Notes under the pieces: model-generated | Told to the model about the DNA's origin: nothing | Databases searched by the model: none | What the model saw: only the letters and a program-made list of their open reading frames with translations | Source: Candidatus Woesebacteria bacterium | Lineage (GTDB): Bacteria > Patescibacteriota > Microgenomatia > UBA8517 | Length of the DNA stretch: 64,000 nucleotides | Reading direction: 5' to 3' | Assembly (NCBI GenBank): GCA_016432525.1 | Contig: CP066693.1 | Coordinates: 482,732-546,731 of the forward strand | Made by a program: the position numbers and the translations under genes | Shown: positions 1-64,000 of the stretch, piece by piece | Layout: every line of letters begins with the position of its first letter | Position numbering within the stretch: the stretch's first letter is position 1

Positions 1-1482
1 GTAAGAATATTTGGTTTTTCATTTGTCGATACTGTAAAAATCCTATTTGCATTAGGCTTTGTTGCATCTGGCTTAGCAATGTATTTTTTAGCAAGGGAAT
101 TTTTTGGGGAACTAGGCGCAGTTCTTGCCTCAGCTTTTTACATTTGGGCACCCTATCATTCAGTTGATGTTTTTGTACGAGGTGCCATGAACGAATCCTG
201 GGCTTTAATTTGGTTTCCAGCAATCCTCTTGTTTTCCTATAAACTAATCACAAACAAAAAATCTTCTCTATCTGCTAACTACTATCTACTAATTGCTTTG
301 TCTTTATCTTGGACAGGGCTTTTGCTATCTCACAATTTAATGGTTATGATATTCACTCCAGTTTTTGCTGTATGGTGTTTAATCTTATTAATCAAGGTAA
401 AATCCTTCAATAAAATCCCTCAACTTCTAGTTTCAGGAATTTTTGCCTTCGGTCTTGCTGCTTTTTTCACTCTACCTGTCTTTCTGGAACAAAATCTTGT
501 TCACACAGACACATTGATCGCTGGTTATTATGAATATACAGCTCATTTCGCAACCATAAAACAACTATTATTCTCAAGGTTCTGGGGTTATGGTCCCTCC
601 ATCTGGGGAGATAAAGATGGTATGTCTTTCCAAGTAGGACAAATGCATTGGATTCTATCATTTGTAACTTTATCTTTGTTTGCTATCAAAATAGTAAAAT
701 CCAAAAACAAAAAAATAGAAATCAAAAATTCAATATTGGTAATTTTCTTCATAATGGTTGGTATTTTCGCTATTTTTATGACCCACAATAAATCAACTCC
801 TCTTTGGGTTAGATTTACTCTCATTAAATTTGTCCAATTTCCGTGGAGATTTCTAACACTCGTGATTTTAAGTTTTTCTTTCGCGATTGGTTCACTTGTG
901 ACTTTTTTTAAAAACAAAAAAACAAAATATATAGTAGTAGGCGGGTTAATTTTTACTCTAGTTGCCTTCAATTGGACTTATTTTGAAGTACAAAATGGGA
1001 AATTAGGCCCACTAACTGATCAACAAAAATTTTCAGGTACTGCTTGGGAGCTACAACGAACAGCAGGAATTTATGATTATCTTCCAAAATCAGCAAGATT
1101 CAATCCAAGAGATGGTCAAATGGGCATAGCAGAGGTTTTAAAAGGAAAAGCAGATATTAAAAATCCTCTCGAGGCGACAAATCATCAAGAATTCACAGTA
1201 ATAGCAAGTGAAAGCTCAGTCATAAGAATAAATACTTATTTTTATCCAAGTTGGAAAGTATTTGTAGATGGAAAAGAAACTAAAATAGAAGTTCCAGAAG
1301 GCGAGGAATGGGGAAGAATGTATATTACAGTATCTAAAGGAACACACGATATTACAGCTCGTCTTTATAATACTTGGCCAAGGACAGTAGGAAATATCAT
1401 ATCTCTCGTTTCTTGGGCAATCTTGGGGTTTGTCATGCTAAAATCAAGTAGATGGCAGATTTCCACGAAGAGGAGCACTTAG
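1..1482 (+). CDS. Polytopic membrane protein, GT-C-like. It is 5'-partial and continues upstream of the window. It is a paralog of 21954..23582.
   Basis: The frame stays open from base 1 (VRIFGFSFVDTVKILFALGF... precedes the first Met at 79). It shares long collinear motifs with ORF 21954..23582 (APYHSVDVFVRGA / APYRAVDIWVRGA; FSRFWGYGPSIWG / ISRFWGYGASVWG; LTHNKST; FPWRFL). It has many hydrophobic TM segments. Confidence 0.6.
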   Translation, partial: VRIFGFSFVDTVKILFALGFVASGLAMYFLAREFFGELGAVLASAFYIWAPYHSVDVFVRGAMNESWALIWFPAILLFSYKLITNKKSSLSANYYLLIALSLSWTGLLLSHNLMVMIFTPVFAVWCLILLIKVKSFNKIPQLLVSGIFAFGLAAFFTLPVFLEQNLVHTDTLIAGYYEYTAHFATIKQLLFSRFWGYGPSIWGDKDGMSFQVGQMHWILSFVTLSLFAIKIVKSKNKKIEIKNSILVIFFIMVGIFAIFMTHNKSTPLWVRFTLIKFVQFPWRFLTLVILSFSFAIGSLVTFFKNKKTKYIVVGGLIFTLVAFNWTYFEVQNGKLGPLTDQQKFSGTAWELQRTAGIYDYLPKSARFNPRDGQMGIAEVLKGKADIKNPLEATNHQEFTVIASESSVIRINTYFYPSWKVFVDGKETKIEVPEGEEWGRMYITVSKGTHDITARLYNTWPRTVGNIISLVSWAILGFVMLKSSRWQISTKRST

Positions 1483-2945
1483 ATCCAACCTCAGAAATTA
1501 CACTCGAAACTGTTAAAGAGAGAAGTGTGAGAGGAATATTAGTTCTCACAGGAAGAACTTTTTTTCTTCAAGTAATTGCAGTTATTGCTCTAGGCTTCTT
1601 GTGGGCATATTTAACTCCTTCCCAATGGGGAGTTTTCTTCGTCCTTAACGCAGTCATAAATTTCTTAAATTATTTTTCCGACATAGGTTTGGCCGCAGCT
1701 TTGATTCAGAAAAAAGAGCACCCCTCAGAAACTGATCTAAAAACTACTTTTTTTGTTCAGCAGGTTTTGGTTATTACAATAATCGCGATAGTAATTTTAT
1801 TAACCCCTTTCTTTACGAAAAAATTTTCTTTAAATAATGACGGTGTAATTCTTTTATACGCTCTAGCATTTTCTTTCTTTTTATCATCTCTAAAAAGCAT
1901 TCCTTCAGTTCTTTTAGAACGAAAGCTGGAATTTGTAAAATTAACTTTTCCTCAAATTTTAGAACAGGTCTTTTATTACGTAATTCTAGTAGTTTTTGCA
2001 GTCCAAGGTTTTGGAATAAAAAGCTTTACAATAGCAGTAATTGCAAGAGATATAGTAGGAGTTGTTGTAATCTATATACTTCAGCCTTGGAAACCTGGAA
2101 TTGCCTTTTCAAGAAAAACTCTCTCAGGTCTTTTTAAATTCGGAATTCCATACCAAATAAATACTTTTCTCGCAGCAGTTAAAGACGATGGAATGACCTT
2201 AATATTGGGAGGGATTTTAGGTCCAGCTGGGGTAGGTTTTTTAGGAACTGCTCAAAAATTTGCCAGATACCCTTTAACTTTTTTTATGGATACAGTAACC
2301 AGAGTTACCTTTCCAGCTTTTTCCAGAATGCAGGATTCAAGTAGTCATCTGGCAAAAAGTGTCACTCGCTCAATTTTTTTTATTTGTTTTTTGGTTTTCC
2401 CTTCCCTTGCGGGTTTGGTAATTTTATCTCCCTTAATAGTTGAAGTAATTCCACGATACAATCAATGGAAACCAGCTCTTTTTGCTTTAACTTTCATCTC
2501 AATTAACTTTGGTTTCGCTGCTGCAACCACTCAATTAACAAATCTATTAAACGCGATTGGAAAAATTAAAATTACTTTCTTTTTAATGATAATGTGGACA
2601 GTATTAACATGGGCCTTAATTCCAATATTAGCTCTAAAATTTGGAGTAAGTGGAGCAGCTTTTGGTTACTCTTTGGTTGGAGCATCTTCAATTGTTGCAA
2701 TAATAGTTGCTAAAAAATATGTAAATTTTTCTCTTTACCACTCAATCGGAAAGCCTTTAATAGGAACTTCAATAATGGCTACAATATTAATAATTTTAAG
2801 AACAATTCTCCCAGTTAGTGCCTACTCAATTTTCGTTCTCGCAATAGTTGGTGTAATAGTCTACACAGTTTTGATGATAGTTTTGGTGGGTATTTCTTTA
2901 ATAGAGGATGCTAAAAAAAGTTTCAAAACAATTTTCGGCAAATAA
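1452..2945 (+). CDS. MOP-superfamily flippase (Wzx / polysaccharide biosynthesis protein-like).
   Basis: 497 aa with about 12-14 predicted TM helices. The N-terminus (RSVRGILVLTGRTFFLQVIAVIALGFLWAYLTPSQWGVFFVLNAVINFLNYFSDIGLAAALIQK) is typical of the Polysacc_synt/Wzx family. The ATG at 1452 overlaps the upstream gene by 31 nt. Confidence 0.6.
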   Translation: MADFHEEEHLDPTSEITLETVKERSVRGILVLTGRTFFLQVIAVIALGFLWAYLTPSQWGVFFVLNAVINFLNYFSDIGLAAALIQKKEHPSETDLKTTFFVQQVLVITIIAIVILLTPFFTKKFSLNNDGVILLYALAFSFFLSSLKSIPSVLLERKLEFVKLTFPQILEQVFYYVILVVFAVQGFGIKSFTIAVIARDIVGVVVIYILQPWKPGIAFSRKTLSGLFKFGIPYQINTFLAAVKDDGMTLILGGILGPAGVGFLGTAQKFARYPLTFFMDTVTRVTFPAFSRMQDSSSHLAKSVTRSIFFICFLVFPSLAGLVILSPLIVEVIPRYNQWKPALFALTFISINFGFAAATTQLTNLLNAIGKIKITFFLMIMWTVLTWALIPILALKFGVSGAAFGYSLVGASSIVAIIVAKKYVNFSLYHSIGKPLIGTSIMATILIILRTILPVSAYSIFVLAIVGVIVYTVLMIVLVGISLIEDAKKSFKTIFGK

Positions 2946-4629
2946 ACTCTTAATAATTCTAGTTTTTCTAGGAAGTCTAAGTTGGTCTCTTACTATGGTC
3001 AAAAGTGGACTTAACTACTCTTTTGGCCAAGGTTTTTGGGGACCAAATGGCCACGATGGAATTTGGCACATAGCTCTCATCAAATCATTAGCTCGTGGAT
3101 CTTTTGACATGCCTTCCTTTGCAGGACAGCGTCTAAAAAATTACCACATCGGCTTCGATCTTTTGATAGCAACTTTAAACAAAGTGACCTCAATTCCAGT
3201 TGAAACTTTATATTTCCAAATTACTCCAGTTATTCTTTCAATTTTAATAGGAATCTTAACTTACAAATTTGTGATATTCTGGAAAAATTCCAAAACATCT
3301 GCTCTTTGGGCAACCTTTTTTGTTTATTTTGGTGGAAGTTTTGGCTGGATTGTAAATATTTTAAGAAGGGAAGAAATAGGTGGAGAATCAATGTTTTGGT
3401 CTCAACAATCTATCTCAACCCTTTTAAATCCGCCGTTTGCGTTATCAATTGTAATCCTTCTGCTTGGTTTAATTAGCTTGATAAAATTTCAAAAATCCCT
3501 GACTACTAACTACTTACTACTAACTACTATTTTGTTTGGAATTCTGATAGAAATAAAATCCTATGCTGGCATCCTTGCATTGATAGCACTATTTCTAGCC
3601 GGAATCTGGGAATTTTACAAAAACAAAAAAATAAATTTACTAAAGATCTTCTTTTTTTCATCGATTATTTCATCTATTTTGATGATTTCAATAAGCGGCA
3701 TTTCAAAAGGAATTTTAATCTGGCAACCATTTTGGTTTTTAGAAACTCTTCTCTCTCTTTCTGATCGTTTTTACTGGCCAAAATTATATTCTGCAATCAC
3801 AACTTATAAAGACATCAAAAACTATTTAAAGCTTATTCCGGCCTATTTTTTAACATTTTTAATTTTCTGGTATGGTAACCTTTGGACACGTTCTCTAAAG
3901 GAAATTCACGTCTTGAAGTGGTTAAAAAATATCAAAAAAATTGATTCTCTAGATATTTTTTTAGGGTCAGTAATTATGTTCGGAGGAGCAATTCCAATAT
4001 TTTTTGTCCAAAAAGGCACACCTTGGAATACAATTCAATTTTTCTATTACAGTTTAATGTTTTCCGGGATATTAGCAGGGGTTTCCATATCTGAATTTCT
4101 CAAAAACAAATCCAAAAAATTCTCTCTTTTTCTTTCTGTTGCAATTATCGCCCTCACCGTTCCAACTTCAGTAGCCACTTTAGTCCATCACTACTTGCCT
4201 TCTCGTCCTCCGGCAAAAATTTCAAATCAAGAGCTCTCTGCTCTAGATTTCTTAAGTAAACAACCTCAAGGGGTAGTGTTAACCTACCCATTTGATCAAT
4301 ATCTTGCAGACAAAGCTGTGGCAAATCCTCCTAGACCACTTTATTTGTATGATTCAACAGCTTATGTGGGAGCTTTTTCAGGAAAGCCAGTCTTTTTGGA
4401 AGATCAAGTAAATCTTGATATTACAGGTTTTGATTGGGGGGAAAGAAGACAAGAAGTCGAAAACTTTCTAAAAAGTAAAGATATAAATTTTGTAAGAAAC
4501 TTTCTAAAAAACAATAATATTAAATATATCTATTGGGTAAAACCCCAAAGGGCAACTTATGGCCCAGACCAATTAGGAATTAAACCAATCTTCGAAAACA
4601 GTGAGGTGTTTATTTATCAGGTACTCTAA
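2908..4629 (+). CDS. Polytopic membrane protein with a C-terminal soluble domain. It may be a GT-C-like glycosyltransferase or an O-antigen-ligase-like protein.
   Basis: 573 aa, of which about 400 aa are highly hydrophobic, followed by a soluble tail of about 170 aa. The alternative internal start MVKSG at about 2995 would remove the 38-nt overlap with the upstream gene. No family-specific motif was recognised with confidence. Confidence 0.4.
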   Translation: MLKKVSKQFSANKLLIILVFLGSLSWSLTMVKSGLNYSFGQGFWGPNGHDGIWHIALIKSLARGSFDMPSFAGQRLKNYHIGFDLLIATLNKVTSIPVETLYFQITPVILSILIGILTYKFVIFWKNSKTSALWATFFVYFGGSFGWIVNILRREEIGGESMFWSQQSISTLLNPPFALSIVILLLGLISLIKFQKSLTTNYLLLTTILFGILIEIKSYAGILALIALFLAGIWEFYKNKKINLLKIFFFSSIISSILMISISGISKGILIWQPFWFLETLLSLSDRFYWPKLYSAITTYKDIKNYLKLIPAYFLTFLIFWYGNLWTRSLKEIHVLKWLKNIKKIDSLDIFLGSVIMFGGAIPIFFVQKGTPWNTIQFFYYSLMFSGILAGVSISEFLKNKSKKFSLFLSVAIIALTVPTSVATLVHHYLPSRPPAKISNQELSALDFLSKQPQGVVLTYPFDQYLADKAVANPPRPLYLYDSTAYVGAFSGKPVFLEDQVNLDITGFDWGERRQEVENFLKSKDINFVRNFLKNNNIKYIYWVKPQRATYGPDQLGIKPIFENSEVFIYQVL

Positions 4630-4656
4630 GCTTCATTTCATGCTAAAATAAGTCTG

Positions 4657-5556
4657 ATGGAAGGCTTATCTGTAGTCATAAACACTCTAAATGAAGAGAA
4701 AAATCTACCTTCTGCTATTACTTCAATTAAAGATCTAGCTTCGGAAATAATAGTTGTTGATATGTATTCAGATGACAAAACAACTAAAATTGCCAAAAAA
4801 TTAGGTGCTAAAGTATTTATGCACGATAAAACAAACTATGTTGAACCAGCCAGAAATTTTGCAATTTCAAAGGCAAGCTGTGATTGGATTCTAATTTTAG
4901 ATGCCGACGAAGAAATTCCTCCTAAACTTTCCAAAGAGATTAAAAAAATAGTCAAAGATTCAAAAGCCGATTATTTTCGTCTTCCTCGAAAAAATATAAT
5001 TTTTGGTAAATGGATAAAAGATTCAGGCTGGTGGCCAGATTATAATATTCGCCTTTTTCGAAAAAATTTTGTTTCTTGGAATGAAATAATTCATACGGTT
5101 CCAATAACAACAGGAATTGGCGCAGATTTAAAAGATTCAGAAGATTTAGCAATAATTCATCATAACTATCAATCAATAGAACAATTTATTGATCGAATGA
5201 ACAGATACACCACAATTCAGGCAAAAATAGCCTTTGGCAAAAAAGAAAATTTTAATTGGCAGAATTTAATTAAAAAACCCCTCTCTGAATTTTTAAATAG
5301 ATATTATTCACTACAAGGATATAAAGGTGGGCTACACTCTCTTTCTCTTTGCCTTTTACAAGCCGCTTCCGAATTAGTTAAAGAACTAAAACTATGGCAA
5401 TTATATAAATTCAATGATCAGAAGATTACTTTTAAAGAAAACATGAATGTAATTAAAGAAAGCCAAAAAGAGTTCAATTATTGGATACATGATACTAATT
5501 TTAAAGAAACAGGAAGCGTTAAATCTAAAATAAAAAGAAAATTCCGCCTAAGTTAA
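4657..5556 (+). CDS. GT2 family glycosyltransferase.
   Basis: The N-terminus (LSVVINTLNEEKNL...IIVVDMYSDDKT) and the DxD-type motif ILDADEEIP match GT2. It is a paralog of 6458..7228 and 28819..29685. Confidence 0.7.
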   Translation: MEGLSVVINTLNEEKNLPSAITSIKDLASEIIVVDMYSDDKTTKIAKKLGAKVFMHDKTNYVEPARNFAISKASCDWILILDADEEIPPKLSKEIKKIVKDSKADYFRLPRKNIIFGKWIKDSGWWPDYNIRLFRKNFVSWNEIIHTVPITTGIGADLKDSEDLAIIHHNYQSIEQFIDRMNRYTTIQAKIAFGKKENFNWQNLIKKPLSEFLNRYYSLQGYKGGLHSLSLCLLQAASELVKELKLWQLYKFNDQKITFKENMNVIKESQKEFNYWIHDTNFKETGSVKSKIKRKFRLS

Positions 5557-5558
5557 GT

Positions 5559-6467
5559 ATGACCAAAATCTTCATAATAATTTTAAACTGGAATAGGTAC
5601 CAAGATACTCATGATTGCCTCAAAAGTCTTGAAAAAATTAACAAAAAAAATTTGGATCTAAATATTTTAGTTGTAGATAATGGTTCAAAGGTGGAGGAGA
5701 TAGAAAAACTTAAAAAAATAGTTCCTGCTAATTCTTTAATATTAAACAACAAAAATTTGGGCTTTGCCCAAGGAAATAATGTTGGAATTCGTCAAGCCTT
5801 AAAAAATAATGCAGATTACGTTCTTGTTTTGAACAACGATACCTTTTTAGATAAAAATTTTTTAACTGAGCTTGTGAGTACAGCTCAAAAAGACAAAAAA
5901 ATAGGAGCTCTCACCTCCAAAATTTATTTCGCTAAAGGTTATGAGTTTCATAAAGACAGGTATAAAAAATCGCAAACAGGGAAGGTTATTTGGTCGGCAG
6001 GTGGCGCTATTGATTGGAATAATATTTATGCAACCAACTATGGTGTTGATGGAATCGATGAGGGGCAATTTCAAAAAGTCAAAGAAGTCGATTTTGCAAC
6101 CGGCGCTTGTGTTCTTTATAACGCCAATGCTTTGAAAAAGGTTGGAGTTTTCGATCCCCGCTATTTTATGTATTTTGAAGATGTCGATTTAAGTATGCGT
6201 CTCAAAAAACATGGATTTAAAGTTGTATTCGTTCCAAAATCCGTCATTTGGCACAAAGTTGCACAAAGCTCAGGAATAGGGAGCAACTTGAATGACTATT
6301 TTATCACCAGAAATAGATTAATTTTCGGCTTTCGCTTTGGGAAGTTAAGGGCTAGAATAGCACTTATTAAAGAAGGCATTAAATTTTTAATTAAAGGTAG
6401 GTTTTGGCAGAAAATTGGTTTCACCGATTTTCTGATCGGAAATTTAGGTAAAGGATCATGGAAATAA
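5559..6467 (+). CDS. GT2 family glycosyltransferase (rhamnosyltransferase / WbbL-like subgroup).
   Basis: IFIIILNWNRYQDTHDCLKSL...VVDNGSKVEE...LGFAQGNNVGIRQA...YVLVLNNDTFL and GACVLYNANALKKVG are typical GT2_3-like motifs. Confidence 0.7.
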   Translation: MTKIFIIILNWNRYQDTHDCLKSLEKINKKNLDLNILVVDNGSKVEEIEKLKKIVPANSLILNNKNLGFAQGNNVGIRQALKNNADYVLVLNNDTFLDKNFLTELVSTAQKDKKIGALTSKIYFAKGYEFHKDRYKKSQTGKVIWSAGGAIDWNNIYATNYGVDGIDEGQFQKVKEVDFATGACVLYNANALKKVGVFDPRYFMYFEDVDLSMRLKKHGFKVVFVPKSVIWHKVAQSSGIGSNLNDYFITRNRLIFGFRFGKLRARIALIKEGIKFLIKGRFWQKIGFTDFLIGNLGKGSWK

Positions 6468-7228
6468 AAATCTCATCAATCATAATCGCCAAAAACGAAG
6501 AGAAAATGATAAAAGATTGTATCAACTCTCTTCATTGGACTGATGAAATTATAGTAATTGATAACAATTCAACAGATAAAACTGTGAGTATTGCCAAAAA
6601 TCTTGGAGCCAAAATCTTCAAATTTAAATCCGACGCAGACAAAGGTCATTTTGCAGAAATCAGAGAATATGCGGCGACTAAAGCTAATTCTGAATGGTTA
6701 TTATATATAGATGCAGACGAAAGAGTTCCAGAAAATCTTAAAAAAGAGATTATGCAATTAAATCTAAAAGATGAAGCATATGCAATTCCAAGAAAAAATA
6801 ATCTCCTAGGCCATGATATGAGTTGGGGAGGTTGGTATCCAGATTATGTCTTAAGACTCATAAAAAAAGATAAACTAAAAGGCTTTGCAGGAGTTCTTCA
6901 CGAGCAACCGATAATTGATGGAGAAGTTGGAAAACTTAAAAACCCCCTTTATCACATAACTCACCAATCAATCACCGAGATGATAGAAAAAACCAACAAT
7001 TGGTCTGAAATCGAAGGCAGATTAATGTATGATGCAGGACATCCTCCTATGAATATTCCAAGATTTGCATCAGCGATGTTTCGGGAATTCTGGTATCGAG
7101 CAATTCTAAAGTTTGGATTTTTAGATGGCCCTATTGGAATAATAGAAATAATCTATCAAGTGTTTAGTCGTTTTATAAGCTACTCAAAACTTTACGAATT
7201 ACAAATAACAAAACAAGATAAAAAATGA
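6458..7228 (+). CDS. GT2 family glycosyltransferase.
   Basis: ISSIIIAKNEEKMIKDCINSL...IIVIDNNSTDKT...LLYIDADERVP. It overlaps the upstream gene by 10 nt. It is a paralog of 4657..5556. Confidence 0.7.
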   Translation: MEIKISSIIIAKNEEKMIKDCINSLHWTDEIIVIDNNSTDKTVSIAKNLGAKIFKFKSDADKGHFAEIREYAATKANSEWLLYIDADERVPENLKKEIMQLNLKDEAYAIPRKNNLLGHDMSWGGWYPDYVLRLIKKDKLKGFAGVLHEQPIIDGEVGKLKNPLYHITHQSITEMIEKTNNWSEIEGRLMYDAGHPPMNIPRFASAMFREFWYRAILKFGFLDGPIGIIEIIYQVFSRFISYSKLYELQITKQDKK

Positions 7229-8250
7229 AGGCAGCAATTTATAATCCCTATTTAGATACTCTCGGTGGTGGTGAACGTTATACAATCGCAGTCGCAACAA
7301 CCCTTGAAAAACTCGGGTATAAGGTCGAAATTCAGTGGCCAAATCCGGAAATTGGTCCAAAAATTGAAAAAAGATTTGGAATAAAATTGAAAAACGTAAA
7401 CTTTGTAGAAGATATAAAAAGAGGCGATAGTTATGATGTTTGCTTTTGGGTTTCAGATGGCAGCATCCCTGCTCTCAAATCAAGAAAAAATTTTCTTCAC
7501 TTTCAAATTCCTTTCACTCACGTAAATGGGATAACTCTTCTTAACAAAATGAAGCTTTTTCGAATAAAAAAAATAATCTGTAATTCTTATTTCACAAAAA
7601 GATTCATAGATTATGAATATGGAGTTGAAAGTGTAGTTTTATATCCTCCAGTAGATACAAAAAATATTAAACCTAAACACAAAGAAAACTTAATTCTTAG
7701 TGTTGCCCGTTTTTCTCAATTAACTCAAAGTAAAAACCAGCATATTTTAATCGAATCTTTCAAAAAACTTTATAATCGTGGATTAAAAACTTGGAGACTT
7801 GTCCTCGCAGGTGGAGTGGAAGTAGGTGCAAAAGAATATGTTGAAGGCCTTAAAAAAATTATTAAGGATTATCCAATCACCATTTTAGAAAGTCCAAGTT
7901 TCGCCGAAATTAAGGATTTATATGGCAGAGCAAGAATTTTTTGGTCTGCAGTAGGTCTAGGAGAAAACGAAGAAACTAATCCCAAGAAAGTCGAACATTT
8001 TGGAATAACAATAGTTGAAAGCATGGCAGCCGGTGCAGTACCAATCGCAACAGCATTAGGCGGTCACAAAGAAATAATAAAACATGGTCTAAATGGAGTA
8101 CTTTTCAAGTCGGAAAAGGGCCTAGAAGATGTGACTAAAAATTTAGTTGAAGAAAAAAAAGTAATGGAAACAATATCAAAAAATGCAATAATAGAAAGCA
8201 AAAAATATAGTTATGAAAATTTTGAAAAAGAATTCTCTTCCCTTCTTTAA
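7225..8250 (+). CDS. GT4 family glycosyltransferase (GT-B fold, Glycos_transf_1).
   Basis: The C-terminal motif region (SVARFSQLTQSKNQHILIESFKKL...LVLAGG...ITIVESMAAGAVPIAT..GGHKEII.HG.NGVLF) resembles the E-x7-E region of GT4 enzymes. It overlaps the upstream gene by 4 nt (ATGA). Confidence 0.7.
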   Translation: MKAAIYNPYLDTLGGGERYTIAVATTLEKLGYKVEIQWPNPEIGPKIEKRFGIKLKNVNFVEDIKRGDSYDVCFWVSDGSIPALKSRKNFLHFQIPFTHVNGITLLNKMKLFRIKKIICNSYFTKRFIDYEYGVESVVLYPPVDTKNIKPKHKENLILSVARFSQLTQSKNQHILIESFKKLYNRGLKTWRLVLAGGVEVGAKEYVEGLKKIIKDYPITILESPSFAEIKDLYGRARIFWSAVGLGENEETNPKKVEHFGITIVESMAAGAVPIATALGGHKEIIKHGLNGVLFKSEKGLEDVTKNLVEEKKVMETISKNAIIESKKYSYENFEKEFSSLL

Positions 8251-10546
8251 AAAGATTATTCCAATCCTTTTAATAATTTTTATAGTCAACTCTTTTTTTT
8301 GGAAATTTTTTTTAAATAACGAAGCTCCTATTCCAGGGGACTTTATAGTCGGAGTTTACTATCCTTGGCTGGATTACAAATGGGGAACAACTACTGGAAT
8401 AGCAGTCAAAAATCCAATAACAACAGATGTCGTCTCGTTCACATATCCAATGCAAACCCTTGCGATGACCCTTTTAAAAAAAGGAGTTACCCCTCTTTGG
8501 AATCCATATATTTTGGCAGGTTCTCCTCTCTTTGCAAACTTCCAGTCAGCGCCTTTTGCGCCTACCAGTTTCGTCTATTTTATCTTTGACAATTTCACTT
8601 CCTGGAGTCTGCAAGTTATTCTCCAACATATCTTAGCTGCCATTTTTACTTATTTTTTACTTCGCCATTGGAAAGTCTCCAAAATAGCCTCTATTTTTGG
8701 TGGGATTATTTTTGCTTTTTCGGGATATAATTTGATTTTTAGTCAATGGAACGGCCATACTCTCGCTTCTGCATTTATTCCACTGGTACTTTTGTTTGAA
8801 GATAGATTTATTAAGAAAAGAAAATACGGTGATGGATTTGGGATGTCGTTGAGCTTGGCTCTTCAGTTTTTTTCAGGCTATACACAAACAAGTTTATATA
8901 CGGGAGTTGCAATAGGATTACTATGGATAGTCAATTTTCAAAAAAATAAAGAATTTTTTAAAACCACAATTTTTCTTGGATTTTTTTGTTTAGCTGCGCT
9001 TGCTCTTTCTGCCGTTCAAATTCTACCGTCTCTTGAATTAATCAAAAATTCACAAAGAGAATTCGAGCCACATCCTTTTGAATGGGCGTTTCTGCCATGG
9101 AAAAAGATAATTACTTTTGTTGCTCCAGATTTTTTCGGGAACCACGTCACTAGAAATTATTGGGGACCTCAGGACTATACATCAAATACAGGCTTTGTTG
9201 GTGTTGTAGCACTAATTCTAACCATTATCTCAGTAAAAATTATAAGAAAGAAAAAACATATTTTATTTTTGTTCATTTTATTAATTGTTTCTCTTCTTTT
9301 ATCTTTTCCAACTCCAATTTCAATATTTATTTGGTCTCAAAACATTCTTGGGATGAAAGCCAATTCAGCTCACAGGGCTACTATTTTATTTTGTACTTCT
9401 ATTTCATTTTTATCTGCCTTCGGCTATGACTTAATAAACACAAAGCTAAAACTTAAAAGTAAATTAATTTCAATGATTATTCCTTTGGTAATTTTAATCG
9501 GGGCAATTGTTTACGCTTTTCTTGTTAGAGAAAAACAAATTTTTGGAATTTCAGTTGCACTAGTTGGAATAAAGAATCTGATACTTTCAGTAAGTATTTT
9601 AATTACTTCATCAATTATTTTAATTTTTACACCAAAAGCTAAATTTTTACTAATTCTTTTAGCAATTTTAGAAATTTTTTATTTTGGATGGAAATTTACT
9701 CCCTTTTCCCCTCGGGACTATGTTTTCCCTGAAACTCCCATTTTAAACTTTTTGGAATCCCAGCCAAAACCGTTTAGGGTAACTGGTGCTAAAGTCATTC
9801 CATCAAATATGAGAATGGCCTATTCTCTTGAAACTCCAGAAGGATACGACACTTTTCATCCCCTAAACATGTCCAGATTTGTCGCCGCCATTAACAGTGG
9901 AAATACAAAAAGTGTCACTGGAAGATATGGAATTGTTGATAATGATATCTCTCCTTTATTGGATTTAATAAACACCAAATATTACTTGGCATTAAAATCT
10001 GATCCAAACCTAAATCGATTTGACTCAAAAAGATTTAAAAAAATTTTCGAAGATAAGTCGGTTCTAATATTCGAAAGCAAAAATTATCTACCCCGAGCTT
10101 TTATGGTTTACGATTGGGAAATTGAAAAAGACGATATTAAAGCACTAAATAAACTTTTAGATCCAAAATATCCATTTTCTCAAAAAATAATATTAAATTC
10201 TGAAGTCAACTCAATAAAACCCTCAAAAATATCTGATAACAAAATTAATTATTTAAAATACTCCGAACAAGAAAGTATTTTAAGTGTCGAAAGTAAAAAT
10301 GATGGTATGCTTTTTGTCTCCGACTCATACTATCCAGGTTGGCATGCATACATAGACAATACAGATACAAAGATAATAAAATCTGATATTGCTTTTCGAT
10401 CAATTGCCATTCCACAAGGAAAACATATAGTTAAATTTATCTATAAACCAGATTCTTTCAATAACGGTTTGAAAATAAGTCTTATTTCTTTAATACTGTT
10501 ATTTGCCATTTTCGTAATTTATACTAGACTAAAATCTTTAGTATGA
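8213..10546 (+). CDS. YfhO-like large polytopic membrane protein (GT-C-like glycosyltransferase).
   Basis: 777 aa with an N-terminal TM anchor, then GDFIVGVYYPWLDYKW...LWNPYILAGSPLFANFQSAPF, many TM helices and a C-terminal globular region. This architecture and these motifs resemble the YfhO family. Confidence 0.5.
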   Translation: MKILKKNSLPFFKKIIPILLIIFIVNSFFWKFFLNNEAPIPGDFIVGVYYPWLDYKWGTTTGIAVKNPITTDVVSFTYPMQTLAMTLLKKGVTPLWNPYILAGSPLFANFQSAPFAPTSFVYFIFDNFTSWSLQVILQHILAAIFTYFLLRHWKVSKIASIFGGIIFAFSGYNLIFSQWNGHTLASAFIPLVLLFEDRFIKKRKYGDGFGMSLSLALQFFSGYTQTSLYTGVAIGLLWIVNFQKNKEFFKTTIFLGFFCLAALALSAVQILPSLELIKNSQREFEPHPFEWAFLPWKKIITFVAPDFFGNHVTRNYWGPQDYTSNTGFVGVVALILTIISVKIIRKKKHILFLFILLIVSLLLSFPTPISIFIWSQNILGMKANSAHRATILFCTSISFLSAFGYDLINTKLKLKSKLISMIIPLVILIGAIVYAFLVREKQIFGISVALVGIKNLILSVSILITSSIILIFTPKAKFLLILLAILEIFYFGWKFTPFSPRDYVFPETPILNFLESQPKPFRVTGAKVIPSNMRMAYSLETPEGYDTFHPLNMSRFVAAINSGNTKSVTGRYGIVDNDISPLLDLINTKYYLALKSDPNLNRFDSKRFKKIFEDKSVLIFESKNYLPRAFMVYDWEIEKDDIKALNKLLDPKYPFSQKIILNSEVNSIKPSKISDNKINYLKYSEQESILSVESKNDGMLFVSDSYYPGWHAYIDNTDTKIIKSDIAFRSIAIPQGKHIVKFIYKPDSFNNGLKISLISLILLFAIFVIYTRLKSLV

Positions 10547-12087
10547 ACAAATTTTTTTTGGCTATTTTATTTGCTATTTTCCTTTTAGGATTTTTCTTAA
10601 GGACAATGTTTTTGCCCTCACTTTCTTTAACTTTCGGTTATGATCAAGCACGGGATGCAGTTCATGCTGAAGAAATTTCCCAAGGCCACCTAAAAATTTT
10701 GGGTCCACCTGCTTCAACTCCAGGTCTTTTTCATGGAGTATTTTATTATTATGTTTTAGCACCTGCCTATAAACTAGGAAAAGGTAACCCTATCGTTGCC
10801 GCCTATTGGATTGCGGCAATTAATGCATCAGCGGTTTTTATAATTTATTACCTTACTTATTTAATGACTAAAAAAAGATCTGTAGGTTTCTTGGCAAGCT
10901 TTTTATTTGCAATTTCATTTGAGGCAACCCAATATGCAACTTGGCTTTCAAACCCAACTCTGGCAGTTTTTACAGTTCCCTTAATGTATTTAGGTCTATG
11001 GATATGGATATATCCCGATAAAACTCAAAGAACGAAGTGGAGTTTATTAGGTCCAATATTGACAGCCATAGGTTTAGGTCTTTCAATCCAATCAGAAATT
11101 TTTTTGGCTTATCATATCGTCCCTCTTATCATTTGGCTTTATATCTCGAGAAAAAAAATTACCAAAAAACAACTAGTTTATTTTTTTATATTCTTAACCC
11201 TTTCTCTTTCAACGATGATTCTTTCAGAATTTAAATTTGGTTTTCGCTCCATTTCGGCAATTAAATCACTTCTTTCCACAAGCGAACCAAATCTTGCATA
11301 CGCAAAATCTTTAGGTGACTACCTTACTCTTTATCTAAATCAAATCAGCCGAATTTTCGCATTCAATAGCTATCCTGGCAACATAGGTTATGGAGGAGTG
11401 TTAATAGTTGGTATTGTCATTTTTTCTTTAAAAAATTTTAAAAATCAAAAAAATAAAATAGATCCAAAAATATTTTTATCAACCTGGCTTTTAAGTCATT
11501 TATCTGTAGTAACGGTTGGCGGAGTAGCAACGCCATTTCTTATGGTAGGGATTGGTCCCGCAGTTTCGATAATTCTGGCAATTTTCTTGTATAGTCTTTG
11601 GAAAAAAAATTATAAACCTTTATCCATATTTATATTGGTCTTACTTACTTATTCAAATTTAGGTAGAATTGTTAGCGAAAACAAAAACGGTTCAACTCTT
11701 TTTTCTATTCAAAAAGATATGGTTTTATCAAAAGAACTAAAAACAATTGATTTTACTTACGAAAAAGCTCAAAGTGAGCCGTTCAGTATAAATTCTGTAA
11801 CTTCTCCTCTTTGGATTAATATAGTTTGGAGTTATCTTTACAACTGGTATGGGATGCCAAAATATGGCTATATTCCTACTTGGCACGGAAAAGGCCAAGA
11901 AGGTCAGATAATAGTACTTCCTGAAACTCAAGGAAAGGTAAACAAGAATTTCCTAATTATAGAGCCTCAAGATGGAATTCCTCCTAGATTTTTGGATGAA
12001 ACCTTAAATACTGAAAATTTTTATTCTAAACTGATTAATGAAACCTATTTTGGAACAATAAGAGTTCAAGAAAGGGTAAAAATATGA
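10543..12087 (+). CDS. Polytopic membrane protein, GT-C-like (uncharacterised family).
   Basis: 514 aa. The N-terminal TM helix is followed by a loop (GYDQARDAVHAEEISQGHLKILGPPASTPGLFHGVFYYYVLAPAYKLG) and about 10 further TM segments. It overlaps the upstream gene by 4 nt. Confidence 0.4.
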   Translation: MNKFFLAILFAIFLLGFFLRTMFLPSLSLTFGYDQARDAVHAEEISQGHLKILGPPASTPGLFHGVFYYYVLAPAYKLGKGNPIVAAYWIAAINASAVFIIYYLTYLMTKKRSVGFLASFLFAISFEATQYATWLSNPTLAVFTVPLMYLGLWIWIYPDKTQRTKWSLLGPILTAIGLGLSIQSEIFLAYHIVPLIIWLYISRKKITKKQLVYFFIFLTLSLSTMILSEFKFGFRSISAIKSLLSTSEPNLAYAKSLGDYLTLYLNQISRIFAFNSYPGNIGYGGVLIVGIVIFSLKNFKNQKNKIDPKIFLSTWLLSHLSVVTVGGVATPFLMVGIGPAVSIILAIFLYSLWKKNYKPLSIFILVLLTYSNLGRIVSENKNGSTLFSIQKDMVLSKELKTIDFTYEKAQSEPFSINSVTSPLWINIVWSYLYNWYGMPKYGYIPTWHGKGQEGQIIVLPETQGKVNKNFLIIEPQDGIPPRFLDETLNTENFYSKLINETYFGTIRVQERVKI

Positions 12088-12731
12088 GTGACCTAGAGAA
12101 AGCAGCAAAATTACACGAAAATGTTCCACCAGATTGGTATTATCAATCAATTAAAAATAATTTATTACAAAGATACTGGCATAGACGCCGTTTTGAAGAA
12201 ATCCAAAAAGTAACAGAAAAAGTTGAAGGAAAAATTTTGGATATTGGCTGTGCAGATGGGATTTTTACTAAAGTAATTTTTGATAAAGCAAAACCATCCC
12301 AGCTGGTTGCAATTGATGCTTTGCCCTCTTCAGTAAAATGGGCCAAAAAACATTTTAAAAGTAACAGAAAAATTAAATTTCAAGTAGGGGATGCCCATCA
12401 TTTGAAATTTAACAAAAACACTTTTGATGCAGTTTATGCATTAGAAGTTTTAGAGCATGTTCTTAGACCGAAAGATGTGCTTTTACAAATCAAAAAAGTT
12501 CTTAAAAAGGGTGGATATGCTGTTTTTCTTGTTCCTTCAGACAGTGACCTTTTTAATATAGTATGGTGGATTTGGACTAAATTTAGAGGAAAAATCTGGA
12601 ACGATTGCCACATTCAATCTTATAGAAATGGGTATTTAACAAGACTAAGCAAACAAACTGGGTTTAAAATAGATGTAGATAAAAAATTTATATTAGGAAT
12701 GCTACATTTAATAAAGGTCAGAAAAGTATGA
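12084..12731 (+). CDS. Class I SAM-dependent methyltransferase.
   Basis: SAM-binding motif I is ILDIGCADGIF. The post-I acidic residue is in VAIDA. Methyltransf_11-like residues follow (FDAVYALEVLEHVLRP...LKKGGYAVFLVP). Confidence 0.75.
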   Translation: MSDLEKAAKLHENVPPDWYYQSIKNNLLQRYWHRRRFEEIQKVTEKVEGKILDIGCADGIFTKVIFDKAKPSQLVAIDALPSSVKWAKKHFKSNRKIKFQVGDAHHLKFNKNTFDAVYALEVLEHVLRPKDVLLQIKKVLKKGGYAVFLVPSDSDLFNIVWWIWTKFRGKIWNDCHIQSYRNGYLTRLSKQTGFKIDVDKKFILGMLHLIKVRKV

Positions 12732-13627
12732 ATGTTTCAATAGTTATACCGAATTGGAATGGAAGAAATCTTCTGGAAAAAAATCTTCCTAATGTTTTGG
12801 AAGCAAAAGAAAATAAAAAAAACAATATAAAAGAAATAATAATAGTCGATGATTCCTCTACCGATAGCTCAGTCGATTTCTTAAAAATAAATTTTAAGAA
12901 AAAAATAAAACTAATTGTACTTAAGACAAATAGGGGATTTGCGTCAGCAGTAAACACAGGTGTGCGTACATCTACAGGAGAATTAGTTTGTCTATTAAAC
13001 ACAGATGTAATTCCAGAAAAGAATTTCCTACAACAAGTTGTTTTAGATTTTGAAGACAAAAAAATATTTGCAGTTTCACTTCATGAAAAAGGGTTTGGTT
13101 CAGCAAAAGGAAGTTTTGTTAATGGTTTTTTTGAACATAGTGGTGAAAAAGAGCAAAATAAATTGACACAGTCCTTGTGGGCATCAGGAGGATCAGCTTG
13201 TTTCAGAAGAAATCTTTGGATCCAATTAAAAGGATTTGATGAAATACTTTTTAGCCCTTTTTATTGGGAAGATGTAGATCTAAGTTATCGTGCTCAAAAA
13301 AGAGGATATAAAGTTTTATGGGAGCCAAAAGCAAACGTTGTACACAAGCACGAATCTGTAATCAATACAAATAATTTCAAAGCTAGAAAATTAAACTTAA
13401 TTAAACAAAGAAATTACTTAATCTTTATATGGAAAAATATTACAAGTAAAGCTCTTCTTAAAAAGCATAAATTCGCACTTTTCGCTCGTATTAAAAAACA
13501 TCCAGGATACATAAGGATAGTATTTCTTGCACTTTTAAGACTTCGCCAGATTCAGAAAGCTAGAAAAATTGAAAAACAAGAAAGTTCAATTTCAGATGAA
13601 TCAATTTTTGAAAAATTCTCAAAATGA
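12728..13627 (+). CDS. GT2 family glycosyltransferase.
   Basis: VSIVIPNWNGRNLLEKNL...IIVDDSSTDSS...NRGFASAVNTGV...LNTDVIP. Confidence 0.7.
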   Translation: MNVSIVIPNWNGRNLLEKNLPNVLEAKENKKNNIKEIIIVDDSSTDSSVDFLKINFKKKIKLIVLKTNRGFASAVNTGVRTSTGELVCLLNTDVIPEKNFLQQVVLDFEDKKIFAVSLHEKGFGSAKGSFVNGFFEHSGEKEQNKLTQSLWASGGSACFRRNLWIQLKGFDEILFSPFYWEDVDLSYRAQKRGYKVLWEPKANVVHKHESVINTNNFKARKLNLIKQRNYLIFIWKNITSKALLKKHKFALFARIKKHPGYIRIVFLALLRLRQIQKARKIEKQESSISDESIFEKFSK

Positions 13628-14412
13628 TAGAGCTGTCTATAATAATTGTTAATTTTAATACAAAAAAACTAACTGTCGATTGTATTAAATCAATTAGAAA
13701 TTCAAGTCCTAATGTCAATTACGAAATTATAGTCATAGATAACGCCTCATCAGATGGATCAATAGATTCGCTAGAAAAATTAAAAATTCGCTTAATCAAA
13801 AATAAAGAAAACTTAGGTTTTGCCAAGGCCAACAATCAAGGAATAAAAATTTCAAAAGGCAAATACATACTTCTTCTGAATTCAGATACACTCGTCAAAA
13901 AAGACTCACTCGTTTCTCTTGTAGAATTTGCCAAAAACACACCAGATGCAGGAGTAATTGGCTCAAAACTTTTAAACACAGATGGAACAATTCAAAATTC
14001 AGTTTTTCGATTTCCTACAATCTGGAAATCTATAAGTCATTATTGGTTTAAAAATAATATTCTAAATAAATATTCTCCATCTACGGATATCCCAACAAAA
14101 GTAGATGCAGTTGTGGGTGCAGTATTTTTAATTACTCCAAAAGCTTTTAAGAAGGTTGGGTTTTTAGATGAAAGATATTTTATGTATTTTGAAGATATAG
14201 ATTATTGCCGTAAGATAGCCGCATCAAATCTCAAAGTTTACTATTTTCCAAAGTCTGAAATTATACACATCCATGGAGCCAGTAAAGCCAAAAACGAATA
14301 CCTAATAAAAGCCAGTAAAATTTACCATGGGGTTATCAATTACTACATAATCACCTTTATTATTAAGATTAGTCAGTTATTTGATAAAATTACTAAAGAT
14401 GAAAAACACTAA
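13624..14412 (+). CDS. GT2 family glycosyltransferase.
   Basis: LSIIIVNFNTKKLTVDCIKSI...IIVIDNASSDGS...NLGFAKANNQGI...LLLNSDTLV and GAVFLITPKAFKKVGFLDERYFMYFEDIDYC. Confidence 0.7.
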   Translation: MIELSIIIVNFNTKKLTVDCIKSIRNSSPNVNYEIIVIDNASSDGSIDSLEKLKIRLIKNKENLGFAKANNQGIKISKGKYILLLNSDTLVKKDSLVSLVEFAKNTPDAGVIGSKLLNTDGTIQNSVFRFPTIWKSISHYWFKNNILNKYSPSTDIPTKVDAVVGAVFLITPKAFKKVGFLDERYFMYFEDIDYCRKIAASNLKVYYFPKSEIIHIHGASKAKNEYLIKASKIYHGVINYYIITFIIKISQLFDKITKDEKH

Positions 14413-16102
14413 AATTTTGGCCCTCGTAGGTATAATAATATTTGCTTCGATATTGCGCTTGTATAAATTGGACAAAAATCCCCCTTCACTTTTTGGAGAC
14501 GAATTGGATTTAGGCTATCAGGCATACTCAATCTTAAAAACTGGAAGAGATTATTCTGGAAATTTTTTACCACTTCATTTCCACTCTCTTGCAGAATGGA
14601 GAACGCCTCTATATCTTTATTCAGCAGTTCCAACGGTAGCACTTTTTGGGATAACTGCCTGGGGAGTACGTTTGCCGGCTGCAATTTTTGGAATCTTAAC
14701 GATTCCACTGATTTATTTTTTATTTAAAGAACTTTCCCAAAAATTCGATTTTAAAATTAAAAACATCGAATTAATTGCAAGTTTACTTTTAGCTATTTCT
14801 CCTTGGCATATTCAATATAGTCGTGCCGGATTTGAAGTAACCCAAATGCTTTTTTTCTTATTATTAGGTTTATTTTTATTTTTCAAATCTTTTAAGGAAG
14901 GAAAATGGCTCTGGATTTCAATAATGTCGTTTTGTTTGACTCCTTACGATTACAGCACTGCCAAACTTTTTACTCCCTTTTTTTTGCTATTTTTGCTGAT
15001 AGTATTCTGGAAAGAAATAAGAAAAATTCCAAAAATTCATCTTTTAGAAGGTATAGTTGCGGGAATTTTATTTGGTGGCCCAATTGCCCTTAGTACGCTT
15101 TTTGGTGGGGGAACAGTACGCTTTAATTACATAAGTGTATTCTCAGACCCAACCATCCAAAATGAAGTGGGAGTAGCCAGACAGACAGAAGCCCATGTCA
15201 GAGGCGAATCAGGATCTGGCTTAACTCCTACGATTTTGGATAAAATATTTAACAATAAATTTAATACAATCTCAGAAGTAATAGCTCAAAATTATCTTCA
15301 ATCTTTTTCTTTTAATTTCCTTTTTGGAAAAGGAGATCCAAATCTTCGTCAATCAGCCGAAACTGGATTATTCTATAAAATCGAAGTTACATCATTTGCC
15401 GCAGGAAGCGTTTTCTTTTTCTCCCAAGTTAAATCCAAAAAACTAAAACTTTTAATACTCTTTTGGTTTTTGATTGGAGCTCTGCCAGCAGAGTTGACCC
15501 GTGATGGCGGAAATCATGCAACCCGCCTTTTTCTCACCCTTCCTTTATTTATTCTCTTAATTTCATATGGGTTAACAAAATTCCCAAAAACAGTTTTAAT
15601 TGCATACGCTCTTATACTTCTATCAATGTTCATTTCTTACGAACATTTATTTTGGACCAGATATCCACTTGATAGTGAAAGGTGGTGGCATTATGGATAC
15701 GGTGAAGCTTTTAATTTCGTCAAACAAAATGACCAAAATTACGACAAAATTATAATCTCAACACATGACGAGCCTCCTTGGATTTTCTTTGCTGGCCATT
15801 TAGAGTTTAACCCTTCTCTTTGGCAACAAAACTATCCATTTCCAAAGATTAATTTTCTAGGTTTTGGGGAAATTTCCCACATTGGTAAATACTATTTCGG
15901 TTCCCCAAAAATTAATGGCGGACTTTATGGTTGGGGAAAACTTTTAGATAGTAGAACTTTGTATCTAGCAAGTCAAAAAGAAGTAAGTATTAATTTGGTA
16001 CAAGAGCCAGAAAGAACTCCTGCGAACTTGAAAGTCATAAAGGCGATTATTTATCCTTCAGGCGAACCAGCTTTCTACATTTTTAGTGGTATTGGAAAAT
16101 GA
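14381..16102 (+). CDS. PMT_2 / ArnT-like polytopic membrane glycosyltransferase (GT-C fold, GT39/GT83-like).
   Basis: The first extracytoplasmic loop carries the catalytic DE signature (GDELDLGYQAYSILKTGRDYSGNFLP). It is followed by about 11 TM helices and a C-terminal periplasmic domain. It is a paralog of the genes at 16778, 20344, 23572, 25568 and 27205. Confidence 0.7.
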   Translation: MIKLLKMKNTKILALVGIIIFASILRLYKLDKNPPSLFGDELDLGYQAYSILKTGRDYSGNFLPLHFHSLAEWRTPLYLYSAVPTVALFGITAWGVRLPAAIFGILTIPLIYFLFKELSQKFDFKIKNIELIASLLLAISPWHIQYSRAGFEVTQMLFFLLLGLFLFFKSFKEGKWLWISIMSFCLTPYDYSTAKLFTPFFLLFLLIVFWKEIRKIPKIHLLEGIVAGILFGGPIALSTLFGGGTVRFNYISVFSDPTIQNEVGVARQTEAHVRGESGSGLTPTILDKIFNNKFNTISEVIAQNYLQSFSFNFLFGKGDPNLRQSAETGLFYKIEVTSFAAGSVFFFSQVKSKKLKLLILFWFLIGALPAELTRDGGNHATRLFLTLPLFILLISYGLTKFPKTVLIAYALILLSMFISYEHLFWTRYPLDSERWWHYGYGEAFNFVKQNDQNYDKIIISTHDEPPWIFFAGHLEFNPSLWQQNYPFPKINFLGFGEISHIGKYYFGSPKINGGLYGWGKLLDSRTLYLASQKEVSINLVQEPERTPANLKVIKAIIYPSGEPAFYIFSGIGK

Positions 16103-16785
16103 ACATTATCTGGCTTGTTTTAGGGGTTATTGGAAACCTGTGGATTTGGTTTGTATTCAAAAACAATTTTCTGTTAGGAATAGTTTTATTAATATCATCG
16201 CTTTTAGTTATAAAAAACCAAAAATCAAACAAATTCTCTCTTTTTCTAATAATCCTTTTCTTGATTATAGTTTTTTGGCAAATCAATTTAACAAAAACAA
16301 AACCTCTTCTTAAACTCACTGAAATTGAAAGAGCAAACCAAATCACACGACTAAATTCATATCCACCATATCTCGCTCGTTTTGGCCATATTCTTGAGGA
16401 AAGAAAAGAATTTTTGATACTTTATCGATTAAACGAAAATTTTTTTGAAATTATGAATCTCAACCTTTATTTTTTTGCGAACCACCCAATAGAGCGAGGA
16501 GCTATAAAAGAATTTGAAAAATTTGCATACATATCTTTACCTTTTTTCCTCTTGGGGTTACCAAAGCATTTACGCAACAAAAAAACCTTAATACTAATTT
16601 TAATAATTCCACTCATTATATTCACAATGATAGGATCAAACATTTCAATTGGACCAATTTCATTTTTTCCCTTTATTGCAAGCTCTATATATTTTGGACT
16701 TGAACAAATAAAAAACAAAAAACTTTCTTATCTATTGATAATTGTTTGGTTTTTAGTATTGCTGCAATTATTTTCATATGCTTAA
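16099..16785 (+). CDS. Hypothetical small membrane protein.
   Basis: 228 aa with 2 N-terminal and 3 C-terminal TM segments. The start overlaps the upstream PMT_2 gene by 4 nt (ATGA). No recognisable family. Confidence 0.4.
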   Translation: MNIIWLVLGVIGNLWIWFVFKNNFLLGIVLLISSLLVIKNQKSNKFSLFLIILFLIIVFWQINLTKTKPLLKLTEIERANQITRLNSYPPYLARFGHILEERKEFLILYRLNENFFEIMNLNLYFFANHPIERGAIKEFEKFAYISLPFFLLGLPKHLRNKKTLILILIIPLIIFTMIGSNISIGPISFFPFIASSIYFGLEQIKNKKLSYLLIIVWFLVLLQLFSYA

Positions 16786-18460
16786 AAAAATAATCATTAA
16801 TTCCATTCCAATTCTCTTGATCCTTATTGTCGGTATCTTTTTGTATTTCTACAAATTAGAAAAAATACCAAACGGATTTTATATAGACGAAGCTCTACCG
16901 TCTTATAATGCTTACTCGCTATTACTAACTGGAAAAGATGAATTTGGAAAAACTTGGCCTTTAGTGCTTAGATTTTATGGATCATATAACCCATTTTTGT
17001 ATACCTACTTAACTATTTTTCCGATCAAGTTTCTAGGGCTTACAATATTTGCTGCAAGAAGTGTTTCAGCTCTGTCTGGACTTTTAGCTGTTTTAGTCTT
17101 TTATGGCATTTTGCGATCAATTGGCTTAATAAAAAGTCGTATCGTTATATTTATCTCAACATTTTTAATGCTTATTTCCCCATGGTTAATTCTTCACAGT
17201 AGAGTAGGATACGAAGTATCTTTAGCCTTTCTGTTCCTCTTGTTGGGAGTATGGTTTTTATGGTTGAGTATCAAAAACCAGCCGATCTTCTTTATTTTGG
17301 GAATTTTGTTTTTTGATATATCAACCTATGCTGCCTATGCAGAACGATTCATTGCACCGCTAATTCTAATAAGCTTTCTTATCGTTTTCAGAAAAAAAAT
17401 ATTAAGTAAAAATTTTAGAAAGTACTTAATTTGGGGAATTTTAATTGGATTTTTCTTCGAAATGCCAAACGTGTGGCTGATCACAACTCCTGCCTTTTTT
17501 CCCAAAGGAGATCTTTTCTCGTCAGATATTTTAATCGCTCAAACAGAAAAAATCCTTCTGCTTCCAAAAATTATAAAAATAATTCTCGCCTTTTTAAGAG
17601 AATTTTTCTCTCAATACTTCTTGTATTTTTCTCCTAATTCTCTTTTTTATAAGGCCGATCATGATCTGCAAAGATCAATTCCTGAAATTTCGGTATTATA
17701 TTCCTGGATGATAGTTCCTTACTTATTTGGTCTCTATGACCTTTGGAAGAAAAGAAAGAAAAATATTTCAAAATACATATTTCTTTTGCTTTTAATATCG
17801 CCTATACCAGCAAGTTTAACAAAGGATCCATTCTCGTCACACAGGGCCCTACCTCTTTTGTTACCAATAATGCTAGTTGTCGCGTTTGGTGTCGATTTCA
17901 TAGTTAAAAAAAGAAAAAATCTTTCTATAGTGGTCTTGTTTTTGTTATGTTTTATATCTTTAGTTTTTTTATATAGATCATATTTTGTCTTATTGCCTTC
18001 TTTACGCGCCAAAGATTGGCAATTTGGATTCGAGCAATTAGCGACAATAGTAAATTCAAATCAAAATGAAAAATTTGTTTTTGATCAATCCAGAAATAAA
18101 CCTGGGTATATCAATATAGCTTTTTTTCTTAAATATTCCCCGCAAAAGTTACAAAATTTATCACCCTCGACTCTTACGGACCATTATTTCACCGGAGAAA
18201 AATTTGATATTCAATATACTATTAAAAATATTGAGTTTCGCCCAATTGTTTGGGAAAAAGATATTTATAAAAATCAAATATTGGTAGGAGATGAGCTTAC
18301 ATTTTCAGAATCACAAGTAAAAGAGCATTTTCTCACGAAATCTTTTGAAATCAGGGATCCAATAAATCAAATTATCTTTTTAGGTTATAAAACTAATCCA
18401 ACAAAAAAATGTTACAGCGAAAAAACAAAAAATATATTATGCTCTGAATCATCAAAGTAG
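16778..18460 (+). CDS. PMT_2 / ArnT-like polytopic membrane glycosyltransferase (GT-C).
   Basis: YIDEALPSYNAYSLLLTGKDEFGKTWPLV carries the DE loop motif. It is multi-TM with a C-terminal soluble domain. Confidence 0.65.
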   Translation: MLKKIIINSIPILLILIVGIFLYFYKLEKIPNGFYIDEALPSYNAYSLLLTGKDEFGKTWPLVLRFYGSYNPFLYTYLTIFPIKFLGLTIFAARSVSALSGLLAVLVFYGILRSIGLIKSRIVIFISTFLMLISPWLILHSRVGYEVSLAFLFLLLGVWFLWLSIKNQPIFFILGILFFDISTYAAYAERFIAPLILISFLIVFRKKILSKNFRKYLIWGILIGFFFEMPNVWLITTPAFFPKGDLFSSDILIAQTEKILLLPKIIKIILAFLREFFSQYFLYFSPNSLFYKADHDLQRSIPEISVLYSWMIVPYLFGLYDLWKKRKKNISKYIFLLLLISPIPASLTKDPFSSHRALPLLLPIMLVVAFGVDFIVKKRKNLSIVVLFLLCFISLVFLYRSYFVLLPSLRAKDWQFGFEQLATIVNSNQNEKFVFDQSRNKPGYINIAFFLKYSPQKLQNLSPSTLTDHYFTGEKFDIQYTIKNIEFRPIVWEKDIYKNQILVGDELTFSESQVKEHFLTKSFEIRDPINQIIFLGYKTNPTKKCYSEKTKNILCSESSK

Positions 18461-18493
18461 TTGTTATAATATATAAAGACAATCATAAAGAAT
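18461..18493 (+). promoter_or_regulatory. Possible internal promoter upstream of 18494..19735.
   Basis: The TTGTTATAATATAT box (TATAAT at 18465-18470) lies 24 nt before the ATG, in a 33-bp gap inside the long plus-strand gene train. Low specificity in AT-rich DNA. Confidence 0.2.
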
Positions 18494-19735
18494 ATGCCAA
18501 AATTCCAAAAAAAAATATTTCTCATTCTGATTTTAAGTTTTATATTTAGACTTATTCTAATTCCAGTAGCTCACCACGGAGATTTAAACAACAACATTTC
18601 CTGGGGAAACGAAGCTCTTGTAAGAGGGTTTATCAATTTCTATGAGAGTAAAAATTGGCCTTATTCAGTCCCTAATCAACCTCCTCTGTACATTTTTCTT
18701 TTTACGATTAGTTCCTTTCTTTATAAATATATAGGAACTATTTCGTTTTTCTTAAACGATAAAATTGGGATTTTTCCATCGAGCTTTATTTGGTTTTGGC
18801 AAAATTCTGGGATGGATATTCTAGTTAAACTTCCTGGTATTCTTGCTGATCTTGTAATTGGCTATTTAATTTACAAAAAAACCAATCTGAAACTAACTAT
18901 TTTATGGCTTTTTAATCCCATCACTTGGTATCTCTCGTCAATCTGGGGCCAAACAGATTCAGTTGTGAATTTGTTTGGCTTAATTTCAATATTTTTTCTA
19001 CTTAAAAGAGATTTAATTAAATTCTCAATTTTCTATACTATTTCACTTCTGTTTAAACCTTCGCTTTTAATTTTATCACCAGTTTTATTAGTAATTGCAA
19101 TCATTCAAAAATACAAAAAACAAATCTGGATTAAATCAATAATTTATTCATCAATAATCATTATTCTATCAAGTATTCTTTTCCATCCTAAATTTGATTT
19201 GCCAATTTGGTTATTTAATCTCTATAAAGATAGATTCATTTCAGGAGAAATAGGGGATCTACAAGCAAATGCTTTCAATTTTTGGTGGTTAATAGATAGC
19301 AAAAAAGTTTTAGATTCGACAATTTATCTTGGATTACCAGCAAGAGTTTTGGGCTATCTGATAACAATAGCTGCAATTATTCCCAATTTATTTTTTCTAA
19401 AAAAGAAATTTTTACCAAAGAATATTTTTATACTCCTTGCATTATCTGCTCTTATCACCTTTCTTTTTATGACCAGAATTCACGAAAGATATTTGTATCC
19501 ATTTTTTCCACTTGCAACAATCTCTCTCGCATTCTTTAACTGGCTTACTATTCCTTATATAATTCTTTCAATAACTTTTTTCCTAAACCTATATCATCTT
19601 TTCTACGCTCCCTCAATTCCAGTTTTGGAAAGTTTATATAGCTTTCAATTCTTCCCAGTAATCTTATCTTTAATAAACATCCTAACTTTTGGATATTTGT
19701 TATTTAAACTATCAAAAATAAAAACTAACTTGTAA
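18494..19735 (+). CDS. Polytopic membrane protein, GT-C-like (possibly a DUF2029/GT87- or PIG-M-like mannosyltransferase).
   Basis: 413 aa that are almost entirely TM helices. The N-terminal region is RLILIPVAHHGDLNNNISWGN...NQPPLYIFLF. It is preceded by a TATAAT-like box at 18465-18470. Confidence 0.4.
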   Translation: MPKFQKKIFLILILSFIFRLILIPVAHHGDLNNNISWGNEALVRGFINFYESKNWPYSVPNQPPLYIFLFTISSFLYKYIGTISFFLNDKIGIFPSSFIWFWQNSGMDILVKLPGILADLVIGYLIYKKTNLKLTILWLFNPITWYLSSIWGQTDSVVNLFGLISIFFLLKRDLIKFSIFYTISLLFKPSLLILSPVLLVIAIIQKYKKQIWIKSIIYSSIIIILSSILFHPKFDLPIWLFNLYKDRFISGEIGDLQANAFNFWWLIDSKKVLDSTIYLGLPARVLGYLITIAAIIPNLFFLKKKFLPKNIFILLALSALITFLFMTRIHERYLYPFFPLATISLAFFNWLTIPYIILSITFFLNLYHLFYAPSIPVLESLYSFQFFPVILSLINILTFGYLLFKLSKIKTNL

Positions 19736-19769
19736 GATTTGATTTTCTAGGCTTATACTAAAATTATAG

Positions 19770-20324
19770 ATGACACCAAATCCTTCTGATATTCCGCCTT
19801 TATTAACAATCACAAATCCAGTTACCTATTTAAAAAGTTGGTGGAAAAAAGTTATGTCAAACGAAGGAGTTGATCTAAGGTTAAAAATCAAGCCATTAAC
19901 AGCAATTGGCATTGCATCATTAATTGCGGTAAGTGGGTTTAGCCTAGGTCGCATTGGAAATTTTGCAAATACTCAAGTTGCAAAATATATTCCACAACTA
20001 GCAGTTACCCCAACTCCATCTCCTAACCCGTGGGTTAATGGCGCTTATCTTGGAGTATTGCAAAGAGGAAGCAATGGAAATCTTTACCTTATTACTAAAT
20101 CAGCTGAAGCGCTGCTTTTAGATTATCCTCAAAATAGTAAACTTCCTCAATATATTGGCAAAAAAATTTTAGCTTCAGGAAAATTTAACACCCAGACAAA
20201 AGTTTTATTTGTTGAAGATGCAACCGCCCTTGAAATAATCTTGCAAACCCAACCAGTCCCGACTTCTTCACCATCTCCAATGCCATTACAAACCCCCACT
20301 CCAGAGATCATTCCTTCAATGTAA
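19770..20324 (+). CDS. Hypothetical membrane-anchored protein with Pro/Thr/Ser-rich linkers.
   Basis: 184 aa with one TM helix (LTAIGIASLIAVSGFSLG). It has a TPTPSPNP linker and a C-terminal PVPTSSPSPMPLQTPTPEIIPS tail. Its GC content is locally higher than in the neighbouring genes. Confidence 0.5.
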   Translation: MTPNPSDIPPLLTITNPVTYLKSWWKKVMSNEGVDLRLKIKPLTAIGIASLIAVSGFSLGRIGNFANTQVAKYIPQLAVTPTPSPNPWVNGAYLGVLQRGSNGNLYLITKSAEALLLDYPQNSKLPQYIGKKILASGKFNTQTKVLFVEDATALEIILQTQPVPTSSPSPMPLQTPTPEIIPSM

Positions 20325-20343
20325 TTTAGGGTATAATTAATCT

Positions 20344-21957
20344 ATGAATAGATGGCTACTTTCGTCTATAATAATTCTTGCCTTCCTAGTTAGAATTATA
20401 GGAATTTCAAGCCATCCAGCAGGCTTTACTCCAGATGAAGCTTCGTTCGGCTACGATGCATATTCAATTTTAAAGACTGAAAGAGACCAGTGGGGTAATA
20501 CTCTTCCAATGTCATTTAAATCCTTTGGAGATTACAAACTTCCTGTTTATACATATCTTACAATTCCTTCTGTTGCCATTTTTGGCCTCAATGAATTTGC
20601 CACTCGTCTTCCAAACGCACTTATTGGAACACTGGCAGTATTAGCAACTTATTTTTTAGCGCTCAATTTTACAAGAAATAGATTGCTTGCATTAATCTCA
20701 GCCATAATGTTAGCAATCTCCCCTTGGCATGTAGCTCTTAGTAGAGGAGCCTTTGAAGCAAATTTAACAACTTTTTTTCTTACAGCAGGAATTTTATTTT
20801 TTCTAAAAGCACCCAAAAATGAAAAATTATTTTCTTTATCAGCTTTGTTTTTTGGAATTAATTTGTTCACATATCACTCAGCAAGGCTCTTAACGCCTTT
20901 AATAATATTTTTTTTAATTTATGAAAATTTCAAATCGATCAAAAAATTAAATTTTACAAAAGCTATTTCCTCTATAATTTTTTTAGTCTTTTTCTTTGCC
21001 GCATTTTTTAATTACACAGCAGGGGGAGGTGCTAGGATTTCATCTTCTTCAATTTTTTCACTCTCAGAAAATGTTCTGACGGATCGATATAAGTTAACTC
21101 AAACTGGAATGCCAATTTTTCTTGCAAAAATATTTAACAACAAAATTACCTACATAAGCCAAATTTTTGTTAAAAATTATCTGTCTTATTTTTCTCCTCA
21201 ATTCTTATTCACAAACGGGGCAGGGGAGGGAACTTATGGAATGACACCGGGAGTTGGGATTCTATATCTTTTTGAAATTATTTTTTTAATAAGTTTTATT
21301 TTTTCAAAACGCTTAAAAGAATTAAAACTCCTGATTTTTTGGATACTCGTGTCCCCCATCCCTGCTGCACTTTCTTTAGGTCCAGGTTATGCGGCAAACA
21401 GATCTGCTTTTATGATGCCAGCAGTTCAGATAATGTTAGCAACTGGTGCTCTAATCTTATTTGAAAAATTCAAAAAACATGTTAATTTTAAATTTTTAAT
21501 TTCATTGTTTGTTATCTTTTATTCCTTATCTCTTATTAATTACCTTCAAATCTTTTGGTTCAATCAACCAGCAACTCAGTCAAAGTCAATGATCTTTGGG
21601 CCTAAACAAATTATGGAAATTATAAATAATAAAAGTTTCGACAAAATAATCATGAGTAAAAAAATTTCAGAACCTCAAATTTTTGTAGCCTTCTATCAAA
21701 AATTAGATCCTAATATCTACCAAAAATTTTCCCAAAACTGGGATTTTGAAAGCAAAGGATTCTCTTGGGTCGACCAGATAGGTGAGTACAATTTGCAAAA
21801 TTTTACATTCAAAAATCTTGACTTTAATATTGACTCTAAAAACAAAAACTCTCTTTTGATAGGTGATCCATCAGATTTTCCAGAAAATTTAAAGCCAGAT
21901 TTTGTTATAAACTATCCCGACAATTCTATAGCCTATTATTTAGTTAAGACTCAATGA
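20344..21957 (+). CDS. PMT_2 / ArnT-like polytopic membrane glycosyltransferase (GT-C).
   Basis: FTPDEASFGYDAYSILKTERDQWGNTLP carries the DE motif. It is a close paralog of 23572, 25568 and 27205. Confidence 0.7.
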   Translation: MNRWLLSSIIILAFLVRIIGISSHPAGFTPDEASFGYDAYSILKTERDQWGNTLPMSFKSFGDYKLPVYTYLTIPSVAIFGLNEFATRLPNALIGTLAVLATYFLALNFTRNRLLALISAIMLAISPWHVALSRGAFEANLTTFFLTAGILFFLKAPKNEKLFSLSALFFGINLFTYHSARLLTPLIIFFLIYENFKSIKKLNFTKAISSIIFLVFFFAAFFNYTAGGGARISSSSIFSLSENVLTDRYKLTQTGMPIFLAKIFNNKITYISQIFVKNYLSYFSPQFLFTNGAGEGTYGMTPGVGILYLFEIIFLISFIFSKRLKELKLLIFWILVSPIPAALSLGPGYAANRSAFMMPAVQIMLATGALILFEKFKKHVNFKFLISLFVIFYSLSLINYLQIFWFNQPATQSKSMIFGPKQIMEIINNKSFDKIIMSKKISEPQIFVAFYQKLDPNIYQKFSQNWDFESKGFSWVDQIGEYNLQNFTFKNLDFNIDSKNKNSLLIGDPSDFPENLKPDFVINYPDNSIAYYLVKTQ

Positions 21958-23582
21958 AAAAGATTCTTGTAATTTTAATTATTTTAGTTATAACAATCCC
22001 CTCTTTTTTCAGAATGCTAAAGCCGGGGATTTTCTCAACACAGGATTTCCATTTGTTTAGATTAGCCGAATTTGATAAATGTATTTCTGATTTTCAAATC
22101 CCCTGTCGCTGGGCTCCAGATGCAGGAGCTGGGTTTGGAGAACCGGTATTCAATTTCTATGGCCAGCTAAGCTATACCATAGGCGAGTCGTTTCATTTAG
22201 CGGGATTTTCAAAAATTGACTCAATTAAAATTTTATTTATTCTTTCTCTGGCTCTTTCAGCAATTTCAATGTTTGCTCTCGCCAAAAAAATCTGGGGAGA
22301 TAATTTATCAGCACTTCTATCGAGCGTTATTTACATTTATGCTCCTTATAGAGCTGTAGATATTTGGGTTCGTGGTGCGCTTCCAGAGGCATTTTGCTTT
22401 ATTTTGTTTCCGTTAGTTATCCTACAAATAGAAAATTACTTGGAAAAACAAAAAAAGAAAAATCTCTTATTGTTTGGTTTATTTTTTGCGATTCTTATTT
22501 TAACTCACAATTTATCAGTAATATTATTCTTACCTTTCTTGGTAATCTGGACTATTTATAGATTATTTTTTTATAAAAAACCAAAATTACTAATCAACTT
22601 GGCTTTCGCAGCAGTTTTTTCGTTTTTAATATCTTCATTTTATTTACTTCCGGTCATATTTGAATCAAAATTTATCAATCTTCAATCAACCACATTAGGT
22701 TTTTTTGATTGGCGAGCTCATTTTGTAACTTTAAATCAACTTTTTATTTCCAGATTTTGGGGATATGGAGCATCTGTCTGGGGACCAGAAGACGGCTTAA
22801 GTTTATCCGTAGGTCAAATTCAATGGACAATTCCAATAATAATATTAGCTTTTGTTTTGTTCAAATTATTTAAATCCAAATCTTTGAATGAAAAAGATGC
22901 AAATTTTTTAGTAATATTCTCAGTAGGAGTTCTTGCCCTATTTCTCACGCACAACAAATCAACCTTTTTATGGAATCATCTTTCCTTTTTATCTTTTATC
23001 CAATTCCCTTGGAGATTTTTAGGCCTAGCTGTTTTTTCTTTTTCTCTCGCCTCGGGAGAATTATTAAAATATATAAAAATATTTAAAATACCAATTTACC
23101 TCATAGTAATCTTTACTGTAATTTTGCTAAATTTCCAGTTTTTCAGAGAAGACATTTGGTTTAATGTTAAAGATACTGATACAGAAATTGGTTCTTCCTG
23201 GACTGAGTCGAAATTCGCTTCTCTTCCTGATTACTGGCCAAAATATGGACCTCTTCCAACAAAAGAAGCTCCATCTGAAACCGATGACATTAAATTAATT
23301 TCAAAAAAGAGCAGTACTCAAACCTTTGAGTTAAAAAATATAAATAAACAATTAGAATTTCCAATTAGTTATTTTCCAGGTTGGCAAATAAGCTACAATG
23401 GAAAAAATATTAACCCATCCCCTTCTCAAAACGGCCTAATTTCAGCATATATTCCTGATTCGCCCACTAAAGAAGTGTTTTTGACCTTCAAAAACACTTC
23501 TGTTCGAACAATTGGAAATTTAATTAGTTTAATCTCAATTATTTCCTGGATAGTTATATTTATCATTAAATATGAAGCTTAA
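21954..23582 (+). CDS. Polytopic membrane protein, GT-C-like (FPWRFL-motif family). It is a paralog of the 5'-partial gene at 1..1482.
   Basis: 542 aa. Motifs shared with 1..1482 are listed under that gene. It has about 12 TM helices and a C-terminal soluble region. Confidence 0.55.
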   Translation: MKKILVILIILVITIPSFFRMLKPGIFSTQDFHLFRLAEFDKCISDFQIPCRWAPDAGAGFGEPVFNFYGQLSYTIGESFHLAGFSKIDSIKILFILSLALSAISMFALAKKIWGDNLSALLSSVIYIYAPYRAVDIWVRGALPEAFCFILFPLVILQIENYLEKQKKKNLLLFGLFFAILILTHNLSVILFLPFLVIWTIYRLFFYKKPKLLINLAFAAVFSFLISSFYLLPVIFESKFINLQSTTLGFFDWRAHFVTLNQLFISRFWGYGASVWGPEDGLSLSVGQIQWTIPIIILAFVLFKLFKSKSLNEKDANFLVIFSVGVLALFLTHNKSTFLWNHLSFLSFIQFPWRFLGLAVFSFSLASGELLKYIKIFKIPIYLIVIFTVILLNFQFFREDIWFNVKDTDTEIGSSWTESKFASLPDYWPKYGPLPTKEAPSETDDIKLISKKSSTQTFELKNINKQLEFPISYFPGWQISYNGKNINPSPSQNGLISAYIPDSPTKEVFLTFKNTSVRTIGNLISLISIISWIVIFIIKYEA

Positions 23583-25242
23583 AAACATTCCTGTCCCTTT
23601 AATAATTATAATTTTTTTTGGCGCTATTCTTCGCTTTACAATGCTTTCTCAAATGCCACCTTCGCTTAATTGGGACGAAGTATCCCATGGCTACAATGCT
23701 TATTCAATCCTAAAAACTGGTCATGATGAATGGGGTAAATTTTTTCCAATCACAAACTTTAGAGCCTACGGAGATTACCCTCTTCCTCTAAATCTTTATC
23801 TTACGATTCCATTTATAAAAACCCTAGGTCTAAATGAATTTGCAATTCGCGCTCCTCACGCACTTTTAGGAGTAGGTACTATTATTGCCACTTATTTTTT
23901 AGCATACGGGGTAACAAAGAATAAAAAAATCTCTCTTATAGCTTCATTTTTAGCAAGTATTGACCCTTGGCTTTTGTTTCCATCGCGTGCAGTTTTCCAA
24001 TCAAATCTTTCAGTTTTTTTTCTAACCTCAGCTCTCGCTGCATTTGTAAATAGAGAAAAGAATAAGTTTCTTTTGCCTCTCGCATCTCTTTTTTTGGGAT
24101 TAACACTTTTCTCCTACCATTCAACTCGAATTTTATCTCCTCTTCTATTAATATCTTTACTATTTATATATCGGGAAGAGTTTCTAAAACATCTAAAAAA
24201 AATTACACCTAATTTCTTGTTATCAATTGTTTTTCTAATTGTCTTTTTCGCCCCTTTACCTTTTATTTTTTTAAACCCTGATGCTAGAGCTCGTTCAAAC
24301 GTTGTTTTTTTGCTAGATCAAGGTGCAGTTAATCAAATCGAAAATTTAAGAAACAATTCGGGTCAATCTTATAAAAACTTAATCTACAATAAATTTACCT
24401 ATTTTACTGTTAAGTTTCTCCAAAATTATATAGATTATTTCTCTCCCCAATTTTTATTTTTAAATGGAGGAACACAGTATCAGTTTAGTGTCCCAAACCA
24501 AGGTCTTTTGTATTTAATAAATCTTCCCTTTTTTTATTTTGGTTTATTTTTGTGTCTAAAAAATATTAAGAAAAAAGAATACCAACTTCTTTTAATTTGG
24601 CTTATTCTCGCCCCAATTCCAGCTGCAATTACTCAAGATAAATTTGCCGTAATTCGCGCAACTACAATGCTCCCTTTGCCTGAAATTTTAGTAGGCATAG
24701 GAATCATCAAAATTTTGGAAAAATTAAAGAACAATAGAGAAATGGCTATTCTGATGTTTGTAATTGCAATGATCCTTTCTTTAGAAAACTACATAGATGT
24801 TTACGCAAAAAGTTACAGGCAAAATTATTCCTGGTCTTGGCAATATGGTTACAAACAAATAGTTGGATATATCCAGGAAAATTACGAAAACTACGACAAA
24901 ATCATAATTACCAAAAAATATGGAGAGCCTCACGAATACTTTCTCTTTTTTCTCCAATACAATCCTGCTAAATTTATAAATGACAAAAATTTAATCCGCT
25001 ACGGAAAGTCAAACTGGTTTTGGGTCGATCGTTTCGACAAATTTTATTTTGTAAACGATTGGCAAATTCCACATAATAATTCAAATTTTATCTTAGAAAG
25101 TAAAAAAGAAGAAATAAACTGTGATAAAAATATCAAATGTCTACTTATATCATCGCCAGAAAATCATCCAGTAGGCTGGAAACTTTTAAAAATCATAAAT
25201 TTCTTAGATAATAGTAAAGCCTTTGAAATATGGAAGAATTAA
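23572..25242 (+). CDS. PMT_2 / ArnT-like polytopic membrane glycosyltransferase (GT-C).
   Basis: LNWDEVSHGYNAYSILKTGHDEWGKFFP. Confidence 0.7.
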   Translation: MKLKNIPVPLIIIIFFGAILRFTMLSQMPPSLNWDEVSHGYNAYSILKTGHDEWGKFFPITNFRAYGDYPLPLNLYLTIPFIKTLGLNEFAIRAPHALLGVGTIIATYFLAYGVTKNKKISLIASFLASIDPWLLFPSRAVFQSNLSVFFLTSALAAFVNREKNKFLLPLASLFLGLTLFSYHSTRILSPLLLISLLFIYREEFLKHLKKITPNFLLSIVFLIVFFAPLPFIFLNPDARARSNVVFLLDQGAVNQIENLRNNSGQSYKNLIYNKFTYFTVKFLQNYIDYFSPQFLFLNGGTQYQFSVPNQGLLYLINLPFFYFGLFLCLKNIKKKEYQLLLIWLILAPIPAAITQDKFAVIRATTMLPLPEILVGIGIIKILEKLKNNREMAILMFVIAMILSLENYIDVYAKSYRQNYSWSWQYGYKQIVGYIQENYENYDKIIITKKYGEPHEYFLFFLQYNPAKFINDKNLIRYGKSNWFWVDRFDKFYFVNDWQIPHNNSNFILESKKEEINCDKNIKCLLISSPENHPVGWKLLKIINFLDNSKAFEIWKN

Positions 25243-25571
25243 ACCTAAAATGCCCAACATGTCATGTGGATGTTCGTCAAACCGATTTTTTTTGTTATAA
25301 CTGTGGCAAAAAATTGAAATCAAAACCACTTTCAACTTCCATAACAACACAAGCCCTTATTTACTTAGGAAGTTTTCTTCTTCCTCCAATGGGAATAATT
25401 TGGGGAATTAAATATTTGAGACAGGAGAATAGTCAATCGAAAATAGTTGGTATGATTGCAATTTTATTAACTATCATATCTCTAATTTTAACCATTATTT
25501 TTACAATTAATTTTGTAAACAGTTTAAATAGTCAAATAAACTCACAATTGCAAAACTTTGGTGGATTATGA
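25230..25571 (+). CDS. Small zinc-ribbon membrane protein (hypothetical).
   Basis: 113 aa. It has an N-terminal CPTC-x14-CYNC four-Cys motif followed by two TM helices. It overlaps both neighbouring PMT_2 genes by a few nt. Confidence 0.45.
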   Translation: MEELNLKCPTCHVDVRQTDFFCYNCGKKLKSKPLSTSITTQALIYLGSFLLPPMGIIWGIKYLRQENSQSKIVGMIAILLTIISLILTIIFTINFVNSLNSQINSQLQNFGGL

Positions 25572-27208
25572 AACTAAAAAATTATTTAGTGCTATTTTTA
25601 ATTCTAGCATTAGCCTTATTTTTAAGACTTTATCATCTCGGATCAAATCCTCCACATCTTACCCCAGACGAGGCAAGCTTAGGTTTCAATGCTTATTCGA
25701 TTTTAAAAACTGGACGGGACGAATATGGAAAATTCGCACCTTTAATTTTCAAATCCTTTGGAGATTTCAAACCTGGGTTGTATGTGTATACGGCAATTCC
25801 ATCAATTGCAGTTTTTGGTCTTAGTGAATTTTCAGTACGCCTCCCATCGGTAATTGCAGGAGTTGTCGCAGTTATTCTTATTTATTTAATATGCAAAAAT
25901 TTATTTGATAATAAATTCGCCCTAATTGCAAGTTTTTTTTTAAGCGTTTGTCCATGGCATATTTACTTCTCAAGAGGAGCATGGGAAATAAATTTATCAC
26001 TTACATTGACTCTTGCAGGAATTTACTTTTTTCTAAAATCTTTTAAAAATCAAAAACTGCTAATTTTGTCCGCTGTTTTCTTTGCTTCGACTCTGCTTAC
26101 TTATCAAGGAGCAAAAATTTCAACATTTGCAGTGTTGTTAGCTTTGTTAGTTTCTTATCATAAAGAAGTTTTTAAATTCAACAAAAAAATAGTTGTAATA
26201 TCTACGATTTTAGCAATCACAATTTCAATTCCTATTGTTACAAGCCTTTTCAATGGGGAATTGGGGAGAGCCTCGGTATTCAGCGTTTTTTCTTATCCAA
26301 GACCACCGGATTATTTGTTAGGCCAGCTTTCTCAAGGCAACGAAAAAGCTGGAAGTATAAGCTATTTTATTTTCCATTCAGAAGCTCTAAATTTCGCACG
26401 TGGTATATTAGGCCGATATTTCAACCATTTTTCAGGACAATTTTTATTTTTTGAAGGTGATTTTCAAAATTCTCGTCATTCAGTGCCAGGTATGGGAGTT
26501 CTTCTTCAATTTGATTTAATTTTAATTTTATTGGGTCTAATATTTTTTATTCGTTCAAAAAAGAAAACCCAGAAAATATTTTTTCTTTTATGGCTTGCTC
26601 TTGCTCCAATTGCATCCAGTATAACCAAAGATTCTGTTCACGCTGTTAGGTCATACAATATGCTTATTCCATTAGTAATTCTTGAAACCGCAGGTTCACT
26701 TTTAATTTTTAAAAACTACAAAAAAATAAAATTATTCATACCGATTTTGATTTTTCTTTACTTGGCTAATTATATCTATTTTCTAGATGCTTATTTCATT
26801 CACCTTCCAGCTCACAACGCAGAATATTGGGAATATGGATATAAACAAATCGTTGAAACTGTAATGCCAATTAAATCAAATTATAAAAAAGTCTTGATTC
26901 CACAATCCTACGCTCAGCCATATATTTATTTCCTATTCTTTACTAAATATGATCCAAAAACTTACCAACAAAACTCTATGCTAAAAGAAAGTATCAGTGG
27001 TGACGTGGGCATTGTTGAAAAATTGGATAATATAAATTTTGTTAATTTTGATTGGCCAAAGAGTCAAAAAGAAACAAATACTTTATTCGTAGCTACAAAT
27101 GAGCAAATAAATTTAGACGAAATTCAAAAAGGAAAATTTAATATCATAAAAGAGATTTACTACCCCAAAAGCAAAAACTTGGCATTTAGAATTTTCGAAA
27201 GCAAATGA
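25568..27208 (+). CDS. PMT_2 / ArnT-like polytopic membrane glycosyltransferase (GT-C).
   Basis: LTPDEASLGFNAYSILKTGRDEYGKFAP. Confidence 0.7.
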   Translation: MKLKNYLVLFLILALALFLRLYHLGSNPPHLTPDEASLGFNAYSILKTGRDEYGKFAPLIFKSFGDFKPGLYVYTAIPSIAVFGLSEFSVRLPSVIAGVVAVILIYLICKNLFDNKFALIASFFLSVCPWHIYFSRGAWEINLSLTLTLAGIYFFLKSFKNQKLLILSAVFFASTLLTYQGAKISTFAVLLALLVSYHKEVFKFNKKIVVISTILAITISIPIVTSLFNGELGRASVFSVFSYPRPPDYLLGQLSQGNEKAGSISYFIFHSEALNFARGILGRYFNHFSGQFLFFEGDFQNSRHSVPGMGVLLQFDLILILLGLIFFIRSKKKTQKIFFLLWLALAPIASSITKDSVHAVRSYNMLIPLVILETAGSLLIFKNYKKIKLFIPILIFLYLANYIYFLDAYFIHLPAHNAEYWEYGYKQIVETVMPIKSNYKKVLIPQSYAQPYIYFLFFTKYDPKTYQQNSMLKESISGDVGIVEKLDNINFVNFDWPKSQKETNTLFVATNEQINLDEIQKGKFNIIKEIYYPKSKNLAFRIFESK

Positions 27209-28818
27209 AAAAACAAAAAATAATATTAATCCTAATTGTAATTTTGGCCTTTTGCCTTAGATTTTATAAATTAAATTCCTATCCTGCTTTAAATGCGGAC
27301 GAGGCAAGTATTGGTTATGATGCCTATTCTCTAATAAAAACAGGTCGTGATCAACATGGAAATTCCTGGCCTCTTCAGTTTCAATCTTTTAATGATTACA
27401 AGCCAGGCCTTTATGTATATATCGTTTTACCATTTGTAAAATTCTTATCTCTTAACGAATGGTCTATCCGAATCCCGTCTGCATTTTTAGGAGTTGCAAC
27501 TGTATATATTATTTATCTTTTAATAAAAGAATTATTTAATGATGAAAAATTCGCTCTTATTGGATCTTTTCTACTTGCAATTTCTCCTTGGCACTTACAT
27601 TTCTCAAGAAGCGGATGGGAAGTAAATATCGCAACATTTTTTATAACTTTAGGATTATTGTTTTTCTTTAAAGCTATCAAAAAGCAAAAATTTAGTTCCT
27701 TTTTCTTTTCTGTTTTGTTCTTTGTGCTATCTATGTATACTTATCATTCCGCCAGAATAGTAGTTCCGTTTCTGGGAATTGGTTTATTTTATTTTTACTT
27801 AAAAGATCTTAAAAAAAATCTAAAATTAGTAAGTATTTCAGTAATAATTTTCGGGTTACTAATAATTCCAATAACAAACAAAGATGCTCTTTCAAGGGCT
27901 GGTGGTGTAAGTATTTTTTCAGACAAAGGGATTATCTCAGGAATTAATGAACAAAGAGGGGAAGGGGCAAATTCTACTCTTACAAAGATTTTACACAACA
28001 AAGTTATAAATTACTCACTAATTTTTGCAGATAACTATTCCAAACATTTCTGGGGAGAATTTCTGTTTCTTTCAGGTGATGTAATTCAAAGAAATAGAGT
28101 TCCAGAAACAGGTCAGCTATATCTTTTTGAAATAATAACTTTGTCCGTAGGTATATATTTCATTATTAAAAAAACAAACAAAGAATGGGGGTTAATTATA
28201 TTCTGGTTAATTATTTCTCCGGCTGCAGCTGCTCTTACGTTTCAATCACCTCACGCTCTACGTGCTCATAATATGGTCATACCATTAACAATTATTAGCT
28301 CATATGGTTTGATGAAAATCCTAAATTTGCTAAAAAATCTGAAAATTAAGAACATATTTTTATTAGGAAACTTTCTTATCTTAATTTTTATTTCATGGTG
28401 TGTTGCGCGCTATCTTCATGAATACTATATTCACATGTCAAAGGAATATCCCTACTCATCTCAATATGGAGTCAAAGAAATGGTCTCATATTTATCCCAA
28501 AATCAAGGTAGTTTCCAGAAAATTTTTGTTACTGACAGATATGACCAACCTTACATTCTCTATCTTTTTTACACAAAAACTGACCCATCTTGGTTTCAAA
28601 AAAATCATAACTTAACCGCTCCGGATAAATTTGGATTTTCAACAGTTCGTGATGTAGCTTCTATTCATTTTGAGTCCATTGATTTTGAAAAACTCAAACA
28701 AAATTACCCAAATTCGCTTATAATAGGCGATACCAAAGAGATCCCCAAAGAAGCTAACATAATTAAAAAAATATATGGAGCTAATGGATTTCTATATTTT
28801 GAGGTAGTAAAAAATTAA
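27205..28818 (+). CDS. PMT_2 / ArnT-like polytopic membrane glycosyltransferase (GT-C).
   Basis: LNADEASIGYDAYSLIKTGRDQHGNSWP. It overlaps the upstream gene by 4 nt. Confidence 0.7.
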   Translation: MKKQKIILILIVILAFCLRFYKLNSYPALNADEASIGYDAYSLIKTGRDQHGNSWPLQFQSFNDYKPGLYVYIVLPFVKFLSLNEWSIRIPSAFLGVATVYIIYLLIKELFNDEKFALIGSFLLAISPWHLHFSRSGWEVNIATFFITLGLLFFFKAIKKQKFSSFFFSVLFFVLSMYTYHSARIVVPFLGIGLFYFYLKDLKKNLKLVSISVIIFGLLIIPITNKDALSRAGGVSIFSDKGIISGINEQRGEGANSTLTKILHNKVINYSLIFADNYSKHFWGEFLFLSGDVIQRNRVPETGQLYLFEIITLSVGIYFIIKKTNKEWGLIIFWLIISPAAAALTFQSPHALRAHNMVIPLTIISSYGLMKILNLLKNLKIKNIFLLGNFLILIFISWCVARYLHEYYIHMSKEYPYSSQYGVKEMVSYLSQNQGSFQKIFVTDRYDQPYILYLFYTKTDPSWFQKNHNLTAPDKFGFSTVRDVASIHFESIDFEKLKQNYPNSLIIGDTKEIPKEANIIKKIYGANGFLYFEVVKN

Positions 28819-29685
28819 ATGAAAAAACTCTCAGTTGTTTTAGCTGTAAGGAACGAAGAAAAAAATCTTTCCGATTGCCTCGATTCTATTAAAAATATCG
28901 CAGATGAGATTGTAGTAGTTGATGAGTATTCAACCGACAAAACTGTTGAAGTTGCCAAAAAGTATGGTGCAAAAGTATATCTTGAACCACACAATGAAAT
29001 ATTTCATGTTACAAAACAAAAAGCCATAGACAAAGCAAGTGGTGATTGGATACTCCAACTCGATGCTGATGAGATTGTCTCAAAAAGCTTAGGAGAGGAA
29101 ATTAAAAAGGCTATCGACATGTCTTACGACGATATTACAAATAGGAAAATTAATCCAAAAAAAGAAGAACTTTTTGAAAGGCATCAACGCCTTATAGAAG
29201 AAAGAGATGGTCAATTGGGCAAAAATAAAGGCGAAATTGTTGCCTTTTTCATTCCTAGAAAGAATTTTTTTCTAGGAAAACCTTTAATTCATGGAGGTGT
29301 CTACCCCGACGGGGTTATTAGGTTAATCAAAAAAGGTAAAGCCCATCTACCAGCAAAATCGGTTCATGAACAGATGGTAATTGATGGAAAAATCGCATGG
29401 CTAAATAATGATCTTGAACACCACGACTCTCCTAACTTGCGTCGATATTTGATACGTCTAAATCGTTATACAGATCTTCATGCACGTGAGTTAAAAGAAA
29501 AAAAATCCCCTAAAAATATTTTTTACTTCTTTTATTATAGTGTTATAAAATTTAAACTCGGTTTTCTGAAACTTTTCTTTCTGCATGCCGGATTTAAAGA
29601 TGGTATAAGAGGATTTTTGTGGTCATTTTTATCTAGTATGCATTACCCCATTGCTTACTTTAAATATTGGACGGGATATAATTAA
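28819..29685 (+). CDS. GT2 family glycosyltransferase.
   Basis: LSVVLAVRNEEKNLSDCLDSI...IVVVDEYSTDKT...ILQLDADEIV. It is a paralog of 4657..5556 and 6458..7228. Confidence 0.7.
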   Translation: MKKLSVVLAVRNEEKNLSDCLDSIKNIADEIVVVDEYSTDKTVEVAKKYGAKVYLEPHNEIFHVTKQKAIDKASGDWILQLDADEIVSKSLGEEIKKAIDMSYDDITNRKINPKKEELFERHQRLIEERDGQLGKNKGEIVAFFIPRKNFFLGKPLIHGGVYPDGVIRLIKKGKAHLPAKSVHEQMVIDGKIAWLNNDLEHHDSPNLRRYLIRLNRYTDLHARELKEKKSPKNIFYFFYYSVIKFKLGFLKLFFLHAGFKDGIRGFLWSFLSSMHYPIAYFKYWTGYN

Positions 29686-29689
29686 GAGT

Positions 29690-30703
29690 ATGAAAGTAGC
29701 AATTGATTCCGGTCCCATAACCTCAGGTCATTCAGTTCGTGGAATTGGTGTCCACACTAGTGAGTTAATAAATCATTTAAAAAAACTTAAAGGATTGGAA
29801 ATAGACGTAGTTGATTTCTCAAAATCAGATCTTAAAAATTTCGATATTGTTCACTATCCATCTTTCCATCCACATATTCTCTCACTACCAATTTTTAAAA
29901 AAAATAAATCAATAGTTACTATTCACGATTTAATTAGATTAATTTACCCCGAAGCTTATCCACCTGGATTAAAGGGTAAATTCAACTTTTTTCTTCAAAA
30001 ACTAGCTTTGAAAAATATCGACGCAGTAATAACTATTTCAGAAACTTCCAAGAAAGACATTATAAGGTTTTTGAATATTCCTCCAGAAAAGATATTTGTA
30101 ATCTATTTAGCTCAAGATGAAATTTATAAAAAGATAAAAGATAAGAAAATTTTAAATGCAATCAAAAAAAAATACGATCTTCCTAATAAGTTTGTGCTTT
30201 TTGTGGGAGATGTAAATTACAATAAAAACCTTAATAATTTGGCCAAAGCTTGTAAAATAGCTAAAATTCCTCTTGTGATGGTAGGCAAACAAACCAAGGT
30301 AGAAAACTTGGATAATCATATTGAAAATTTATCTTGGATTAACTTTCTTAAAAAATACAAAAACGATAGGAATATAATAAGACTTGGCTTTTTGGATAGA
30401 GAGGAAGTTGTTGCAATTAATAATCTTGCAACTGTCTATTGTCAGCCATCTCTATATGAAGGCTTTGGACTTCCTTGTTTAGAAAGCTTAGCTTGCGGAA
30501 CTCCAGTTGTTGCAGCTAAAACTCAAGCTATTGTTGAAATTTTAGGTTCAGCCGCAACATATGTCGATCCATATGATCCTTCTAGTATCGTTAAAGGATT
30601 TGAAAAACTTGTCAAAAATCCTAAACTTCCAAGAATCTACTCCTGGGAAAAAACAGCACTTGAAACATATGAAGTTTATAAAAAAGTTTTTCAAAAAAAA
30701 TAA
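29690..30703 (+). CDS. GT4 family glycosyltransferase (GT-B).
   Basis: The C-terminal motifs (FVLFVGDVNYNKN...PSLYEGFGLPCLESLACGTPVVAA) match GT4. I place the start at ATG 29690 (MKVAIDSG). The longer track ORF from 29651 overlaps the upstream gene. Confidence 0.65.
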   Translation: MKVAIDSGPITSGHSVRGIGVHTSELINHLKKLKGLEIDVVDFSKSDLKNFDIVHYPSFHPHILSLPIFKKNKSIVTIHDLIRLIYPEAYPPGLKGKFNFFLQKLALKNIDAVITISETSKKDIIRFLNIPPEKIFVIYLAQDEIYKKIKDKKILNAIKKKYDLPNKFVLFVGDVNYNKNLNNLAKACKIAKIPLVMVGKQTKVENLDNHIENLSWINFLKKYKNDRNIIRLGFLDREEVVAINNLATVYCQPSLYEGFGLPCLESLACGTPVVAAKTQAIVEILGSAATYVDPYDPSSIVKGFEKLVKNPKLPRIYSWEKTALETYEVYKKVFQKK

Positions 30704-31838
30704 AACTCTAAAAATTTTTATTTTAACTTTAATTATTTGGAGGGTCTTTTTATTTTTCCCAATTTTTATCTCACAATTTATATTTCCTTTAAGTAGAAGT
30801 TATCTTGGCGGAGGGCTTAAATGGTATTTAACAAATCCTTATCTTTATGGTTGGGCCAATTTTGACGGTGAGCACTACCTCACAATTTCAAGAGATGGAT
30901 ACAGAATGTACGAATATTTTTTCTTTCCTGTTTTTCCTCTATTAATTAGATTTATAGCACAAATTTTCAGTAATACTTTTGTTTCTCACCTTGTAACATC
31001 GATAATAATTTCAAACATTTCATTTATCATTTCATTATTTGGATTTTGGAAATTATTAAGACTAGATTACGACAAAAAATTTTCACTTTTTTGTATTTTT
31101 ACACTACTCTGTTTCCCAATGTCTTTTTTCTTTACTTCAACCTATACAGAGTCAATATTTTTTGCGTTTATTATATGGACTTTTTACTTTGCAAGAAAAA
31201 AAAGATGGTTTTTTGCAAGTCTTTTAGGACTTTTTGCGTCAGCTACACGAATAGTTGGAATACTAATGTTACCAGTAGTATTTATTGAAATAATAATGAC
31301 CAGAAAAAATATTAACTACAAAATAGTTAACAGTCTATTTACGTTACTTATCCCGTTGGGGCTGTTAAGTTTTATGTTTTATCTTAAAAGACAGACGGGG
31401 GATCCCTTAATTTTTTTAAATACTATAAATATTTTTGGAAATCAAAGGTCGTCTCATCTTATTCTTCTTCCTCAAGTTTTTTACCGATATTTTTTTAAAA
31501 TTATTCCAAACTTAACACTTTCTTATTTTCAAACTAATTTTTTAACATTTATCGAACTAGCATCTGGAATAATTCTTTTAGTATTATCTGTAATCTCTTT
31601 TTTTAAATTGAGACTAAGTTATTCAATATTTTTAATATCTGGCTACATTGTTCCAACTTTAACAGGAAGTTTCTCATCATTGCCAAGATATATGTTAGTT
31701 TTATTTCCTGCATTTATTTTAATAGGAAAATTTTTGGAGAAAAAATCAGAATTTGCTAAAGTCCTAATACTATCAATATCGCTCTTTACTTTAGTTTTGG
31801 CGGAAAGTATTTTTATGAGAGGTTACTTTATTTCATGA
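30669..31838 (+). CDS. Polytopic membrane protein, GT-C-like (possibly PIG-V/GT76- or DUF2029-like mannosyltransferase).
   Basis: About 390 aa from ATG 30669 (MKFIKKFF). It has an N-terminal TM helix, then the loop GGGLKWYLTNPYLYGWANFDGEHYLTISRDGY and 9-10 further TM helices. The track ORF from 30561 appears to use an upstream alternative start inside the preceding gene. Confidence 0.45.
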   Translation: MKFIKKFFKKNKTLKIFILTLIIWRVFLFFPIFISQFIFPLSRSYLGGGLKWYLTNPYLYGWANFDGEHYLTISRDGYRMYEYFFFPVFPLLIRFIAQIFSNTFVSHLVTSIIISNISFIISLFGFWKLLRLDYDKKFSLFCIFTLLCFPMSFFFTSTYTESIFFAFIIWTFYFARKKRWFFASLLGLFASATRIVGILMLPVVFIEIIMTRKNINYKIVNSLFTLLIPLGLLSFMFYLKRQTGDPLIFLNTINIFGNQRSSHLILLPQVFYRYFFKIIPNLTLSYFQTNFLTFIELASGIILLVLSVISFFKLRLSYSIFLISGYIVPTLTGSFSSLPRYMLVLFPAFILIGKFLEKKSEFAKVLILSISLFTLVLAESIFMRGYFIS

Positions 31839-33094
31839 AAAAAATCAAAGAAGTATTAAATCATCCAATGGCTTCCAGTAGTGCACTTCTTATCTTTGGG
31901 AGTTTAGGAATAAATGTAATCAATCTAATATATCACTTTGTGATGGGTAATATTTTAGGTCCAGTAAATTATGGAACATTACTAAGTCTTTACTCAATCC
32001 TTTACATTTTAAGCATAGTTCCACTTTCTTCAAGCGTTGCGATAGTTAAATTTATATCCAAATCTAAAAGCAAAAAGGAAAGAATGGTTGTATATAATGC
32101 AATTAAAAAATTGATATTGTATATTGCAATTTTTGGTTCAGCATTTGTAGTTATTCTTTCTCCAATAATCTCAAATTTTTTAAATATTAAAGATGTAGTA
32201 AGCACTTTACTTACCGCAGGGGTATTATTTTTTAGTCTTATTACTCTCGTAAATCAGGCGAGTTTGCAAGGCATACTCAAATTTATGGGAGTTGTCCTTC
32301 CCAACTTCGTTTCAAGTGCAATAAAACTTATTCTAGGGGTAGTTTTAGTTTGGGTCGGTTTTTCTGTTGAAGGGGCAATGTTTGCAGTTGTGATAGGTGT
32401 TGCAGTTGCCTACATTCTTTCGCAATCAATGGCTAAAAAGCATTTTTCAGGAAATTCTAAGAAAGAATTTGATTTGAAACCATTCTTCAATTATTCAAAG
32501 CCAGTCTTGCTTCAAGCATTTGCGTTTACCTCCCTATTCACAACAGATGTAATTTTGGTTAAGCATTTTTTTAGTCCATTCGACGCAGGGCTGTACGCAG
32601 CTCTCTCAACTTTAGGAAAAATTGTCTATTTTGGAGCCTCTCCTGTTGCGTCAGTGATGTTTCCCTATGTTTCCGGTAAACACTCACGGGGAGAAAAATA
32701 CATTAAAGTTTTATGGGGAGCTTTACTTCTTACAGCAAGTATTTCATTTGGAGTAGTGGTTATTTATGCTCTTTTCCCAAATCTGGTAGTTAAAATTCTA
32801 TACGCTAAATATATTAAAGCTGTTCCATATTTGGTCTGGATGGGAGCCTTTATCGCTTTCTATACAATTGCAAATCTATTAACTAATTTCTTCTTATCGA
32901 TTGATAAATTAAAAATCGTATTAGTTCCCTTGTTTTTTGCAATTCTCCAGATTATATTAATTTGGTTCTACCACAACTCAATTCTGCAAGTCATTCAAGT
33001 GTCCCTAATTGAGATGATATTTCTGTGCCTCATATTATTTACATATTTAGTTTATAATCGGCTAAGTTTAACAAATGAAGCGAAGGCAAAATAA
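31835..33094 (+). CDS. MOP-superfamily flippase (Wzx-like). It is the second copy in the locus.
   Basis: 419 aa with 12-14 TM helices and a Polysacc_synt-like N-terminus (ALLIFGSLGINVINLIYHFVMGNILGPVNYGTL). Confidence 0.55.
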   Translation: MKKIKEVLNHPMASSSALLIFGSLGINVINLIYHFVMGNILGPVNYGTLLSLYSILYILSIVPLSSSVAIVKFISKSKSKKERMVVYNAIKKLILYIAIFGSAFVVILSPIISNFLNIKDVVSTLLTAGVLFFSLITLVNQASLQGILKFMGVVLPNFVSSAIKLILGVVLVWVGFSVEGAMFAVVIGVAVAYILSQSMAKKHFSGNSKKEFDLKPFFNYSKPVLLQAFAFTSLFTTDVILVKHFFSPFDAGLYAALSTLGKIVYFGASPVASVMFPYVSGKHSRGEKYIKVLWGALLLTASISFGVVVIYALFPNLVVKILYAKYIKAVPYLVWMGAFIAFYTIANLLTNFFLSIDKLKIVLVPLFFAILQIILIWFYHNSILQVIQVSLIEMIFLCLILFTYLVYNRLSLTNEAKAK

Positions 33095-33851
33095 AAAGTT
33101 TTTGTCTGTAGTTGTCCCTGCCTATAAACAGGAAAAAACTATTAAAAAAGACCTTAAAATAATTGATAAAACTCTCAAAAAAGGTCTTAAAAACACAAAA
33201 TATGAAATAATTTGTATTGTTGATGGAATAGTTGATAACACTCTAAAAGAAGCTAAAAAAGCGAAATCTTCTCATATAAAAATCTTCTCATATAAAGAAA
33301 ACAAGGGAAAAGGGCATGCTGTACGCTTTGGTATGTCAAAATGTAAAGGAAATCTCATCTCCTTTCTAGATGCAGGAATGGATATTAGCCCAAAAGGAAT
33401 AATGATGCTTATGGCCCATTTAGAATGGTACAACGCAGATGTTGTGGTTGGATCAAAAAGACACCCCGTTTCCAGAGTTAACTATCCTCTTGAAAGACGC
33501 ATTTTAAGTATAGGTTACCATAAGCTAGTTAGAATATTTTTCGCCCTTCCACTTACAGATACACAAAGTGGTATTAAAATATTTAGAAGAAAAGTTGTAA
33601 GAAAAATTTTACCTAGACTCTTAGTTAAAAAATACGCAATGGATATAGAAATGCTTGCGGTTGCTAAATATTTGGGATTTAATCGTATTTACGAAGCTCC
33701 GATAGAGGTTACTTTCAGTAGGCAAGCTAGTGCTATAAAATGGTCAACTAGCATTAAAATGGCATGGGACACAATAGCAGTCTTTTATAGATTAAAAATA
33801 TTACATTATTATAATGATTATAATCGCAAAAAATGGGGAAAAAATAAATGA
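33075..33851 (+). CDS. GT2 polyprenol-phosphate glycosyltransferase (DPM1/GtrB-like, soluble type).
   Basis: LSVVVPAYKQEKTI...EIICIVDG...KGKGHAVRFG...FLDAGMD...ADVVVGSKRH...TQSGIKIFRR matches the DPM1 / dolichyl-phosphate sugar synthase signature regions. Confidence 0.6.
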   Translation: MKRRQNKKFLSVVVPAYKQEKTIKKDLKIIDKTLKKGLKNTKYEIICIVDGIVDNTLKEAKKAKSSHIKIFSYKENKGKGHAVRFGMSKCKGNLISFLDAGMDISPKGIMMLMAHLEWYNADVVVGSKRHPVSRVNYPLERRILSIGYHKLVRIFFALPLTDTQSGIKIFRRKVVRKILPRLLVKKYAMDIEMLAVAKYLGFNRIYEAPIEVTFSRQASAIKWSTSIKMAWDTIAVFYRLKILHYYNDYNRKKWGKNK

Positions 33852-34972
33852 ATATTCTTGTATTTTCATGGAGAGGTCCTAAACATCCTCTAGCAGGAGG
33901 AGCGGAACAAGTAGATCATGAACACCACAAAGGCTGGATAAAAGCGGGCCATAAGGTAGTTCTTTTTACCTCAAATTTTAAAAAAGGGAAAGAAAAAGAG
34001 ATTATAGACGGGGTAAAAATTATTCGTAGAGGAAACCAAATCCTAGGAGTACATCTCTCGGCATTCCTTTGGTATTTTCTCAAGAAACATCCTAAGTTTG
34101 ATTTAGTAGTGGATGAATTTCATGGAATTCCTTTTTTCACCCCACTTTATATAAAAGAAAAAAAAATGGTCGTTCTTCAAGAAGTTGCAGGCAAAGTCTG
34201 GCTTAAAAATGAATTAATCTGGCCATTAAATTTAATAATAGGATTTTTGGGATACTTATTTGAACCTTTAATTTATAAACTATACAAAAAAGTTCCATTT
34301 ATGGTTGGTTCTAATTCAGCAAAAATTGCTTTAGAAAAAATTGGAATTCAAAAAAAAGACATCACAGTTGTTCAACATGGTGTAATTACAAAAAAACAAA
34401 CAAAAAAAATTATCAAGGAAAAAATAAAAACCATAATCTTTTTGGGAACTTTAGCAAAAGATAAAGGAATAGAGGACGCATTGAAAGTTTTTTCAATTCT
34501 AAAATCAAAAAGAGAATTTCAATTTTGGGTAGTTGGGAAATCCGATACCTTTTATTTAAAAAAACTTAAAAAAATGTCTAAAAATCTAAAAATCTCAAAA
34601 CAAATTAAATTTTGGGGATATGTCTCTTCAGAAAAGAAATTTGAGCTACTCTCAAAAGCTCATCTATTATTAAACCCATCCATACTCGAAGGTTGGGGAC
34701 TTGTGAATATAGAGGCAAACGCAATGAAAATTCCAGTCGTTGCCTATAATTCTCCAGGTCTTGTAGATTCAGTACAAAACGGATTTAACGGGTTGATTTG
34801 CAAAAACAATTCTCCCGAAAACATGGCACAAAATATAGAAAAAATCTTCGCAAGTCACAAACTCTATCTAAAATTAAAAAAAAATTCCTTGATTTGGAGC
34901 AAAAATTTTTCTTGGGATAAATCTAGAAAATTAAGTTTAAATTTAATTAACGAAATCACTAACAATGCTTGA
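33848..34972 (+). CDS. GT4 family glycosyltransferase (GT-B).
   Basis: IIFLGTLAKDKGIEDALKVF...NPSILEGWGLVNIEANAMKIPVVAYNSPGLVDSVQNGFNGLI. Confidence 0.65.
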   Translation: MNILVFSWRGPKHPLAGGAEQVDHEHHKGWIKAGHKVVLFTSNFKKGKEKEIIDGVKIIRRGNQILGVHLSAFLWYFLKKHPKFDLVVDEFHGIPFFTPLYIKEKKMVVLQEVAGKVWLKNELIWPLNLIIGFLGYLFEPLIYKLYKKVPFMVGSNSAKIALEKIGIQKKDITVVQHGVITKKQTKKIIKEKIKTIIFLGTLAKDKGIEDALKVFSILKSKREFQFWVVGKSDTFYLKKLKKMSKNLKISKQIKFWGYVSSEKKFELLSKAHLLLNPSILEGWGLVNIEANAMKIPVVAYNSPGLVDSVQNGFNGLICKNNSPENMAQNIEKIFASHKLYLKLKKNSLIWSKNFSWDKSRKLSLNLINEITNNA

Positions 34973-34997
34973 TTTTTTATAATTTTACATTCATACT

Positions 34998-35507
34998 ATG
35001 TGTATGTTTAAAAGGTTTCTTGCTTTTACTCTGCTAATAGCACTTTCTTTAGGGCTAGCTTCTCCAACATTTGCACAAGTTCCTAGCCCTACTCCTACTC
35101 CTAAAATAGAAAATGTAAATTCTTTTGAACTTTTCTGGCCGATGGCTCCAGGTAAAACAATGGCTGACTCATTATATTTTCTTAAATCTTTAAAAGAAAA
35201 AATTAGAGGACTTTTAATTTTTGGTACACCACAAAAAGTAAATTACTCTGTCTATCTTTCCACTAAGCGTATATTGGAAGCTGAAAAACTCTATAACGAC
35301 AAAAATAAGGACCTAGGAAATAAAACAATGGATGAAGCAATAAAAGACCTTAATAAAGCCGTTTCTCAAAACAGTAAAGGAACAGACGAGACAAGTGACA
35401 GGTTAGCTAGACTTGATAAATTTTTAACCTGGTTTACAACAAAAAATTCTGCCGACAAATCTAAAATTCAAGATGCACTAAGTTTAGTGAAAAAACTTCT
35501 AGGATAA
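34998..35507 (+). CDS. Small secreted protein. It has a signal peptide and is a paralog of 41041..41532.
   Basis: Signal peptide LAFTLLIALSLGLASPTFA-QV, then a PSPTPTPK stretch and a helical, Lys-rich body. It shares a segment with 41041..41532 (FGTPQKVNYSVYLSTKRILEAEKL vs FSKTSKVDFYEYLAEKRLAEISYV). Confidence 0.4.
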   Translation: MCMFKRFLAFTLLIALSLGLASPTFAQVPSPTPTPKIENVNSFELFWPMAPGKTMADSLYFLKSLKEKIRGLLIFGTPQKVNYSVYLSTKRILEAEKLYNDKNKDLGNKTMDEAIKDLNKAVSQNSKGTDETSDRLARLDKFLTWFTTKNSADKSKIQDALSLVKKLLG

Positions 35508-36248
35508 CTATTTTTTAGCTACTATCAAAACATCTAATGGAAACTCTGTATTTTTATCACCCACAAAATGTCTTATTCCTATTGCTATTAGATTTAAAAA
35601 AGGTGTGGCGATAAGACCAAAAAACAAAAGAAATAAAGAAAACACTTTCGAAAATCTATTTTTTCGAGAAATACTATTCACATTTTTGAAATAAAAAACC
35701 AAAAATGATTGAATCCAAAAATCAAAGAAGGATCCTTGATATTCTGACTTTGAAATTCTGAATTTTGCATCTTTTAAAAACATCTCTAGCCTCGGTTTTG
35801 TAAATCTATTCTTGTCTAAATTACCATCATGTATTGGATACATAAAAGGAGTTGTCAAAATTATTGATCCTCCCTTTTTTAATACCCTAAAAGCTTCATT
35901 AAAGGCCAACTGTGGTTCATCTAGATATTCTAATACTTGAAGCATAGCGGCAATATCAAAGCTCTCTTTTTTAAAAGGTAGACTATTGGCATCAGCATAG
36001 AAATCAGGTTTTTGTGAAGATTTATACAATTTAGATGTTTTTGGGTGATCAACTCCAGTGTAAGATTTTATATATTTTAATAAATAATCTTTGTAAGGAG
36101 CCCTCCCTGATCCTATATCCAAAACAGCAACCTCACCTCTTTTTTTAATTTCTAAAACTCCTGCCCATGCAAAAGATAGTATAATAAATTGAGGATGAAA
36201 AATAGTTCTTCCAAAAATCTCAGTAAATCTAACCCAATAATTTTTCAT
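35508..36248 (-). CDS. Class I SAM-dependent methyltransferase with a C-terminal membrane anchor.
   Basis: Motif I VLDIGSGRAPY. Other matches: FDIAAMLQVLEYLDEP and LKKGGSIILTTP. Two C-terminal TM helices. Confidence 0.65.
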   Translation of the reverse strand: MKNYWVRFTEIFGRTIFHPQFIILSFAWAGVLEIKKRGEVAVLDIGSGRAPYKDYLLKYIKSYTGVDHPKTSKLYKSSQKPDFYADANSLPFKKESFDIAAMLQVLEYLDEPQLAFNEAFRVLKKGGSIILTTPFMYPIHDGNLDKNRFTKPRLEMFLKDAKFRISKSEYQGSFFDFWIQSFLVFYFKNVNSISRKNRFSKVFSLFLLFFGLIATPFLNLIAIGIRHFVGDKNTEFPLDVLIVAKK

Positions 36249-37045
36249 TTTGAAAAACCCCTAGCTATTTGAGACATAGTTTTTATTTCTAATAAATTTT
36301 TGTCTCTTTTAGATTTTGCATATTTTAAAATATTCTCAAATTCTCTAAAAAGAGACTTCTCATTATCAGCAAAATCAACAGGATGGAACCATAAATGAAA
36401 AATTTGACCTTTTGATATTGCCTTGTCAATTCCAGACTTTGCCCTTCTTAATCGCAATCCATAAGGAATATATTTTCGTACTCCTCGGGCGGAAACAAAA
36501 TACATCGAACCAGGAATATTTATAAGCCCTTTATCTTTTATAGGATTACTTGTTCTAGGCGGAATATTAAGTAATAGGTTGATTAATTGGATAATATGTT
36601 TAGTCGTATTAGTTTCATCAGGACCTCTATATGCTTTAAATCCACTTTTTTTAAGCAAATCTAAATAAGCAATGTGATTTCTGGGGAATATAAAGCTAAA
36701 AGCTCTTGGCTTTTTAAATTCTTGTTTTGCTTTTTTGCGGGATATCTTAGTAAAGTCTTCATGGGAATAGGAATGACTTGCAAGTTCGTGGATTCTCTTT
36801 TTCTTTATCATTTCTACGATGTCTTTGCCACACCAAAATTCATCTCCTTTTTCATACAATTTTCCAACAATTGCCCAAGTGGTATTAATATTATATTTGC
36901 TAAAAAGCGATAAAAGCTTTTTAATTATATCTCTTTCTTTTTTTGTTCTTTCTATAAATTTTGAATAATCAAGATCTTTTCGTCCCCAAAGTAGTTCCGT
37001 ATCAATTGATATGCAAAAAGTTCCGTTCATTTCTCTAATATCCAA
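36245..37045 (-). CDS. Polysaccharide deacetylase family protein (CE4 / NodB-homology).
   Basis: A divergent motif-1 region (CISIDTELLWG) and the His-His motif ASHSYSHED. It overlaps both flanking methyltransferase genes (4 nt and 19 nt). Confidence 0.5.
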   Translation of the reverse strand: MDIREMNGTFCISIDTELLWGRKDLDYSKFIERTKKERDIIKKLLSLFSKYNINTTWAIVGKLYEKGDEFWCGKDIVEMIKKKRIHELASHSYSHEDFTKISRKKAKQEFKKPRAFSFIFPRNHIAYLDLLKKSGFKAYRGPDETNTTKHIIQLINLLLNIPPRTSNPIKDKGLINIPGSMYFVSARGVRKYIPYGLRLRRAKSGIDKAISKGQIFHLWFHPVDFADNEKSLFREFENILKYAKSKRDKNLLEIKTMSQIARGFSK

Positions 37046-37749
37046 AAAAGAGTTGGAGCAAAATATTTAGCAATTGGGGCAAAAAGAAAAGAAAAAAAAG
37101 GGAGATTATATCCAAATTTCTTAGGAAAAAGCATTATGGCTACAGTATATTCATTAATCTCAAATTTTTTCAAAACATTTTTTAACTCCCAATAACTCAT
37201 AGGGTGTTCGTAATATTCATCTTTTCCACGAAAAATTTTTATATAAATATCTGCAAGTGGTTTGGGAAGATAAGATAAAAACAATAAATCATGATGTGCC
37301 TCCATAGGCCAAAGTTTGTTTTGAGCAGCAAGATAACAAACCCCATTTGGTTTTAATACTCTATAAATCTCAGAAAATAATTTTTTCGGGTCAGGAACAT
37401 GTTCATAAACATGGGTACAAATAACTATATCAAAACTACTTTTCTTAAAAGACAGCTTCATTGCGTCTTCTATTTCAAAACGAAGATTAGAAGACCTAAA
37501 TTTATTTTGCGCAAATTTTATTGCTTCTTTATCAATATCGGTACCTGTCACTTTCTTGAAATGTTTAGCCAAAACATTATCAATTATCCCAGTGGAAGCA
37601 CCAATATCTAAAACTTTCTTATATTTCAAATTATCATCCCCAAAAAAATCACCAAGTGTTTTAACAATTCTAAGTCCTTTCAACTCTCTTGATTTTCGGT
37701 CATACATTTGAGTCCTTTGAGATGCATAATTTTCTTGGTATCTTCTCAT
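37027..37749 (-). CDS. Class I SAM-dependent methyltransferase.
   Basis: Motif I VLDIGASTGII, then VTGTDID, FDIVICTHVYEHVPDP and LKPNGVCYL. Confidence 0.7.
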   Translation of the reverse strand: MRRYQENYASQRTQMYDRKSRELKGLRIVKTLGDFFGDDNLKYKKVLDIGASTGIIDNVLAKHFKKVTGTDIDKEAIKFAQNKFRSSNLRFEIEDAMKLSFKKSSFDIVICTHVYEHVPDPKKLFSEIYRVLKPNGVCYLAAQNKLWPMEAHHDLLFLSYLPKPLADIYIKIFRGKDEYYEHPMSYWELKNVLKKFEINEYTVAIMLFPKKFGYNLPFFSFLFAPIAKYFAPTLFWILEK

Positions 37750-37811
37750 GATTATGGGTAATTATATACTGTTTTGTGTGATAAAATACATAAGTTTGTT
37801 TTATGTAGTTT
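37750..37811. promoter_or_regulatory. Divergent promoter region between the minus-strand methyltransferase (37749) and the plus-strand GT4 (37812).
   Basis: This 62-bp AT-rich spacer is the only sizeable non-coding gap between divergent genes. It contains a TGTGATAAAAT extended -10-like element. The call rests on position only; the genome is AT-rich, so such hexamers occur by chance. Confidence 0.25.
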
Positions 37812-38963
37812 ATGAGAATTGGCATTATTACTCACAATTATCCAAGTAACTCCAAAGAAAGGAAAGATGCTGGCACTTTTGTATACGATTTTGCTATGAA
37901 CTTGATAAGTAAAGGTTGCGAAGTATACATATTAAGTCCTAATTTTAAAGGTAAAAAAGAGAATTACACAAAAGCACCAGTCACTTGGTTTACCTGGCTA
38001 GGTGGAAAGAAAAAACTAGGAGATCTTTCTTTAACAAATCCAACACATCTTCTATATCTTGCTGATTTAATGATTCGAGGACCAATAGCAACAATTAAAT
38101 TTGTCAAAAAAAATAAGATAGATTTTTGTATCTGTATGTGGGCTTATCCATCTGGTTTTTTTACAATTGTCGCTAAAAAATTCACAAAAGTCCCTTATGG
38201 AATTATTACTCTTGGATCCGATATTTTCGTCTATACAAAATTTCTTCCTGCTAAATACTTAATTTCTTACATTTGTAAAAATGCAGACGCTTTATTTGGT
38301 AATAGTTACAGAATTTGTGATGCCGTAGAGAACCTTAGCAAGAAGAAATGTGAATTTTTAGCACTTTCAACTTCTTTAAAAATCAAAATACCCAAAAACT
38401 TAAAAATAAAGAATAAAAAATTTACCTTTCTTTTTGTTGGAAGGTTAGAAAAGGTAAAGGGACCTGATATTTTAATAGAATCAGCCAAAATCCTGAAAAA
38501 ACAAAAAATAAAATTTGAAATCCTAATGGTTGGTCCAGGAACAATGTATGAATTTTTGAAAGAAAAAATAAATCAATATAAGTTACAAGATTATGTAAAG
38601 TTATTAGGACCGATATTTAATCGAAAAAAATTATCAAATCTTTTTCTAACAACGGACAGCTTGGTAATACCATCAAGAAGTGAAAGTATGCCTTTTGTTT
38701 TAATTGAAGCAATATATGCAGGACTTCCAGCAGTAACAACAACCGTAGGGGATATGAAAAAAATGGTCAATAAATACAAAATCGGTTTTACAACAGATCC
38801 AGAAAACCCTAAAAAATTGGCTGTTGCCATGACAAGGGCCATTAAAGAAGGCAAAAATTTTAAAAATAGAAGAAAAAGAAATTTCGATAAACCAAGAAAA
38901 ATTTACGACACTGATGTGTCAATTAAAAGTTTCATTAAAAAAATAAATAAAGTACTAGAATGA
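37812..38963 (+). CDS. GT4 family glycosyltransferase (GT-B).
   Basis: FLFVGRLEKVKGPDILIESAKIL...PSRSESMPFVLIEAIYAGLPAVTTTVGDM. It is divergent from the methyltransferase at 37749. Confidence 0.65.
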   Translation: MRIGIITHNYPSNSKERKDAGTFVYDFAMNLISKGCEVYILSPNFKGKKENYTKAPVTWFTWLGGKKKLGDLSLTNPTHLLYLADLMIRGPIATIKFVKKNKIDFCICMWAYPSGFFTIVAKKFTKVPYGIITLGSDIFVYTKFLPAKYLISYICKNADALFGNSYRICDAVENLSKKKCEFLALSTSLKIKIPKNLKIKNKKFTFLFVGRLEKVKGPDILIESAKILKKQKIKFEILMVGPGTMYEFLKEKINQYKLQDYVKLLGPIFNRKKLSNLFLTTDSLVIPSRSESMPFVLIEAIYAGLPAVTTTVGDMKKMVNKYKIGFTTDPENPKKLAVAMTRAIKEGKNFKNRRKRNFDKPRKIYDTDVSIKSFIKKINKVLE

Positions 38964-41023
38964 AAAAAATATCGTTTTTGATAGGACTTATTTTTTTTGT
39001 AATTGGAGTTATCACTTTACCTCATTACAACATTAATTTCGACGCCATAAATCACCTTTCTAGGGGGCAAGCTTATCTACATTATTTTCTGACAGGCAAA
39101 AAAGATTATTCTGATCTTCCATCATTTGTTCGCTATTTTCAAAACCCTGAAAACCTTTTTTTACAGTCAGATATTTCAAAGTCTCAAATTGTCAAAAGAA
39201 GCGTTTACCAGCACGACTCTACCACTTTTGATTATTTTATACAGAATGACGGCTACGGACATCCACCTTTAAGTGATATTTTTTCCTCTGTATTTAATTT
39301 TGTGTTTTTCCAGAAATTGGGAATCATAAATGACATTGATTCATATCATTTGTACGGAATATTTTTGGCAAGTATTTTAGTTGCATTGATTTTTAAATGG
39401 ACAGCAAAAACATACTCTAAATTTGCTGGTATTATAGCCTCATTATCCTTGTCGTTGTATCCACTTTTCTTTTCTCAATCACATTTCAACACAGAAAAAG
39501 ACGTACCAGAAACAGCCTTTATAGCCTTTTTTATCTATTCATTTTGGAAGGGGATTACCCAAAAAAGTACAAAATGGATTATTCTTTCTGGAATATTTTT
39601 AGGTTTTGGAGTTGGAACAAAGCTAAATATTGCATTTGTAATTTTTATAATTATGCCTTGGCTTATTTCCTTTATACTTTCCAATTTTCCTAAAAGAAAA
39701 TTCGCAATTAAATCTTTTGTCAAAAAAAATTTATCAATTTTAATTTCACTTTTTTTAATTCCTCTAATTGCTTTTTCGATCTTTTTAATAAGTTGGCCAT
39801 ATCTTTGGGGTGATCCAGTCGAAAATATTTCAAAAGTGATTTCCTTTTACAAAGAAATAGGATTATCACAGACAAGCCAACAGTTAATTCCAGTTGCGGG
39901 AGTAAATACTTTCGCAATCCAGAGTCTAATTTTTATAACTCCTTTGGTTATTTTATTTTTTGCGATTTTAGGAATTATTTTTGTCATCAAACGTATAAAA
40001 TCCGAGAAACAAAAAACTGGTTTTTTGTTTCTATTGTGGTTTGCAATTCCTATTCTTAGAGTAAGCATATCAGGCACAAATATCTATGGAGGCCTAAGGC
40101 AAATTATGGAATATATCCCAGCAATGGCAATACTGTCGGGTTTAGGGGCACAAACCATTGCTGAAAAAATTATTAAAAAATTTCATTTTAATAAAAATTT
40201 AGTATATTTCCTTTTAGTTCTATTCTTTGTTCCTCTTATTGCTAAATTTATAAAAATTCACCCAAACGAAAATCTTTACTACAATCCTTTGATTGGTGGT
40301 CTAGCAGGAGCTAAAGAGAGAAATTTTCCATATTGGGGAGAAACCTACGGCGAGACATATAGACAAGCCACTGTATGGTTTGCTAAAAATGCTTCCAAAA
40401 ACTCCAAATTGGTATTTGCATACGAGCTTATGCCAAATATTCCAATAATATTTTTAAGAACTGACATAAACTTCTCCAATACTTTTCGAAGTGGATATTT
40501 AATGAATGGAGAGTATGCAGTGACTTTAATAAGCCAAGGTGTGGATAAACGCTCTTATTACGATATGTATTTAGAAAATTTCTTAAATCCTGTATATAAA
40601 GTTACTGTTGATGGTGTAGATGTACTAAAACTCTGGAAAAACGATTCTAAGCATCTTAAAATGCCTTTAAAAGAGAATCTTGATAAAAGCCTAACTTACA
40701 AAATTAATAAAGATGGAATTTTATTACAAACAAAGACACTACAAAAACTATCTCGATTAGAGATTGATTATTTAGATAAAAATTGCCCTCCAAAACTTTC
40801 TTCGGGAGTTATAGAAATTTCAAAAGACAATCAAAATTGGGATCGTCTGCCAGGAGTTTTACCAGATGACTGGAGAATTACATCTCTTGGTGAACAGCCA
40901 TCTCACGGTAAATTTATAGAGCCTTTTGTGGGTCAGAACGCAAAATTTATCAAGCTTGAATTAACTCCATCAAATACTTGTTTAAAAAATATCAAATCGT
41001 CAAGGTTATATTATTTTGAATAA
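38960..41023 (+). CDS. PMT_2/ArnT-like GT-C membrane glycosyltransferase with a C-terminal beta-sandwich-like (carbohydrate-binding-like) domain.
   Basis: 687 aa. The N-terminal loop NINFDAINHLSRGQAYLHYF and the segment FDYFIQNDGYGHPPLSDIFSS are shared with 42506..44605 (INWDEPYHFNRGQAYLNYI; FDYIIKNDGYGHPPTNDILSS). About 12 TM helices, then a soluble tail of about 200 aa. Confidence 0.6.
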   Translation: MKKISFLIGLIFFVIGVITLPHYNINFDAINHLSRGQAYLHYFLTGKKDYSDLPSFVRYFQNPENLFLQSDISKSQIVKRSVYQHDSTTFDYFIQNDGYGHPPLSDIFSSVFNFVFFQKLGIINDIDSYHLYGIFLASILVALIFKWTAKTYSKFAGIIASLSLSLYPLFFSQSHFNTEKDVPETAFIAFFIYSFWKGITQKSTKWIILSGIFLGFGVGTKLNIAFVIFIIMPWLISFILSNFPKRKFAIKSFVKKNLSILISLFLIPLIAFSIFLISWPYLWGDPVENISKVISFYKEIGLSQTSQQLIPVAGVNTFAIQSLIFITPLVILFFAILGIIFVIKRIKSEKQKTGFLFLLWFAIPILRVSISGTNIYGGLRQIMEYIPAMAILSGLGAQTIAEKIIKKFHFNKNLVYFLLVLFFVPLIAKFIKIHPNENLYYNPLIGGLAGAKERNFPYWGETYGETYRQATVWFAKNASKNSKLVFAYELMPNIPIIFLRTDINFSNTFRSGYLMNGEYAVTLISQGVDKRSYYDMYLENFLNPVYKVTVDGVDVLKLWKNDSKHLKMPLKENLDKSLTYKINKDGILLQTKTLQKLSRLEIDYLDKNCPPKLSSGVIEISKDNQNWDRLPGVLPDDWRITSLGEQPSHGKFIEPFVGQNAKFIKLELTPSNTCLKNIKSSRLYYFE

Positions 41024-41040
41024 AACTGTTATATACTAAA

Positions 41041-41532
41041 TTGATGCGCAAATTCCAAAAGATTTTTATTTCATTATTATCAGTTTTGGTACTAGGACTA
41101 ATGATTTCATCTTCTCAAATCTATGCCCAGGAACTTAAATTTGAGGTCAACCATATAGCTAATGGCTTTGAGAAAATAGGAGAAAAGATCACTCTCTTTT
41201 TAAAATTTTCAAAAACTTCAAAGGTTGATTTTTATGAGTATCTCGCAGAGAAACGTTTAGCTGAAATTTCTTATGTTATTGAAGCAAATCAAATAGATTC
41301 TGTCGAGCCAACTGCTTCTAGGTATTCTACATATATTGGAGTACTAACAAATTATGTGGAAGCCAATAAAGTTACAAGTAAAAAAGGCGATCTTGTAAAA
41401 ATGTTTGAAAGACACTCCAAAATTTTAACAAACCTCCAAAGCAAATTTAAGCATGACTCTGGTTGGTGGTTAGCAATACAAAATGACATAAATAACACTA
41501 AAACTTTTTCTGAAAAAATAAAAACTTTATAA
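41041..41532 (+). CDS. Small secreted protein. It has a signal peptide and is a paralog of 34998..35507.
   Basis: Signal peptide ISLLSVLVLGLMISSSQIYA-QE and a helical, Lys-rich body. Confidence 0.4.
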   Translation: MMRKFQKIFISLLSVLVLGLMISSSQIYAQELKFEVNHIANGFEKIGEKITLFLKFSKTSKVDFYEYLAEKRLAEISYVIEANQIDSVEPTASRYSTYIGVLTNYVEANKVTSKKGDLVKMFERHSKILTNLQSKFKHDSGWWLAIQNDINNTKTFSEKIKTL

Positions 41533-41533
41533 T

Positions 41534-42472
41534 CTATTTTTTCTCCAACAAATAAACTGTTTCTCCCCTCCCAAAAATTAAAAAAATAATTTGATATAAA
41601 AAAGTGACAACTGGGTTAAGGTTTAGGCTTATATTAATATCTCTTTTATTTTGACCAAAAATCTTTTTAGCAACTTTTAGTCCAAAAGAAATTAATCCCT
41701 TTCTTCTAAAATAATAATCCTTACCCTCAGTTCCGTAATTTATCATGAGCTTTAAACTAAGCGGAGGCACTACACCAGTAATTTTAAGATTCTTTCTGTA
41801 AGACCACTGAATTATCTTTTCTATGCTATATGTCGTCACTTGTGGGTTTATATATGCATCATAAACAAAAGCTTTACTTTTTCCTTTACCAAGATCTAAG
41901 AGTCTAACCAAAAACATCCTAATCGAAATATTTTTGCCGGAAAGAAAATCTAAAATCCAAAGTTGACACTTATAGAAAAACAGTCCATAGGAATTGTAAA
42001 GCATTATTATCATTTTTCCTCTCTTGGTTAGTTTGGTTGATAAGATACTAAATCCTTTTCTGGGATTCGAAAGATGATGTATCACTCCACAACTGTAGAC
42101 TAAATCAAATTTTCTCGAAAGATTCGGCAAATCATCAATAATTGAACACTTTAAAATTTTTACATTTTTAACTCTAGCTTTTTTGATATTTTGTAAAGCT
42201 ATAGAAATTGAAGCATTAGAAATATCGACTCCTAATATTTTTGATTTAGGGTAGATTCTCGAAAGTGCTATTACTTCCTCACCAGTTCCACAACCAGCAC
42301 ATAAAATTGCCTTTGGATGTTTAGATATGAGTTCGTTAGATAAAAAATCAAGATTTAATTTTGTCCATTTGACAATCCGATCTAGCTCTTTGTTAAAATT
42401 TTTAGCCTTTCGTAAACTATCAGGAAAAGGTGCATCTTCATAACAATGTTTTACTTTTTGCTCTAAACTCAT
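41534..42472 (-). CDS. Class I SAM-dependent methyltransferase.
   Basis: Motif I ILCAGCGTGEE, then ILGVDIS, FDLVYSCGVIHHLSNP and LTKRGKMII. I place the start at ATG (MSLEQKVKH). The longer track ORF to 42496 starts at a TTG. Confidence 0.65.
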   Translation of the reverse strand: MSLEQKVKHCYEDAPFPDSLRKAKNFNKELDRIVKWTKLNLDFLSNELISKHPKAILCAGCGTGEEVIALSRIYPKSKILGVDISNASISIALQNIKKARVKNVKILKCSIIDDLPNLSRKFDLVYSCGVIHHLSNPRKGFSILSTKLTKRGKMIIMLYNSYGLFFYKCQLWILDFLSGKNISIRMFLVRLLDLGKGKSKAFVYDAYINPQVTTYSIEKIIQWSYRKNLKITGVVPPLSLKLMINYGTEGKDYYFRRKGLISFGLKVAKKIFGQNKRDINISLNLNPVVTFLYQIIFLIFGRGETVYLLEKK

Positions 42473-42505
42473 AGTATAAACTGAATTATAATACAATATC
42501 TAAAA

Positions 42506-44605
42506 ATGGTGCGAAGCAAATTTCTCAAAATATTTCTGGTTACATTTATACCCTTAACATTCTTAGTAACTGCTGTAATCACACTACCTGACTATGGAAT
42601 TAATTGGGACGAACCTTATCATTTTAATAGAGGTCAAGCATACTTAAATTATATTTTATTTGGTTGGCATAATTATCTGAATATACCAGCCTTTCCAAAA
42701 CCAAAAGGGGATTCAGATTTTGTAAGTAAAACAGGGGAGCAGGATATATCAGTAAATGCAAAAACTAGTACAATTGCCGCAAATCCTTCTTACCGAAGAA
42801 GCTATTTTATGTCAGATGTTTTCAATTTTGACTATATTATAAAAAACGATGGATATGGACATCCACCAACCAATGACATTCTTTCATCATTCACAAATTT
42901 TATCTTTTTTCACAAACTTGGAGTTTTAGGCGATATCGAATCTTATCATTTATTTGAAGTAATGGCAGGATTTACCCTTGTTCTAATAGTTGCAATTTTT
43001 TGCTACCAAGAATTTGGTCTGCTTACCTCCATTACAGCGTCATTTGCTTTATCTTCATATCCACTCTTTTTTTCTGAATCTCACTTTAATATTAAAGACC
43101 CTCCCCAGGCATCTTTCTATGGAATAGCAATTATTCTATTTTATTTAGGGATCAAAAAAAATAAATGGTGGCTAATTTTGGTATCAGCAATAAGCGCTGG
43201 ACTTGCATTGGGGACCAAATTCAATATTGTTTTTATGCCTTTTATTGTGGGTCCTTGGTTTTTGGTATTTCTGAAAAAAAATTTCAAAAAGTTCTTTTCT
43301 AACAAAAAACTAATTATTAGTTTAATTTTATATCCTGCAATTATTTTTTTTATTTTTTTTATTTTTTGGCCCTATTTATGGAGTGATCCAATCAATCATT
43401 TTGGCCAAGTTCTAAAGTTCTACGAAGATGTTGGTACATCATCAACTGGAGAGTTAACAAACTACATTTATCATGGGTTTAATTTTTTTGCGCCTTTTTG
43501 GATTGCAGTAACAACTCCGATTCCAATTTTATTTTTGACTCTTGTTGGCATTGTCTCATCTTTTTTTCAGTTTTTTAAACTAAAAAAAGATGTATATCTT
43601 CTGCTTGTAATATGGTTTTTCGTGCCGATCACAAGAGTTGTTGTTCCTGGTACGACGATCTTTAGTGGTGTAAGACATATCCTTGAATTTTTACCAGCAA
43701 TGGCAATCCTTGCAGGGATGGGTACTTTAACCATATACAAACTGGCTTTTAAATTACAATCTAAAATTCTTATTATTGCTATTTTCTTAGTTTCTTTTTC
43801 TTTTGTTATTTGGGAAGTAGCACGTCTTCATCCTAACGAAAATGTATATTTTAATCAGTTAGTAGGAGGGCTAAATGGTGCAATGGAAAAGGATATTCCT
43901 TTTTGGGGATATAACTATGGAAATGTTTACCTTCAAGGGATCCAGTATCTTAACAAAAATGCTCAAGCCAATGCGAAACTGGGTTTAGCCATACTCAATA
44001 TGGTTAATGTTCCTCGCCCAAAATTAAGATTGGATATTGATTTTTCTAACGCCTATCCAAGTGCGTTCGCTCATAATGGTGAGTATGTAATGGAAATGTC
44101 GAATAATTTTGGACTTAAAAAAATTTACAGTTACCTTTATTACGAAACATATCTTAACCCAGTCTATATATTAAAAGTAGATGAGACACCACTCTTAACA
44201 ATTTGGAAAAACGATCCTAGTCACTTAAAAAAAGGGTTTGAGAAAGAAATAGAATATAAACCAGTAAGTCAAAGTATAAATAAAAGTGTTTTAACTATCG
44301 ATTTTGGCAAAGAAATATATTTAACAAAAATCAAAATTGCTCACTCAAGCCAAGATTGCGATATTCAAAAAGGTGGTTACGTAATGCTTTCGTCTGACCA
44401 AAAAAACTGGAAGCAAGAGCCCGAAACAATCGATTATCCTCAAATACCTATCAAATGGCTCGGTGAAGATAATAATCATTTTGTATTTCTTTTCGTTGCC
44501 AAAAAAGCAAGGTTTTTATATTTAGATACCCAAATGGAAAATTCGTGCATATTGAAAAACCCAATAATTAGTCTATTTGGTCTACTTAAATTTCCTCTAG
44601 AATAA
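42506..44605 (+). CDS. PMT_2/ArnT-like GT-C membrane glycosyltransferase with a C-terminal soluble domain. It is a paralog of 38960..41023.
   Basis: 699 aa. It has the DE loop motif (GINWDEPYHF). It is collinear with 38960..41023 throughout (PGTTIFSGVRHILEFLPAMAILAG vs SGTNIYGGLRQIMEYIPAMAILSG; HPNENVYFNQLVGGL vs HPNENLYYNPLIGGL). Confidence 0.6.
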   Translation: MVRSKFLKIFLVTFIPLTFLVTAVITLPDYGINWDEPYHFNRGQAYLNYILFGWHNYLNIPAFPKPKGDSDFVSKTGEQDISVNAKTSTIAANPSYRRSYFMSDVFNFDYIIKNDGYGHPPTNDILSSFTNFIFFHKLGVLGDIESYHLFEVMAGFTLVLIVAIFCYQEFGLLTSITASFALSSYPLFFSESHFNIKDPPQASFYGIAIILFYLGIKKNKWWLILVSAISAGLALGTKFNIVFMPFIVGPWFLVFLKKNFKKFFSNKKLIISLILYPAIIFFIFFIFWPYLWSDPINHFGQVLKFYEDVGTSSTGELTNYIYHGFNFFAPFWIAVTTPIPILFLTLVGIVSSFFQFFKLKKDVYLLLVIWFFVPITRVVVPGTTIFSGVRHILEFLPAMAILAGMGTLTIYKLAFKLQSKILIIAIFLVSFSFVIWEVARLHPNENVYFNQLVGGLNGAMEKDIPFWGYNYGNVYLQGIQYLNKNAQANAKLGLAILNMVNVPRPKLRLDIDFSNAYPSAFAHNGEYVMEMSNNFGLKKIYSYLYYETYLNPVYILKVDETPLLTIWKNDPSHLKKGFEKEIEYKPVSQSINKSVLTIDFGKEIYLTKIKIAHSSQDCDIQKGGYVMLSSDQKNWKQEPETIDYPQIPIKWLGEDNNHFVFLFVAKKARFLYLDTQMENSCILKNPIISLFGLLKFPLE

Positions 44606-45557
44606 ATGATTTATAGTCTTGTTTCTTTTGTGAATAAACAACCATTTCAGCAAGTAATCCAGTTGTAATTAACTGAACTCCCAAAGTCATCAATAGAACA
44701 CCTAAAAAAAGCAATGGTTGATGAAATTGAATACTTCCAGTTGTAATTCTTAAATATGTAATATAAAGCCCAATTATAAATCCCCCAGAAAAAGACAAAA
44801 ATCCTAAACCTCCAAAAAAATGCCCTGGGCGTTGCACATATCCAGTCAAAAAAACTACAGTTAATAAATCTAATATTCCTTTAATACTCCTACTCCATCC
44901 AAACTTTGATTTCCCATATTTTCTTGAATGATGAATGACAGGTATCTCAGAAATTCGAAAACGCATTTTAGCTGCGAGTATAGGGATAAATCTGTATAGT
45001 TCTCCATAAAGATTTAAATTTTCTACAACCTCTCTTCTGTAAGCTTTAAAACCACAATTCATATCATGAACTTTAACATCTGTTAAAACTCTTGCCGTAT
45101 AGTTAATAAAACGAGAAGGGATCACCTTGGAAAACTTAGGATCATGCCTAGTTTTTTTCCAACCAGATACTAAATCATATCCTTCCTTGATTTTTTTTAA
45201 AAAATTAGGAATTTCTTTAGGATCATCTTGAAGATCAGCATCCATAGTAAAAATAATCTCACCTCGAGCCAGATTAAAACCATTTTGAAGTGCAACTGAT
45301 TTCCCAAAATTTCCTCGATGTTTTATTACATGTATCTTTTTATCTCGCTTGGCCAAAGTCTTGAGAATTTTGAAAGTGTTATCCTTTGATCCATCATCTA
45401 CAAAAATTATTTCAAAATTATTAGAAATTTTTTTAATCACTTTTTCTATATTTTTACAAAGTATTACAACAGACCCTTCCTCATCTTTTGCAGGGATCAC
45501 AAATGAATATTTAATATTTCGCATATTTACTCTTTGCGTATTTCTGGCTGACATCAT
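44586..45557 (-). CDS. GT2 polyprenol-phosphate glycosyltransferase (GtrB/ArnC/CsbB-like) with a C-terminal 2-TM anchor.
   Basis: YSFVIPAKDEEGSV...IIFVDDGSKDNT...RGNFGKSVALQNGF...IFTMDADLQDDP...YDLVSGWKKTRHDP, followed by two TM helices (LTVVFLTGYV...; PLLFLGVLLMTLGVQLITTGLL). The likely true start is the internal MRNIKYS at about 45524. Confidence 0.7.
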   Translation of the reverse strand: MMSARNTQRVNMRNIKYSFVIPAKDEEGSVVILCKNIEKVIKKISNNFEIIFVDDGSKDNTFKILKTLAKRDKKIHVIKHRGNFGKSVALQNGFNLARGEIIFTMDADLQDDPKEIPNFLKKIKEGYDLVSGWKKTRHDPKFSKVIPSRFINYTARVLTDVKVHDMNCGFKAYRREVVENLNLYGELYRFIPILAAKMRFRISEIPVIHHSRKYGKSKFGWSRSIKGILDLLTVVFLTGYVQRPGHFFGGLGFLSFSGGFIIGLYITYLRITTGSIQFHQPLLFLGVLLMTLGVQLITTGLLAEMVVYSQKKQDYKSFILEEI

Positions 45558-45574
45558 ATCATATCTTATATCAC

Positions 45575-46426
45575 ATGACTAACCCCCTGATTTCAATCAT
45601 AATTCCAGCTAAAAATGAGGAAAAAAATATAGGTAGACTTCTTGAAAGTATAAAGCGACAAACTTACAAAAAAATACAAATAGTATTAGTAGACGATGGC
45701 TCTACTGACAAAACAGTCGAAATATCAAAACGATTCAGTAAATATGTTTATAAAAGAAAACATCTTGAAAGAAGTATCCAGAGAAATTTTGGAGCTAAAA
45801 AAGCACACGGCAGTTTTCTAGTTTTTTTAGATGCAGATATGGAGTTGACTCCCAAAGTTATTGAGGCTAGCATAAAAGTTCAAAGAAAAACCAAAGCCAA
45901 AGCAATAACAATTGCAGAAAAAACGGTTGGAAATAATTTAATTGCAAAAATCCGCACATTTGAAAGACAAATGTATTTAGGAGATAAAACAATAGAATTA
46001 GCTCGTTTTTTTGAAAAAAAAGTCTTTTGGGAATTTAAAGGATATGATCCAAGCCTTACTGGACCAGAAGATTACGATCTTCCTTATAGAATTGGCAAGA
46101 AATACAAAATTTCAAGATGTAGTGAATATATTCTCCATCATGAAGAAAATATAACTTTAACAAAACTTCTCAAAAAAAAGTACTACTATGCTTCAAAAGG
46201 TGCTTTATATGCACGAAAACATCCCGAACTCATAAAAACTCAAGGGAATCTTTTCTTTCGAAAGGCATATTTTAAAAACTGGAAAAATTTTATTAAAAAT
46301 CCATTTTTAGGCACTTCATTTATATTTATACGAATTTTAGAGAGCATATGGGCAACTGCAGGGTATATAAGCGCGGTTGGAATAACTGGATTTTTCAAAA
46401 CTTCTGTGATAATGTTTAAGCCATAA
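45575..46426 (+). CDS. GT2 family glycosyltransferase.
   Basis: ISIIIPAKNEEKNIGRLLESI...IVLVDDGSTDKT...FLVFLDADMEL. Confidence 0.65.
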   Translation: MTNPLISIIIPAKNEEKNIGRLLESIKRQTYKKIQIVLVDDGSTDKTVEISKRFSKYVYKRKHLERSIQRNFGAKKAHGSFLVFLDADMELTPKVIEASIKVQRKTKAKAITIAEKTVGNNLIAKIRTFERQMYLGDKTIELARFFEKKVFWEFKGYDPSLTGPEDYDLPYRIGKKYKISRCSEYILHHEENITLTKLLKKKYYYASKGALYARKHPELIKTQGNLFFRKAYFKNWKNFIKNPFLGTSFIFIRILESIWATAGYISAVGITGFFKTSVIMFKP

Positions 46427-48508
<2,082 letters not shown>

Positions 48509-48512
<4 letters not shown>

Positions 48513-49264
48513 GCAAAAAAACTCATTTTAAAAAACAAAAAGAATATTTCGAAAAAGATTTATCTTTTTATGAAAACTATGACAAAAGTTTAAATGCTTG
48601 GCGCCTTTCTTATATCAAAAGAATAAAAAAGGCATTACATTATAAATATAAGAAAAAAACAATTGTAGATGTTGGAACTGGTAGCGGCTATGTCGCCATA
48701 GAAATGGCAAAGTTAGACTCGAGTGTTTTAGCAACAGACATCGTTGAATCAACTCTTAAAAATATAATTTTTTACGCTAAAAAGAAAAAGTTAAAAGTTA
48801 AAACTCTTATTTGTCCCGCTGAAAAGATTCCAATTAAAGCAAAAACAGCAGATTTAGTTGTTGCAAATAGTGTCTTAGAACATATTCCAAATGAGTCTGC
48901 TGCAATAATTGAATGGAAAAGAATTACTAAAAATAACGGAAAGATTTTTGTTACGATTCCTTTAAGTTTTAAATATATTTGGCCATTTTTTTGGCTAGTC
49001 AACTATTTATATGATCGTATGCTTGGGCATCTACGACGTTATGATCTAAATTCTCTCCAAAAAAAATTCGGCTTAGAAATCGAACAAGTATACTACACAG
49101 GTCATTTAATTAAATTTTTATGGTTTTTGATATCCAGACCTTTTTTGGGAGGGATTCGTAGTTCTAGTAAAATAGATTATTTTTTCGAAGATCTTGATCA
49201 GAAATTTGAAAATATTCCTTTCGGAGCAAGCAATTTAGTTGTAATATTCAAAAAAGAAAAATAA
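48509..49264 (+). CDS. Class I SAM-dependent methyltransferase.
   Basis: Motif I VDVGTGSGYVAI, then VLATDIV, ADLVVANSVLEHIPNE and NNGKIFVTIP. Confidence 0.7.
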
Positions 49265-49267
49265 TAT

Positions 49268-49981
49268 ATGAAAAATATTTTCAAAAAATTAAGAATTTAC
49301 GGTTTAAAACGTTTTAGTCTATTTCTATTAGGAGAAATGAAATATCTAGTATGGTTTCAAAAGATAAAAAATTCATATAGCCAACTACAAGAAGATATTC
49401 TAATAGATAAAATTTTAGGGTTTAAAAAAAAAGGTTTTTATGTTGACGTTGGAGCCAACGATCCAATTCGCTTTAGTAATACGTTCAGATTCTATAAAAA
49501 AGGATGGAGAGGTATAACAATAGAACCAGATACTCTTTCATTTGAAAAGCTACAAAAAACTAGGCCAAAGGATTTAAATTTGAATTTGGGGGTAGGAACT
49601 AAAAAAAAGACAACTTATTTTTACAAATTTTTTCCTGACACTCTTTCAACTACCTCAAAAAAAAGTTCTGACAAATACGAAAAACAGGGATTTAAAATGT
49701 TAGGAGTAGAAAAAATCAAAATAGAAAAGCTTTCTACCTTACTTAAAAAATTTTGTAAAAGAAATATAGACCTTATGTCTGTTGACACAGAAGGATATGA
49801 TTTAGAGGTTTTAAAAAGCAATAATTGGAAAAAATTCCGCCCTAAAATTTTATGTATTGAAGTTTCTCAAATAAAAGAAAACAAAATTAAAAATTATTTA
49901 GCTAAAGTAGGGTATAGGCAATACTTAAACAATGGCCTAAACTCTATATTTATAGAAAAAAATTATCATAAAACTTTATGA
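49268..49981 (+). CDS. FkbM-family methyltransferase.
   Basis: EDILIDKILGFKKKGFYVDVGANDPIRFSNTFRFYKKGWRGITIEPDT...IDLMSVDTEGYDLEVLKS...ILCIEV matches the FkbM (TIGR01444-type) pattern. Confidence 0.7.
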   Translation: MKNIFKKLRIYGLKRFSLFLLGEMKYLVWFQKIKNSYSQLQEDILIDKILGFKKKGFYVDVGANDPIRFSNTFRFYKKGWRGITIEPDTLSFEKLQKTRPKDLNLNLGVGTKKKTTYFYKFFPDTLSTTSKKSSDKYEKQGFKMLGVEKIKIEKLSTLLKKFCKRNIDLMSVDTEGYDLEVLKSNNWKKFRPKILCIEVSQIKENKIKNYLAKVGYRQYLNNGLNSIFIEKNYHKTL

Positions 49982-51723
49982 AAATAATTGGACTTACATG
50001 TCACTACACGGGAAATCACGATAATTCAGCTGCGCTTTTAATCGATGGCAAAATCGTGTTTGCCGAAAGCGAAGAAAGAATTACAAGAATTAAGCACGAC
50101 AGGCAATTTCCAATTAAATCTATTAAACATAATTTAAAATATAAAAAACTAAAAATCTCTGACATTGACTATTTCGCCTCAGCTTCACCTCCAACCAATC
50201 TCGGAAAGTTACTTTCACATTATTTTAAAGGTTTCACTTACACTTCAACATTAGAATTTTTTCGCTGGACTCTAGGTCGAAGTCTTCAGATGATATCTTC
50301 AAATAGTCAAAATAAAAATTCACATATACCTAATACTTACTATGAAACCAACTTACCAAAAAAGAAGTTAGTTTTCATATCTCATTATCTCGCTCATGCA
50401 GAAACCGCTTACGTCTTTTCAGAAATGGATAAATGCTTAATTGTTGCTTGGGATGGCTATGGTCTCAATGAAGATGGTTCACCTCTCTGCGGAAGTATTT
50501 ATTTGGGTCAAAATGGAGAATTAACACTTTTGGAAGAAATTCCAATATATGCATCTCTTGCTCTTTACTATGGTGCAGTAACCATCGCCCTAGGTTTTAA
50601 ATTAAATGATGGTGAAGGAAAAACAATGGGACTTGCAGTTTATGGGAAAGAAAGTCCTGCAGTAAAAGAGATTAGAGACATCTTTCCTTATTTCGATGGT
50701 AAAAAATGGATTCCTAGAAGTAATTGGTTGGAAGTAAACAGTGTCTCAAGGACTGAATTTTTTAAAAAAACCTCAACTTATAAAAAAATAAAAAAATTAA
50801 TAGATATGTACGGAAATCAACAAATTGCATTTGCAGCACAAAAAATTTTGGAAGTAGAGGCAGAAAAGTTCTTCAGATATTTGGTTAAAAAATATCAGGA
50901 GAAAAATATTGCTTTAGCAGGGGGGATTTTTCTAAATGTGAAATTTAATATGAAACTTCTCGAAAATAAAATTGCAAAAAAACTTTTTATATATCCAAAT
51001 CCAGGGGATGGTGGGGTGGCAGTTGGTGCAGCACTCGCTCTTTATAAAAAGCTAGGTAAAAAAATTCCTGTAGTGGGAATGAATAATGTTTATCTTGGTT
51101 GTGAGTACAATAAAAATGAAATTAAAAAAGAACTTAAAAAATTTAATAAAAAAATTGTATTTATTGATTTGGCTGACAAACTACCAAAAACAATAGCTAG
51201 TCACGTTGCAAATGGCAAGGTGGTCGGTTGGTTTCAGGGAAGAGGAGAATGGGGGCCAAGAGCATTAGGAGCAAGAAGCGTTTTGGCTGATCCAAGATTT
51301 ATTGAAACAAAAGACAGGATTAATTCAAAACTAAAACAAAGAGATTGGTTTATGCCTTTTGCTCCAGCAATATTGGAAGAATTTTCAAAAAAAGTTCTAG
51401 TCCATAATTTTGGAACCCCTTATATGACATTAACTGATGACGTCAAAAAAAATGTCGCCAAAAAAATTCCTGCTGCAATTCATATTGATAACACTGCTAG
51501 ATCGCAAATTGTTAACAAAAAAACAAACCCGCTTTATTGGTCGGTAATCAATGAATTCAGAAAACTAACAGGTATTCCAGTGATTTTAAATACAAGTTTT
51601 AATAAACACGGGCTTCCAATTGTCCATTCACCCAAAGAAGCAATAGAGCATTTAATTTGGGGTTGCGTGGATGAACTAGCAATAGGTCCTTTTTTGGTAA
51701 TCAAAGCCTCTAAAAAGAAATAA
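49978..51723 (+). CDS. Carbamoyltransferase (NodU/CmcH/NovN/TobZ family).
   Basis: The N-terminal Carbam_trans_N pattern is KIIGLTCHYTGNHDNSAALLIDGKIVFAESEERITRIKHD...HYLAHAETAY...VAWDGYG. The C-terminal carbamoyltransferase motifs are GGIFLNVKFN, GDGGVAVGAAL, GRGEWGPRALGARS, RDWFMPFAP and ILNTSFNKHG. Confidence 0.8.
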   Translation: MKIIGLTCHYTGNHDNSAALLIDGKIVFAESEERITRIKHDRQFPIKSIKHNLKYKKLKISDIDYFASASPPTNLGKLLSHYFKGFTYTSTLEFFRWTLGRSLQMISSNSQNKNSHIPNTYYETNLPKKKLVFISHYLAHAETAYVFSEMDKCLIVAWDGYGLNEDGSPLCGSIYLGQNGELTLLEEIPIYASLALYYGAVTIALGFKLNDGEGKTMGLAVYGKESPAVKEIRDIFPYFDGKKWIPRSNWLEVNSVSRTEFFKKTSTYKKIKKLIDMYGNQQIAFAAQKILEVEAEKFFRYLVKKYQEKNIALAGGIFLNVKFNMKLLENKIAKKLFIYPNPGDGGVAVGAALALYKKLGKKIPVVGMNNVYLGCEYNKNEIKKELKKFNKKIVFIDLADKLPKTIASHVANGKVVGWFQGRGEWGPRALGARSVLADPRFIETKDRINSKLKQRDWFMPFAPAILEEFSKKVLVHNFGTPYMTLTDDVKKNVAKKIPAAIHIDNTARSQIVNKKTNPLYWSVINEFRKLTGIPVILNTSFNKHGLPIVHSPKEAIEHLIWGCVDELAIGPFLVIKASKKK

Positions 51724-51747
51724 TTTTTATGTTATACTTGTGCCGAT

Positions 51748-53523
51748 ATGAACGTATTAGGAATTTATAACGCTCACAATGCAACTGCCGTTTTAGTTAA
51801 AGATGGAGTAATAGTGGCTTGTGTTTCTGAAGAAAGATTCACAGGTAAAAAAAATCAATATGGTTTTCCAAAACACGCCATAGATTATTGTATCTCTCAA
51901 GCAAAAATTAAGTCTTCAGATATAGATTTAGTTGTTATCCCTTTTAAATATGGACCTCCTCAACATTCACTTCGAGAAGAAAATCGCGATCTCAAACTGA
52001 ACTTTTTTTTAAACATTTATAAAATCGTATCAGTTGTAAGAAAAGAATGGGGTGAATTGGCTTACAGATACCCAGACCTAATACCAATAGGCAAATGGTC
52101 GTTTAGGACAGCATCTATTATTTTTGAAAAATTCCACATGGCAAGTGAGAGAAAATACGTTGCTGATTATTTAGGAATTTCTGTTAATAAAGTAATAAGC
52201 GTTGATCATCATTTATCGCATGCAGCATCTGTTTATTTTAGTTCACCTTTTAGTGGAGAAAAAACTTTAGTTCTAACTCTTGACGGAGAAGGTGACTTCA
52301 AATGTGCAACAGTTTCAATTTTTGACCAAAATAAATATAAAATTTTAGCCACTTCTGATCGCGAGCATTCTCTCGGATATGTTTATCAAAGATTAACCGA
52401 AGTTTTGGGAATGAAAGCAAATGAACATGAATATAAAGTAATGGGTTTAGCTCCTTACGCAAAAGGTGATGAAATCAATAAAATTTACGACAAGATAAAA
52501 AATATAGTTTATCTAGATCCCAAAAATCGCCTAATTTTTAAATCAAAATTTAATACAGTTGATACAGATAAATTTTTAGAAAGAGAATTAAAAAGAGTAA
52601 GATTCGATATTTTAGCAGCAGCATTTCAAAAATTTACTGAAGACAAGATAGTTGAATGGGTCGATTACGCGGTCAAAAAAACTAAAGCCAAAAAACTACT
52701 CCTTTCCGGTGGGGTATTTATGAACATCAAGGTTAACCAAAAAATTGCAGAATTACCAAGTGTTAAACAAATGTTTGTAATGCCTTCTTGTGGTGATGAA
52801 TCAACTCCAATTGGAGCCGCTTTTTTGGGATATATGAAATTAGGTAAACAAAGTCAACTTAAAAATTCTATTCTTAAAAATTTATATTTTGGACCAGAAT
52901 TTGGAAATAGTGAAGTCGAAAAAATCATCAAATCTAAAAGACTTACTAGGAAGTATAAGGTAATTCGTTCTCGAAACATTGAAAAGACAATTGCAACTCT
53001 TCTAGCAAAGAAAAAAATTATAGCAAGAGCTTCGGGTAGAATGGAATTTGGAGCACGAGCTCTTGGTAATAGATCGATAATGGGTAACCCAACTGACCCT
53101 TATGTAGTAAGAAAAATAAATGACCAAATCAAAGGCCGTGATTTTTGGATGCCTTTTGCTCCAACAATTCTTTGGGAGAGAATGCAAGATTATATTATAA
53201 ATCCCAAAAAGATAGAGTCTCCGTATATGATGATGGGCTTTGTTACAACAGAGCTAGCCAAAAAAGAACTTACTGCAGCACTTCATCAGTATGACTTTAC
53301 CGCAAGGCCACAACTTTTAAAACAAGAAGCAAATCCTAAATACTACAAAATTATAAAAGAATTTGAAAAAATAACAGGAATTGGAGGAATCTTAAATACC
53401 TCATTCAATTTGCATGGTTTTCCAATTGTTCTAGGTCCAGTTGAAGCTATAAACACATTTGAAAACTCTGGACTCGAGCACTTGGCACTCGAAGACTATT
53501 TAATATCCAAAAAAATTTCATAA
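51748..53523 (+). CDS. Carbamoyltransferase (NodU/CmcH family). It is the second tandem copy.
   Basis: NVLGIYNAHNATAVLVKDGVIVACVSEERFTGKKN...HHLSHAASVY...LTLDGEGD, GGVFMNIKVN, SCGDESTPIGAAFLG, GRMEFGARALGNRS, RDFWMPFAP and ILNTSFNLHG. Confidence 0.8.
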   Translation: MNVLGIYNAHNATAVLVKDGVIVACVSEERFTGKKNQYGFPKHAIDYCISQAKIKSSDIDLVVIPFKYGPPQHSLREENRDLKLNFFLNIYKIVSVVRKEWGELAYRYPDLIPIGKWSFRTASIIFEKFHMASERKYVADYLGISVNKVISVDHHLSHAASVYFSSPFSGEKTLVLTLDGEGDFKCATVSIFDQNKYKILATSDREHSLGYVYQRLTEVLGMKANEHEYKVMGLAPYAKGDEINKIYDKIKNIVYLDPKNRLIFKSKFNTVDTDKFLERELKRVRFDILAAAFQKFTEDKIVEWVDYAVKKTKAKKLLLSGGVFMNIKVNQKIAELPSVKQMFVMPSCGDESTPIGAAFLGYMKLGKQSQLKNSILKNLYFGPEFGNSEVEKIIKSKRLTRKYKVIRSRNIEKTIATLLAKKKIIARASGRMEFGARALGNRSIMGNPTDPYVVRKINDQIKGRDFWMPFAPTILWERMQDYIINPKKIESPYMMMGFVTTELAKKELTAALHQYDFTARPQLLKQEANPKYYKIIKEFEKITGIGGILNTSFNLHGFPIVLGPVEAINTFENSGLEHLALEDYLISKKIS

Positions 53524-53526
53524 AAA

Positions 53527-55188
53527 GTGTTTAAGCACCTTACCAAATCTCACATAATTTGGCCATTTTTATTATTAATCCTAACTACACTATTAGTTTT
53601 TGGTAGTGTAACAAAAACATTTTACCAACAGGATGAATGGCATGGGTTGGGAGACGTCTTGTCTCTAGGCTTTAATTCTGTATCTATAACAATAGCAGGG
53701 CCTATTAGCCTTTTATTTGGAGGAGGAAGGCTCTTAAGTAATCTCCTTGTTTACTTCTTTTATAGTCGTTATCCATTTAATCTTTTACCAATTTCCTTGA
53801 CTATTATTTTTTTACACGCCGTGGATTCTATTTTGGTTTATCTATTAGCTTACAAATTTACAAAAAAAGTTATTCCTTCGTTTTTGGGGGCTATTTTCTT
53901 TATTATTAACAGTGTTTCTTCTGGCTCTGTCATCTGGCCAGCATCGGGACTATCTACTCTTCCTTCTATTTTTTTTATTCTCTTATCACTGCTATATTTC
54001 TTAGAGTATTTGGCTAAGAACAAAAAGAGGTTACTTATAATTACGTTTGTTTGTCTTTATGTATCACTTTTTTTTAAAGAAACTGCTGTCCCTTTATTTT
54101 TCTTACTTCCTCTATCATCTTTACTTTTCAAAAAAATCCCTTTTAAAAAATTTATTAAAATTTATTGGATATTTTTCTCTTTCAGTTTTCTGTTGATATT
54201 TTACAGACTTATACAATTTGAAAACATTACTACTAAACAAGACTTGTTTATTACAGGAGCTTCAAACTCGGTTCCTCTAACACTAGTAGTTCGTGCAATA
54301 ATGTATCCACTTACTTCTTTCTCTTTAATCTATATTCCTTCTGAAACGATTTTGACCATAACAAAACATATCACTTGGGTATATTACCCGTTTTTTCCAA
54401 AAGATCTATATGACCTAGTAGCGCAAACAGCTATTTTGGATATCCTAGCTTTATTTGCTTCTTTTTTTATCTTCACTCTTCTTTATTTCTTATTTAAGAA
54501 AGCTAAGTCCGTTACAAAAAAATATATAATCTTTGTAACTATCTTAATTTTGCTATCTTATCTTCCTTATATAATAATAAGCAAAAGCTATTCATATTTA
54601 GAGTCGCGTTACTACTACACTGCTGCTATCGGAGCAGGTCTTCTTATTGCATTATGTGTCAAAAGAATTTTAGATCTAAAAAAAACAAAATTATTCGCTT
54701 TACTGTTTTTGCTAATACCTTTTTATTATCTGCATCTAAAAATTATTAGCAGTCAAATCGATATTCAAGTATCAAGAAGTCAAGAACGTCTACAAATTTT
54801 AAATAATTTTTTAAAAGAAACGCCATTTTTGGACAAAAAAACAATCTTTTATATTTCAGGAAATCAAGTACACTATGTTTCAGAAGGAAATTATCTACCC
54901 ATGCAGCAGGGAATGGGCTATACACTTTTGGTCTGGTATGAAGCACATCAAAAAGCTCCTGCAGAGTTGTTGCCTTTTATAAGGGATCACTATCTTTGGG
55001 AACTAATAGGAGGCCAAGGATATAAAGAAATAAATGGATTTGGTTTTGGATACTTTTGGGATTTAGAAAAACTGAAAGAAGTAGTTTTTAAAAACAAACT
55101 TACAAAGGATAATATTCAGGCATTTTATTATGATTCAGAAAAAGAGGAATTAAAAAACATTAAAGATGAAGTACTCAAAAAACTATGA
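53527..55188 (+). CDS. Polytopic membrane protein (hypothetical, possibly GT-C-like).
   Basis: 553 aa with about 12 TM helices. The early loop has YQQDEWHGLGDV. It has a C-terminal soluble region of about 150 aa. Confidence 0.4.
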   Translation: MFKHLTKSHIIWPFLLLILTTLLVFGSVTKTFYQQDEWHGLGDVLSLGFNSVSITIAGPISLLFGGGRLLSNLLVYFFYSRYPFNLLPISLTIIFLHAVDSILVYLLAYKFTKKVIPSFLGAIFFIINSVSSGSVIWPASGLSTLPSIFFILLSLLYFLEYLAKNKKRLLIITFVCLYVSLFFKETAVPLFFLLPLSSLLFKKIPFKKFIKIYWIFFSFSFLLIFYRLIQFENITTKQDLFITGASNSVPLTLVVRAIMYPLTSFSLIYIPSETILTITKHITWVYYPFFPKDLYDLVAQTAILDILALFASFFIFTLLYFLFKKAKSVTKKYIIFVTILILLSYLPYIIISKSYSYLESRYYYTAAIGAGLLIALCVKRILDLKKTKLFALLFLLIPFYYLHLKIISSQIDIQVSRSQERLQILNNFLKETPFLDKKTIFYISGNQVHYVSEGNYLPMQQGMGYTLLVWYEAHQKAPAELLPFIRDHYLWELIGGQGYKEINGFGFGYFWDLEKLKEVVFKNKLTKDNIQAFYYDSEKEELKNIKDEVLKKL

Positions 55189-56254
55189 CATTGCAATTAT
55201 TGGAGCAGGTTTCTATGGTTGCGCTTTAGCTCTTTTTTTTGCAAACAAAAATTTGAAAGTAGCTCTCTTAGAAAAAGAAAAAGATTTACTAGAAAGAGCA
55301 TCTTATAAAAACCAAGCTAGAATCCACAATGGTTATCATTATCCAAGACATTTTATTACAGCTCTTCGATCTCACTTAAATTATGAAAAATTTATCAAAG
55401 ACTTCGATTCCGCCGTTTACAAAGATTTTAAGCAATACTACGCAATTGCTAAAATTTCCTCAAAAACAAACGCACGTCAATTCTTAAAATTCTGTGAGCA
55501 TGTTGGTTCCTTTATAAAACCTGCTTCACAAGTAATTAAAAATTATTTTAATAATCGACTGGTTGAAGATGTTTTTGAAGTTGAAGAAAGAGTTTTCGAT
55601 GCAGGTAATATGAGAAAAATTTTAAAAAAAGAGTTATTTAAAAAAGTGAAAGTTTTTTACGATTGTGAAGTTGCAAAAATAGAAAGACACAAAGATAAAA
55701 TAATCCTCCTCACAAAAAATTCAAAAACTTTTACAGCCACTCAGGTTTACAACTGCACATACTCACAAATTAACAAAATTCTATCTCAATCAGGTTTAAA
55801 CATTTTGCCTTTTAAACATGAATATATTGAAATGCCATTAGTCAAAGTACCAGATGAATTCTCCAAGATAGCTGTAACAATTTTGGACGGCCCTTTTTTT
55901 GGTTTTTTGCCATTTCCAGATACCAAAAACCACTCCCTATGGCATGTTCGATACTCAATACATACCAACTGGACTGACCCACAAGAAGATAATTTAGAAG
56001 ATAAACTTCTAGATTATTCCAACAAATCTAATTATCAATTCATGTACAAAGATGCAAAACGATATATCCCAATCTTAAAAGATATGAAATTTGAACAGTC
56101 ACTTTTTGAAACAAAAACAGTTCTTTTGGATAAAGAAGAAAACGATGGAAGGCCAATTCTTTATAAAAAGAATTATGAAATACCAGGGTTCCATGTAGTT
56201 ATGGGCGGAAAAATTGATAATATCTACGATATCATTTACGAAATCGAGCATTGA
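55166..56254 (+). CDS. FAD/NAD(P)-binding oxidoreductase (Rossmann-fold).
   Basis: The N-terminal beta-alpha-beta dinucleotide motif is YDIAIIGAGFYGCALALFFANKNLKVALLEKE. No specific subfamily was assigned. Its 3' end overlaps the convergent argF-like gene by 23 nt. Confidence 0.5.
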   Translation: MKYSKNYDIAIIGAGFYGCALALFFANKNLKVALLEKEKDLLERASYKNQARIHNGYHYPRHFITALRSHLNYEKFIKDFDSAVYKDFKQYYAIAKISSKTNARQFLKFCEHVGSFIKPASQVIKNYFNNRLVEDVFEVEERVFDAGNMRKILKKELFKKVKVFYDCEVAKIERHKDKIILLTKNSKTFTATQVYNCTYSQINKILSQSGLNILPFKHEYIEMPLVKVPDEFSKIAVTILDGPFFGFLPFPDTKNHSLWHVRYSIHTNWTDPQEDNLEDKLLDYSNKSNYQFMYKDAKRYIPILKDMKFEQSLFETKTVLLDKEENDGRPILYKKNYEIPGFHVVMGGKIDNIYDIIYEIEH

Positions 56255-57149
56255 GAAGAAATATGATTAGTGCTTTTTGCGCATGAAGCCGATTTTCAGC
56301 TTCTTGAAAAACAAAAGATTTATTTCCATCAATAATTTCACTTGTTACTTCATTTCCTCGATAAGCAGGCAAACAATGCAAAAAGATAGCATTATTTTTA
56401 GCTTCCTTCATTAACTTTTTGTTAACTTGGTAAGGTTTAAAAATTTTAAGTCTCTTTTCCTTTTCTGCTTCATCACCCATACTAATCCAAGTATCAGTAA
56501 TAACTACATCTGCATTTTTAACTGCTTTAATTGGATCAGTTAATTGAATCGCTTTAGATTTTGCCAATATTTTTTTGTTCATCTCATATCCTTTGGGTGC
56601 TGCACATTTAAATTTCATTTCAAGAATTTGACATGCAAGTGCAAAAGAGTGCACCACATTATTTTCGCAATCCCCGACATATGAAATATTCAAGCCTTTA
56701 AGTTTCTTTTTTACCTCTCTTATCGTCATCAGATCAGCCAAAATTTGGCAAGGATGTTCCATATCAGAAAGTCCGTTAATAACTGGAACGCTTGAATTTT
56801 TTGCAAGTTCCTCAACAATTTTATGGCTAAAAGTTCTAGCCATAATAATATCTGCCATTCTGCTGGTCACTTTGGCAATATCAGTAACTGATTCTCTTTT
56901 TCCCATGCTTATGTCTGTTGGTCCCAGATAAATTGCATGTCCTCCAAGTTGAGTCATTCCAATCTCAAATGAAAGACGGGTACGAAGAGATGGTTTTTCG
57001 TAAATCATAACCAAAGTTTTACCGTCTAGAATTTTTTTATTTTTACCTTTTGTTTTTAATTCACGCTTCAATTTATCTGCCAAATCCAAAACTTTAACAA
57101 TTTCCTTTGAAGAAAGATCGCTTATTGAAACAAAATGCCTTAATTTCAT
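56232..57149 (-). CDS. argF: Ornithine carbamoyltransferase (OTC family, ArgF/ArcB-like).
   Basis: The carbamoyl-phosphate binding motif is SLRTRLSFE (the STRTR equivalent). The ornithine-binding motifs are HPCQ, DTWISMG and FLHCLPA (HCLP is diagnostic of OTC versus ATCase), plus FQEAENRLHAQKA. Confidence 0.85.
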   Translation of the reverse strand: MKLRHFVSISDLSSKEIVKVLDLADKLKRELKTKGKNKKILDGKTLVMIYEKPSLRTRLSFEIGMTQLGGHAIYLGPTDISMGKRESVTDIAKVTSRMADIIMARTFSHKIVEELAKNSSVPVINGLSDMEHPCQILADLMTIREVKKKLKGLNISYVGDCENNVVHSFALACQILEMKFKCAAPKGYEMNKKILAKSKAIQLTDPIKAVKNADVVITDTWISMGDEAEKEKRLKIFKPYQVNKKLMKEAKNNAIFLHCLPAYRGNEVTSEIIDGNKSFVFQEAENRLHAQKALIIFLLNARFRK

Positions 57150-57173
57150 TTCAAAGAGAGTGTAGCATTACAA

Positions 57174-57950
57174 TCAAGGGTTGTAAAAACCTAATACAAT
57201 TTTAAAAATATTTAATAAATCATTTATTTTTTTCCAACCAACTATTTTTGTTGGAACTTCTCCCTTAGGATAATTTCGTGTAGTCGGAATCTCTTTTGAT
57301 TTAAGCCCTAATCTGTTAGCACGAGTCGTCATGTAAAATAATAATTCATATCTTTGAAATATATCTCTGAAGGGTTTAACTCCTGGATGAAGTAGATAAT
57401 CTTTACTGTACGCACGAAATGCAAGTGGGGTATCGGTATACCATTTTCCAGCTGCCAGGCTTAAAACCGGTGATATTACAAACCTGTTAAAAAAAATCCT
57501 GTCTGAAGGGGTATTTTTATGTTTTCCTCCTTTCAGAAATCTAGAAGCTTGTGCATAATCACATCCTTCATCTAATGCCTTTATAAATAAAGGAATTGCT
57601 GATACATCATCTTTATTATTACCATCAATTGTAATAATACCCTCATATTTTTGTTTCAAAGCCCAAGCAAGTCCTGCTCGCATCTGAACTGATTGACCTC
57701 TTGGAGTATTTATAACTGCTCGTAATCCTTGTCTTTTCAGAAACGTCTTATTCGTTGAGCCATCAGTGCTTCCTCCATCAACTAATATGATATCAACCAT
57801 TTTGGAATATTTTTTCATTTTCTGGAGTTGATCTTTAATTCTCTTACCTTCATTTAAAACTGGAGTAATAAGGGAATATTTATTTCTTTTTTTAAAAAAT
57901 TCGTTTATTTTATATTCTGGCACTTGCCAAGATTTAGGATCTAATTTCAT
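57174..57950 (-). CDS. GT2 family glycosyltransferase.
   Basis: YSLITPVLNEGKRIKDQLQKM...IILVDGGSTDGS...AGLAWA...IITIDGNNKDD...QASRF. Confidence 0.6.
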   Translation of the reverse strand: MKLDPKSWQVPEYKINEFFKKRNKYSLITPVLNEGKRIKDQLQKMKKYSKMVDIILVDGGSTDGSTNKTFLKRQGLRAVINTPRGQSVQMRAGLAWALKQKYEGIITIDGNNKDDVSAIPLFIKALDEGCDYAQASRFLKGGKHKNTPSDRIFFNRFVISPVLSLAAGKWYTDTPLAFRAYSKDYLLHPGVKPFRDIFQRYELLFYMTTRANRLGLKSKEIPTTRNYPKGEVPTKIVGWKKINDLLNIFKIVLGFYNP

Positions 57951-57965
57951 ATATCAATTCTACCT

Positions 57966-59384
57966 TTATTCTTGTACTAAATGAAGATGTTTACCACTCA
58001 GTGTCTCGGCTAGTAGTTGAACTCCATCACTACCAACTTTTTGCTGCATTATCCTCTTATCCTTGAATGAAGAAACTTTGTTGGGGTGCAACTCATTTAA
58101 TTTTTGTAATCCAGCATACCAAAATGGAACTTCAACTTGCTTTACTTTTAAGCCTTTATGTAATGCCAATACGACACCATAAACTTGTGCGTTCATCCAA
58201 CTATCTAGTATTTTTGGATCTATCTGTTCTCCTCCGGCAGGTTTAAATCTCCTTGTAAATAGTTCAACCACCGCTGGATTGTTTTTGAATGCAATCAATC
58301 CTGAATAAAGATCCAAATCTTCTTCCCCGTCTTTTAATATCCCATTGTTTCGTAGATGCTCATTCATTTGACGATTTGTTTCGTTTTCTATAGTAAATCC
58401 GTAATCTGGATAAGATGCTTCAAATTCTTGTGATCTTCTCTTGCCAACGACTACGTCTGCTTGAGACTGAAGAAGTAATTCAACGTGTGCGGGTATATGT
58501 GTAATTGAGTCAACTTTCTCAGGTTCTATTCTAAAAATGTACTTAACTCCATTGATTTCCGATGCTGCTTCTATCGCTGCCTTTTTTTGTTTGGCAAAGT
58601 TAGACATATCTTTATCATTAACAATAGTGACATTTCTGTATATCTTCAGCTCTTCTAAAAAAGGATTTGAACTTCCAGTATCTGCGATTATAACTCTATA
58701 TCCATGGTGTGCTGCTTCACGAATTAAACCTAAAGCCAGATACCCCCTAGTTCTTGTCTCGTTCGACAAATCAATATTTCCTGGCGTCCAGTCTTTATAT
58801 TGAGTTGCAATACAAACCGCTACTTCATCTGGGTTGAATATTTCTTTTACGTCAGGATTTTTAATAGTTCTTCCTTCTCCTGTTTTGATTCCTCTTGCTG
58901 TTAGAGTTGCTTTCTCGTCTCCTAAATTAGTTGTTTGATGAATTGTGTACGGAGGGATGACAACTTCTTCGCCTGGATTTCTAAGCAGAACGGCTCGCTC
59001 TGTTCTTGTTAATGGATAAAGCAAATCTGCTCTTACCTTTACTCCTCCACTTTCTTTAGGTACACCAATTGTTTCTTCCATTCCTTCGTGAAGTTCTGCT
59101 GTTAACTCTTCTCTTGGACTTAGATCAAATTCTTGAGAAAAAATTTGCTCTCCAATTTGCGCTTCCTTGTTCAAAGGAGCGATCTCTCTTTTGTTTGCGG
59201 AAGCTACTTTATCAATAAGAGAAAAATTTTTCCAAATTGACTGCTCAATGATTTCCTTAGTTCTAGCAGCACTCTCTCTTATTCCTGCTATATTTTCTTG
59301 AAGTCTCCCTGTTCTTTCTATACTCATGGCAGTATGGTAAATGTTATTCCAAAACTTGTCAATGAGCGTATACTTCATTAACAA
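57966..59384 (-). CDS. Hypothetical protein, possibly a divergent GT-A-fold nucleotide-sugar transferase-like enzyme. Its base composition is atypical for the window.
   Basis: 472-aa ORF whose GC content and codon usage are visibly higher than the surrounding AT-rich genes. One segment (KYIFRIEPEKVD...ADVVVGKRRSQEF) loosely resembles the GT2 DxD...DVVxGSR region, but with EPE in place of DxD. No TM helices. The start is uncertain (26-nt overlap with the upstream gene). Confidence 0.35.
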   Translation of the reverse strand: MLMKYTLIDKFWNNIYHTAMSIERTGRLQENIAGIRESAARTKEIIEQSIWKNFSLIDKVASANKREIAPLNKEAQIGEQIFSQEFDLSPREELTAELHEGMEETIGVPKESGGVKVRADLLYPLTRTERAVLLRNPGEEVVIPPYTIHQTTNLGDEKATLTARGIKTGEGRTIKNPDVKEIFNPDEVAVCIATQYKDWTPGNIDLSNETRTRGYLALGLIREAAHHGYRVIIADTGSSNPFLEELKIYRNVTIVNDKDMSNFAKQKKAAIEAASEINGVKYIFRIEPEKVDSITHIPAHVELLLQSQADVVVGKRRSQEFEASYPDYGFTIENETNRQMNEHLRNNGILKDGEEDLDLYSGLIAFKNNPAVVELFTRRFKPAGGEQIDPKILDSWMNAQVYGVVLALHKGLKVKQVEVPFWYAGLQKLNELHPNKVSSFKDKRIMQQKVGSDGVQLLAETLSGKHLHLVQE

Positions 59385-60174
59385 ACTTTAATGTTTTTTC
59401 TATTTGTTCCAAATGTTTAATATCTGGACCAAGAGGCATCTCTATAGATACCCAGTCCTTATAACCTGAATTTTTTAAGGCATTTGATACTTTTTTGTGA
59501 TCTGTTTCCTCAGTCGGAATTGGTTTTAAGCCTGGTTCGCTTATGTGATAATGGTGAGTGTAAGGAAGCGCTTGAATAATTGTTTTAAGATAATTTTCTT
59601 GATTTATAGTCATGGTGCTTGTGTCCAAATGCACACAAAAGTTTGAATTATTTACCTTTTTAACTAATTTAATTGCTTCATCTGTTGTATTTATAAAATC
59701 AGTTCCATAGAGTGGAGGATTTGGTTCAATTCCGAAGTAAATATTACGTTTTCTTGCAATTTTAGAAATTTTCCCAAAAAACTCAATAGAGATTTTTTCT
59801 ACCTCTTTTTTAGATTTACCATTTGTTACTCTATTTTTTGGAGATCCAAAAACCATGGCCTTTGCACCAAGTTTTACTGAAAGCTCAATCATTTTAGATA
59901 AATAGCTAAAAGTTTCGTTTTTTGCTTTTCTATCAGCGAAAATCTGAAGTTCAGGGTGACCAAAAAGTAGGGAAGTAGTAGCAACTATTTCAATCCCATT
60001 TTTTTTCCAAAAATTCTTACACTTATTAATTTTAGCGTCAGTTACTTCAACTGGATCTTGCCAAATTTTTGATGCAGCTATTTCAATGGCATTTATATTA
60101 TATTTTTGAAGTAATTTTAAAACTTTGCTATCTTCTGAGTGGTCCCATGCTAAATTTGAAATTGCAATTTTCAT
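59359..60174 (-). CDS. Sugar phosphate isomerase/epimerase (xylose-isomerase-like TIM barrel).
   Basis: IAISNLAWDHS...NAIEIAASKIW...GAKAMVFGSP...YFGIEPNP...CVHLDTSTM matches the AP_endonuc_2 / xylose isomerase-like TIM barrel motifs. Confidence 0.6.
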   Translation of the reverse strand: MKIAISNLAWDHSEDSKVLKLLQKYNINAIEIAASKIWQDPVEVTDAKINKCKNFWKKNGIEIVATTSLLFGHPELQIFADRKAKNETFSYLSKMIELSVKLGAKAMVFGSPKNRVTNGKSKKEVEKISIEFFGKISKIARKRNIYFGIEPNPPLYGTDFINTTDEAIKLVKKVNNSNFCVHLDTSTMTINQENYLKTIIQALPYTHHYHISEPGLKPIPTEETDHKKVSNALKNSGYKDWVSIEMPLGPDIKHLEQIEKTLKFVNEVYAH

Positions 60175-60950
60175 TTCCCAAGTTTTTTTCTTTCATTGAC
60201 TATAAACTCTTTAATTTCTTTAAGTATTTGGGATCTGTGATAAATATATTCATCTTTTGATCCATACAATTTTCCATATTTAGTTCTAAAATCAAAAACC
60301 AAAGGTGGTTTTTCAGTAATATTTTTAAAATTTACATTAAGTGAATATTTTGCAATTTGGCAGGCTGTTACAGACTCTGTCGCAAAATTGATAAGTTTTA
60401 TTTTATTTTTAATTGCAATTTGAATGTCTCTCCATATATTTTTTAAGTGATAAAACTGCATTAAGGTATCTTTATGCGTAAAATCCAATGCGTTGTCAAA
60501 AATTAAATCATAAATAAAATTCTTTTTTAAACCATCACCGTATAATTGAGGACACCTGATAATTGTCACGTCAGAAAAATTCCTTTTAATAAATAACTCC
60601 ATCTTATATCTATGTTTACCATAGGCCTCTTTTAAGTCCAAAAATTTAATTTTTGTATCTTCATTTATTCCTACTTTGTTTGGATAAACATCAACAGTAG
60701 AAATCAAAATAAACTTCTTTGTATTTACTTTCGAAAGATTATCTAAAAGTTTTTTAATCCCTTTCCAATCATCTTTTGGTTCTTGATTTGCCTTCCATCT
60801 TAAAGCAGAAGTTGCTGCACTAACAATTAAGTCATATTTTTTGCCTTTAATATCTTCAATATTTTTCGAATTATATAAATCGTCAAAATGATACTGTGAA
60901 AGCAAATTCGACCCCACAAATCCCGTGTAACCTATTAGCGCTGATTTCAT
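60171..60950 (-). CDS. NAD(P)-dependent sugar epimerase/reductase-like protein (short, RmlD-like).
   Basis: N-terminal Rossmann motif ALIGYTGFVGSNL. The 259-aa size and ISTVDVYP pattern resemble dTDP-4-dehydrorhamnose reductase-like proteins. It overlaps both neighbours by 4 nt. Confidence 0.45.
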   Translation of the reverse strand: MKSALIGYTGFVGSNLLSQYHFDDLYNSKNIEDIKGKKYDLIVSAATSALRWKANQEPKDDWKGIKKLLDNLSKVNTKKFILISTVDVYPNKVGINEDTKIKFLDLKEAYGKHRYKMELFIKRNFSDVTIIRCPQLYGDGLKKNFIYDLIFDNALDFTHKDTLMQFYHLKNIWRDIQIAIKNKIKLINFATESVTACQIAKYSLNVNFKNITEKPPLVFDFRTKYGKLYGSKDEYIYHRSQILKEIKEFIVNERKKLGK

Positions 60951-61945
60951 ACTATATTAAGAGTCTTTCTTTTAGGCAGAATAGTAGATCTATTAATTTC
61001 CTCCGAAACAAAATAAAAAGGCTCATCTCTTGATTCAATGAGAATTCTAATTACATACTCCGATATTAAGGTAAGTAGAGAAAACAATATAAAAAACAAT
61101 GTTCCAATTACAGTCGAAGTACTAATCCATCCTTGGGGTGCTAAATGTTTCATTCCAAATACTAGTATTAATATTACAACCCCTAAAACATACAAAAGAA
61201 ACAGGAAACTTAAAAATAATCCAAGGAAACTGACTATTCGAATAGGTTTAAAAGAATTTGAAATTATTGTGTCAGCTGTACCCAAAACTACCTCACTTAT
61301 TTTCTGTTTACTTAACTTATATTTATATGTTCGAATTTGTCTGTAGTAAATGATTTGCTTTTTAAAACCTACCAAATAATTTATGTAACTAAAATGTCTA
61401 CTCTTGCGTCTAGTACTAACTATTGAATTTATCACTTTTCTATTTAGTGCCATAGTAAAATTAAACCCATGACGAAAGCCATGGCTAGAAATTTTCTCAG
61501 TTAGCCAAAGAAAAATTTTACTTACAAAATCGTAACTAACAATATCTTTATTGCATTTTGCAACGACTACATCATTACCTTCCTCAATTTTATCTAATAA
61601 GCTAACTACGATTTCAACAGAATCTGTGTAAAGGTTAAAAAGTATAGCGCTATCCCCAATACAGTTATCTAGTCCAGCAGTCAAGGCTATCTCATTGTCA
61701 TACTTTTTTGAAAGAACCAAAATTCTTGTGTAAGGAATGATATTTTTTAATTTTTTTATTTTATCGATAGTATTATCGGAAGAGTTATTATCAACAATCA
61801 AAATCTCATAATTAGTTCTAAGTTTGGATAAAATTTTTTTAATTTCCTTAAGTCTCTTTTCAATAATATCCTCATCGTTATTTGTTACAGCTATCAAAGA
61901 AATTATCTTGTCACTTAACCTTAATTTCCTAGACTTTTTGTCCAT
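60947..61945 (-). CDS. GT2 polyprenol-phosphate glycosyltransferase (GtrB-like) with a C-terminal 2-TM anchor.
   Basis: ISLIAVTNNDEDII...ILIVDNNSSDNT...LTAGLDNCIGDSAILF, then two C-terminal TM helices (IRIVSFLGLFLSFLFLLYVLGVVILILVFG; VIGTLFFILFSLLTLISEYVI). The ATG was confirmed at 61943-61945 (reverse complement). Confidence 0.6.
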   Translation of the reverse strand: MDKKSRKLRLSDKIISLIAVTNNDEDIIEKRLKEIKKILSKLRTNYEILIVDNNSSDNTIDKIKKLKNIIPYTRILVLSKKYDNEIALTAGLDNCIGDSAILFNLYTDSVEIVVSLLDKIEEGNDVVVAKCNKDIVSYDFVSKIFLWLTEKISSHGFRHGFNFTMALNRKVINSIVSTRRKSRHFSYINYLVGFKKQIIYYRQIRTYKYKLSKQKISEVVLGTADTIISNSFKPIRIVSFLGLFLSFLFLLYVLGVVILILVFGMKHLAPQGWISTSTVIGTLFFILFSLLTLISEYVIRILIESRDEPFYFVSEEINRSTILPKRKTLNIV

Positions 61946-61965
61946 TAGCCCCTATTATAGTAAAA

Positions 61966-64000
61966 ATGAGATTAACAGCAAGAGCCATAAGTTTCATTAA
62001 AAAAAATAAAATACTTTTTTTAGTTATTCTAATCGCCATAATCCTTAGATTTGTAGGATTGATGCCAAACATCCTTCACGCGGACGAATCTTATGTACAA
62101 GACCATTCTTGGGATTTGGTTAAAAATTTTATTGTTAGTCGCGACATAAATCCCCATACCTTTAAATATGGAACACTAATGTTTTATTTTCAGACAATTG
62201 GGGCTTTTCCAGTTTTAGTTGGAACCTATCTTTTAGAAATCGCAAATACACTAGTTTCGTCTACATTCACAGCCAAATGGTTAAGATTTGACTTATTTTA
62301 TGGCGAAGCAATACGTAAATATGTTATTCCCTTGGTAACAGTAGGAAGAGCAGAAACCGCTTTTTTTGGAGTAGCAAGTGTAATAGTTGTTTATTTAATT
62401 GGAAAAAAAATGTTCAACAAAAGAGTAGGAATTATCTCAGCTCTTTTCCTGGCAATAGCTCCGCTTCATACTCGGGACTCCCATTATATAACAACCGATG
62501 TTTTATCTGTACTAACCATTCTCCTCGCATTTTTAAGTTTTCTATATCTTTATAAGACCAAAAAATTAAAATGGTTTATTACATCAGGTATTTTGATGGG
62601 AATTTCTGTAACAGTCAGGTATTATCCAATTGCTATTTTTGCTTATCTTTCAGCGATTCTTTATAGCTTCGAAAAACAAAAAAAATGGTTTCGCAATATT
62701 TTGATTAGCTTCTTTTTCGTCTTGGTGGGGGTGTTTATCGGTTTACCATTCCTATTTTTGGATTCTCAAGGGCCCAAACTTTTTATTTCAGATTTACAAA
62801 AATACGCTTTGCCTTGGTACAGCACTCCAATCACCAATTATATTTTTTCTATCTTTGTAAGTATTATTTCGAAAGGTAAGGAAAGTCTCCCCAGTATTCA
62901 CCTTTTATATTCAATGCCGCATTCTTTCAGACCTGTTCATGCAAGTTGGATATTTTTTAACGCTTATGGAATACTTCCCACAATTTTAGCCATATTTGCA
63001 ATGTTTACATTAGCGATTAAATCCTTCAAAAAATTTATATTATTAGCATCTATTCCACTTATCAACTTCTTTTATATAAGCTATCTCATTCCAGCCACAT
63101 ACGAAAGGTTAATTATTCCAACATTGCCATTTCTAGCAATATTTACAGCAATCTGTTTAGAAAACTTATATCTTTTTTTAAAAGAACATTGGAGCAAAAA
63201 AACGACCAAGATAGCATTTCTAGTCTCAATTTTGTTGGTTAGCATATTGCCATTTTCAAAAGCCCTAGAAGCAAGTATTACCTGTAGTCAGGAAACAATT
63301 CAGAATCAAAGCTATGATTGGGTAAATAAAAGTATTCCTGAAAATGTAAATATTGGATATTTAACCATGGTAAGTATTCCTCCTAAAAAATTCGGCTGGG
63401 TTGCTCTCGAACCTGGACAAAAATTATCACTCGAAGAAGCTATGATTAGAAAAAACGACTATGCTTTCATAAACGCATCAAGACTCGACTATAATACATA
63501 TAACTATTTCAACAGTTTTTTTATTCCACCAGATAAAATATTCGAAAATTCCTATTATTCTTTGGTGATATCAGAATACGAATCAAGAGCAAAGGTTTTA
63601 GGTAGAGTTCAAAAACCATGGATGTGTGACGTCTCACGAATTTATTATTATCAGCTACCTCAATTAGCAAAAGAAGCAACAAAACTTATTAAAAATTTTA
63701 ATTTTGATTCCTCTAAAGATCTTGAATCTTGGCATATTACAATTCCAGATAACAGTGGTAAAGCAAATATAAATTTAACATCCGCAACAGGTAAACAAAA
63801 AAACGGATCGCTTATATATTTTCAAGATTCTTTTGCCTATACCGCACCAAGAATAGCAAGTAATAATCAAAAAATCTCTCCAAACAAAACTTACACTTTT
63901 TCTTTTTGGTCAAAAGTAGATAAAAATTCTGACGATCAATCTCCAACCGTAATTGCAAGGATAGATTTTTACAGCAGTATTAAGCCAACTGGATTGGAAA
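61966..64000 (+). CDS. PMT_2/ArnT-like GT-C membrane glycosyltransferase with a C-terminal soluble beta-sandwich-like domain. It is 3'-partial and runs off the window.
   Basis: Not in the supplied ORF track, because no stop codon falls in the window. I translated it by hand from ATG 61966 (MRLTARAISFIKKNKILFLVILIAIILRFVGLMPNILHADESYVQDHSWDLV...) and found no stop through 63999. It has the DE loop motif, about 12 TM segments and then a soluble region (SQETIQNQSYDWVNKSIPENVNIGYL...TYTFSFWSKVDKNSDDQSPTVIARIDFY). Confidence 0.6.
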   Translation, partial: MRLTARAISFIKKNKILFLVILIAIILRFVGLMPNILHADESYVQDHSWDLVKNFIVSRDINPHTFKYGTLMFYFQTIGAFPVLVGTYLLEIANTLVSSTFTAKWLRFDLFYGEAIRKYVIPLVTVGRAETAFFGVASVIVVYLIGKKMFNKRVGIISALFLAIAPLHTRDSHYITTDVLSVLTILLAFLSFLYLYKTKKLKWFITSGILMGISVTVRYYPIAIFAYLSAILYSFEKQKKWFRNILISFFFVLVGVFIGLPFLFLDSQGPKLFISDLQKYALPWYSTPITNYIFSIFVSIISKGKESLPSIHLLYSMPHSFRPVHASWIFFNAYGILPTILAIFAMFTLAIKSFKKFILLASIPLINFFYISYLIPATYERLIIPTLPFLAIFTAICLENLYLFLKEHWSKKTTKIAFLVSILLVSILPFSKALEASITCSQETIQNQSYDWVNKSIPENVNIGYLTMVSIPPKKFGWVALEPGQKLSLEEAMIRKNDYAFINASRLDYNTYNYFNSFFIPPDKIFENSYYSLVISEYESRAKVLGRVQKPWMCDVSRIYYYQLPQLAKEATKLIKNFNFDSSKDLESWHITIPDNSGKANINLTSATGKQKNGSLIYFQDSFAYTAPRIASNNQKISPNKTYTFSFWSKVDKNSDDQSPTVIARIDFYSSIKPTGLE

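Follow-up and report, generated by a model that had tools for sequence, protein, structure and literature searches.

We identified in a 64,000-nt stretch of DNA (hereafter, the window) from an uncultivated Candidatus Woesebacteria bacterium (Microgenomates, CPR/Patescibacteria; metagenome-assembled genome of ~0.8-0.9 Mb) a conserved gene train that we read, with a probability of roughly 0.55, as a cell-surface glycan locus encoding an extracytoplasmic assembly line in which GT-C glycosyltransferases would act stepwise. The evidence comprises gene families, folds, motifs and synteny, and each functional step is assigned by homology. We found no published description of this cluster.

A tightly packed train of glycosylation genes

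Counting ORFs of at least 100 aa, positions 79-35507 hold 30, every one on the plus strand; the only minus-strand ORFs (588-971 and 12718-13059) are nested within plus-strand genes. The 29 junctions comprise 11 four-nucleotide ATGA overlaps (at 7225, 10543, 12084, 12728, 13624, 16099, 21954, 25568, 27205, 31835 and 33848), 11 other overlaps, which depend on the longest-ORF starts, and 7 gaps of 0-34 nt. This agrees with a preliminary description of the DNA, which had reported about 30 plus-strand genes at 1-35507 with near-zero gaps: 22 of the 29 junctions overlap and the widest gap is 34 nt. Ten of the ATGA positions that it had listed were recovered, but 5556/5559 is a 2-nt gap (TAA-GT-ATG) and the overlap at 25568/25571 had been overlooked. 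The geometry of the genes suggests that the one-strand train is co-transcribed and translationally coupled; promoter-like and terminator-like sites occur in it at chance-level frequency. The train starts 8,208 nt before the window, where it adds a GT2, three PMT_2 genes, a GT2, a PMT_2 gene and a 98-aa ORF, and spans in total ~43.7 kb and 37 genes, 17 of them for GT-C proteins. Past 35507, glycosylation genes run on, on both strands, to beyond 64000.

Membrane glycosyltransferases of the GT-C type

Every polytopic protein of more than 400 aa encoded in 1-35507 is either a Wzx flippase or a GT-C enzyme. We counted 13 GT-C proteins in this interval (7 above the Pfam gathering score, 1 sub-threshold and 5 by paralogy, profile or structure), short of the more than 15 first estimated; 17 is the number for the whole train. 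The HMM searches otherwise supported the earlier GT-C and GT2 assignments. In GT-C enzymes the catalytic residue sits in the N-terminal region just past the first transmembrane (TM) helix, and in each GT-C family of the train an acidic residue at this place is invariant.

The largest group, family A, consists of six PMT_2 paralogues (a-f, all on the plus strand) that share an invariant first-loop DE motif (alignment A1). Paralogue a (14381-16102; PMT_2 2e-9) is part of this alignment and was assigned to an orthogroup. Paralogue b (16778-18460) has no Pfam match of its own and was placed by its 27-30% identity to the other five (hhalign probability 100). The remaining members are c (20344-21957; PMT 2e-10, PMT_2 6e-10), d (23572-25242; PMT 2e-7), e (25568-27208; PMT_2 8e-16) and f (27205-28818; PMT_2 4e-13). 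PMT_2 scores of the family reach only 24-59 bits, and its profile barely matches the solved PMT/ArnT sequences (ArnT E 0.025). Family B comprises a PMT-like protein (10543-12087, plus strand; PMT 19.6 bits, below the cut-off; hhalign probability 99.1 to family A) and three paralogues upstream of the window, with 27% identity to the one at 2574-4076 of upstream segment L001.

Three further GT-C proteins, also plus-strand, are of the YfhO type. The first (1-1482) is the 3' part of a gene whose frame is open from base 1; the full-length protein of 573 aa (L001 8310-10031) starts 240 nt before the window and is 35% identical over 539 aa to the 542-aa YfhO-like protein at 21954-23582 (YfhO 2e-9; hhalign probability 100 between the two). 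The latter is also related to the 777-aa YfhO-family protein at 8213-10546 (YfhO 6e-22; hhalign probability 99.4), whose C-terminus resembles PgfM2 (NCBIfam, 2e-12).

Three plus-strand polytopic proteins without Pfam annotation (2908-4629, 18494-19735 and 30561-31838) were considered as Wzy polymerases and rejected, each being a GT-C by profile or by structure, the structural assignments coming from AlphaFold models. The protein at 2908-4629, with a TM domain and an AglB-like C-terminal globular domain, is by its model a GT-C of STT3/AglB-like fold; its family carries an invariant HD50 and lacks the WWDYG oligosaccharyltransferase motif, and a Pfam search returned no STT3 match. Modeling likewise places the 413-aa protein at 18494-19735 in the ALG6/ALG3/PIG-M/PimE structural class; its sequence similarity to ALG6 is marginal (profile E 5e-7), the invariant motif is HGD30, and 2 of 25 orthologues match weakly the Wzy-like family EpsG (E 0.006). 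The third protein is PIG-V/Gpi18-like from the matches of its orthologues to Mannosyl_trans2 (8 of 25, best 3e-13) and PMT_2 (7 of 25), and its homologues are named 'Gpi18-like mannosyltransferase' in their sources; the invariant acidic residue lies within NFDG. For this gene the longest-ORF start at 30561 is probably too far upstream, an in-frame ATG being present at 30669; the homologues listed are ~370-437 aa long, mostly ~383.

Soluble enzymes, flippases and small proteins of the train

Pfam also supports two Wzx-type flippases, seven GT2, three GT4 and one methyltransferase alongside the PMT/PMT_2 or YfhO membrane enzymes. The flippases, of the Wzx/MOP family, are encoded at 1452-2945 (497 aa, ~14 TM; Polysacc_synt_3 5e-52, NCBIfam MOP flippase 1e-37) and 31835-33094 (419 aa; Polysacc_synt_3 3e-15). 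Three GT2s without predicted TM helices stand in a row at 4657-5556, 5559-6467 and 6458-7228 (Glycos_transf_2 3e-22, 3e-15 and 1e-16), followed by a GT4 of GT-B fold (7225-8250; Glycos_transf_1 1e-21). A SAM-dependent methyltransferase (12084-12731; Methyltransf_11 2e-22) precedes soluble GT2s at 12728-13627 (4e-22) and 13624-14412 (8e-28), and another GT2 (28819-29685; 2e-21) adjoins a GT4 (29651/29690-30703; Glycos_transf_1 2e-28). The last GT4 lies at 33848-34972 (5e-37). Compared with the PDB, the GT4 proteins matched only generically, PimA and PimB giving no signal.

The seventh GT2 of the interval (33075-33851), TM-less, has as its best PDB match the dolichol-phosphate-mannose-type synthase DPMS (5mlz, 1e-10), then ArnC and GtrB. 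It is one of five ArnC/GtrB/DPM1-like GT2s that are, from their sequences, candidate polyprenyl-phosphate sugar synthases; two more are at the 5' end of the train, and two with 2 C-terminal TM helices are downstream on the minus strand. One of the latter (44586-45557), 30% identical over 233 aa to 33075-33851, matches ArnC (9hwj 2e-43; NCBIfam 3.5e-53) and GtrB (5ekp 5e-27) over its full length, and the other (60947-61945) is GtrB/PgfS-like (NCBIfam PgfS 3e-28, full length, below the cut-off). The soluble DPM1-like members score far under every curated NCBIfam cut-off, which leaves their lipid-phosphate specificity at candidate level.

Four small proteins, all plus-strand, complete the train within the window. 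A 228-aa membrane protein (~5 TM; 16099-16785) between family A paralogues a and b had no match in Pfam or NCBIfam, and its homologues hold the equivalent position in two related loci (L026 and L019). The 184-aa single-TM protein at 19770-20324, also without a family match in Pfam or NCBIfam, has on inspection Pro/Thr/Ser-rich stretches and is a possible glycan acceptor. The third is a 113-aa zinc-ribbon protein with 2 predicted TM (25230-25571; weak DZR/Zn_Ribbon matches), and the final train gene encodes a secreted DUF5667 protein (34998-35507; 2e-8) with a PSPTPTP stretch after the signal peptide.

Downstream modification genes and missing classical machinery

Pfam matches downstream of the train identify on the minus strand two methyltransferases and a polysaccharide deacetylase (35508-37749; Methyltransf_11, Polysacc_deac_1) and another methyltransferase (41534-42496). 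The plus strand encodes a GT4 (37812-38963), two long PMT_2 GT-C proteins that are 38% identical (38960-41023 and 42506-44605), a DUF5667 protein (41041-41532) and, within 45575-53523, a GT2, an NAD-dependent sugar epimerase, a GT4, two methyltransferases (one of FkbM type) and two NodU/CmcH-type carbamoyltransferases. An ORF at 61966-64000 (plus strand), which runs off the window end, is the 5' part of a gene for a PMT/PMT_2 GT-C that carries a carbohydrate-binding module; the gene is complete on downstream segment L084 (772 aa; PMT_2 1e-13, CBM_4_9 3e-5).

No ORF in the window, 8.5 kb upstream and ~10 kb downstream (~82 kb) matched the Bac_transf, Glycos_transf_4, Wzy_C, Wzz or ABC-transporter families. 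The lack of an initiating phosphoglycosyl transferase, Wzy/Wzz and ABC exporter, first noted at 1-35507, thus extends to this larger region, and the upstream flank, where such genes were sought, holds only more GT2 and PMT_2 genes. Neither Wza, GtrA-type small flippases nor ArnEF-type donor flippases were detected in the sequence scanned. Initiation may depend on an enzyme encoded elsewhere or may start from a glycolipid primer.

Conservation across Microgenomates

The order a-c-d-e-f of family A is kept in 20 of 80 Microgenomates loci, and most full-length loci have 5-7 copies per ~21 kb. The paralogues sort into orthogroups by margins of 100-200 bits, with orthologue identities of e and f up to 57% across Microgenomates. 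Further, the whole gene order is found again in other genomes of Woesebacteria, one of them an 810-kb chromosome. Together, the orthogroups, kept order, copy number and recurring gene order indicate that the duplications are ancient and the copies have been retained, which is what an assembly line would lead one to expect. The scale of the array, which had been called exceptional, is so against bacteria in general; within Microgenomates, array and order are conserved and such a scale is thus the norm.

Proposed pathway and alternatives

In the assembly line that we propose, the ArnC/GtrB/DPM1-like GT2s would charge polyprenyl phosphate with single sugars on the cytoplasmic side of the membrane, and the soluble GT2 and GT4 enzymes would assemble a short glycan, anchored either on a lipid carrier or on a membrane glycolipid. 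The two Wzx/MOP flippases would move lipid-linked intermediates across the membrane. Outside, ~13-20 GT-C enzymes of at least seven sequence families (the six PMT_2 paralogues, PMT-like family B, two YfhO types and the ALG6/ALG3/PimE-like, PIG-V-like and STT3-fold proteins) would use polyprenyl-phosphate sugars to extend and branch the glycan sugar by sugar, each paralogue catalyzing one fixed, non-redundant step. The product would finally be attached to a protein, a wall polymer or a lipid anchor. That last transfer may be the task of the STT3-fold protein (which adjoins the first Wzx), of the YfhO proteins or of the PMT-like proteins, and the downstream methyl-, carbamoyl- and deacetyl-modifying enzymes would tailor the sugars.

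In other bacteria, relatives of PMT and YfhO transfer sugars directly to proteins or teichoic acids, with no need for an assembly line. Independent modules of GtrB-like synthase, flippase and GT-C could add single sugars directly to Ser/Thr-rich parts of secreted or membrane proteins or to wall polymers with no large glycan built stepwise, much as in actinobacterial or yeast PMT, the streptococcal GtrB/PgtC2 and Pgf systems, and CsbB-YfhO of Bacillus/Listeria. The PMT/PMT_2 and YfhO matches, the full-length PgfS/ArnC-like proteins (60947-61945 and 44586-45557), the PgfM2-like C-terminus and the Pro/Thr/Ser-rich small exported proteins within and ending the array (19770-20324 and 34998-35507) fit this alternative, as does the glycosylation of streptococcal S/T-rich disordered regions by such GT2 and GT-C pairs (PMC12041528; PMC5856776). 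We nevertheless consider it unlikely: the class strictly retains the six paralogues and their order, which fits sequential steps better than redundant protein O-glycosylation. The preliminary description had proposed a PMT/ArnT/Gtr-style system, and the dominance of GT-C, the donor-synthase-type GT2s and the lack of recognizable classical machinery support that view in part. Single-sugar decoration is, however, insufficient, because it leaves unexplained the six other soluble GT2, the three GT4 and the two Wzx of a tight train, and an ALG6/ALG3/PimE-class enzyme, a class whose solved members, to our knowledge, all act on lipid-linked glycans. These extra enzymes suggest that a lipid-linked oligosaccharide or a glycolipid crosses the membrane by flipping and is then lengthened on the outer side.

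The product could instead be a membrane-anchored lipoglycan like mycobacterial PIM/LM/LAM. GT4 enzymes would then glycosylate a membrane lipid in the cytoplasm, with flipping and GT-C elongation outside to follow, and such a route would require no phosphoglycosyl transferase. The lack of an initiating transferase in ~82 kb, the three GT4 of the train, the PIG-V-like enzyme and the PIM-type synthesis proposed in another CPR lineage (PMC6031116) agree with this route, which we regard as quite improbable given that the GT4s have no PimA/PimB signal, that no inositol-lipid genes were seen within the window and that the STT3/AglB-like architecture suggests that at some stage the glycan passes to a non-lipid acceptor. 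An ordinary Wzx/Wzy repeat-unit polysaccharide (capsule- or O-antigen-like), its initiator encoded elsewhere and its polymerase and ligase too divergent to recognize, would account for the two flippases, the many soluble GT2/GT4 and the weak EpsG matches but is largely refuted and stands very little chance, since profiles or structures assign each of the three unannotated polytopic candidates to GT-C, genes for Wzz/PCP, Wza and ABC transporters went undetected in the sequence scanned, and the classical pathway has no place for thirteen GT-C enzymes.

Comparison with known systems

The proposed assembly line resembles in parts the three-component systems (GtrA/GtrB/GtrC; ArnC/ArnEF/ArnT; CsbB-GtcA-YfhO; PgfS/PgfM1/PgfM2 of S. 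mutans; streptococcal GtrB-PgtC2), with which it shares a GT2 with C-terminal TM helices (full-length ArnC/GtrB match) and YfhO and PMT_2/ArnT-like GT-C. Unlike them, it has no detected GtrA/ArnEF and carries ~20 GT-C genes where they have one or two, and its Wzx, many soluble glycosyltransferases and ALG6-class enzyme imply more than single-sugar decoration. The PMT/PMT_2 matches, first-loop DE motif and Pro/Thr/Ser-rich exported proteins recall fungal and actinobacterial PMT (GT39) O-mannosylation, from which the locus differs in the weak PMT_2 scores of family A (24-59 bits), six conserved paralogues and no detected MIR domains.

The ER pathway (ALG1/2/11, RFT1, DPM1/ALG5, ALG3/9/12/6/8/10, STT3) shows marginal similarity (ALG6 profile E 5e-7; no STT3 Pfam match); the Woesebacteria locus has no WWDYG motif or ALG7/WecA-type initiator, and most of its GT-C are of PMT_2/YfhO types, unused in ER N-glycan synthesis. 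Mycobacterial and corynebacterial envelope glycans (PimA/B, Ppm1, PimE, MptA-C, Emb, AftA-D) belong to another phylum, and the genes of the mycobacterial system are more dispersed, whereas those of Woesebacteria lie in one train, in a genome of ~0.8-0.9 Mb, with YfhO, PIG-V-like and STT3-fold members and no Emb/Aft orthologues found by sequence. In logic, the mycobacterial LAM/arabinogalactan and ER ALG pathways are nonetheless comparable to the proposed Woesebacteria line.

Organization and extent of the gene train

All 30 open reading frames (ORFs) of at least 100 amino acids between positions 79 and 35507 are on the plus strand, as the preliminary description had noted for 1-35507, and they are tightly packed. 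The 29 junctions include 11 ATGA overlaps of 4 nt, 11 longer overlaps (counted with longest-ORF starts, several of them shrinking with alternative starts) and 7 gaps of 0-34 nt. Ten of the 11 ATGA overlaps originally listed are real; the one at 5556/5559 is a 2-nt spacer, and an overlap at 25568/25571 had been omitted. The G+C content is ~31% throughout the window, which contains no tRNAs. The frame of the first ORF stays open up to base 1, so this gene is cut by the window edge. We read the upstream sequence from contig JACOTY010000012.1 (GCA_016178105.1), whose end is identical to the window's first 6,030 nt. On this contig the train starts 8,208 nt upstream of the window, next to a divergent minus-strand gene, and opens with a GT2, three PMT_2, a GT2 and a PMT_2 gene and a 98-aa ORF, followed by the complete first gene (573 aa). 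Thus, the whole train spans ~43.7 kb and 37 genes. Scans for consensus promoters and terminators performed at chance level and were uninformative about operon structure, so we infer polycistronic transcription and translational coupling from the geometry of the train. At 35507/35508, the last plus-strand gene and the first minus-strand gene converge with 0 bases between them, leaving no space for an intrinsic terminator. Window-encoded proteins appear in public records as hypothetical proteins from Candidatus Woesebacteria bacterium, under the tags HYS03_01690 and HY044_02795, and the organism is a Microgenomates (CPR/Patescibacteria) bacterium with a small genome.

GT-C proteins of the train

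We counted 13 GT-C proteins in 1-35507, fewer than the more than 15 first proposed for these 35 kb, 17 in the full train and at least 20 in the sequenced region. Pfam searches of the interval matched eight PMT/PMT_2/YfhO proteins (one below threshold) and agreed with the initial assignments in recovering two Wzx-type flippases, seven GT2 enzymes, three GT4 enzymes and one methyltransferase. Five polytopic proteins of the interval had no Pfam match, and resolving the unannotated polytopic proteins by paralogy, profile or structure brings the GT-C count to 13. The protein encoded at 16778-18460 is a PMT_2 paralogue (27-30% identity, hhalign probability 100), the first ORF and the YfhO-like protein at 21954-23582 are paralogues, and the protein at 10543-12087 is linked to PMT_2 proteins both by its three paralogues upstream and by profile comparison (hhalign probability 99). 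The three remaining unannotated proteins (2908-4629, 18494-19735 and 30561-31838) would have contradicted the initial interpretation had they been Wzy polymerases, but they were rejected as such because they too resolve to GT-C.

Members of the GT-C superfamily are polytopic (~8-13 transmembrane, TM, helices) and share the GT-C fold, and the proteins assigned to it in 1-35507 are consistent with both. A hydropathy scan identified 7-14 hydrophobic segments in 12 of the 13 candidates and 5 in the edge-truncated first ORF. The catalytic residue of GT-C enzymes lies directly behind the first TM helix. Consistent with this, each of the four families examined has acidic residues in the first extracytoplasmic loop, with an invariant Asp or Glu at this position: D34-E35 in family A, the six PMT_2 paralogues (a-f) at 14381-28818, D50 in the 2908-4629 family, D30 in the 18494-19735 family and D102 in the 30561-31838 family. 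The only NCBIfam model matched by family A is TIGR03663, which describes the archaeal “flippase activity-associated protein Agl23” (protein at 25568-27208; 3e-16, below cut-off). This match hints at a possible link of some PMT_2-like proteins to lipid-glycan translocation instead of transfer.

In its predicted structure, the 2908-4629 protein combines a GT-C membrane domain with a C-terminal globular domain of the oligosaccharyltransferase type. The WWDxG motif is absent from the family (42-sequence consensus and invariant columns), the protein has no match to the STT3 Pfam family, and no such match is precomputed for the best 120 homologues listed. With neither WWDYG nor an STT3 signal in the sequence, we rejected its membership in the canonical oligosaccharyltransferases (STT3/AglB/PglB, GT66). 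The predicted structure of the 18494-19735 protein has the fold of ALG6/ALG8 (GT57) and of the ALG3/PIG-M/PimE structural class. The window protein has no match to Pfam Alg6_Alg8, 8 of 25 orthologues match weakly (best 9e-5), and the family profile matches ALG6 (6snh) at 5e-7. To our knowledge, all solved members of the ALG6/ALG3/PimE class act on lipid-linked glycans, which argues by analogy for a lipid-linked acceptor at the step of this enzyme. Similarly, the 30561-31838 protein itself has no match to Pfam Mannosyl_trans2 (PIG-V/Gpi18, GT76), a family matched by 8 of 25 orthologues (best 3e-13); PMT_2 is matched by 7 of the 25, and JGI and NCBI name homologues Gpi18-like or mannosyltransferase family proteins.

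Candidate donor synthases and accessory proteins

Two candidate polyprenyl-phosphate sugar synthases of the GT2 family are encoded on the minus strand outside 1-35507. The protein at 44586-45557, which carries two C-terminal TM helices, is matched along its full length by ArnC (2e-43) and GtrB (5e-27), and the one at 60947-61945 matches Streptococcus mutans PgfS end to end (3e-28). The best solved or curated matches of three TM-less relatives are DPMS, ArnC and GtrB, all far below curated cut-offs; one is encoded in the train at 33075-33851 and two in L001, the sequence with the upstream flank, at 341-1042 (the train's first gene) and 5552-6313. These ArnC/GtrB/DPMS-like enzymes could supply the donor step needed by the PMT/ArnT/Gtr-style system originally proposed. 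No ORF had a GtrA or EamA/SMR Pfam match that would reveal a GtrA/GtcA or ArnE/F-type flippase. Two small membrane proteins without family assignment, encoded at 16099-16785 (228 aa, ~5 TM) and 25230-25571 (113 aa, zinc ribbon, 2 TM), overlap translationally with family A genes and might be accessory subunits or the donor flippase that is missing. NCBIfam searches of the proteins without family assignment returned nothing usable, and PDB searches with the GT4 enzymes gave generic GT-B matches only, with no clue to the acceptor.

Downstream genes and small exported proteins

Glycosylation genes continue past 35507 to beyond the window end. They encode methyltransferases and a deacetylase, a GT4 enzyme, two 690-aa PMT_2 paralogues, a GT2 enzyme, an epimerase, an FkbM methyltransferase, two NodU/CmcH-type carbamoyltransferases and more GT2 enzymes. 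A 772-aa PMT with a carbohydrate-binding module runs off the window and is followed by a discoidin-domain protein and another GT2. The glycosylation region thus measures ~80 kb, or ~8-9% of a ~0.9-Mb genome (longest contig, 0.92 Mb).

The carbamoyltransferases (49978-53523) are paralogues, 31.5% identical, encoded ~2.7 kb from an ornithine carbamoyltransferase (56232-57149, minus strand) that might, speculatively, supply carbamoyl phosphate for O-carbamoylated sugars. They are followed by a 553-aa protein with ~12 TM segments (53527-55188) that may be a further GT-C or an acyl- or carbamoyl-related membrane enzyme; it has no Pfam or NCBIfam match, and profile comparison ties it only weakly to the YfhO group (hhalign 66%). 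Neither this protein nor the one at 16099-16785 could be linked to a family by hhalign (probabilities of at most 66%). A 472-aa soluble protein without Pfam or NCBIfam match (57966-59384, minus strand) has a GT2 as its neighbour on one side and a xylose-isomerase-like TIM-barrel protein on the other.

Inside the array and at its end are genes for small exported proteins (19770-20324 and 34998-35507) with Pro/Thr/Ser-rich stretches (TPTPSPNP, QPVPTSSPSPMPLQTPTP and VPSPTPTPK); an orthologue at 20344-20883 in a relative's locus (L013) has the stretch ATPKPTSSPKPTATP. By their composition, these proteins are possible candidates for O-glycosylation acceptors. DUF5667 occurs three times in the region: in the secreted proteins at 34998-35507 and 41041-41532 and, as a weak match (E 0.0018, below cut-off), in a 1,146-aa membrane protein encoded downstream of the window (828-4268, minus strand, of the flanking sequence L084). 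A DUF5667 gene as the cluster end is kept in a few close relatives only and is not universal.

Conservation of the array among relatives

A degenerate-pattern scan, with one genome per species, identified at least 591 relatives of the PMT_2 paralogues. The best among the matches listed (up to 57% identity) were from Woesebacteria, Shapirobacteria, Collierbacteria, Gottesmanbacteria, Amesbacteria and other Patescibacteria. Loci of ~21 kb carry mostly 5-7 PMT_2 paralogues in tandem, the paralogue orthogroups score 100-200 bits above the next-best paralogue, and the commonest order (a-c-d-e-f) is the same in the window, with flanking genes likewise syntenic. Judged by sequence comparison, this orthogroup separation, fixed order and synteny indicate that the array is ancient, vertically inherited and non-redundant. 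The upstream order (PMT_2 array, GT2, PMT_2, YfhO-like, Wzx, STT3-fold protein, three GT2, GT4, PMT-like protein of 508-520 aa, two GT2 and PMT_2) recurs in further Woesebacteria genomes, among them the 810-kb chromosome OZ246419.1, and one of two loci with this order also has a 765-aa YfhO protein and a methyltransferase. The scale of the train, initially regarded as exceptional, is so in comparison with other bacteria only, but not among Microgenomates relatives, in which the array recurs. For comparison, Mycobacterium tuberculosis carries about as many GT-C genes, but its genome is five times larger. Many MAG records named “uncultured Gammaproteobacteria bacterium” (L004, L005, L012, L013, L039 and others) carry the Microgenomates array on long contigs, some of them chromosomes of ~0.6-0.8 Mb, and their organism names look wrong.

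A model for extracytoplasmic glycan assembly

From the gene families, folds, motifs, packing and synteny observed, we infer a mechanism in which an extracytoplasmic glycan assembly line is the most economical reading. ArnC/DPM1-like GT2 enzymes would make lipid-phosphate monosaccharide donors, while soluble GT2 and GT4 enzymes would build a lipid-linked core. Two MOP flippases, the Wzx-type proteins at 1452-2945 and 31835-33094 (both matching Polysacc_synt_3), would carry lipid-linked intermediates across the membrane. Outside, specialised GT-C enzymes would lengthen the glycan stepwise, with polyprenyl-phosphate sugars as putative donors, before the glycan is passed to its final acceptor; methylation, carbamoylation and deacetylation would tailor the sugars.

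Alternatively, the enzymes could make independent PMT/Pgf/Gtr-like decorations of proteins or of the wall, for which there is precedent (PMC12041528; PMC5856776). A second alternative is a PIM/LAM-like lipoglycan, which requires no phosphoglycosyl transferase; Pfam searches for initiating enzymes of this kind (WbaP/PglC Bac_transf; WecA/MraY-type Glycos_transf_4) found no match in the 54 ORFs of the window, in 8.5 kb upstream or in ~10 kb downstream. A classical Wzx/Wzy pathway is largely excluded, and the locus belongs to neither the Wzy-dependent nor the ABC-dependent pathways, because the window has the flippases and none of the other defining components: its 54 ORFs have no match to Wzy_C, O-antigen polymerase or Wzz, and none matches ABC_tran or ABC2_membrane as a Wzm/Wzt exporter would. 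The Pfam results thus agree with the absences first noted from the sequence alone, and the flank just upstream, where a canonical initiator, polymerase or exporter would have made this an ordinary polysaccharide locus, has none.

The assembly line could also be taken further, to an ER-like pathway in Woesebacteria and their Microgenomates relatives, although we consider this version unlikely (a probability of roughly 0.15). A lipid-linked oligosaccharide would be started in the cytoplasm, flipped by a MOP flippase and matured outside by a fixed GT-C series that includes the ALG6/ALG3-like and PIG-V-like enzymes; the 2908-4629 family, with its STT3/AglB-like architecture, a different motif for acceptor recognition and no WWDYG, would then transfer the glycan en bloc to protein or cell wall. 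If true, this would add a new class of bacterial oligosaccharyltransferase, and the lumenal ALG series would have its counterpart in bacteria.

CPR/Patescibacteria are a large and mostly uncultivated share of bacterial diversity, attached to other cells and with minimal genomes. That ~80 kb with ~20 GT-C proteins keep their gene order class-wide argues for a complex surface glycan that is central to the biology of these bacteria, for instance when they attach to or recognize hosts or as a shield against phages and proteases. The locus provides a conserved and clearly delimited set of genes that could be reconstituted heterologously, and it yields a large GT-C family, so far unannotated, whose architecture resembles that of oligosaccharyltransferases. 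Furthermore, its anciently diverged GT-C paralogues are a natural series that could show how donor and linkage specificity evolve.

Full-text literature searches found no description of the cluster and only scattered remarks on CPR, namely on Dol-P-Man synthases annotated in multiple copies in Peregrinibacteria (PMC4736985) and on a PIM pathway proposed in a saccharibacterium (PMC6031116). Neither the enzyme superfamilies nor the general strategy is new; the novelty lies in the conserved CPR assembly line, in its density and in the unannotated oligosaccharyltransferase-like GT-C family. Individual parts of the locus are nearest to the ArnC/ArnT, Gtr, CsbB-YfhO and Pgf systems, and its overall logic is nearest to mycobacterial LM/LAM/arabinogalactan synthesis and to the ALG pathway of the ER with its oligosaccharyltransferase.

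Follow-up and report, generated by a model that had tools for sequence, protein, structure and literature searches.

In monoderm bacteria, GT-C glycosyltransferases of the PMT_2 and YfhO families glycosylate teichoic acids and wall polysaccharides, working with a GT-A enzyme plus a GtrA- or Wzx-type flippase (PMC8035078, PMC11127046). A DE motif in the first loop is a hallmark of Pmt homologues, and mutation of D55 and K85 in CmArnT is reported to abolish function (PMC8698208). We uncovered an array built around six genes for proteins of this type in the tiny metagenome-assembled genome of a Candidatus Woesebacteria bacterium, in a 64-kb window (the whole stretch of DNA analysed) that carries about 15 GT-C genes. 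We found no description of such a conserved multi-GT-C operon in the literature searched.

The six open reading frames lie on the forward strand, exactly where a preliminary description of this DNA had placed them: paralog A (14381..16102; 573 aa from a TTG start; Pfam PMT_2 1.8e-9, PMT 4.2e-7; loop motif DELDLGYQAYSILKTGRDYSGNFLP, encoded at 14498-14572), paralog B (16778..18460; 560 aa; DEALPSYNAYSLLLTGKDEFGKTWP, 16886-16960), paralog C (20344..21957; 537 aa; PMT 1.7e-10, PMT_2 5.7e-10; DEASFGYDAYSILKTERDQWGNTLP, 20434-20508), paralog D (23572..25242; 556 aa; PMT 1.8e-7; DEVSHGYNAYSILKTGHDEWGKFFP, 23674-23748), paralog E (25568..27208; 546 aa; DEASLGFNAYSILKTGRDEYGKFAP, 25667-25741) and paralog F (27205..28818; 537 aa; PMT_2 3.5e-13, PMT 6.1e-11; DEASIGYDAYSLIKTGRDQHGNSWP, 27298-27372). 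The TTG-start form of paralog A is absent from the protein collection, and translation may in fact begin from the ATG at 14399. Pfam PMT or PMT_2 is matched above threshold by five of the six. Paralog B, the most divergent copy, has no Pfam or NCBIfam match and is labelled hypothetical by NCBI (QQG47043); it nevertheless shares 27-30% identity with the other five along its whole length (BLASTP E 2.5e-32 to 1e-46). All 15 pairs align over nearly their full length with 27-36% identity (BLASTP E 2.5e-32 to 1e-91), a similarity far beyond chance; they are not near-identical recent duplicates. The proposed loop consensus DE[AV]S.GY.AYS[IL]LKTG.D..G...P is correct, with individual copies deviating at 1-4 positions, and lies 30-40 residues from the N-terminus in every copy. 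The R[LI]P said to follow it holds in four copies and is RSV or RAP in the other two, the Arg being invariant. Across the alignment of the six, D34, E35, D51, R91, W130 and S135-R136 are invariant.

As in ArnT and PMT enzymes, the Asp-Glu pair opens the helix of the first extracytoplasmic loop, and the loop motif is collinear with a segment of E. coli ArnT that includes FEKP...FG..NFGVR. D34/E35 are equated with the ArnT D55 site on the grounds of sequence order and secondary structure, with one copy, paralog E, modelled. Profile-to-PDB sequence matches to ArnT are weak (E 0.0045-0.025), and the six score far below the cut-offs of the curated NCBIfam equivalogs Pmt, ArnT, Agl23 and LA_3751.

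The preliminary description had spoken of an expansion by near-tandem duplication in this genome; the six are instead orthogroups of ancient origin that are colinear and common to Microgenomates. We compared 326 sequences from 80 loci of other Microgenomates, and in a neighbour-joining tree built without bootstrap support they fall into six clades, each holding exactly one paralog of the window. The clades have mostly one member per locus, a count that is motif-ascertained because the loci were retrieved with a pattern derived from the loop motif itself. They comprise 38 sequences from 36 loci for paralog A, 24 sequences for B, 46 from 45 loci for C, 61 from 60 loci for D (found in 34 of 38 loci with full flanks) and 94 from 72 loci for F, which has duplicated further in some lineages. 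The genes are colinear in 66 of 69 loci; at least four members occur in 33 of the 38 full-flank loci, A-C-D-E-F being the commonest array. Orthologues across genomes are 50-58% identical, against about 32% between paralogs within a genome. The DE-loop check across these relatives bore out its conservation: the D-E pair is kept in 326/326, and D-E, D51 and R91 are invariant across the six orthogroups in 325-326 of the 326 sequences. Purifying selection is evident from the dN/dS of a single gene pair, which is 0.09 over the whole gene and drops to 0.05 in the loop and C-terminal domain. Divergence of the paralogs does grow towards the C-terminus: identity between them falls from 46% at aa 1-70 to 22% at aa 471-546, and the C-terminal domain is conserved inside orthogroups and not between them. 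It is not, however, mainly C-terminal, as had been proposed: the contrast of within- to between-orthogroup conservation peaks at aa 231-300 as well as at aa 416-546, and the first of these regions, a long extracytoplasmic loop, is equally orthogroup-specific.

The paralogs are embedded in a conserved operon spanning 12728-34972, all on the forward strand, in a tightly packed run (12728-35507) in which neighbouring genes either overlap or are separated by no more than 34 bp. It is headed by two soluble GT2 genes (12728-13627 and 13624-14412; Pfam Glycos_transf_2, E 4e-22 and 8e-28), whose orthologues precede that of paralog A in many loci, and a 228-aa protein with four TM helices and no Pfam match (16099..16785) accompanies paralog B; by tblastn against the 80 loci it occurs in five, adjoining the paralog B orthologue in four of these. 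Most loci keep, between their orthologues of A and C, an ALG6/PIG-M-like GT-C (18494..19735; 413 aa with about nine TM helices; hypothetical in the annotation): a profile built from 29 orthologues matches yeast ALG6 (6snh, E 2.5e-8), whose HEK aligns with the invariant HERY of the orthologues, and GPI mannosyltransferase 1 (E 7.9e-8). The four paralogs in the 8.5-kb run at 20344-28818 are, as had been noted, interrupted by only two genes. One encodes a YfhO-like GT-C (21954..23582; 542 aa, FPWRFL at aa 351; Pfam YfhO 1.6e-9, scoring 37.1 bits where the cut-off is 28.5) that shares 34% identity with the truncated ORF 79-1482; in roughly one third to one half of the 80 loci an orthologue occupies the same position. 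The other encodes a 113-aa zinc-ribbon protein with two TM helices (25230..25571; weak Pfam DZR and Zn_Ribbon_1 matches); not found in the 80 loci, but present in a second, independently assembled genome of this organism (L083), it is a lineage-specific insert outside the conserved array. Paralog F is directly followed, here and in nearly all loci, by a soluble GT2 (28819-29685) and a soluble GT4 (29651-30703), both assigned by Pfam. Next in the window is a PIG-V-like GT-C (30561..31838) for which 13 of 31 orthologues match Pfam Mannosyl_trans2 (PIG-V; best E 4e-13); a gene caller places its start about 36 codons later, near 30669, and the protein is called with 389 aa in L083. The GT-C nature of the 21954, 18494 and 30561 products had escaped the preliminary description, as had the lipid-linked sugar donor synthases of the same island. 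The array closes with a Wzx-type (Polysacc_synt) flippase conserved across loci (31835..33094; Pfam Polysacc_synt_3 2.8e-15), one of two present, a DPMS/ArnC/GtrB-like GT2 domain (33075-33851) and a GT4 (33848-34972; Pfam 4.8e-37). The 33075 product, a candidate polyprenyl-phosphate sugar synthase, is the most conserved of the array (identity up to 74%), and its best PDB sequence matches are the P. furiosus Dol-P-Man synthase 5mlz (1e-10), ArnC and GtrB.

Three further genes had been counted with the six as nine paralogs, which mixes three different PMT_2 subfamilies: they do match PMT_2, but lack the loop consensus and belong to separate subfamilies. The products of 38960..41023 (forward; 687 aa; first loop FDAINHLSRGQAYL; PMT_2 6.9e-13) and 42506..44605 (forward; 699 aa; first loop WDEPYHFNRGQAYL; PMT_2 5.5e-8) form the second subfamily, sharing 38% identity; neither has a BLAST match to the six at E<=1e-3, and the hhalign probability of the latter against the six-paralog family profile is only 62%. 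The third subfamily is represented by a gene that runs off the window end (61966..64000, forward; PMT_2 9.9e-14), which has weak BLAST matches to three of the six (best E 7e-8) and a C-terminal carbohydrate-binding module (CBM_4_9 2.5e-5, its 25.1 bits falling below the cut-off of 25.9). On the reverse strand lie two polyprenyl-phosphate glycosyltransferases with a GT2 domain and two C-terminal TM helices: an ArnC/GtrB/PgfS-type enzyme (44586..45557), which shares 33% identity with E. coli ArnC from end to end (E 3e-50; NCBIfam ArnC 3.5e-53 and PgfS 6e-43, both under the equivalog cut-offs), and a second GtrB/PgfS-type enzyme (60947..61945; PgfS 3.4e-28).

We propose that the six are catalytically competent GT-C enzymes from an ArnT/PMT-like subfamily (Pfam PMT_2), each with about 12 predicted transmembrane helices and an active site that would face outwards from the cytoplasmic membrane. 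The invariant Asp-Glu would serve as the catalytic or acceptor-activating dyad. The donor would be a polyprenyl-phosphate sugar, synthesized on the cytoplasmic side by the 33075, 44586 and 60947 enzymes and then flipped outwards. That these are active transferases of this dependence, forming ancient and non-redundant orthogroups, we regard as highly probable. Regarding the identity of donors and acceptors, the order of steps and a single product for all components, we infer a scheme in which cytoplasmic GT2/GT4 enzymes would assemble a lipid-linked oligosaccharide, Wzx would move it to the outer face, and each GT-C would there contribute a residue or linkage of its own, so that a single conserved surface glycoconjugate is extended or decorated, which may be a lipoglycan, a wall polymer or a glycoprotein glycan. 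Acceptor specificity might be seated in the orthogroup-specific loop and the C-terminal alpha/beta domain of about 130 aa. That the array is one stepwise line for a single glycoconjugate is an evenly balanced call; taken as a whole, the explanation we favour, with some reserve, is an extracytoplasmic assembly line without redundancy that makes a conserved glycoconjugate of the envelope. Against it counts that three candidate donor synthases face about 15 GT-C genes, and that the window has no recognizable initiating phosphoglycosyltransferase, GtrA-type flippase, polymerase or ligase.

The six could alternatively be protein O-glycosyltransferases, comparable to actinobacterial Pmt, fungal Pmt1/2/4 and metazoan TMTC1-4, each modifying Ser/Thr of its own group of proteins that are secreted or exposed at the surface (S-layer, pili, lipoproteins) instead of extending a glycan. 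The eukaryotic PMT and TMTC families indeed have several specialized paralogs each, PMT (PF02366) is matched by four of the six, the DE motif is shared with Pmt, and directly upstream of paralog C lies a gene for a 184-aa membrane-anchored protein with Pro/Ser/Thr-rich stretches (19770..20324, forward). That protein, however, is lineage-specific, with no Pfam match and no homologue in the 80 loci, the paralogs reach only 19-20 bits against a cut-off of 800 for the NCBIfam Pmt equivalog, and characterized bacterial Pmt systems have, to our knowledge, a single enzyme. The context is also one of glycan assembly, with a Wzx flippase, soluble GT2/GT4 enzymes, ALG6-, PIG-V- and YfhO-like GT-Cs and a neighbouring CBM-bearing GT-C, and we consider this alternative unlikely. 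Less likely still is that some paralogs are flippases or scramblases of lipid-linked sugars, like the archaeal PMT_2-like Agl23, or non-catalytic hetero-oligomer partners, as in Pmt1-Pmt2 and EmbA-EmbB. Haloarcula Agl23, a putative hexose-P-dolichol flippase, complements the loss of rft1 in yeast and, in liposomes, translocates M5GN2-PP-Dol (PMC11182771). TIGR03663 ("flippase activity-associated protein Agl23") is the best curated family match for four of the six (E down to 3e-16), but the scores of 25-59 bits fall short of the cut-off of 126, and the matches cover the N-terminal half only. No GtrA-type flippase for the polyprenyl-phosphate sugars was found in the window, which speaks for this reading; the presence of two Wzx-type flippases speaks against it. 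The 4-bp overlaps of adjacent, translationally coupled genes are compatible with complex formation, but the invariance of D-E, D51 and R91 throughout the six orthogroups would not be expected of non-catalytic subunits. A recent lineage-specific tandem expansion under diversifying selection, varying surface glycans against phages or hosts, is very improbable: the near-tandem, single-strand layout and the extra paralog F-like copies of some Microgenomates (e.g., the Gottesmanbacteria-like loci L056, L062, L068, L069 and L074) would fit it, but it is contradicted by the identity pattern, the six clades with one member per locus, the colinearity and the low single-pair dN/dS, lowest in the putative specificity regions.

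The enzymes of the array are of an already known kind. The six GT-C paralogs are old, specialized copies that share one order across an entire branch of ultra-small bacteria, and what they make together is probably a cell-surface sugar polymer.

The window, with a G+C content of 31%, is nearly all coding on the + strand, and its six DE-motif genes, here called paralogs A-F, occupy exactly the reading frames assigned to them in the preliminary description: 14381-16102 (A), 16778-18460 (B), 20344-21957 (C), 23572-25242 (D), 25568-27208 (E) and 27205-28818 (F). Their products are polytopic proteins of 537-573 aa, each bearing, 30-40 residues from the N-terminus, the expected loop motif DE..(G/S)(Y/F).AYS(I/L)(L/I)(K/L)T(G/E).D..G...P. 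In a six-way alignment, numbered here by the 25568 protein (paralog E), D34, E35, A42, Y43, S44, T48, D51, G54, P58, R91, P129, W130, S135 and R136 are invariant. Since all 15 pairs align over approximately their full length (27-36% identity; E-values of 2.5e-32 to 1e-91), the similarity reflects true homology rather than a motif arising by chance. The run from 20344 to 28818 is, as had been noted, broken only by a gene for an FPWRFL protein (21954-23582) and one coding for a zinc ribbon with two TM helices (25230-25571). Three further genes, at 38960, 42506 and 61966, had been counted as members of the same set; their products do match PMT_2, but the loop consensus is missing from them and they are members of other subfamilies. 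Paralog A, read from its TTG start, shares 32 bp with the GT2 gene upstream of it (14381-14412), and the exact protein is absent from the public collection; the ATG at 14399 (MKNTKIL...), six codons downstream, is the likelier start.

Neighbouring genes between 12728 and 35507 overlap by 4-35 bp or are separated by gaps of at most 34 bp. The one larger overlap, of 143 bp at 30561, stems from a mis-called start: because the gene caller gives a product of 389 aa, the true start probably lies near 30669. A promoter and terminator scan of 12500-32400 gave no excess of sites and was uninformative on operon boundaries (82 against 86.7 expected from shuffled sequence, and 8 against 10.7, respectively). 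The conserved array comprises, in its 5′ part, two GT2 genes, paralog A, sometimes a 4-TM protein together with paralog B, then 18494 and paralog C; in its 3′ part follow, sometimes, 21954, then paralogs D, E and F, a GT2, a GT4, 30561, the Wzx-type flippase (31835), 33075 and another GT4. Two of the partners, 18494-19735 (+) and 30561-31838 (+), are without a Pfam match of their own, and NCBI calls the former hypothetical. The orthologue profile of 18494 retrieved 6snh (E = 2.5e-8) with its HERY aligned to the HEK of ALG6, while PF04188 is matched by 13 of the 31 orthologues of 30561; on these similarities, the two are predicted to be GT-Cs of eukaryote- or archaea-like classes, ALG6/PIG-M-like and PIG-V-like, respectively. 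The FPWRFL protein encoded by 21954-23582 (+) is a YfhO-like GT-C. The array's most conserved gene, with up to 74% identity, is 33075 (+), which lies inside the conserved operon and codes for a DPMS/ArnC/GtrB-like synthase closest to the P. furiosus Dol-P-Man synthase, ArnC and GtrB.

Two genes interspersed in the array are lineage-specific inserts: tblastn found no homologue of the zinc-ribbon protein (25230) or of the 19770 protein in the 80 loci of relatives, and we therefore left both out of the conserved system. The latter (19770-20324, +), just upstream of paralog C, is a small membrane-anchored protein with Pro/Ser/Thr-rich stretches (TPTPSPNP and PVPTSSPSPMPLQTPTPE); it looks like an O-glycosylation acceptor, though it is unconserved in the 80 loci. 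DUF5667 proteins with N-terminal anchors are encoded at 34998-35507 (+) and 41041-41532 (+), each after a block of glycosyltransferase genes, and the first is kept at the same position in at least three related loci.

We propose that, on the outer face of the membrane, each of the six paralogs uses a polyprenyl-phosphate donor to add a sugar to a different acceptor site, and that a flipped glycan, linked to a lipid or to the wall, would be extended or decorated by the six acting with the ALG6-, PIG-V- and YfhO-like enzymes. The gathering threshold of Pfam PMT and/or PMT_2 (GT-C clan CL0111) is passed by five of the six: PMT_2 is matched by the 14381, 20344, 25568 and 27205 proteins, and PMT by the 14381, 20344, 23572 and 27205 proteins. 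The exception, the 16778 protein (paralog B), which NCBI names 'hypothetical', has no Pfam match at E-values up to 5, and only its BLASTP matches with the other paralogs (E = 2.5e-32 to 1e-46) link it to the family. NCBI labels four of the six as 'GT39 family' or 'phospholipid carrier-dependent glycosyltransferase' (accessions for the region: QQG47043-QQG47066). All curated NCBIfam models score far under their cut-offs: the best of them, TIGR03663 for Agl23, an archaeal PMT_2-like protein linked to flippase activity, reaches 59.3 bits (E = 3.3e-16; cut-off 126.25) over aa 8-215 only, the bacterial Pmt equivalog NF058602 18.9-20.1 bits at best (cut-off 800), and the ArnT equivalog NF009784 15.8 bits, for the 20344 protein only (cut-off 567). 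Family profiles searched against PDB sequences were likewise marginal (ArnT, E = 0.0045-0.025; STT3, 0.012). Given these low scores and the weak sequence links to solved structures, the six are best classified as a distinct subfamily inside PMT_2/GT-C, and not as orthologues of ArnT, Pmt or Agl23.

An alternative proposal would have the paralogs act as specialised Pmt-like enzymes in protein O-glycosylation. Indeed, a DE motif in loop 1 is described as the hallmark of Pmt homologues (PMC8698208). However, unlike bacterial Pmt and fungal Pmt1/2/4 of GT39, the paralogs fall far below the NCBIfam Pmt cut-off and have no MIR domain, and their operon context is one of glycan assembly. In C. metallidurans ArnT, according to the same source, mutation of D55, K85 and K203 abolishes function, and K85 corresponds to H159 of S. 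coelicolor Pmt (PMC8698208). At this column, placed by manual alignment, 300 of 326 family members have Lys or Arg, like K85 of ArnT and in contrast to the His of Pmt. With the context and the missing Pmt-type accessory features speaking against it, we consider protein O-glycosylation unlikely.

Returning to the proposed transferase role, an AF2 model of the 25568 protein, built from its alignment with 63 homologues and the five other paralogs (pLDDT 89, pTM 0.90), opens with TM1 (aa 2-21) and a loop helix (33-48) with D34-E35 at its start, followed by a beta hairpin, another helix (71-83), some 11 more TM helices with a long extracytoplasmic insert (231-300) among them, and a C-terminal alpha/beta domain (418-546). 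The proteins combine a polytopic domain, a conserved N-terminal GT-C module and helices in the first extracytoplasmic loop, as typical of the GT-C fold. The N-terminus of E. coli K-12 ArnT (...FGANNFGVRAG) and that of the family (...HLTPDEASLGFNAYSILKTGRDEYGKFAPLIFKSFGDFKPG...FGLSEFSVRLP) present their elements in the same order, and D34-E35 is collinear in sequence order with D31-E32 of EcArnT. This equivalence rests on collinear motifs and secondary structure, because the profile alignments fell short of the DE loop, a local hmmsearch against E. coli ArnT spanning aa 75-175 only. The dyad in loop 1 that typifies PMT/ArnT enzymes is invariant in all six copies and in 326/326 relatives, and D51 and R91 are kept in 325/326. 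The weak Agl23 match suggests that some copies might be flippases or have no catalytic role, but such universal conservation of the acidic dyad weighs against this.

A scan of one genome per species gave at least 599 matches, from which 80 loci were kept, with record labels of Woese-, Shapiro-, Collier-, Ames- and Gottesmanbacteria and unclassified Patescibacteria; as the loci were chosen via the motif itself, one member per locus is motif-ascertained, which qualifies the invariance of the dyad given above. The loci hold 373 family members, most often 5-6 per about 21 kb, and at least four members occur in 33 of the 38 loci with full flanks. A neighbour-joining tree of 326 near-full-length sequences resolves six clades; every clade includes a single window paralog and, apart from a few exceptions, one sequence per locus. 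In 66 of 69 informative loci, the members follow the same order as in the window. Among the 38 full-flank loci, A-C-D-E-F is the most frequent array, seen in 11, and almost all have the D-E-F core. An independent Logan assembly has the same gene order, and a profile search of 1.84 billion cluster representatives, run to E<=1e-30, recovered 6,277 relatives. Other Woesebacteria and Microgenomates have orthologues of 50-58% identity, much closer than the paralogs within the genome. From the six clades, the synteny and the orthologue identity, it follows that what had been described as an expansion and near-tandem duplication is instead an ancient set of orthogroups, and no recent duplication.

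In the Gottesmanbacteria-like loci L056, L062, L064, L068, L069 and L074, the A-C-D-E-F series is replaced by about 3-6 copies that are mostly nearest to paralog F (or E), at 29-38% identity; these could represent a lineage-specific re-expansion, or divergence too great for orthology assignment. Many related contigs (loci L001, L002, L009, L010, L013, L036 and others) are labelled 'uncultured Gammaproteobacteria bacterium', 'Clostridia bacterium' or 'Bacteroidota bacterium', yet carry a Microgenomates-type operon, and some of these contigs are complete chromosomes of 0.6-0.8 Mb; the taxonomic labels of these MAG records look wrong.

The paralogs had been said to diverge mainly in their C-terminal domains. 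Identity does drop towards the C-terminus, the mean among the six falling from 46% (aa 1-70) to 22% (aa 471-546); the orthogroup-specific differences, however, extend to the extracytoplasmic loop at aa 231-300. The ratio of within- to between-orthogroup identity is lowest in the catalytic N-terminal module (1.16-1.24) and highest in this loop (1.62) and the C-terminal domain (1.54-1.64). Paralogs at about 30% aa identity have saturated synonymous sites, so dN/dS was taken from the one close orthologue pair available (88% aa identity): for this pair the overall value is 0.09, with 0.053 for the loop and 0.055 for the C-terminal domain, indicating purifying selection. Thus, the loop and the C-terminal domain have diverged between paralogs and are strongly constrained within each, a pattern expected of specificity determinants, which we predict these regions to be. 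A recent diversifying expansion is contradicted by this dN/dS, as it is by the 27-36% paralog identity, the six clades and the 66/69 colinearity.

The operon lies in a larger glycosylation island: the 64 kb, which make up 7% of the roughly 0.92-Mb genome, hold about 15 genes of the GT-C type in total. Besides 33075, ArnC/PgfS-like GT2 proteins with two C-terminal TM helices are encoded at 44586 and 60947-61945 (-), and the three are predicted polyprenyl-phosphate sugar synthases, matching by homology the GT-A component in multi-component systems for transmembrane glycosylation. Two Wzx-type Polysacc_synt_3 proteins (1452 and 31835) are present as candidate flippases; no window ORF of at least 100 aa has a GtrA, SMR or MATE Pfam match, and we recognised no initiating transferase or ligase within the window. 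Further YfhO-like genes are found at 8213 and at 79-1482, the latter cut by the window start, since its frame reads open back to base 1; the product of this frame (1-1482, +) is 34% identical to that of 21954-23582, with FPWRFL in both. A weak PMT-like gene is at 10543. Divergently paired with the GtrB/PgfS-like synthase 60947-61945 (-) is 61966-64000 (+), a PMT_2 GT-C gene running off the window end, whose product has a C-terminal CBM_4_9 (E = 2.5e-5; 25.1 bits, just under the cut-off of 25.9); by analogy with Emb/AftD and GT136 enzymes, this suggests a polysaccharide acceptor. Two NodU/CmcH-type carbamoyltransferase paralogs, 32% identical, and an ornithine/aspartate carbamoyltransferase (49978-53523, +, and 56232-57149, -) hint at carbamoylated sugars. 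Two large polytopic proteins, at 2908-4629 (+, 573 aa) and 53527-55188 (+, 553 aa), have no Pfam or NCBIfam match; the latter has QQDEWHG right after TM1, reminiscent of the GT-C acidic motif. We do not claim either as a GT-C, because hhalign of the six-paralog profile against both gave a probability below 1%.

Among characterised enzymes, the lipid A 4-amino-4-deoxy-L-arabinose transferase ArnT (GT83; PDB 5EZM/5F15) resembles the paralogs in its size of about 550 aa, in having a small periplasmic alpha/beta domain C-terminal to its TM domain, and in the order of its N-terminal motifs (P-D-E at the start of the loop-1 helix, G-D, a basic residue and Pro before TM2, FG...F.VR); the island likewise has an ArnC-like donor synthase, at 44586. 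In contrast, identity is only about 11-12%, the NCBIfam ArnT score is 15.8 bits against 567, homologues of ArnA/B/D/E/F were not recognised among window ORFs of at least 100 aa, and a single enzyme there faces six specialised paralogs here. Lipid A is an improbable acceptor, since Patescibacteria are described as monoderms that have no LPS.

The closest functional precedents would appear to be the multi-component systems of monoderms, mycobacterial embCAB/Aft and the serial ALG/PIG enzymes of the ER. In the first, the partners of a PMT_2 or YfhO GT-C are a GT-A of the CsbB/GtrB type and a flippase of the GtrA or Wzx type (PMC8035078; PMC11127046), and the window has homologues of all three component types of systems such as CsbB-GtcA-YfhO, GtlA/GtlB, CsdAB/CD/EF, GacI/J/K/L and the three-component Gtr type, with the Wzx-type proteins as putative flippases. 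Those systems, however, use one GT-C per GT-A in decorating a polymer made elsewhere, whereas here about nine GT-Cs of four classes share one conserved operon with a single DPMS-like synthase, a further two synthases are encoded at other places in the island and a GtrA-type flippase was not found in the window; by comparison, this arrangement points to stepwise assembly rather than single side-chain addition. In the embCAB/Aft/Mpt systems of Corynebacteriales (arabinogalactan/LAM), whose Emb/Aft arabinosyltransferases belong to GT53/GT85 and related families, tandem paralogous GT-Cs with distinct acceptor specificities are likewise encoded in one operon and build an extracytoplasmic polymer from polyprenyl-phosphate sugars. 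The similarity extends to structural matches with AftA, AftB, AftD and EmbA, and to the CBM that one island GT-C (61966) shares with Emb/AftD. Nevertheless, the six paralogs, from another phylum and forming six conserved orthogroups against three Emb copies, have no Pfam Arabinose_trans or AftA (AftA_N) match, are half the size of Emb and lack C-terminal CBMs.

In the ER, the ALG (ALG3/9/12, ALG6/8/10) and GPI (PIG-M/V/B/Z) mannosyl- and glucosyltransferases are serial paralogous GT-Cs, each using Dol-P-Man or Dol-P-Glc to add one defined residue to a lipid-linked glycan that has been flipped, and the operon parallels them in its ALG6/PIG-M-like, PIG-V-like and DPMS-like proteins and its flippase. 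It differs in being bacterial and operonic, in that its six paralogs have the PMT/ArnT-type DE signature and not ALG-type motifs, and in that no oligosaccharyltransferase (STT3/PglB/AglB) was recognised in the window. Tentatively, the operon of about 20 genes (12728-34972) could be read as a bacterial counterpart of the ER-lumenal ALG/GPI line, making an unknown, lineage-defining and probably essential envelope lipoglycan or wall polymer of Microgenomates. At least nine GT-Cs (six ArnT/PMT-like, one ALG6/PIG-M-like, one PIG-V-like and one YfhO-like) would then act stepwise on a flipped lipid-linked glycan, with the DPMS-like synthase supplying the donor. Against all the precedents, the operon stands apart in the number of paralogs and their fixed order, in mixing four GT-C classes, and in the window being devoid of a recognisable GtrA-type flippase, initiating transferase or ligase.

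The enzyme class is already known, and the surprise is moderate, because the proteins belong to a known superfamily and are annotated by NCBI as 'GT39 family'. In the full-text literature searched (CPR/Microgenomates with GT-C/GT39/mannosyltransferase), coverage of which was incomplete, we found neither a description of the six-orthogroup operon, its ALG6/PIG-V/YfhO-like partners or its phylogenetic spread, nor experimental work on these proteins. The 'hypothetical' proteins 16778 and 18494 can now be named, and the six orthogroups with candidate specificity regions and one candidate donor synthase offer targets in a compact natural system for studying the evolution of GT-C acceptor specificity. 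Should the reading as an ALG/GPI counterpart prove true, the archaeal and eukaryotic affinities (Agl23, ALG6, PIG-M/V) might bear on the origin of those pathways. For the organism itself, a tiny Patescibacteria (CPR) genome nonetheless gives 64 kb to glycosylation, and the operon core, which strong purifying selection has conserved in Woese-, Shapiro-, Collier-, Ames- and Gottesmanbacteria, points to a major uncharacterised envelope glycoconjugate in these uncultivated bacteria, likely to be relevant to host attachment, phage recognition and cell integrity.

Follow-up and report, generated by a model that had tools for sequence, protein, structure and literature searches.

Two diverged GT-C glycosyltransferase paralogs with predicted beta-sandwich tails next to a probable polyprenyl-phosphate sugar synthase in a Candidatus Woesebacteria genome

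Almost nothing is known about the cell envelopes of the uncultured CPR/Patescibacteria. In other organisms, paralogous GT-C glycosyltransferases are established to form heterodimers, as in Pmt1/2 and EmbA/B. GT-C enzymes that carry carbohydrate-binding modules (CBMs) include EmbA/B/C, AftD and the GT136 enzyme ORF12, in the last of which the CBM is dispensable for activity (PMC11127046). In the streptococcal Pgf (PgfS/PgfM1/PgfE/PgfM2) and GtrB/PgtC2 systems, a GtrB-type GT2 is clustered with two GT-C enzymes and an epimerase, with transfer taking place outside the membrane (PMC12041528). Herein we analysed a Woesebacteria genome in which glycan assembly takes up more than 60 kb of the window, i.e., of the whole 64-kb stretch of DNA under study, and focused on a pair of GT-C genes (A and B) and their neighbours (Table 1). 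The explanation that we favour for the locus as a whole, albeit with modest confidence, is that A and B are diverged paralogs that use a lipid-linked sugar supplied by a GT2 synthase and engage their acceptor through a lectin-like sandwich.

Table 1 Features of the A/B locus, with positions counted from the first letter of the window.
Feature	Position	Strand	Details
GT4 (Glycos_transf_1) cytoplasmic glycosyltransferase	37812..38963	+	Pfam E = 1.3e-34; stop overlaps A start (ATGA)
Paralog A, GT-C enzyme, 687 aa	38960..41023	+	Three modules: core res 1-432, alpha/beta res 433-566, sandwich res ~572-687
Codon of Asp28, candidate catalytic base of A, first extracytoplasmic loop (NINFD-A)	39041..39043	+	Invariant column in A- and B-type members
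A alpha/beta subdomain, begins with HPNENxYxN..GGL motif	40256..40657	+	AF2 pLDDT mostly >90
A C-terminal beta-sandwich, predicted galactose-binding-domain-like, CBM32/F5-8C type; invariant C609, C674	40673..41020	+	
DUF5667 protein, 163 aa, N-terminal hydrophobic signal/anchor segment res 5-23	41041..41532	+	Pfam PF18915 E = 7.4e-10
SAM-dependent methyltransferase of class I, 312 aa, with a single TM helix at the C-terminus (tail anchor)	41534..42472	-	Pfam Methyltransf_31/25/11; TM res 281-299
Divergent spacer, 33 bp, palindrome ATTATAAT at 42485-42492	42473..42505	.	−10-like
Paralog B, GT-C enzyme, 699 aa	42506..44605	+	Same three-module layout as A; loop-1 motif INWD35-E
B alpha/beta subdomain, res ~442-571	43829..44218	+	
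B C-terminal sandwich, predicted CBM32/discoidin-like, res ~578-699; invariant C618, C681	44237..44602	+	
ArnC/GtrB/DPMS-type GT2, two C-terminal TM helices	44586..45557	-	Convergent with B, 3' ends overlap 20 bp
Soluble GT2, divergent from ArnC-like GT2, 17-bp spacer	45575..46426	+	Pfam E = 1.1e-28
SDR epimerase/reductase, closest to GDP-L-fucose synthase (Fcl)	46427..47380	+	NCBIfam NF047922 E = 9.2e-87

Paralog A matches the NCBI entry [quoted passage not shown] (P0001) at 100%. The original prediction, made from the sequence of the window, had described A and B as collinear paralogs, and this was borne out by their end-to-end alignment, in which the similarity holds over the whole length and lies far beyond chance (261/693 identical, 38%, E = 2e-140); all the shared motifs it had quoted were recovered as well (NINFDA / INWDEP, FDY[FI]I[QK]NDGYGHPP and HPNEN[LV]Y[YF]N.L[IV]GGL). 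The two enzymes fall into separate orthogroups, with orthologs of A at 48-60% identity and those of B at 44-69%, and the duplication is ancient, each paralog having its own orthologs. What that prediction had missed is that A and B belong to a large GT-C family, often present in multiple copies, that occurs across many Microgenomates-type (CPR) lineages, is restricted to MAGs of these lineages and is without any relative that has been solved or characterised; a profile of the family gave no match to PDB sequences at E ≤ 0.1.

Genes of both types sit within one cluster in the window and in two related loci (L001 and L004), and A- and B-type matches recur at equal longest-contig sizes (25781, 688316, 18810, 23102, 62814 and 80522 bp), which suggests shared contigs. 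Together with the Pmt1/2 and EmbA/B structures found among the Foldseek matches of B, this would fit an obligate A-B heterodimer, like Pmt1-Pmt2 or EmbA-EmbB, instead of two independent enzymes. We consider such an obligate partnership very unlikely, however, as many loci have next to the GT2 a lone A-type gene (L002, L003, L023, L030, L031) or a lone B-type gene (L008, L010, L013, L017), B is paired with another B in L005, and the invariant catalytic-candidate residues are all kept in both types.

The AlphaFold models of A and B are confident (pLDDT 92–94; pLDDT 93.5 and pTM 0.92 for the AF2 model of B) and predict a polytopic membrane core with the GT-C class A fold of the PMT_2 type. Pfam PMT_2 (PF13231), which we take to be a family that also covers ArnT, matched A at 49.6 bits and B at 33.6 bits, both above the cut-off of 26.1, and was found in 63 of the 64 family members. 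With full-length B as query, Foldseek returned STT3, AglB, ArnT, Pmt4, PglB, Emb and AftD (E = 7.5e-8 to 1e-4, probability 1.00). Both types keep all the candidate catalytic residues without variation, D35/D28, GHPP, SHFNxKD, GTKxN and R..E among them; the loop-1 aspartate (Asp28 in A, Asp35 in B) is the same in all 64 A- and B-type sequences and is ~99% conserved among 121 A-type sequences, and it sits where GT-C enzymes have their loop-1 Asp (PMC11127046). The pair that this residue opens is D-E in the B type, D-A in A and D-T in the A-type consensus. Two more specific identities were not borne out: for an oligosaccharyltransferase (STT3/AglB/PglB), neither translation contains WWD and PF02516 is absent at E ≤ 0.01, the place corresponding to the WWDxG motif being occupied by HPNENxYFN; for an ArnT (GT83) equivalog, neither A nor B has any NCBIfam match at E ≤ 0.001.

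The structural matches also bear on the kind of acceptor. It is possible, though in our view doubtful, that A and B act on secreted or surface proteins (S-layer proteins, pilins or Ser/Thr-rich regions), either O-linked as PMT, PgfM1 and PgtC2 or N-linked as an oligosaccharyltransferase, with the sandwich binding the protein or its attached glycan. Catalytic subunits of oligosaccharyltransferases head the Foldseek matches of full-length B (STT3 7.5e-8, AglB 2.7e-7), but the E-values of ArnT are of the same order, and the WWDxG motif and an STT3 Pfam match are both absent. Pmt4 gave the highest target TM-score (0.55) and Pfam PMT (PF02366) lies above threshold in A (32.5 bits against a cut-off of 22.7), while B does not pass it and only 14/64 members match; similarly, the D-E pair of B-type loops is typical of PMT, whereas A-type members have D-T or D-A. 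The neighbouring GT2 matches PgfS and AglJ, both of protein glycosylation, and the same GT2 plus GT-C logic is applied to proteins by the streptococcal GtrB/PgtC2 and PgfS/PgfM1 (PMC12041528). Against this, the 64-kb surroundings resemble an island for polysaccharide assembly (Wzx-like flippases, numerous GT2/GT4, methyl- and carbamoyltransferases), and no candidate target protein was identified.

The C-terminal tail had been described as a beta-rich domain of ~200 aa. The beta-rich part stood but the size did not, as the tail, probably extracytoplasmic, measures ~255 aa and divides into an alpha/beta domain (~130 aa) and a sandwich (~120 aa). When A-type and B-type members are compared, the former is the best-conserved module (39/136 columns) and the latter the least conserved (9/116 columns), with loops that are conserved in a type-specific manner. 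A fold of the CBM or F5/8 type C kind had been proposed for the tail, and the last ~120 aa of both paralogs are indeed modelled with high confidence as a beta-sandwich (AF2 pLDDT 92.5), which in these models is galactose-binding-domain-like, of the CBM32/discoidin type, and superposes on such domains; the Foldseek matches of full-length B in this region were 5xnr CBM32, neuropilin b1, DDR2 and lactadherin C2. At the sequence level the signal is fainter. Pfam F5_F8_type_C (PF00754) matched the B tail at 15.3 bits (E = 0.023) and the A tail not at all, and reached E ≤ 0.01 in 18/64 family members, all of them sub-threshold: the best score, 25.5 bits in the homolog P0103, stays under the gathering score of 28.2, and the member with the best E-value (1.1e-5) is placed just under that threshold by comparison with P0103. 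The sole PDB sequence matches of the sandwich, also weak, were CBM32 modules, via the S-x-D-G-x-x-W and A-R-Y motifs. These motifs (the second followed by a hydrophobic residue) are common to the A/B sandwich and to CBM32/F5-8 type C (discoidin) domains; the A/B sandwich differs in being shorter (~115-120 aa), in its invariant internal Cys pair, in not reaching the Pfam gathering threshold and in its attachment to a glycosyltransferase, whereas most of the matched CBM32s belong to glycoside hydrolases, a sialidase and alginate lyases.

Since galactose-binding-domain-like sandwiches also bind lipids and proteins, carbohydrate binding is not implied by the fold alone. Structural matches of the sandwich extend to factor V C2, APC10/DOC and IFT25, the canonical sugar-binding residues of CBM32 are not identifiable, the columns conserved in both types are core or structural ones, and the module behaves as a modular unit, being carried by 89 proteins and missing from 13 (~13% of the family). 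A structural, membrane-binding or protein-binding role (as in factor V/VIII C2, APC10/DOC or IFT25) would suit these observations. We nonetheless hold it to be unlikely that the sandwich is no lectin at all: it is part of a glycosyltransferase polypeptide and would lie on the glycan-building side of the membrane, bacterial CBM32 modules in sugar complexes account for its best matches and for the greatest number of them, and in A-type sandwiches a cluster of loops (LPGxLPxDWRI, GEQP, FxEPFxGQ) is strongly conserved, which suggests a ligand site. There is also direct precedent in the acceptor-binding CBMs of GT-C enzymes, and by analogy with those of EmbC, AftD and GT136 ORF12, binding of an acceptor or glycan by the sandwich is a reasonable proposal (PMC11127046). 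The original prediction went further and suggested processive addition, for which we found no support.

It had likewise stated that a third gene, at 61966, ends similarly, which did not hold up. Its tail is not homologous (hhalign probability of the sandwich profile against it, 0.2%), the likeness to A is confined to the PMT_2 core (27% over 270 aa, E = 3e-4), and with a near-threshold match to CBM_4_9 (25.1 bits versus a cut-off of 25.9) its module is CBM_4_9-like instead of an A/B sandwich.

The conserved partner of the pair, overlooked at first, is the ArnC/GtrB-like GT2 and not the methyltransferase. This GT2 can be aligned along its entire length to solved structures of ArnC (9hwj, E = 2.2e-43), GtrB (5ekp, 5.4e-27) and DPMS (5mlz, 2.5e-19), and in NCBIfam it matches ArnC (3.5e-53), PgfS (6e-43) and AglJ, although the score of the ArnC equivalog was not reached. 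On these alignments it is probably a polyprenyl-phosphate sugar synthase that supplies the donor. An ArnC-like GT2 occurs in 42 of the 78 related loci (49-68% identity), in 22 of those convergent and less than 600 bp from a family GT-C gene, and from this synteny we infer that the donor of A and B is a polyprenyl-phosphate-linked sugar. The probable synthase component of a three-component system of the Gtr/Arn/GT136 type is encoded with the GT-C enzymes. As for the flippase, none of the GtrA, EamA or MATE type was found in a Pfam scan of nearly all window ORFs of at least 150 aa, and no dedicated flippase of the GtrA/ArnEF type adjoins the A/B genes; the only candidates in the window are two Wzx-like Polysacc_synt_3 proteins, at 1452 and 31835, far from the pair. 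Several membrane ORFs of the window have no Pfam match. Other recurrent neighbours are the GT4, which many related loci have upstream of their A-type genes, the soluble GT2, with a counterpart at no less than 40% identity in 31/78 loci, and the SDR, which is kept downstream in L001, L004 and L005 and scores 291 bits against NF047922, under the 500-bit equivalog cut-off.

Between A and B, the anticipated minus-strand methyltransferase is present and of class I, with no specific NCBIfam family reaching its cut-off, as is the protein that had been described as secreted, a DUF5667 protein with a signal-like hydrophobic N-terminal segment. The former is clade-specific, being beside the pair in only 3/78 loci, and 14/78 loci have a DUF5667 homolog close to family GT-C genes. 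We regard both as accessory, and the unit of methyltransferase and B as a clade-specific insertion between the DUF5667 and GT2 genes. Alignment with the L001 ortholog backs the methyltransferase start at the ATG at 42472, so that the spacer to B measures 33 bp, as originally estimated. Its palindrome ATTATAAT gives TATAAT whichever strand is read, 13 nt from the start codon of B and 12 nt from that of the methyltransferase, and is part of a 15-mer, TGAATTATAATACAA, that is unchanged in L001; in L004, ~480 bp are inserted at this junction. No Shine-Dalgarno motif was found in the spacer; the genome is Shine-Dalgarno-poor, and tiny divergent spacers are general there. Because both genes head transcription units and two separate promoters would exceed 33 bp, the overlapping divergent promoters suggested earlier are plausible on sequence grounds. 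All four divergent junctions of the window span 17-62 bp, and the tight spacing is therefore general in this genome, not peculiar to the pair.

Taken together, the most likely function is extracytoplasmic glycosylation in which a polyprenyl-phosphate sugar is the donor and the sandwich binds the acceptor. The ArnC/GtrB-like GT2 would move a sugar from a nucleotide sugar to polyprenyl phosphate at the cytoplasmic face, the lipid-linked sugar would be flipped to the outer side of the membrane, and there A and B would each pass the sugar to a cell-envelope glycan or glycoconjugate, which the terminal sandwich, as a lectin-like module, would recognise and position. As A and B diverge most in the sandwich and yet the A-type loops are conserved, the two enzymes probably serve different acceptors or steps. 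A far bolder scheme, which we think decidedly improbable, is that the family (A-type, B-type and a large unassigned pool, often in tandem) forms a Microgenomates-specific relay that builds a surface glycan outside the membrane, in which each sandwich reads the previous product, single sugars are added in fixed order without cytoplasmic assembly of repeat units, and the alpha/beta domain is a new donor- or acceptor-handling module without solved counterpart. The lectin-like module, the coupling to an ArnC-like donor synthase and the invariant loop-1 Asp provide reagents and hypotheses for CPR surface glycans, and the sandwich domains in isolation could be used as probes. The conceptual advance is modest, since mycobacteria and enterobacteria already provide established examples of a GT-C enzyme with an acceptor-binding CBM.

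Compared with known pathways, the GT2 aligns over its full length with both ArnC and GtrB of the ArnC/ArnT and GtrB/GtrC pathways, and of the structures matched by B, ArnT is one of the best (E = 4.9e-7, TM 0.49). To our knowledge, ArnT has no alpha/beta plus sandwich tail; nor do we know of lipid A synthesis in CPR bacteria of this group, and the acceptor must therefore differ from that of ArnT. The streptococcal Pgf and GtrB/PgtC2 systems resemble the locus in clustering a GtrB-type GT2 with two GT-C enzymes and an epimerase; their acceptors are Ser/Thr-rich disordered protein regions, and the available part of the source describes no CBM32-like tail (PMC12041528). The mycobacterial EmbA/B/C and AftD have a GT-C core, a polyprenyl-phosphate sugar and C-terminal extracytoplasmic CBMs on the acceptor glycan, as proposed for A and B, and their paralogs are encoded side by side, like A and B; they differ in length (~1050-1400 aa), in their CBM types and sequence families and in building actinobacterial cell-wall arabinan, and a sequence relationship to A/B is not detectable. 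GT136 ORF12 of Citrobacter youngae belongs to the same succession of donor synthase, flippase and a GT-C enzyme whose beta-rich CBM, at the C-terminus, binds the acceptor polysaccharide, and has its catalytic Asp near TM1 (Kelly et al. 2024, PMC11127046). That system has a phosphoribose-type donor synthase, a MATE flippase and an Ig-like CBM (PMC11127046), where the window has an ArnC/GtrB-type GT2 synthase, a CBM32-like sandwich and no adjacent flippase found. The A/B pair is, in short, a sound and fairly ordinary variant of the known GT-C plus CBM design.

The two GT-C genes of PMT_2 type that we call A and B lie where the original prediction had placed them and are collinear paralogs: in BLASTP, residues 8-677 of A align with residues 15-685 of B at 261/693 identities (38%, E = 2e-140), a similarity that did not weaken on full alignment, and all the motifs quoted for the pair were found in the sequences. 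A is identical to an NCBI protein entry from a Candidatus Woesebacteria MAG, and the GC content of the window is ~31%. Both proteins exceed the Pfam gathering score for PMT_2, over only ~150 residues of the membrane core, and the Pfam scan assigned no family to their tails, i.e., the extracytoplasmic C-terminal parts. The DUF5667 protein encoded downstream of A had no match among PDB sequences.

Coordinates of the GT-C genes, their neighbours and the divergent junctions in the window
Feature	Position	Strand	Size	Remark
A	38960..41023	+	687 aa ORF	GT-C paralog
DUF5667 protein	41041..41532	+		Pfam; hydrophobic segment at N-terminus
Methyltransferase	41534..42472	-		class I SAM
B	42506..44605	+	699 aa ORF	GT-C paralog
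ArnC-like GT2	44586-45557	-		convergent with B
Tandem carbamoyltransferases (two)	49978-53523	+		NodU/CmcH-type
Carbamoyltransferase	56232-57149	-		aspartate/ornithine type
GT2	60947-61945	-	332 aa	divergent from 61966 gene
61966 gene	61966-64000	+		partial GT-C
Divergent junction	37750-37811		62 bp
Divergent junction	42473-42505		33 bp
Divergent junction	45558-45574		17 bp
Divergent junction	61946-61965		20 bp

We modelled the tail of A with AlphaFold2, using residues 433-687 as the first alignment row together with 62 full-length homologs, and obtained a structure (mean pLDDT 92.5, pTM 0.89) with two subdomains, namely an alpha/beta domain of ~130 aa that opens with the family motif HPNENxYFNxLIGGLxGA and an all-beta domain covering the final ~120 aa. 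A full-length model of B (63 homologs; pLDDT 93.5, pTM 0.92) has the same tail organization, and its tail independently matches CBM32 (5xnr), neuropilin b1, DDR2 and lactadherin C2 in Foldseek. The tails are neither disordered nor all-alpha, and the predicted C-terminal beta-sandwich holds as a fold given these confident models and CBM32-type matches, although the ~200 aa beta-rich region originally described is really 130 aa of alpha/beta followed by 120 aa of sandwich.

The sequence counterpart of this fold is fainter. PF00754 reached E = 0.023 against the B tail, 25.5 bits against the homolog P0103 (under the cut-off of 28.2), and E <= 0.01 in 18/64 family members, while a sandwich-only profile gave just three matches among PDB sequences (E = 0.13-0.34), all of them to CBM32/F5-8C modules and with alignments that rest on S-x-D-G-x-x-W and A-R-Y-hydrophobic. 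We read this as a real signal of CBM32 homology, but a weak, sub-threshold one. The sandwich, spanning about residues 572-687 in A and 578-699 in B, also carries two invariant Cys (C609/C674 in A, C618/C681 in B), compatible with an extracytoplasmic disulfide. With the sandwich of A as a single query sequence, 1.84 billion representatives yielded 26 matches, mostly C-terminal fragments, and none placed it in another protein context except two repeat-containing proteins. In these, P0260 (506 aa) and P0264 (1075 aa), the query was matched in 6-7 repeated stretches each, with the P0260 repeats matching its S-x-D-G-x-x-W part, and both may be multi-discoidin repeat proteins.

Foldseek comparison of the full-length B model retrieved STT3 (E = 7.5e-8), AglB (E = 2.7e-7), ArnT (E = 4.9e-7, target TM 0.49) and Pmt4 (target TM 0.55), as well as PglB, EmbA/B/C and AftD; the modelled protein thus resembles GT-C class A enzymes, with none standing out singly. 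The GT-C family profile had no match at E <= 0.1 among sequences of solved structures (PDB), and NCBIfam contains no model for the family. An assignment of A and B as oligosaccharyltransferases was rejected, since both the WWDxG motif and an STT3 Pfam match are absent. The Asp of the first outer loop (loop-1 Asp; D28 in A, D35 in B) is invariant across A- and B-type sequences (those orthologous to A or to B), as are GHPP, SHFNxKD, GTKxN, an Arg and a GGxRxxxE block, and the residue following this Asp is Glu in B-type sequences, Thr in the A-type consensus and Ala in A of the window. These residues mark neither paralog as a dead enzyme.

Searches of 5.8 billion proteins (E <= 1e-5, 8000 candidates scored per search) yielded at least 593 matches for A and at least 915 for B, the best 120 of which share 47-60% identity with A, over its full length, and 43-69% with B, respectively. 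A recent tandem duplication was rejected, as identity is 38% between A and B vs 48-69% between either one and its own orthologs elsewhere. At least two family copies occur in 22/78 fetched loci, and A-type and B-type HMMs sorted the family ORFs of these loci and the window into 24 of A-type, 18 of B-type and 60 without a clear fit to either; the pair therefore belongs to an old, multi-copy family rather than being the product of a local duplication. When one genome per species was scanned, 75 loci were obtained, most of them titled Woese-, Davies-, Blackburn-, Levy-, Gottesman-, Roizman-, Shapirobacteria or Microgenomates/Patescibacteria, with single records titled Parcubacteria, Berkelbacteria, Saccharimonadales and Woesearchaeota. 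Many cluster-bearing contigs (L004, L005, L008, L013 and others) bear the title 'MAG TPA_asm: uncultured Gammaproteobacteria bacterium' and one 'Candidatus Woesearchaeota archaeon'; on this otherwise Microgenomates-type cluster, such titles probably reflect wrong taxonomic assignment in the source records.

The modules differ in how they are retained across the family. Core, alpha/beta domain and sandwich occur together in 89 members, and core with alpha/beta domain only in 13, of which several stop directly after the alpha/beta domain (family genes in L040, L057, L059, L071 and L075) and others have an unrecognised ~125-aa tail (L053, L065, L070 and L074). These natural variants are useful material for testing the role of the sandwich. 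Columns identical in A- and B-type sequences number 75/420 in the membrane core, 39/136 in the alpha/beta domain and 9/116 in the sandwich, and A-type sandwiches keep a conserved loop cluster of their own (LPGxLPxDWRI, GEQP and FxEPFxGQ), which is the pattern that would be expected of a specificity module.

The methyltransferase between A and B was rejected as a conserved functional partner, being present in only 3/78 related loci. Locus L001 has the gene order of the window (A, DUF5667, methyltransferase (-), B, GT2 (-), GT2 (+), Fcl-like, GT4) and L002 has A, DUF5667, GT2 (-), GT2 (+), so that the methyltransferase and B together look like an insertion; in L005, a B-type gene stands where A would be. 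L004 has the order of the window except for ~480 bp between methyltransferase and B, at 5469-5958 of that locus, which contain the remnant of an ORF on the minus strand (MEKVIVLTTINPPKGEIQKL...), terminated by a stop; the divergent spacing therefore need not be tight. As called by the ORF finder, the methyltransferase of the window reaches back to a TTG at 42496, and the start of the L001 ortholog aligns with the ATG at 42472, so the original methyltransferase coordinates and 33-bp spacer are correct.

This spacer was proposed to hold shared, overlapping divergent promoters. It contains ATTATAAT (42485-42492), which reads as TATAAT on either strand and sits in a 15-mer, TGAATTATAATACAA, identical in L001, and TATAAT lies 6-13 nt ahead of the start codon in all four B genes preceded by the methyltransferase. 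Across the window, almost no gene has a Shine-Dalgarno motif, TATAAT-like hexamers start 12-29 nt ahead of the ATG of operon-first genes, and the divergent junctions are tiny, which together make overlapping divergent promoters with very short leaders likely at this spacer. A generic consensus promoter scan of 40900-42800 showed no enrichment (6 sites vs 9.0 +/- 3.2 expected), and no terminators or terminator-like hairpins were found in the same interval. The wider pattern points to mRNAs with short leaders or none and to divergent promoters that overlap as a rule in the window, likely a genome-wide habit; the promoter proposal is thus plausible for the spacer, but the arrangement is not peculiar to the pair.

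The recurrent neighbour of family GT-C genes is the ArnC-like GT2. In 42/78 loci there is a homolog of 49-68% identity, which in 22 of the 42 follows a family GT-C gene convergently at a distance of no more than 600 bp. In the window, B and the GT2 run into each other at their 3' ends by 20 bp (44586-44605); in other loci the convergent gap measures 3-86 bp. Full-length matches to ArnC (NCBIfam model, E = 3.5e-53; solved structure 9hwj, E = 2.2e-43), GtrB (5ekp, E = about 5e-27) and DPMS (5mlz, E = 2.5e-19), together with two TM helices at the C-terminus, indicate that this GT2 is probably a polyprenyl-phosphate sugar synthase. An SDR downstream is closest to GDP-L-fucose synthase in NCBIfam (E = about 9e-87), under the equivalog cut-off.

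The window in its entirety forms a glycan island that comprises many GT2 and GT4 genes, ten or more GT-C genes (PMT_2/YfhO), six or more methyltransferases, two Wzx-like flippases and two carbamoyltransferases. The tandem NodU/CmcH-type pair and the carbamoyltransferase of aspartate/ornithine type together hint at carbamoylated sugars. Five ORFs of 425-573 aa without any Pfam match (2908-4629, 16778-18460, 30561-31838, 53527-55188 and 57966-59384) may encode additional membrane glycosyltransferases or polymerases of divergent sequence. The arrangement of a DUF5667 gene (+) running towards a methyltransferase gene (-) appears twice in the window (34998-36248 and 41041-42472) and twice in L001 (1743-3079 and 10061-11492). 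The proteins encoded in these pairs are not close paralogs. Segmental duplication was rejected for the two pairs of the window, whose DUF5667 proteins lack BLASTP similarity at E <= 1e-3; their methyltransferases had no direct match to each other. The 61966 gene, said to end similarly to A and B, resembles A in the PMT_2 core only (27% over 270 aa, E = 3e-4) and had no match to the family core profile. Homology of its tail to the A/B sandwich was rejected (hhalign probability 0.2% against the sandwich profile), and the tail instead has a near-threshold Pfam match to CBM_4_9 (25.1 bits vs 25.9). It is thus a different GT-C with an unrelated CBM-like tail, repeating the theme without tail homology, and with its divergent GT2 it is a second, non-homologous case of GT-C, CBM and GT2.

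By analogy, extracytoplasmic glycosylation of the Gtr/Arn type is the reading with the best support, and in such a system the sandwich would bind the acceptor. The ArnC-like GT2 would produce a lipid-phosphate sugar, which would be flipped across the membrane; on the outer face, A and B would pass the sugar to envelope acceptors via the loop-1 Asp, with the acceptor held by the terminal sandwich. Protein glycosylation by A and B is a serious alternative, on the model of streptococcal GtrB/PgtC2 and PgfS/PgfM1, which PMC12041528 describes as protein glycosylation systems; the GT2 also matches PgfS over its full length (NCBIfam, E = 6e-43). As for the original prediction, its observations largely stand, as does the fold, and a sugar- or acceptor-binding role for the tails is reasonable by precedent; processive addition found no support, as nothing pointing to a polymerising activity was found. 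We found no relevant literature on GT-C with discoidin, Patescibacteria with GT-C, or the candidate phyla radiation (CPR) with ArnT. The family is of use to CPR envelope biology and no conceptual surprise: A and B belong to an uncharacterised family of known design, in which a GT-C with a CBM is paired with a polyprenyl-phosphate sugar synthase. EmbC, AftD and the GT136 enzyme ORF12 are GT-C enzymes whose CBMs bind the acceptor polysaccharide, and the CBM of ORF12 is not essential (PMC11127046); the acceptor-binding module proposed for A and B would share this design.
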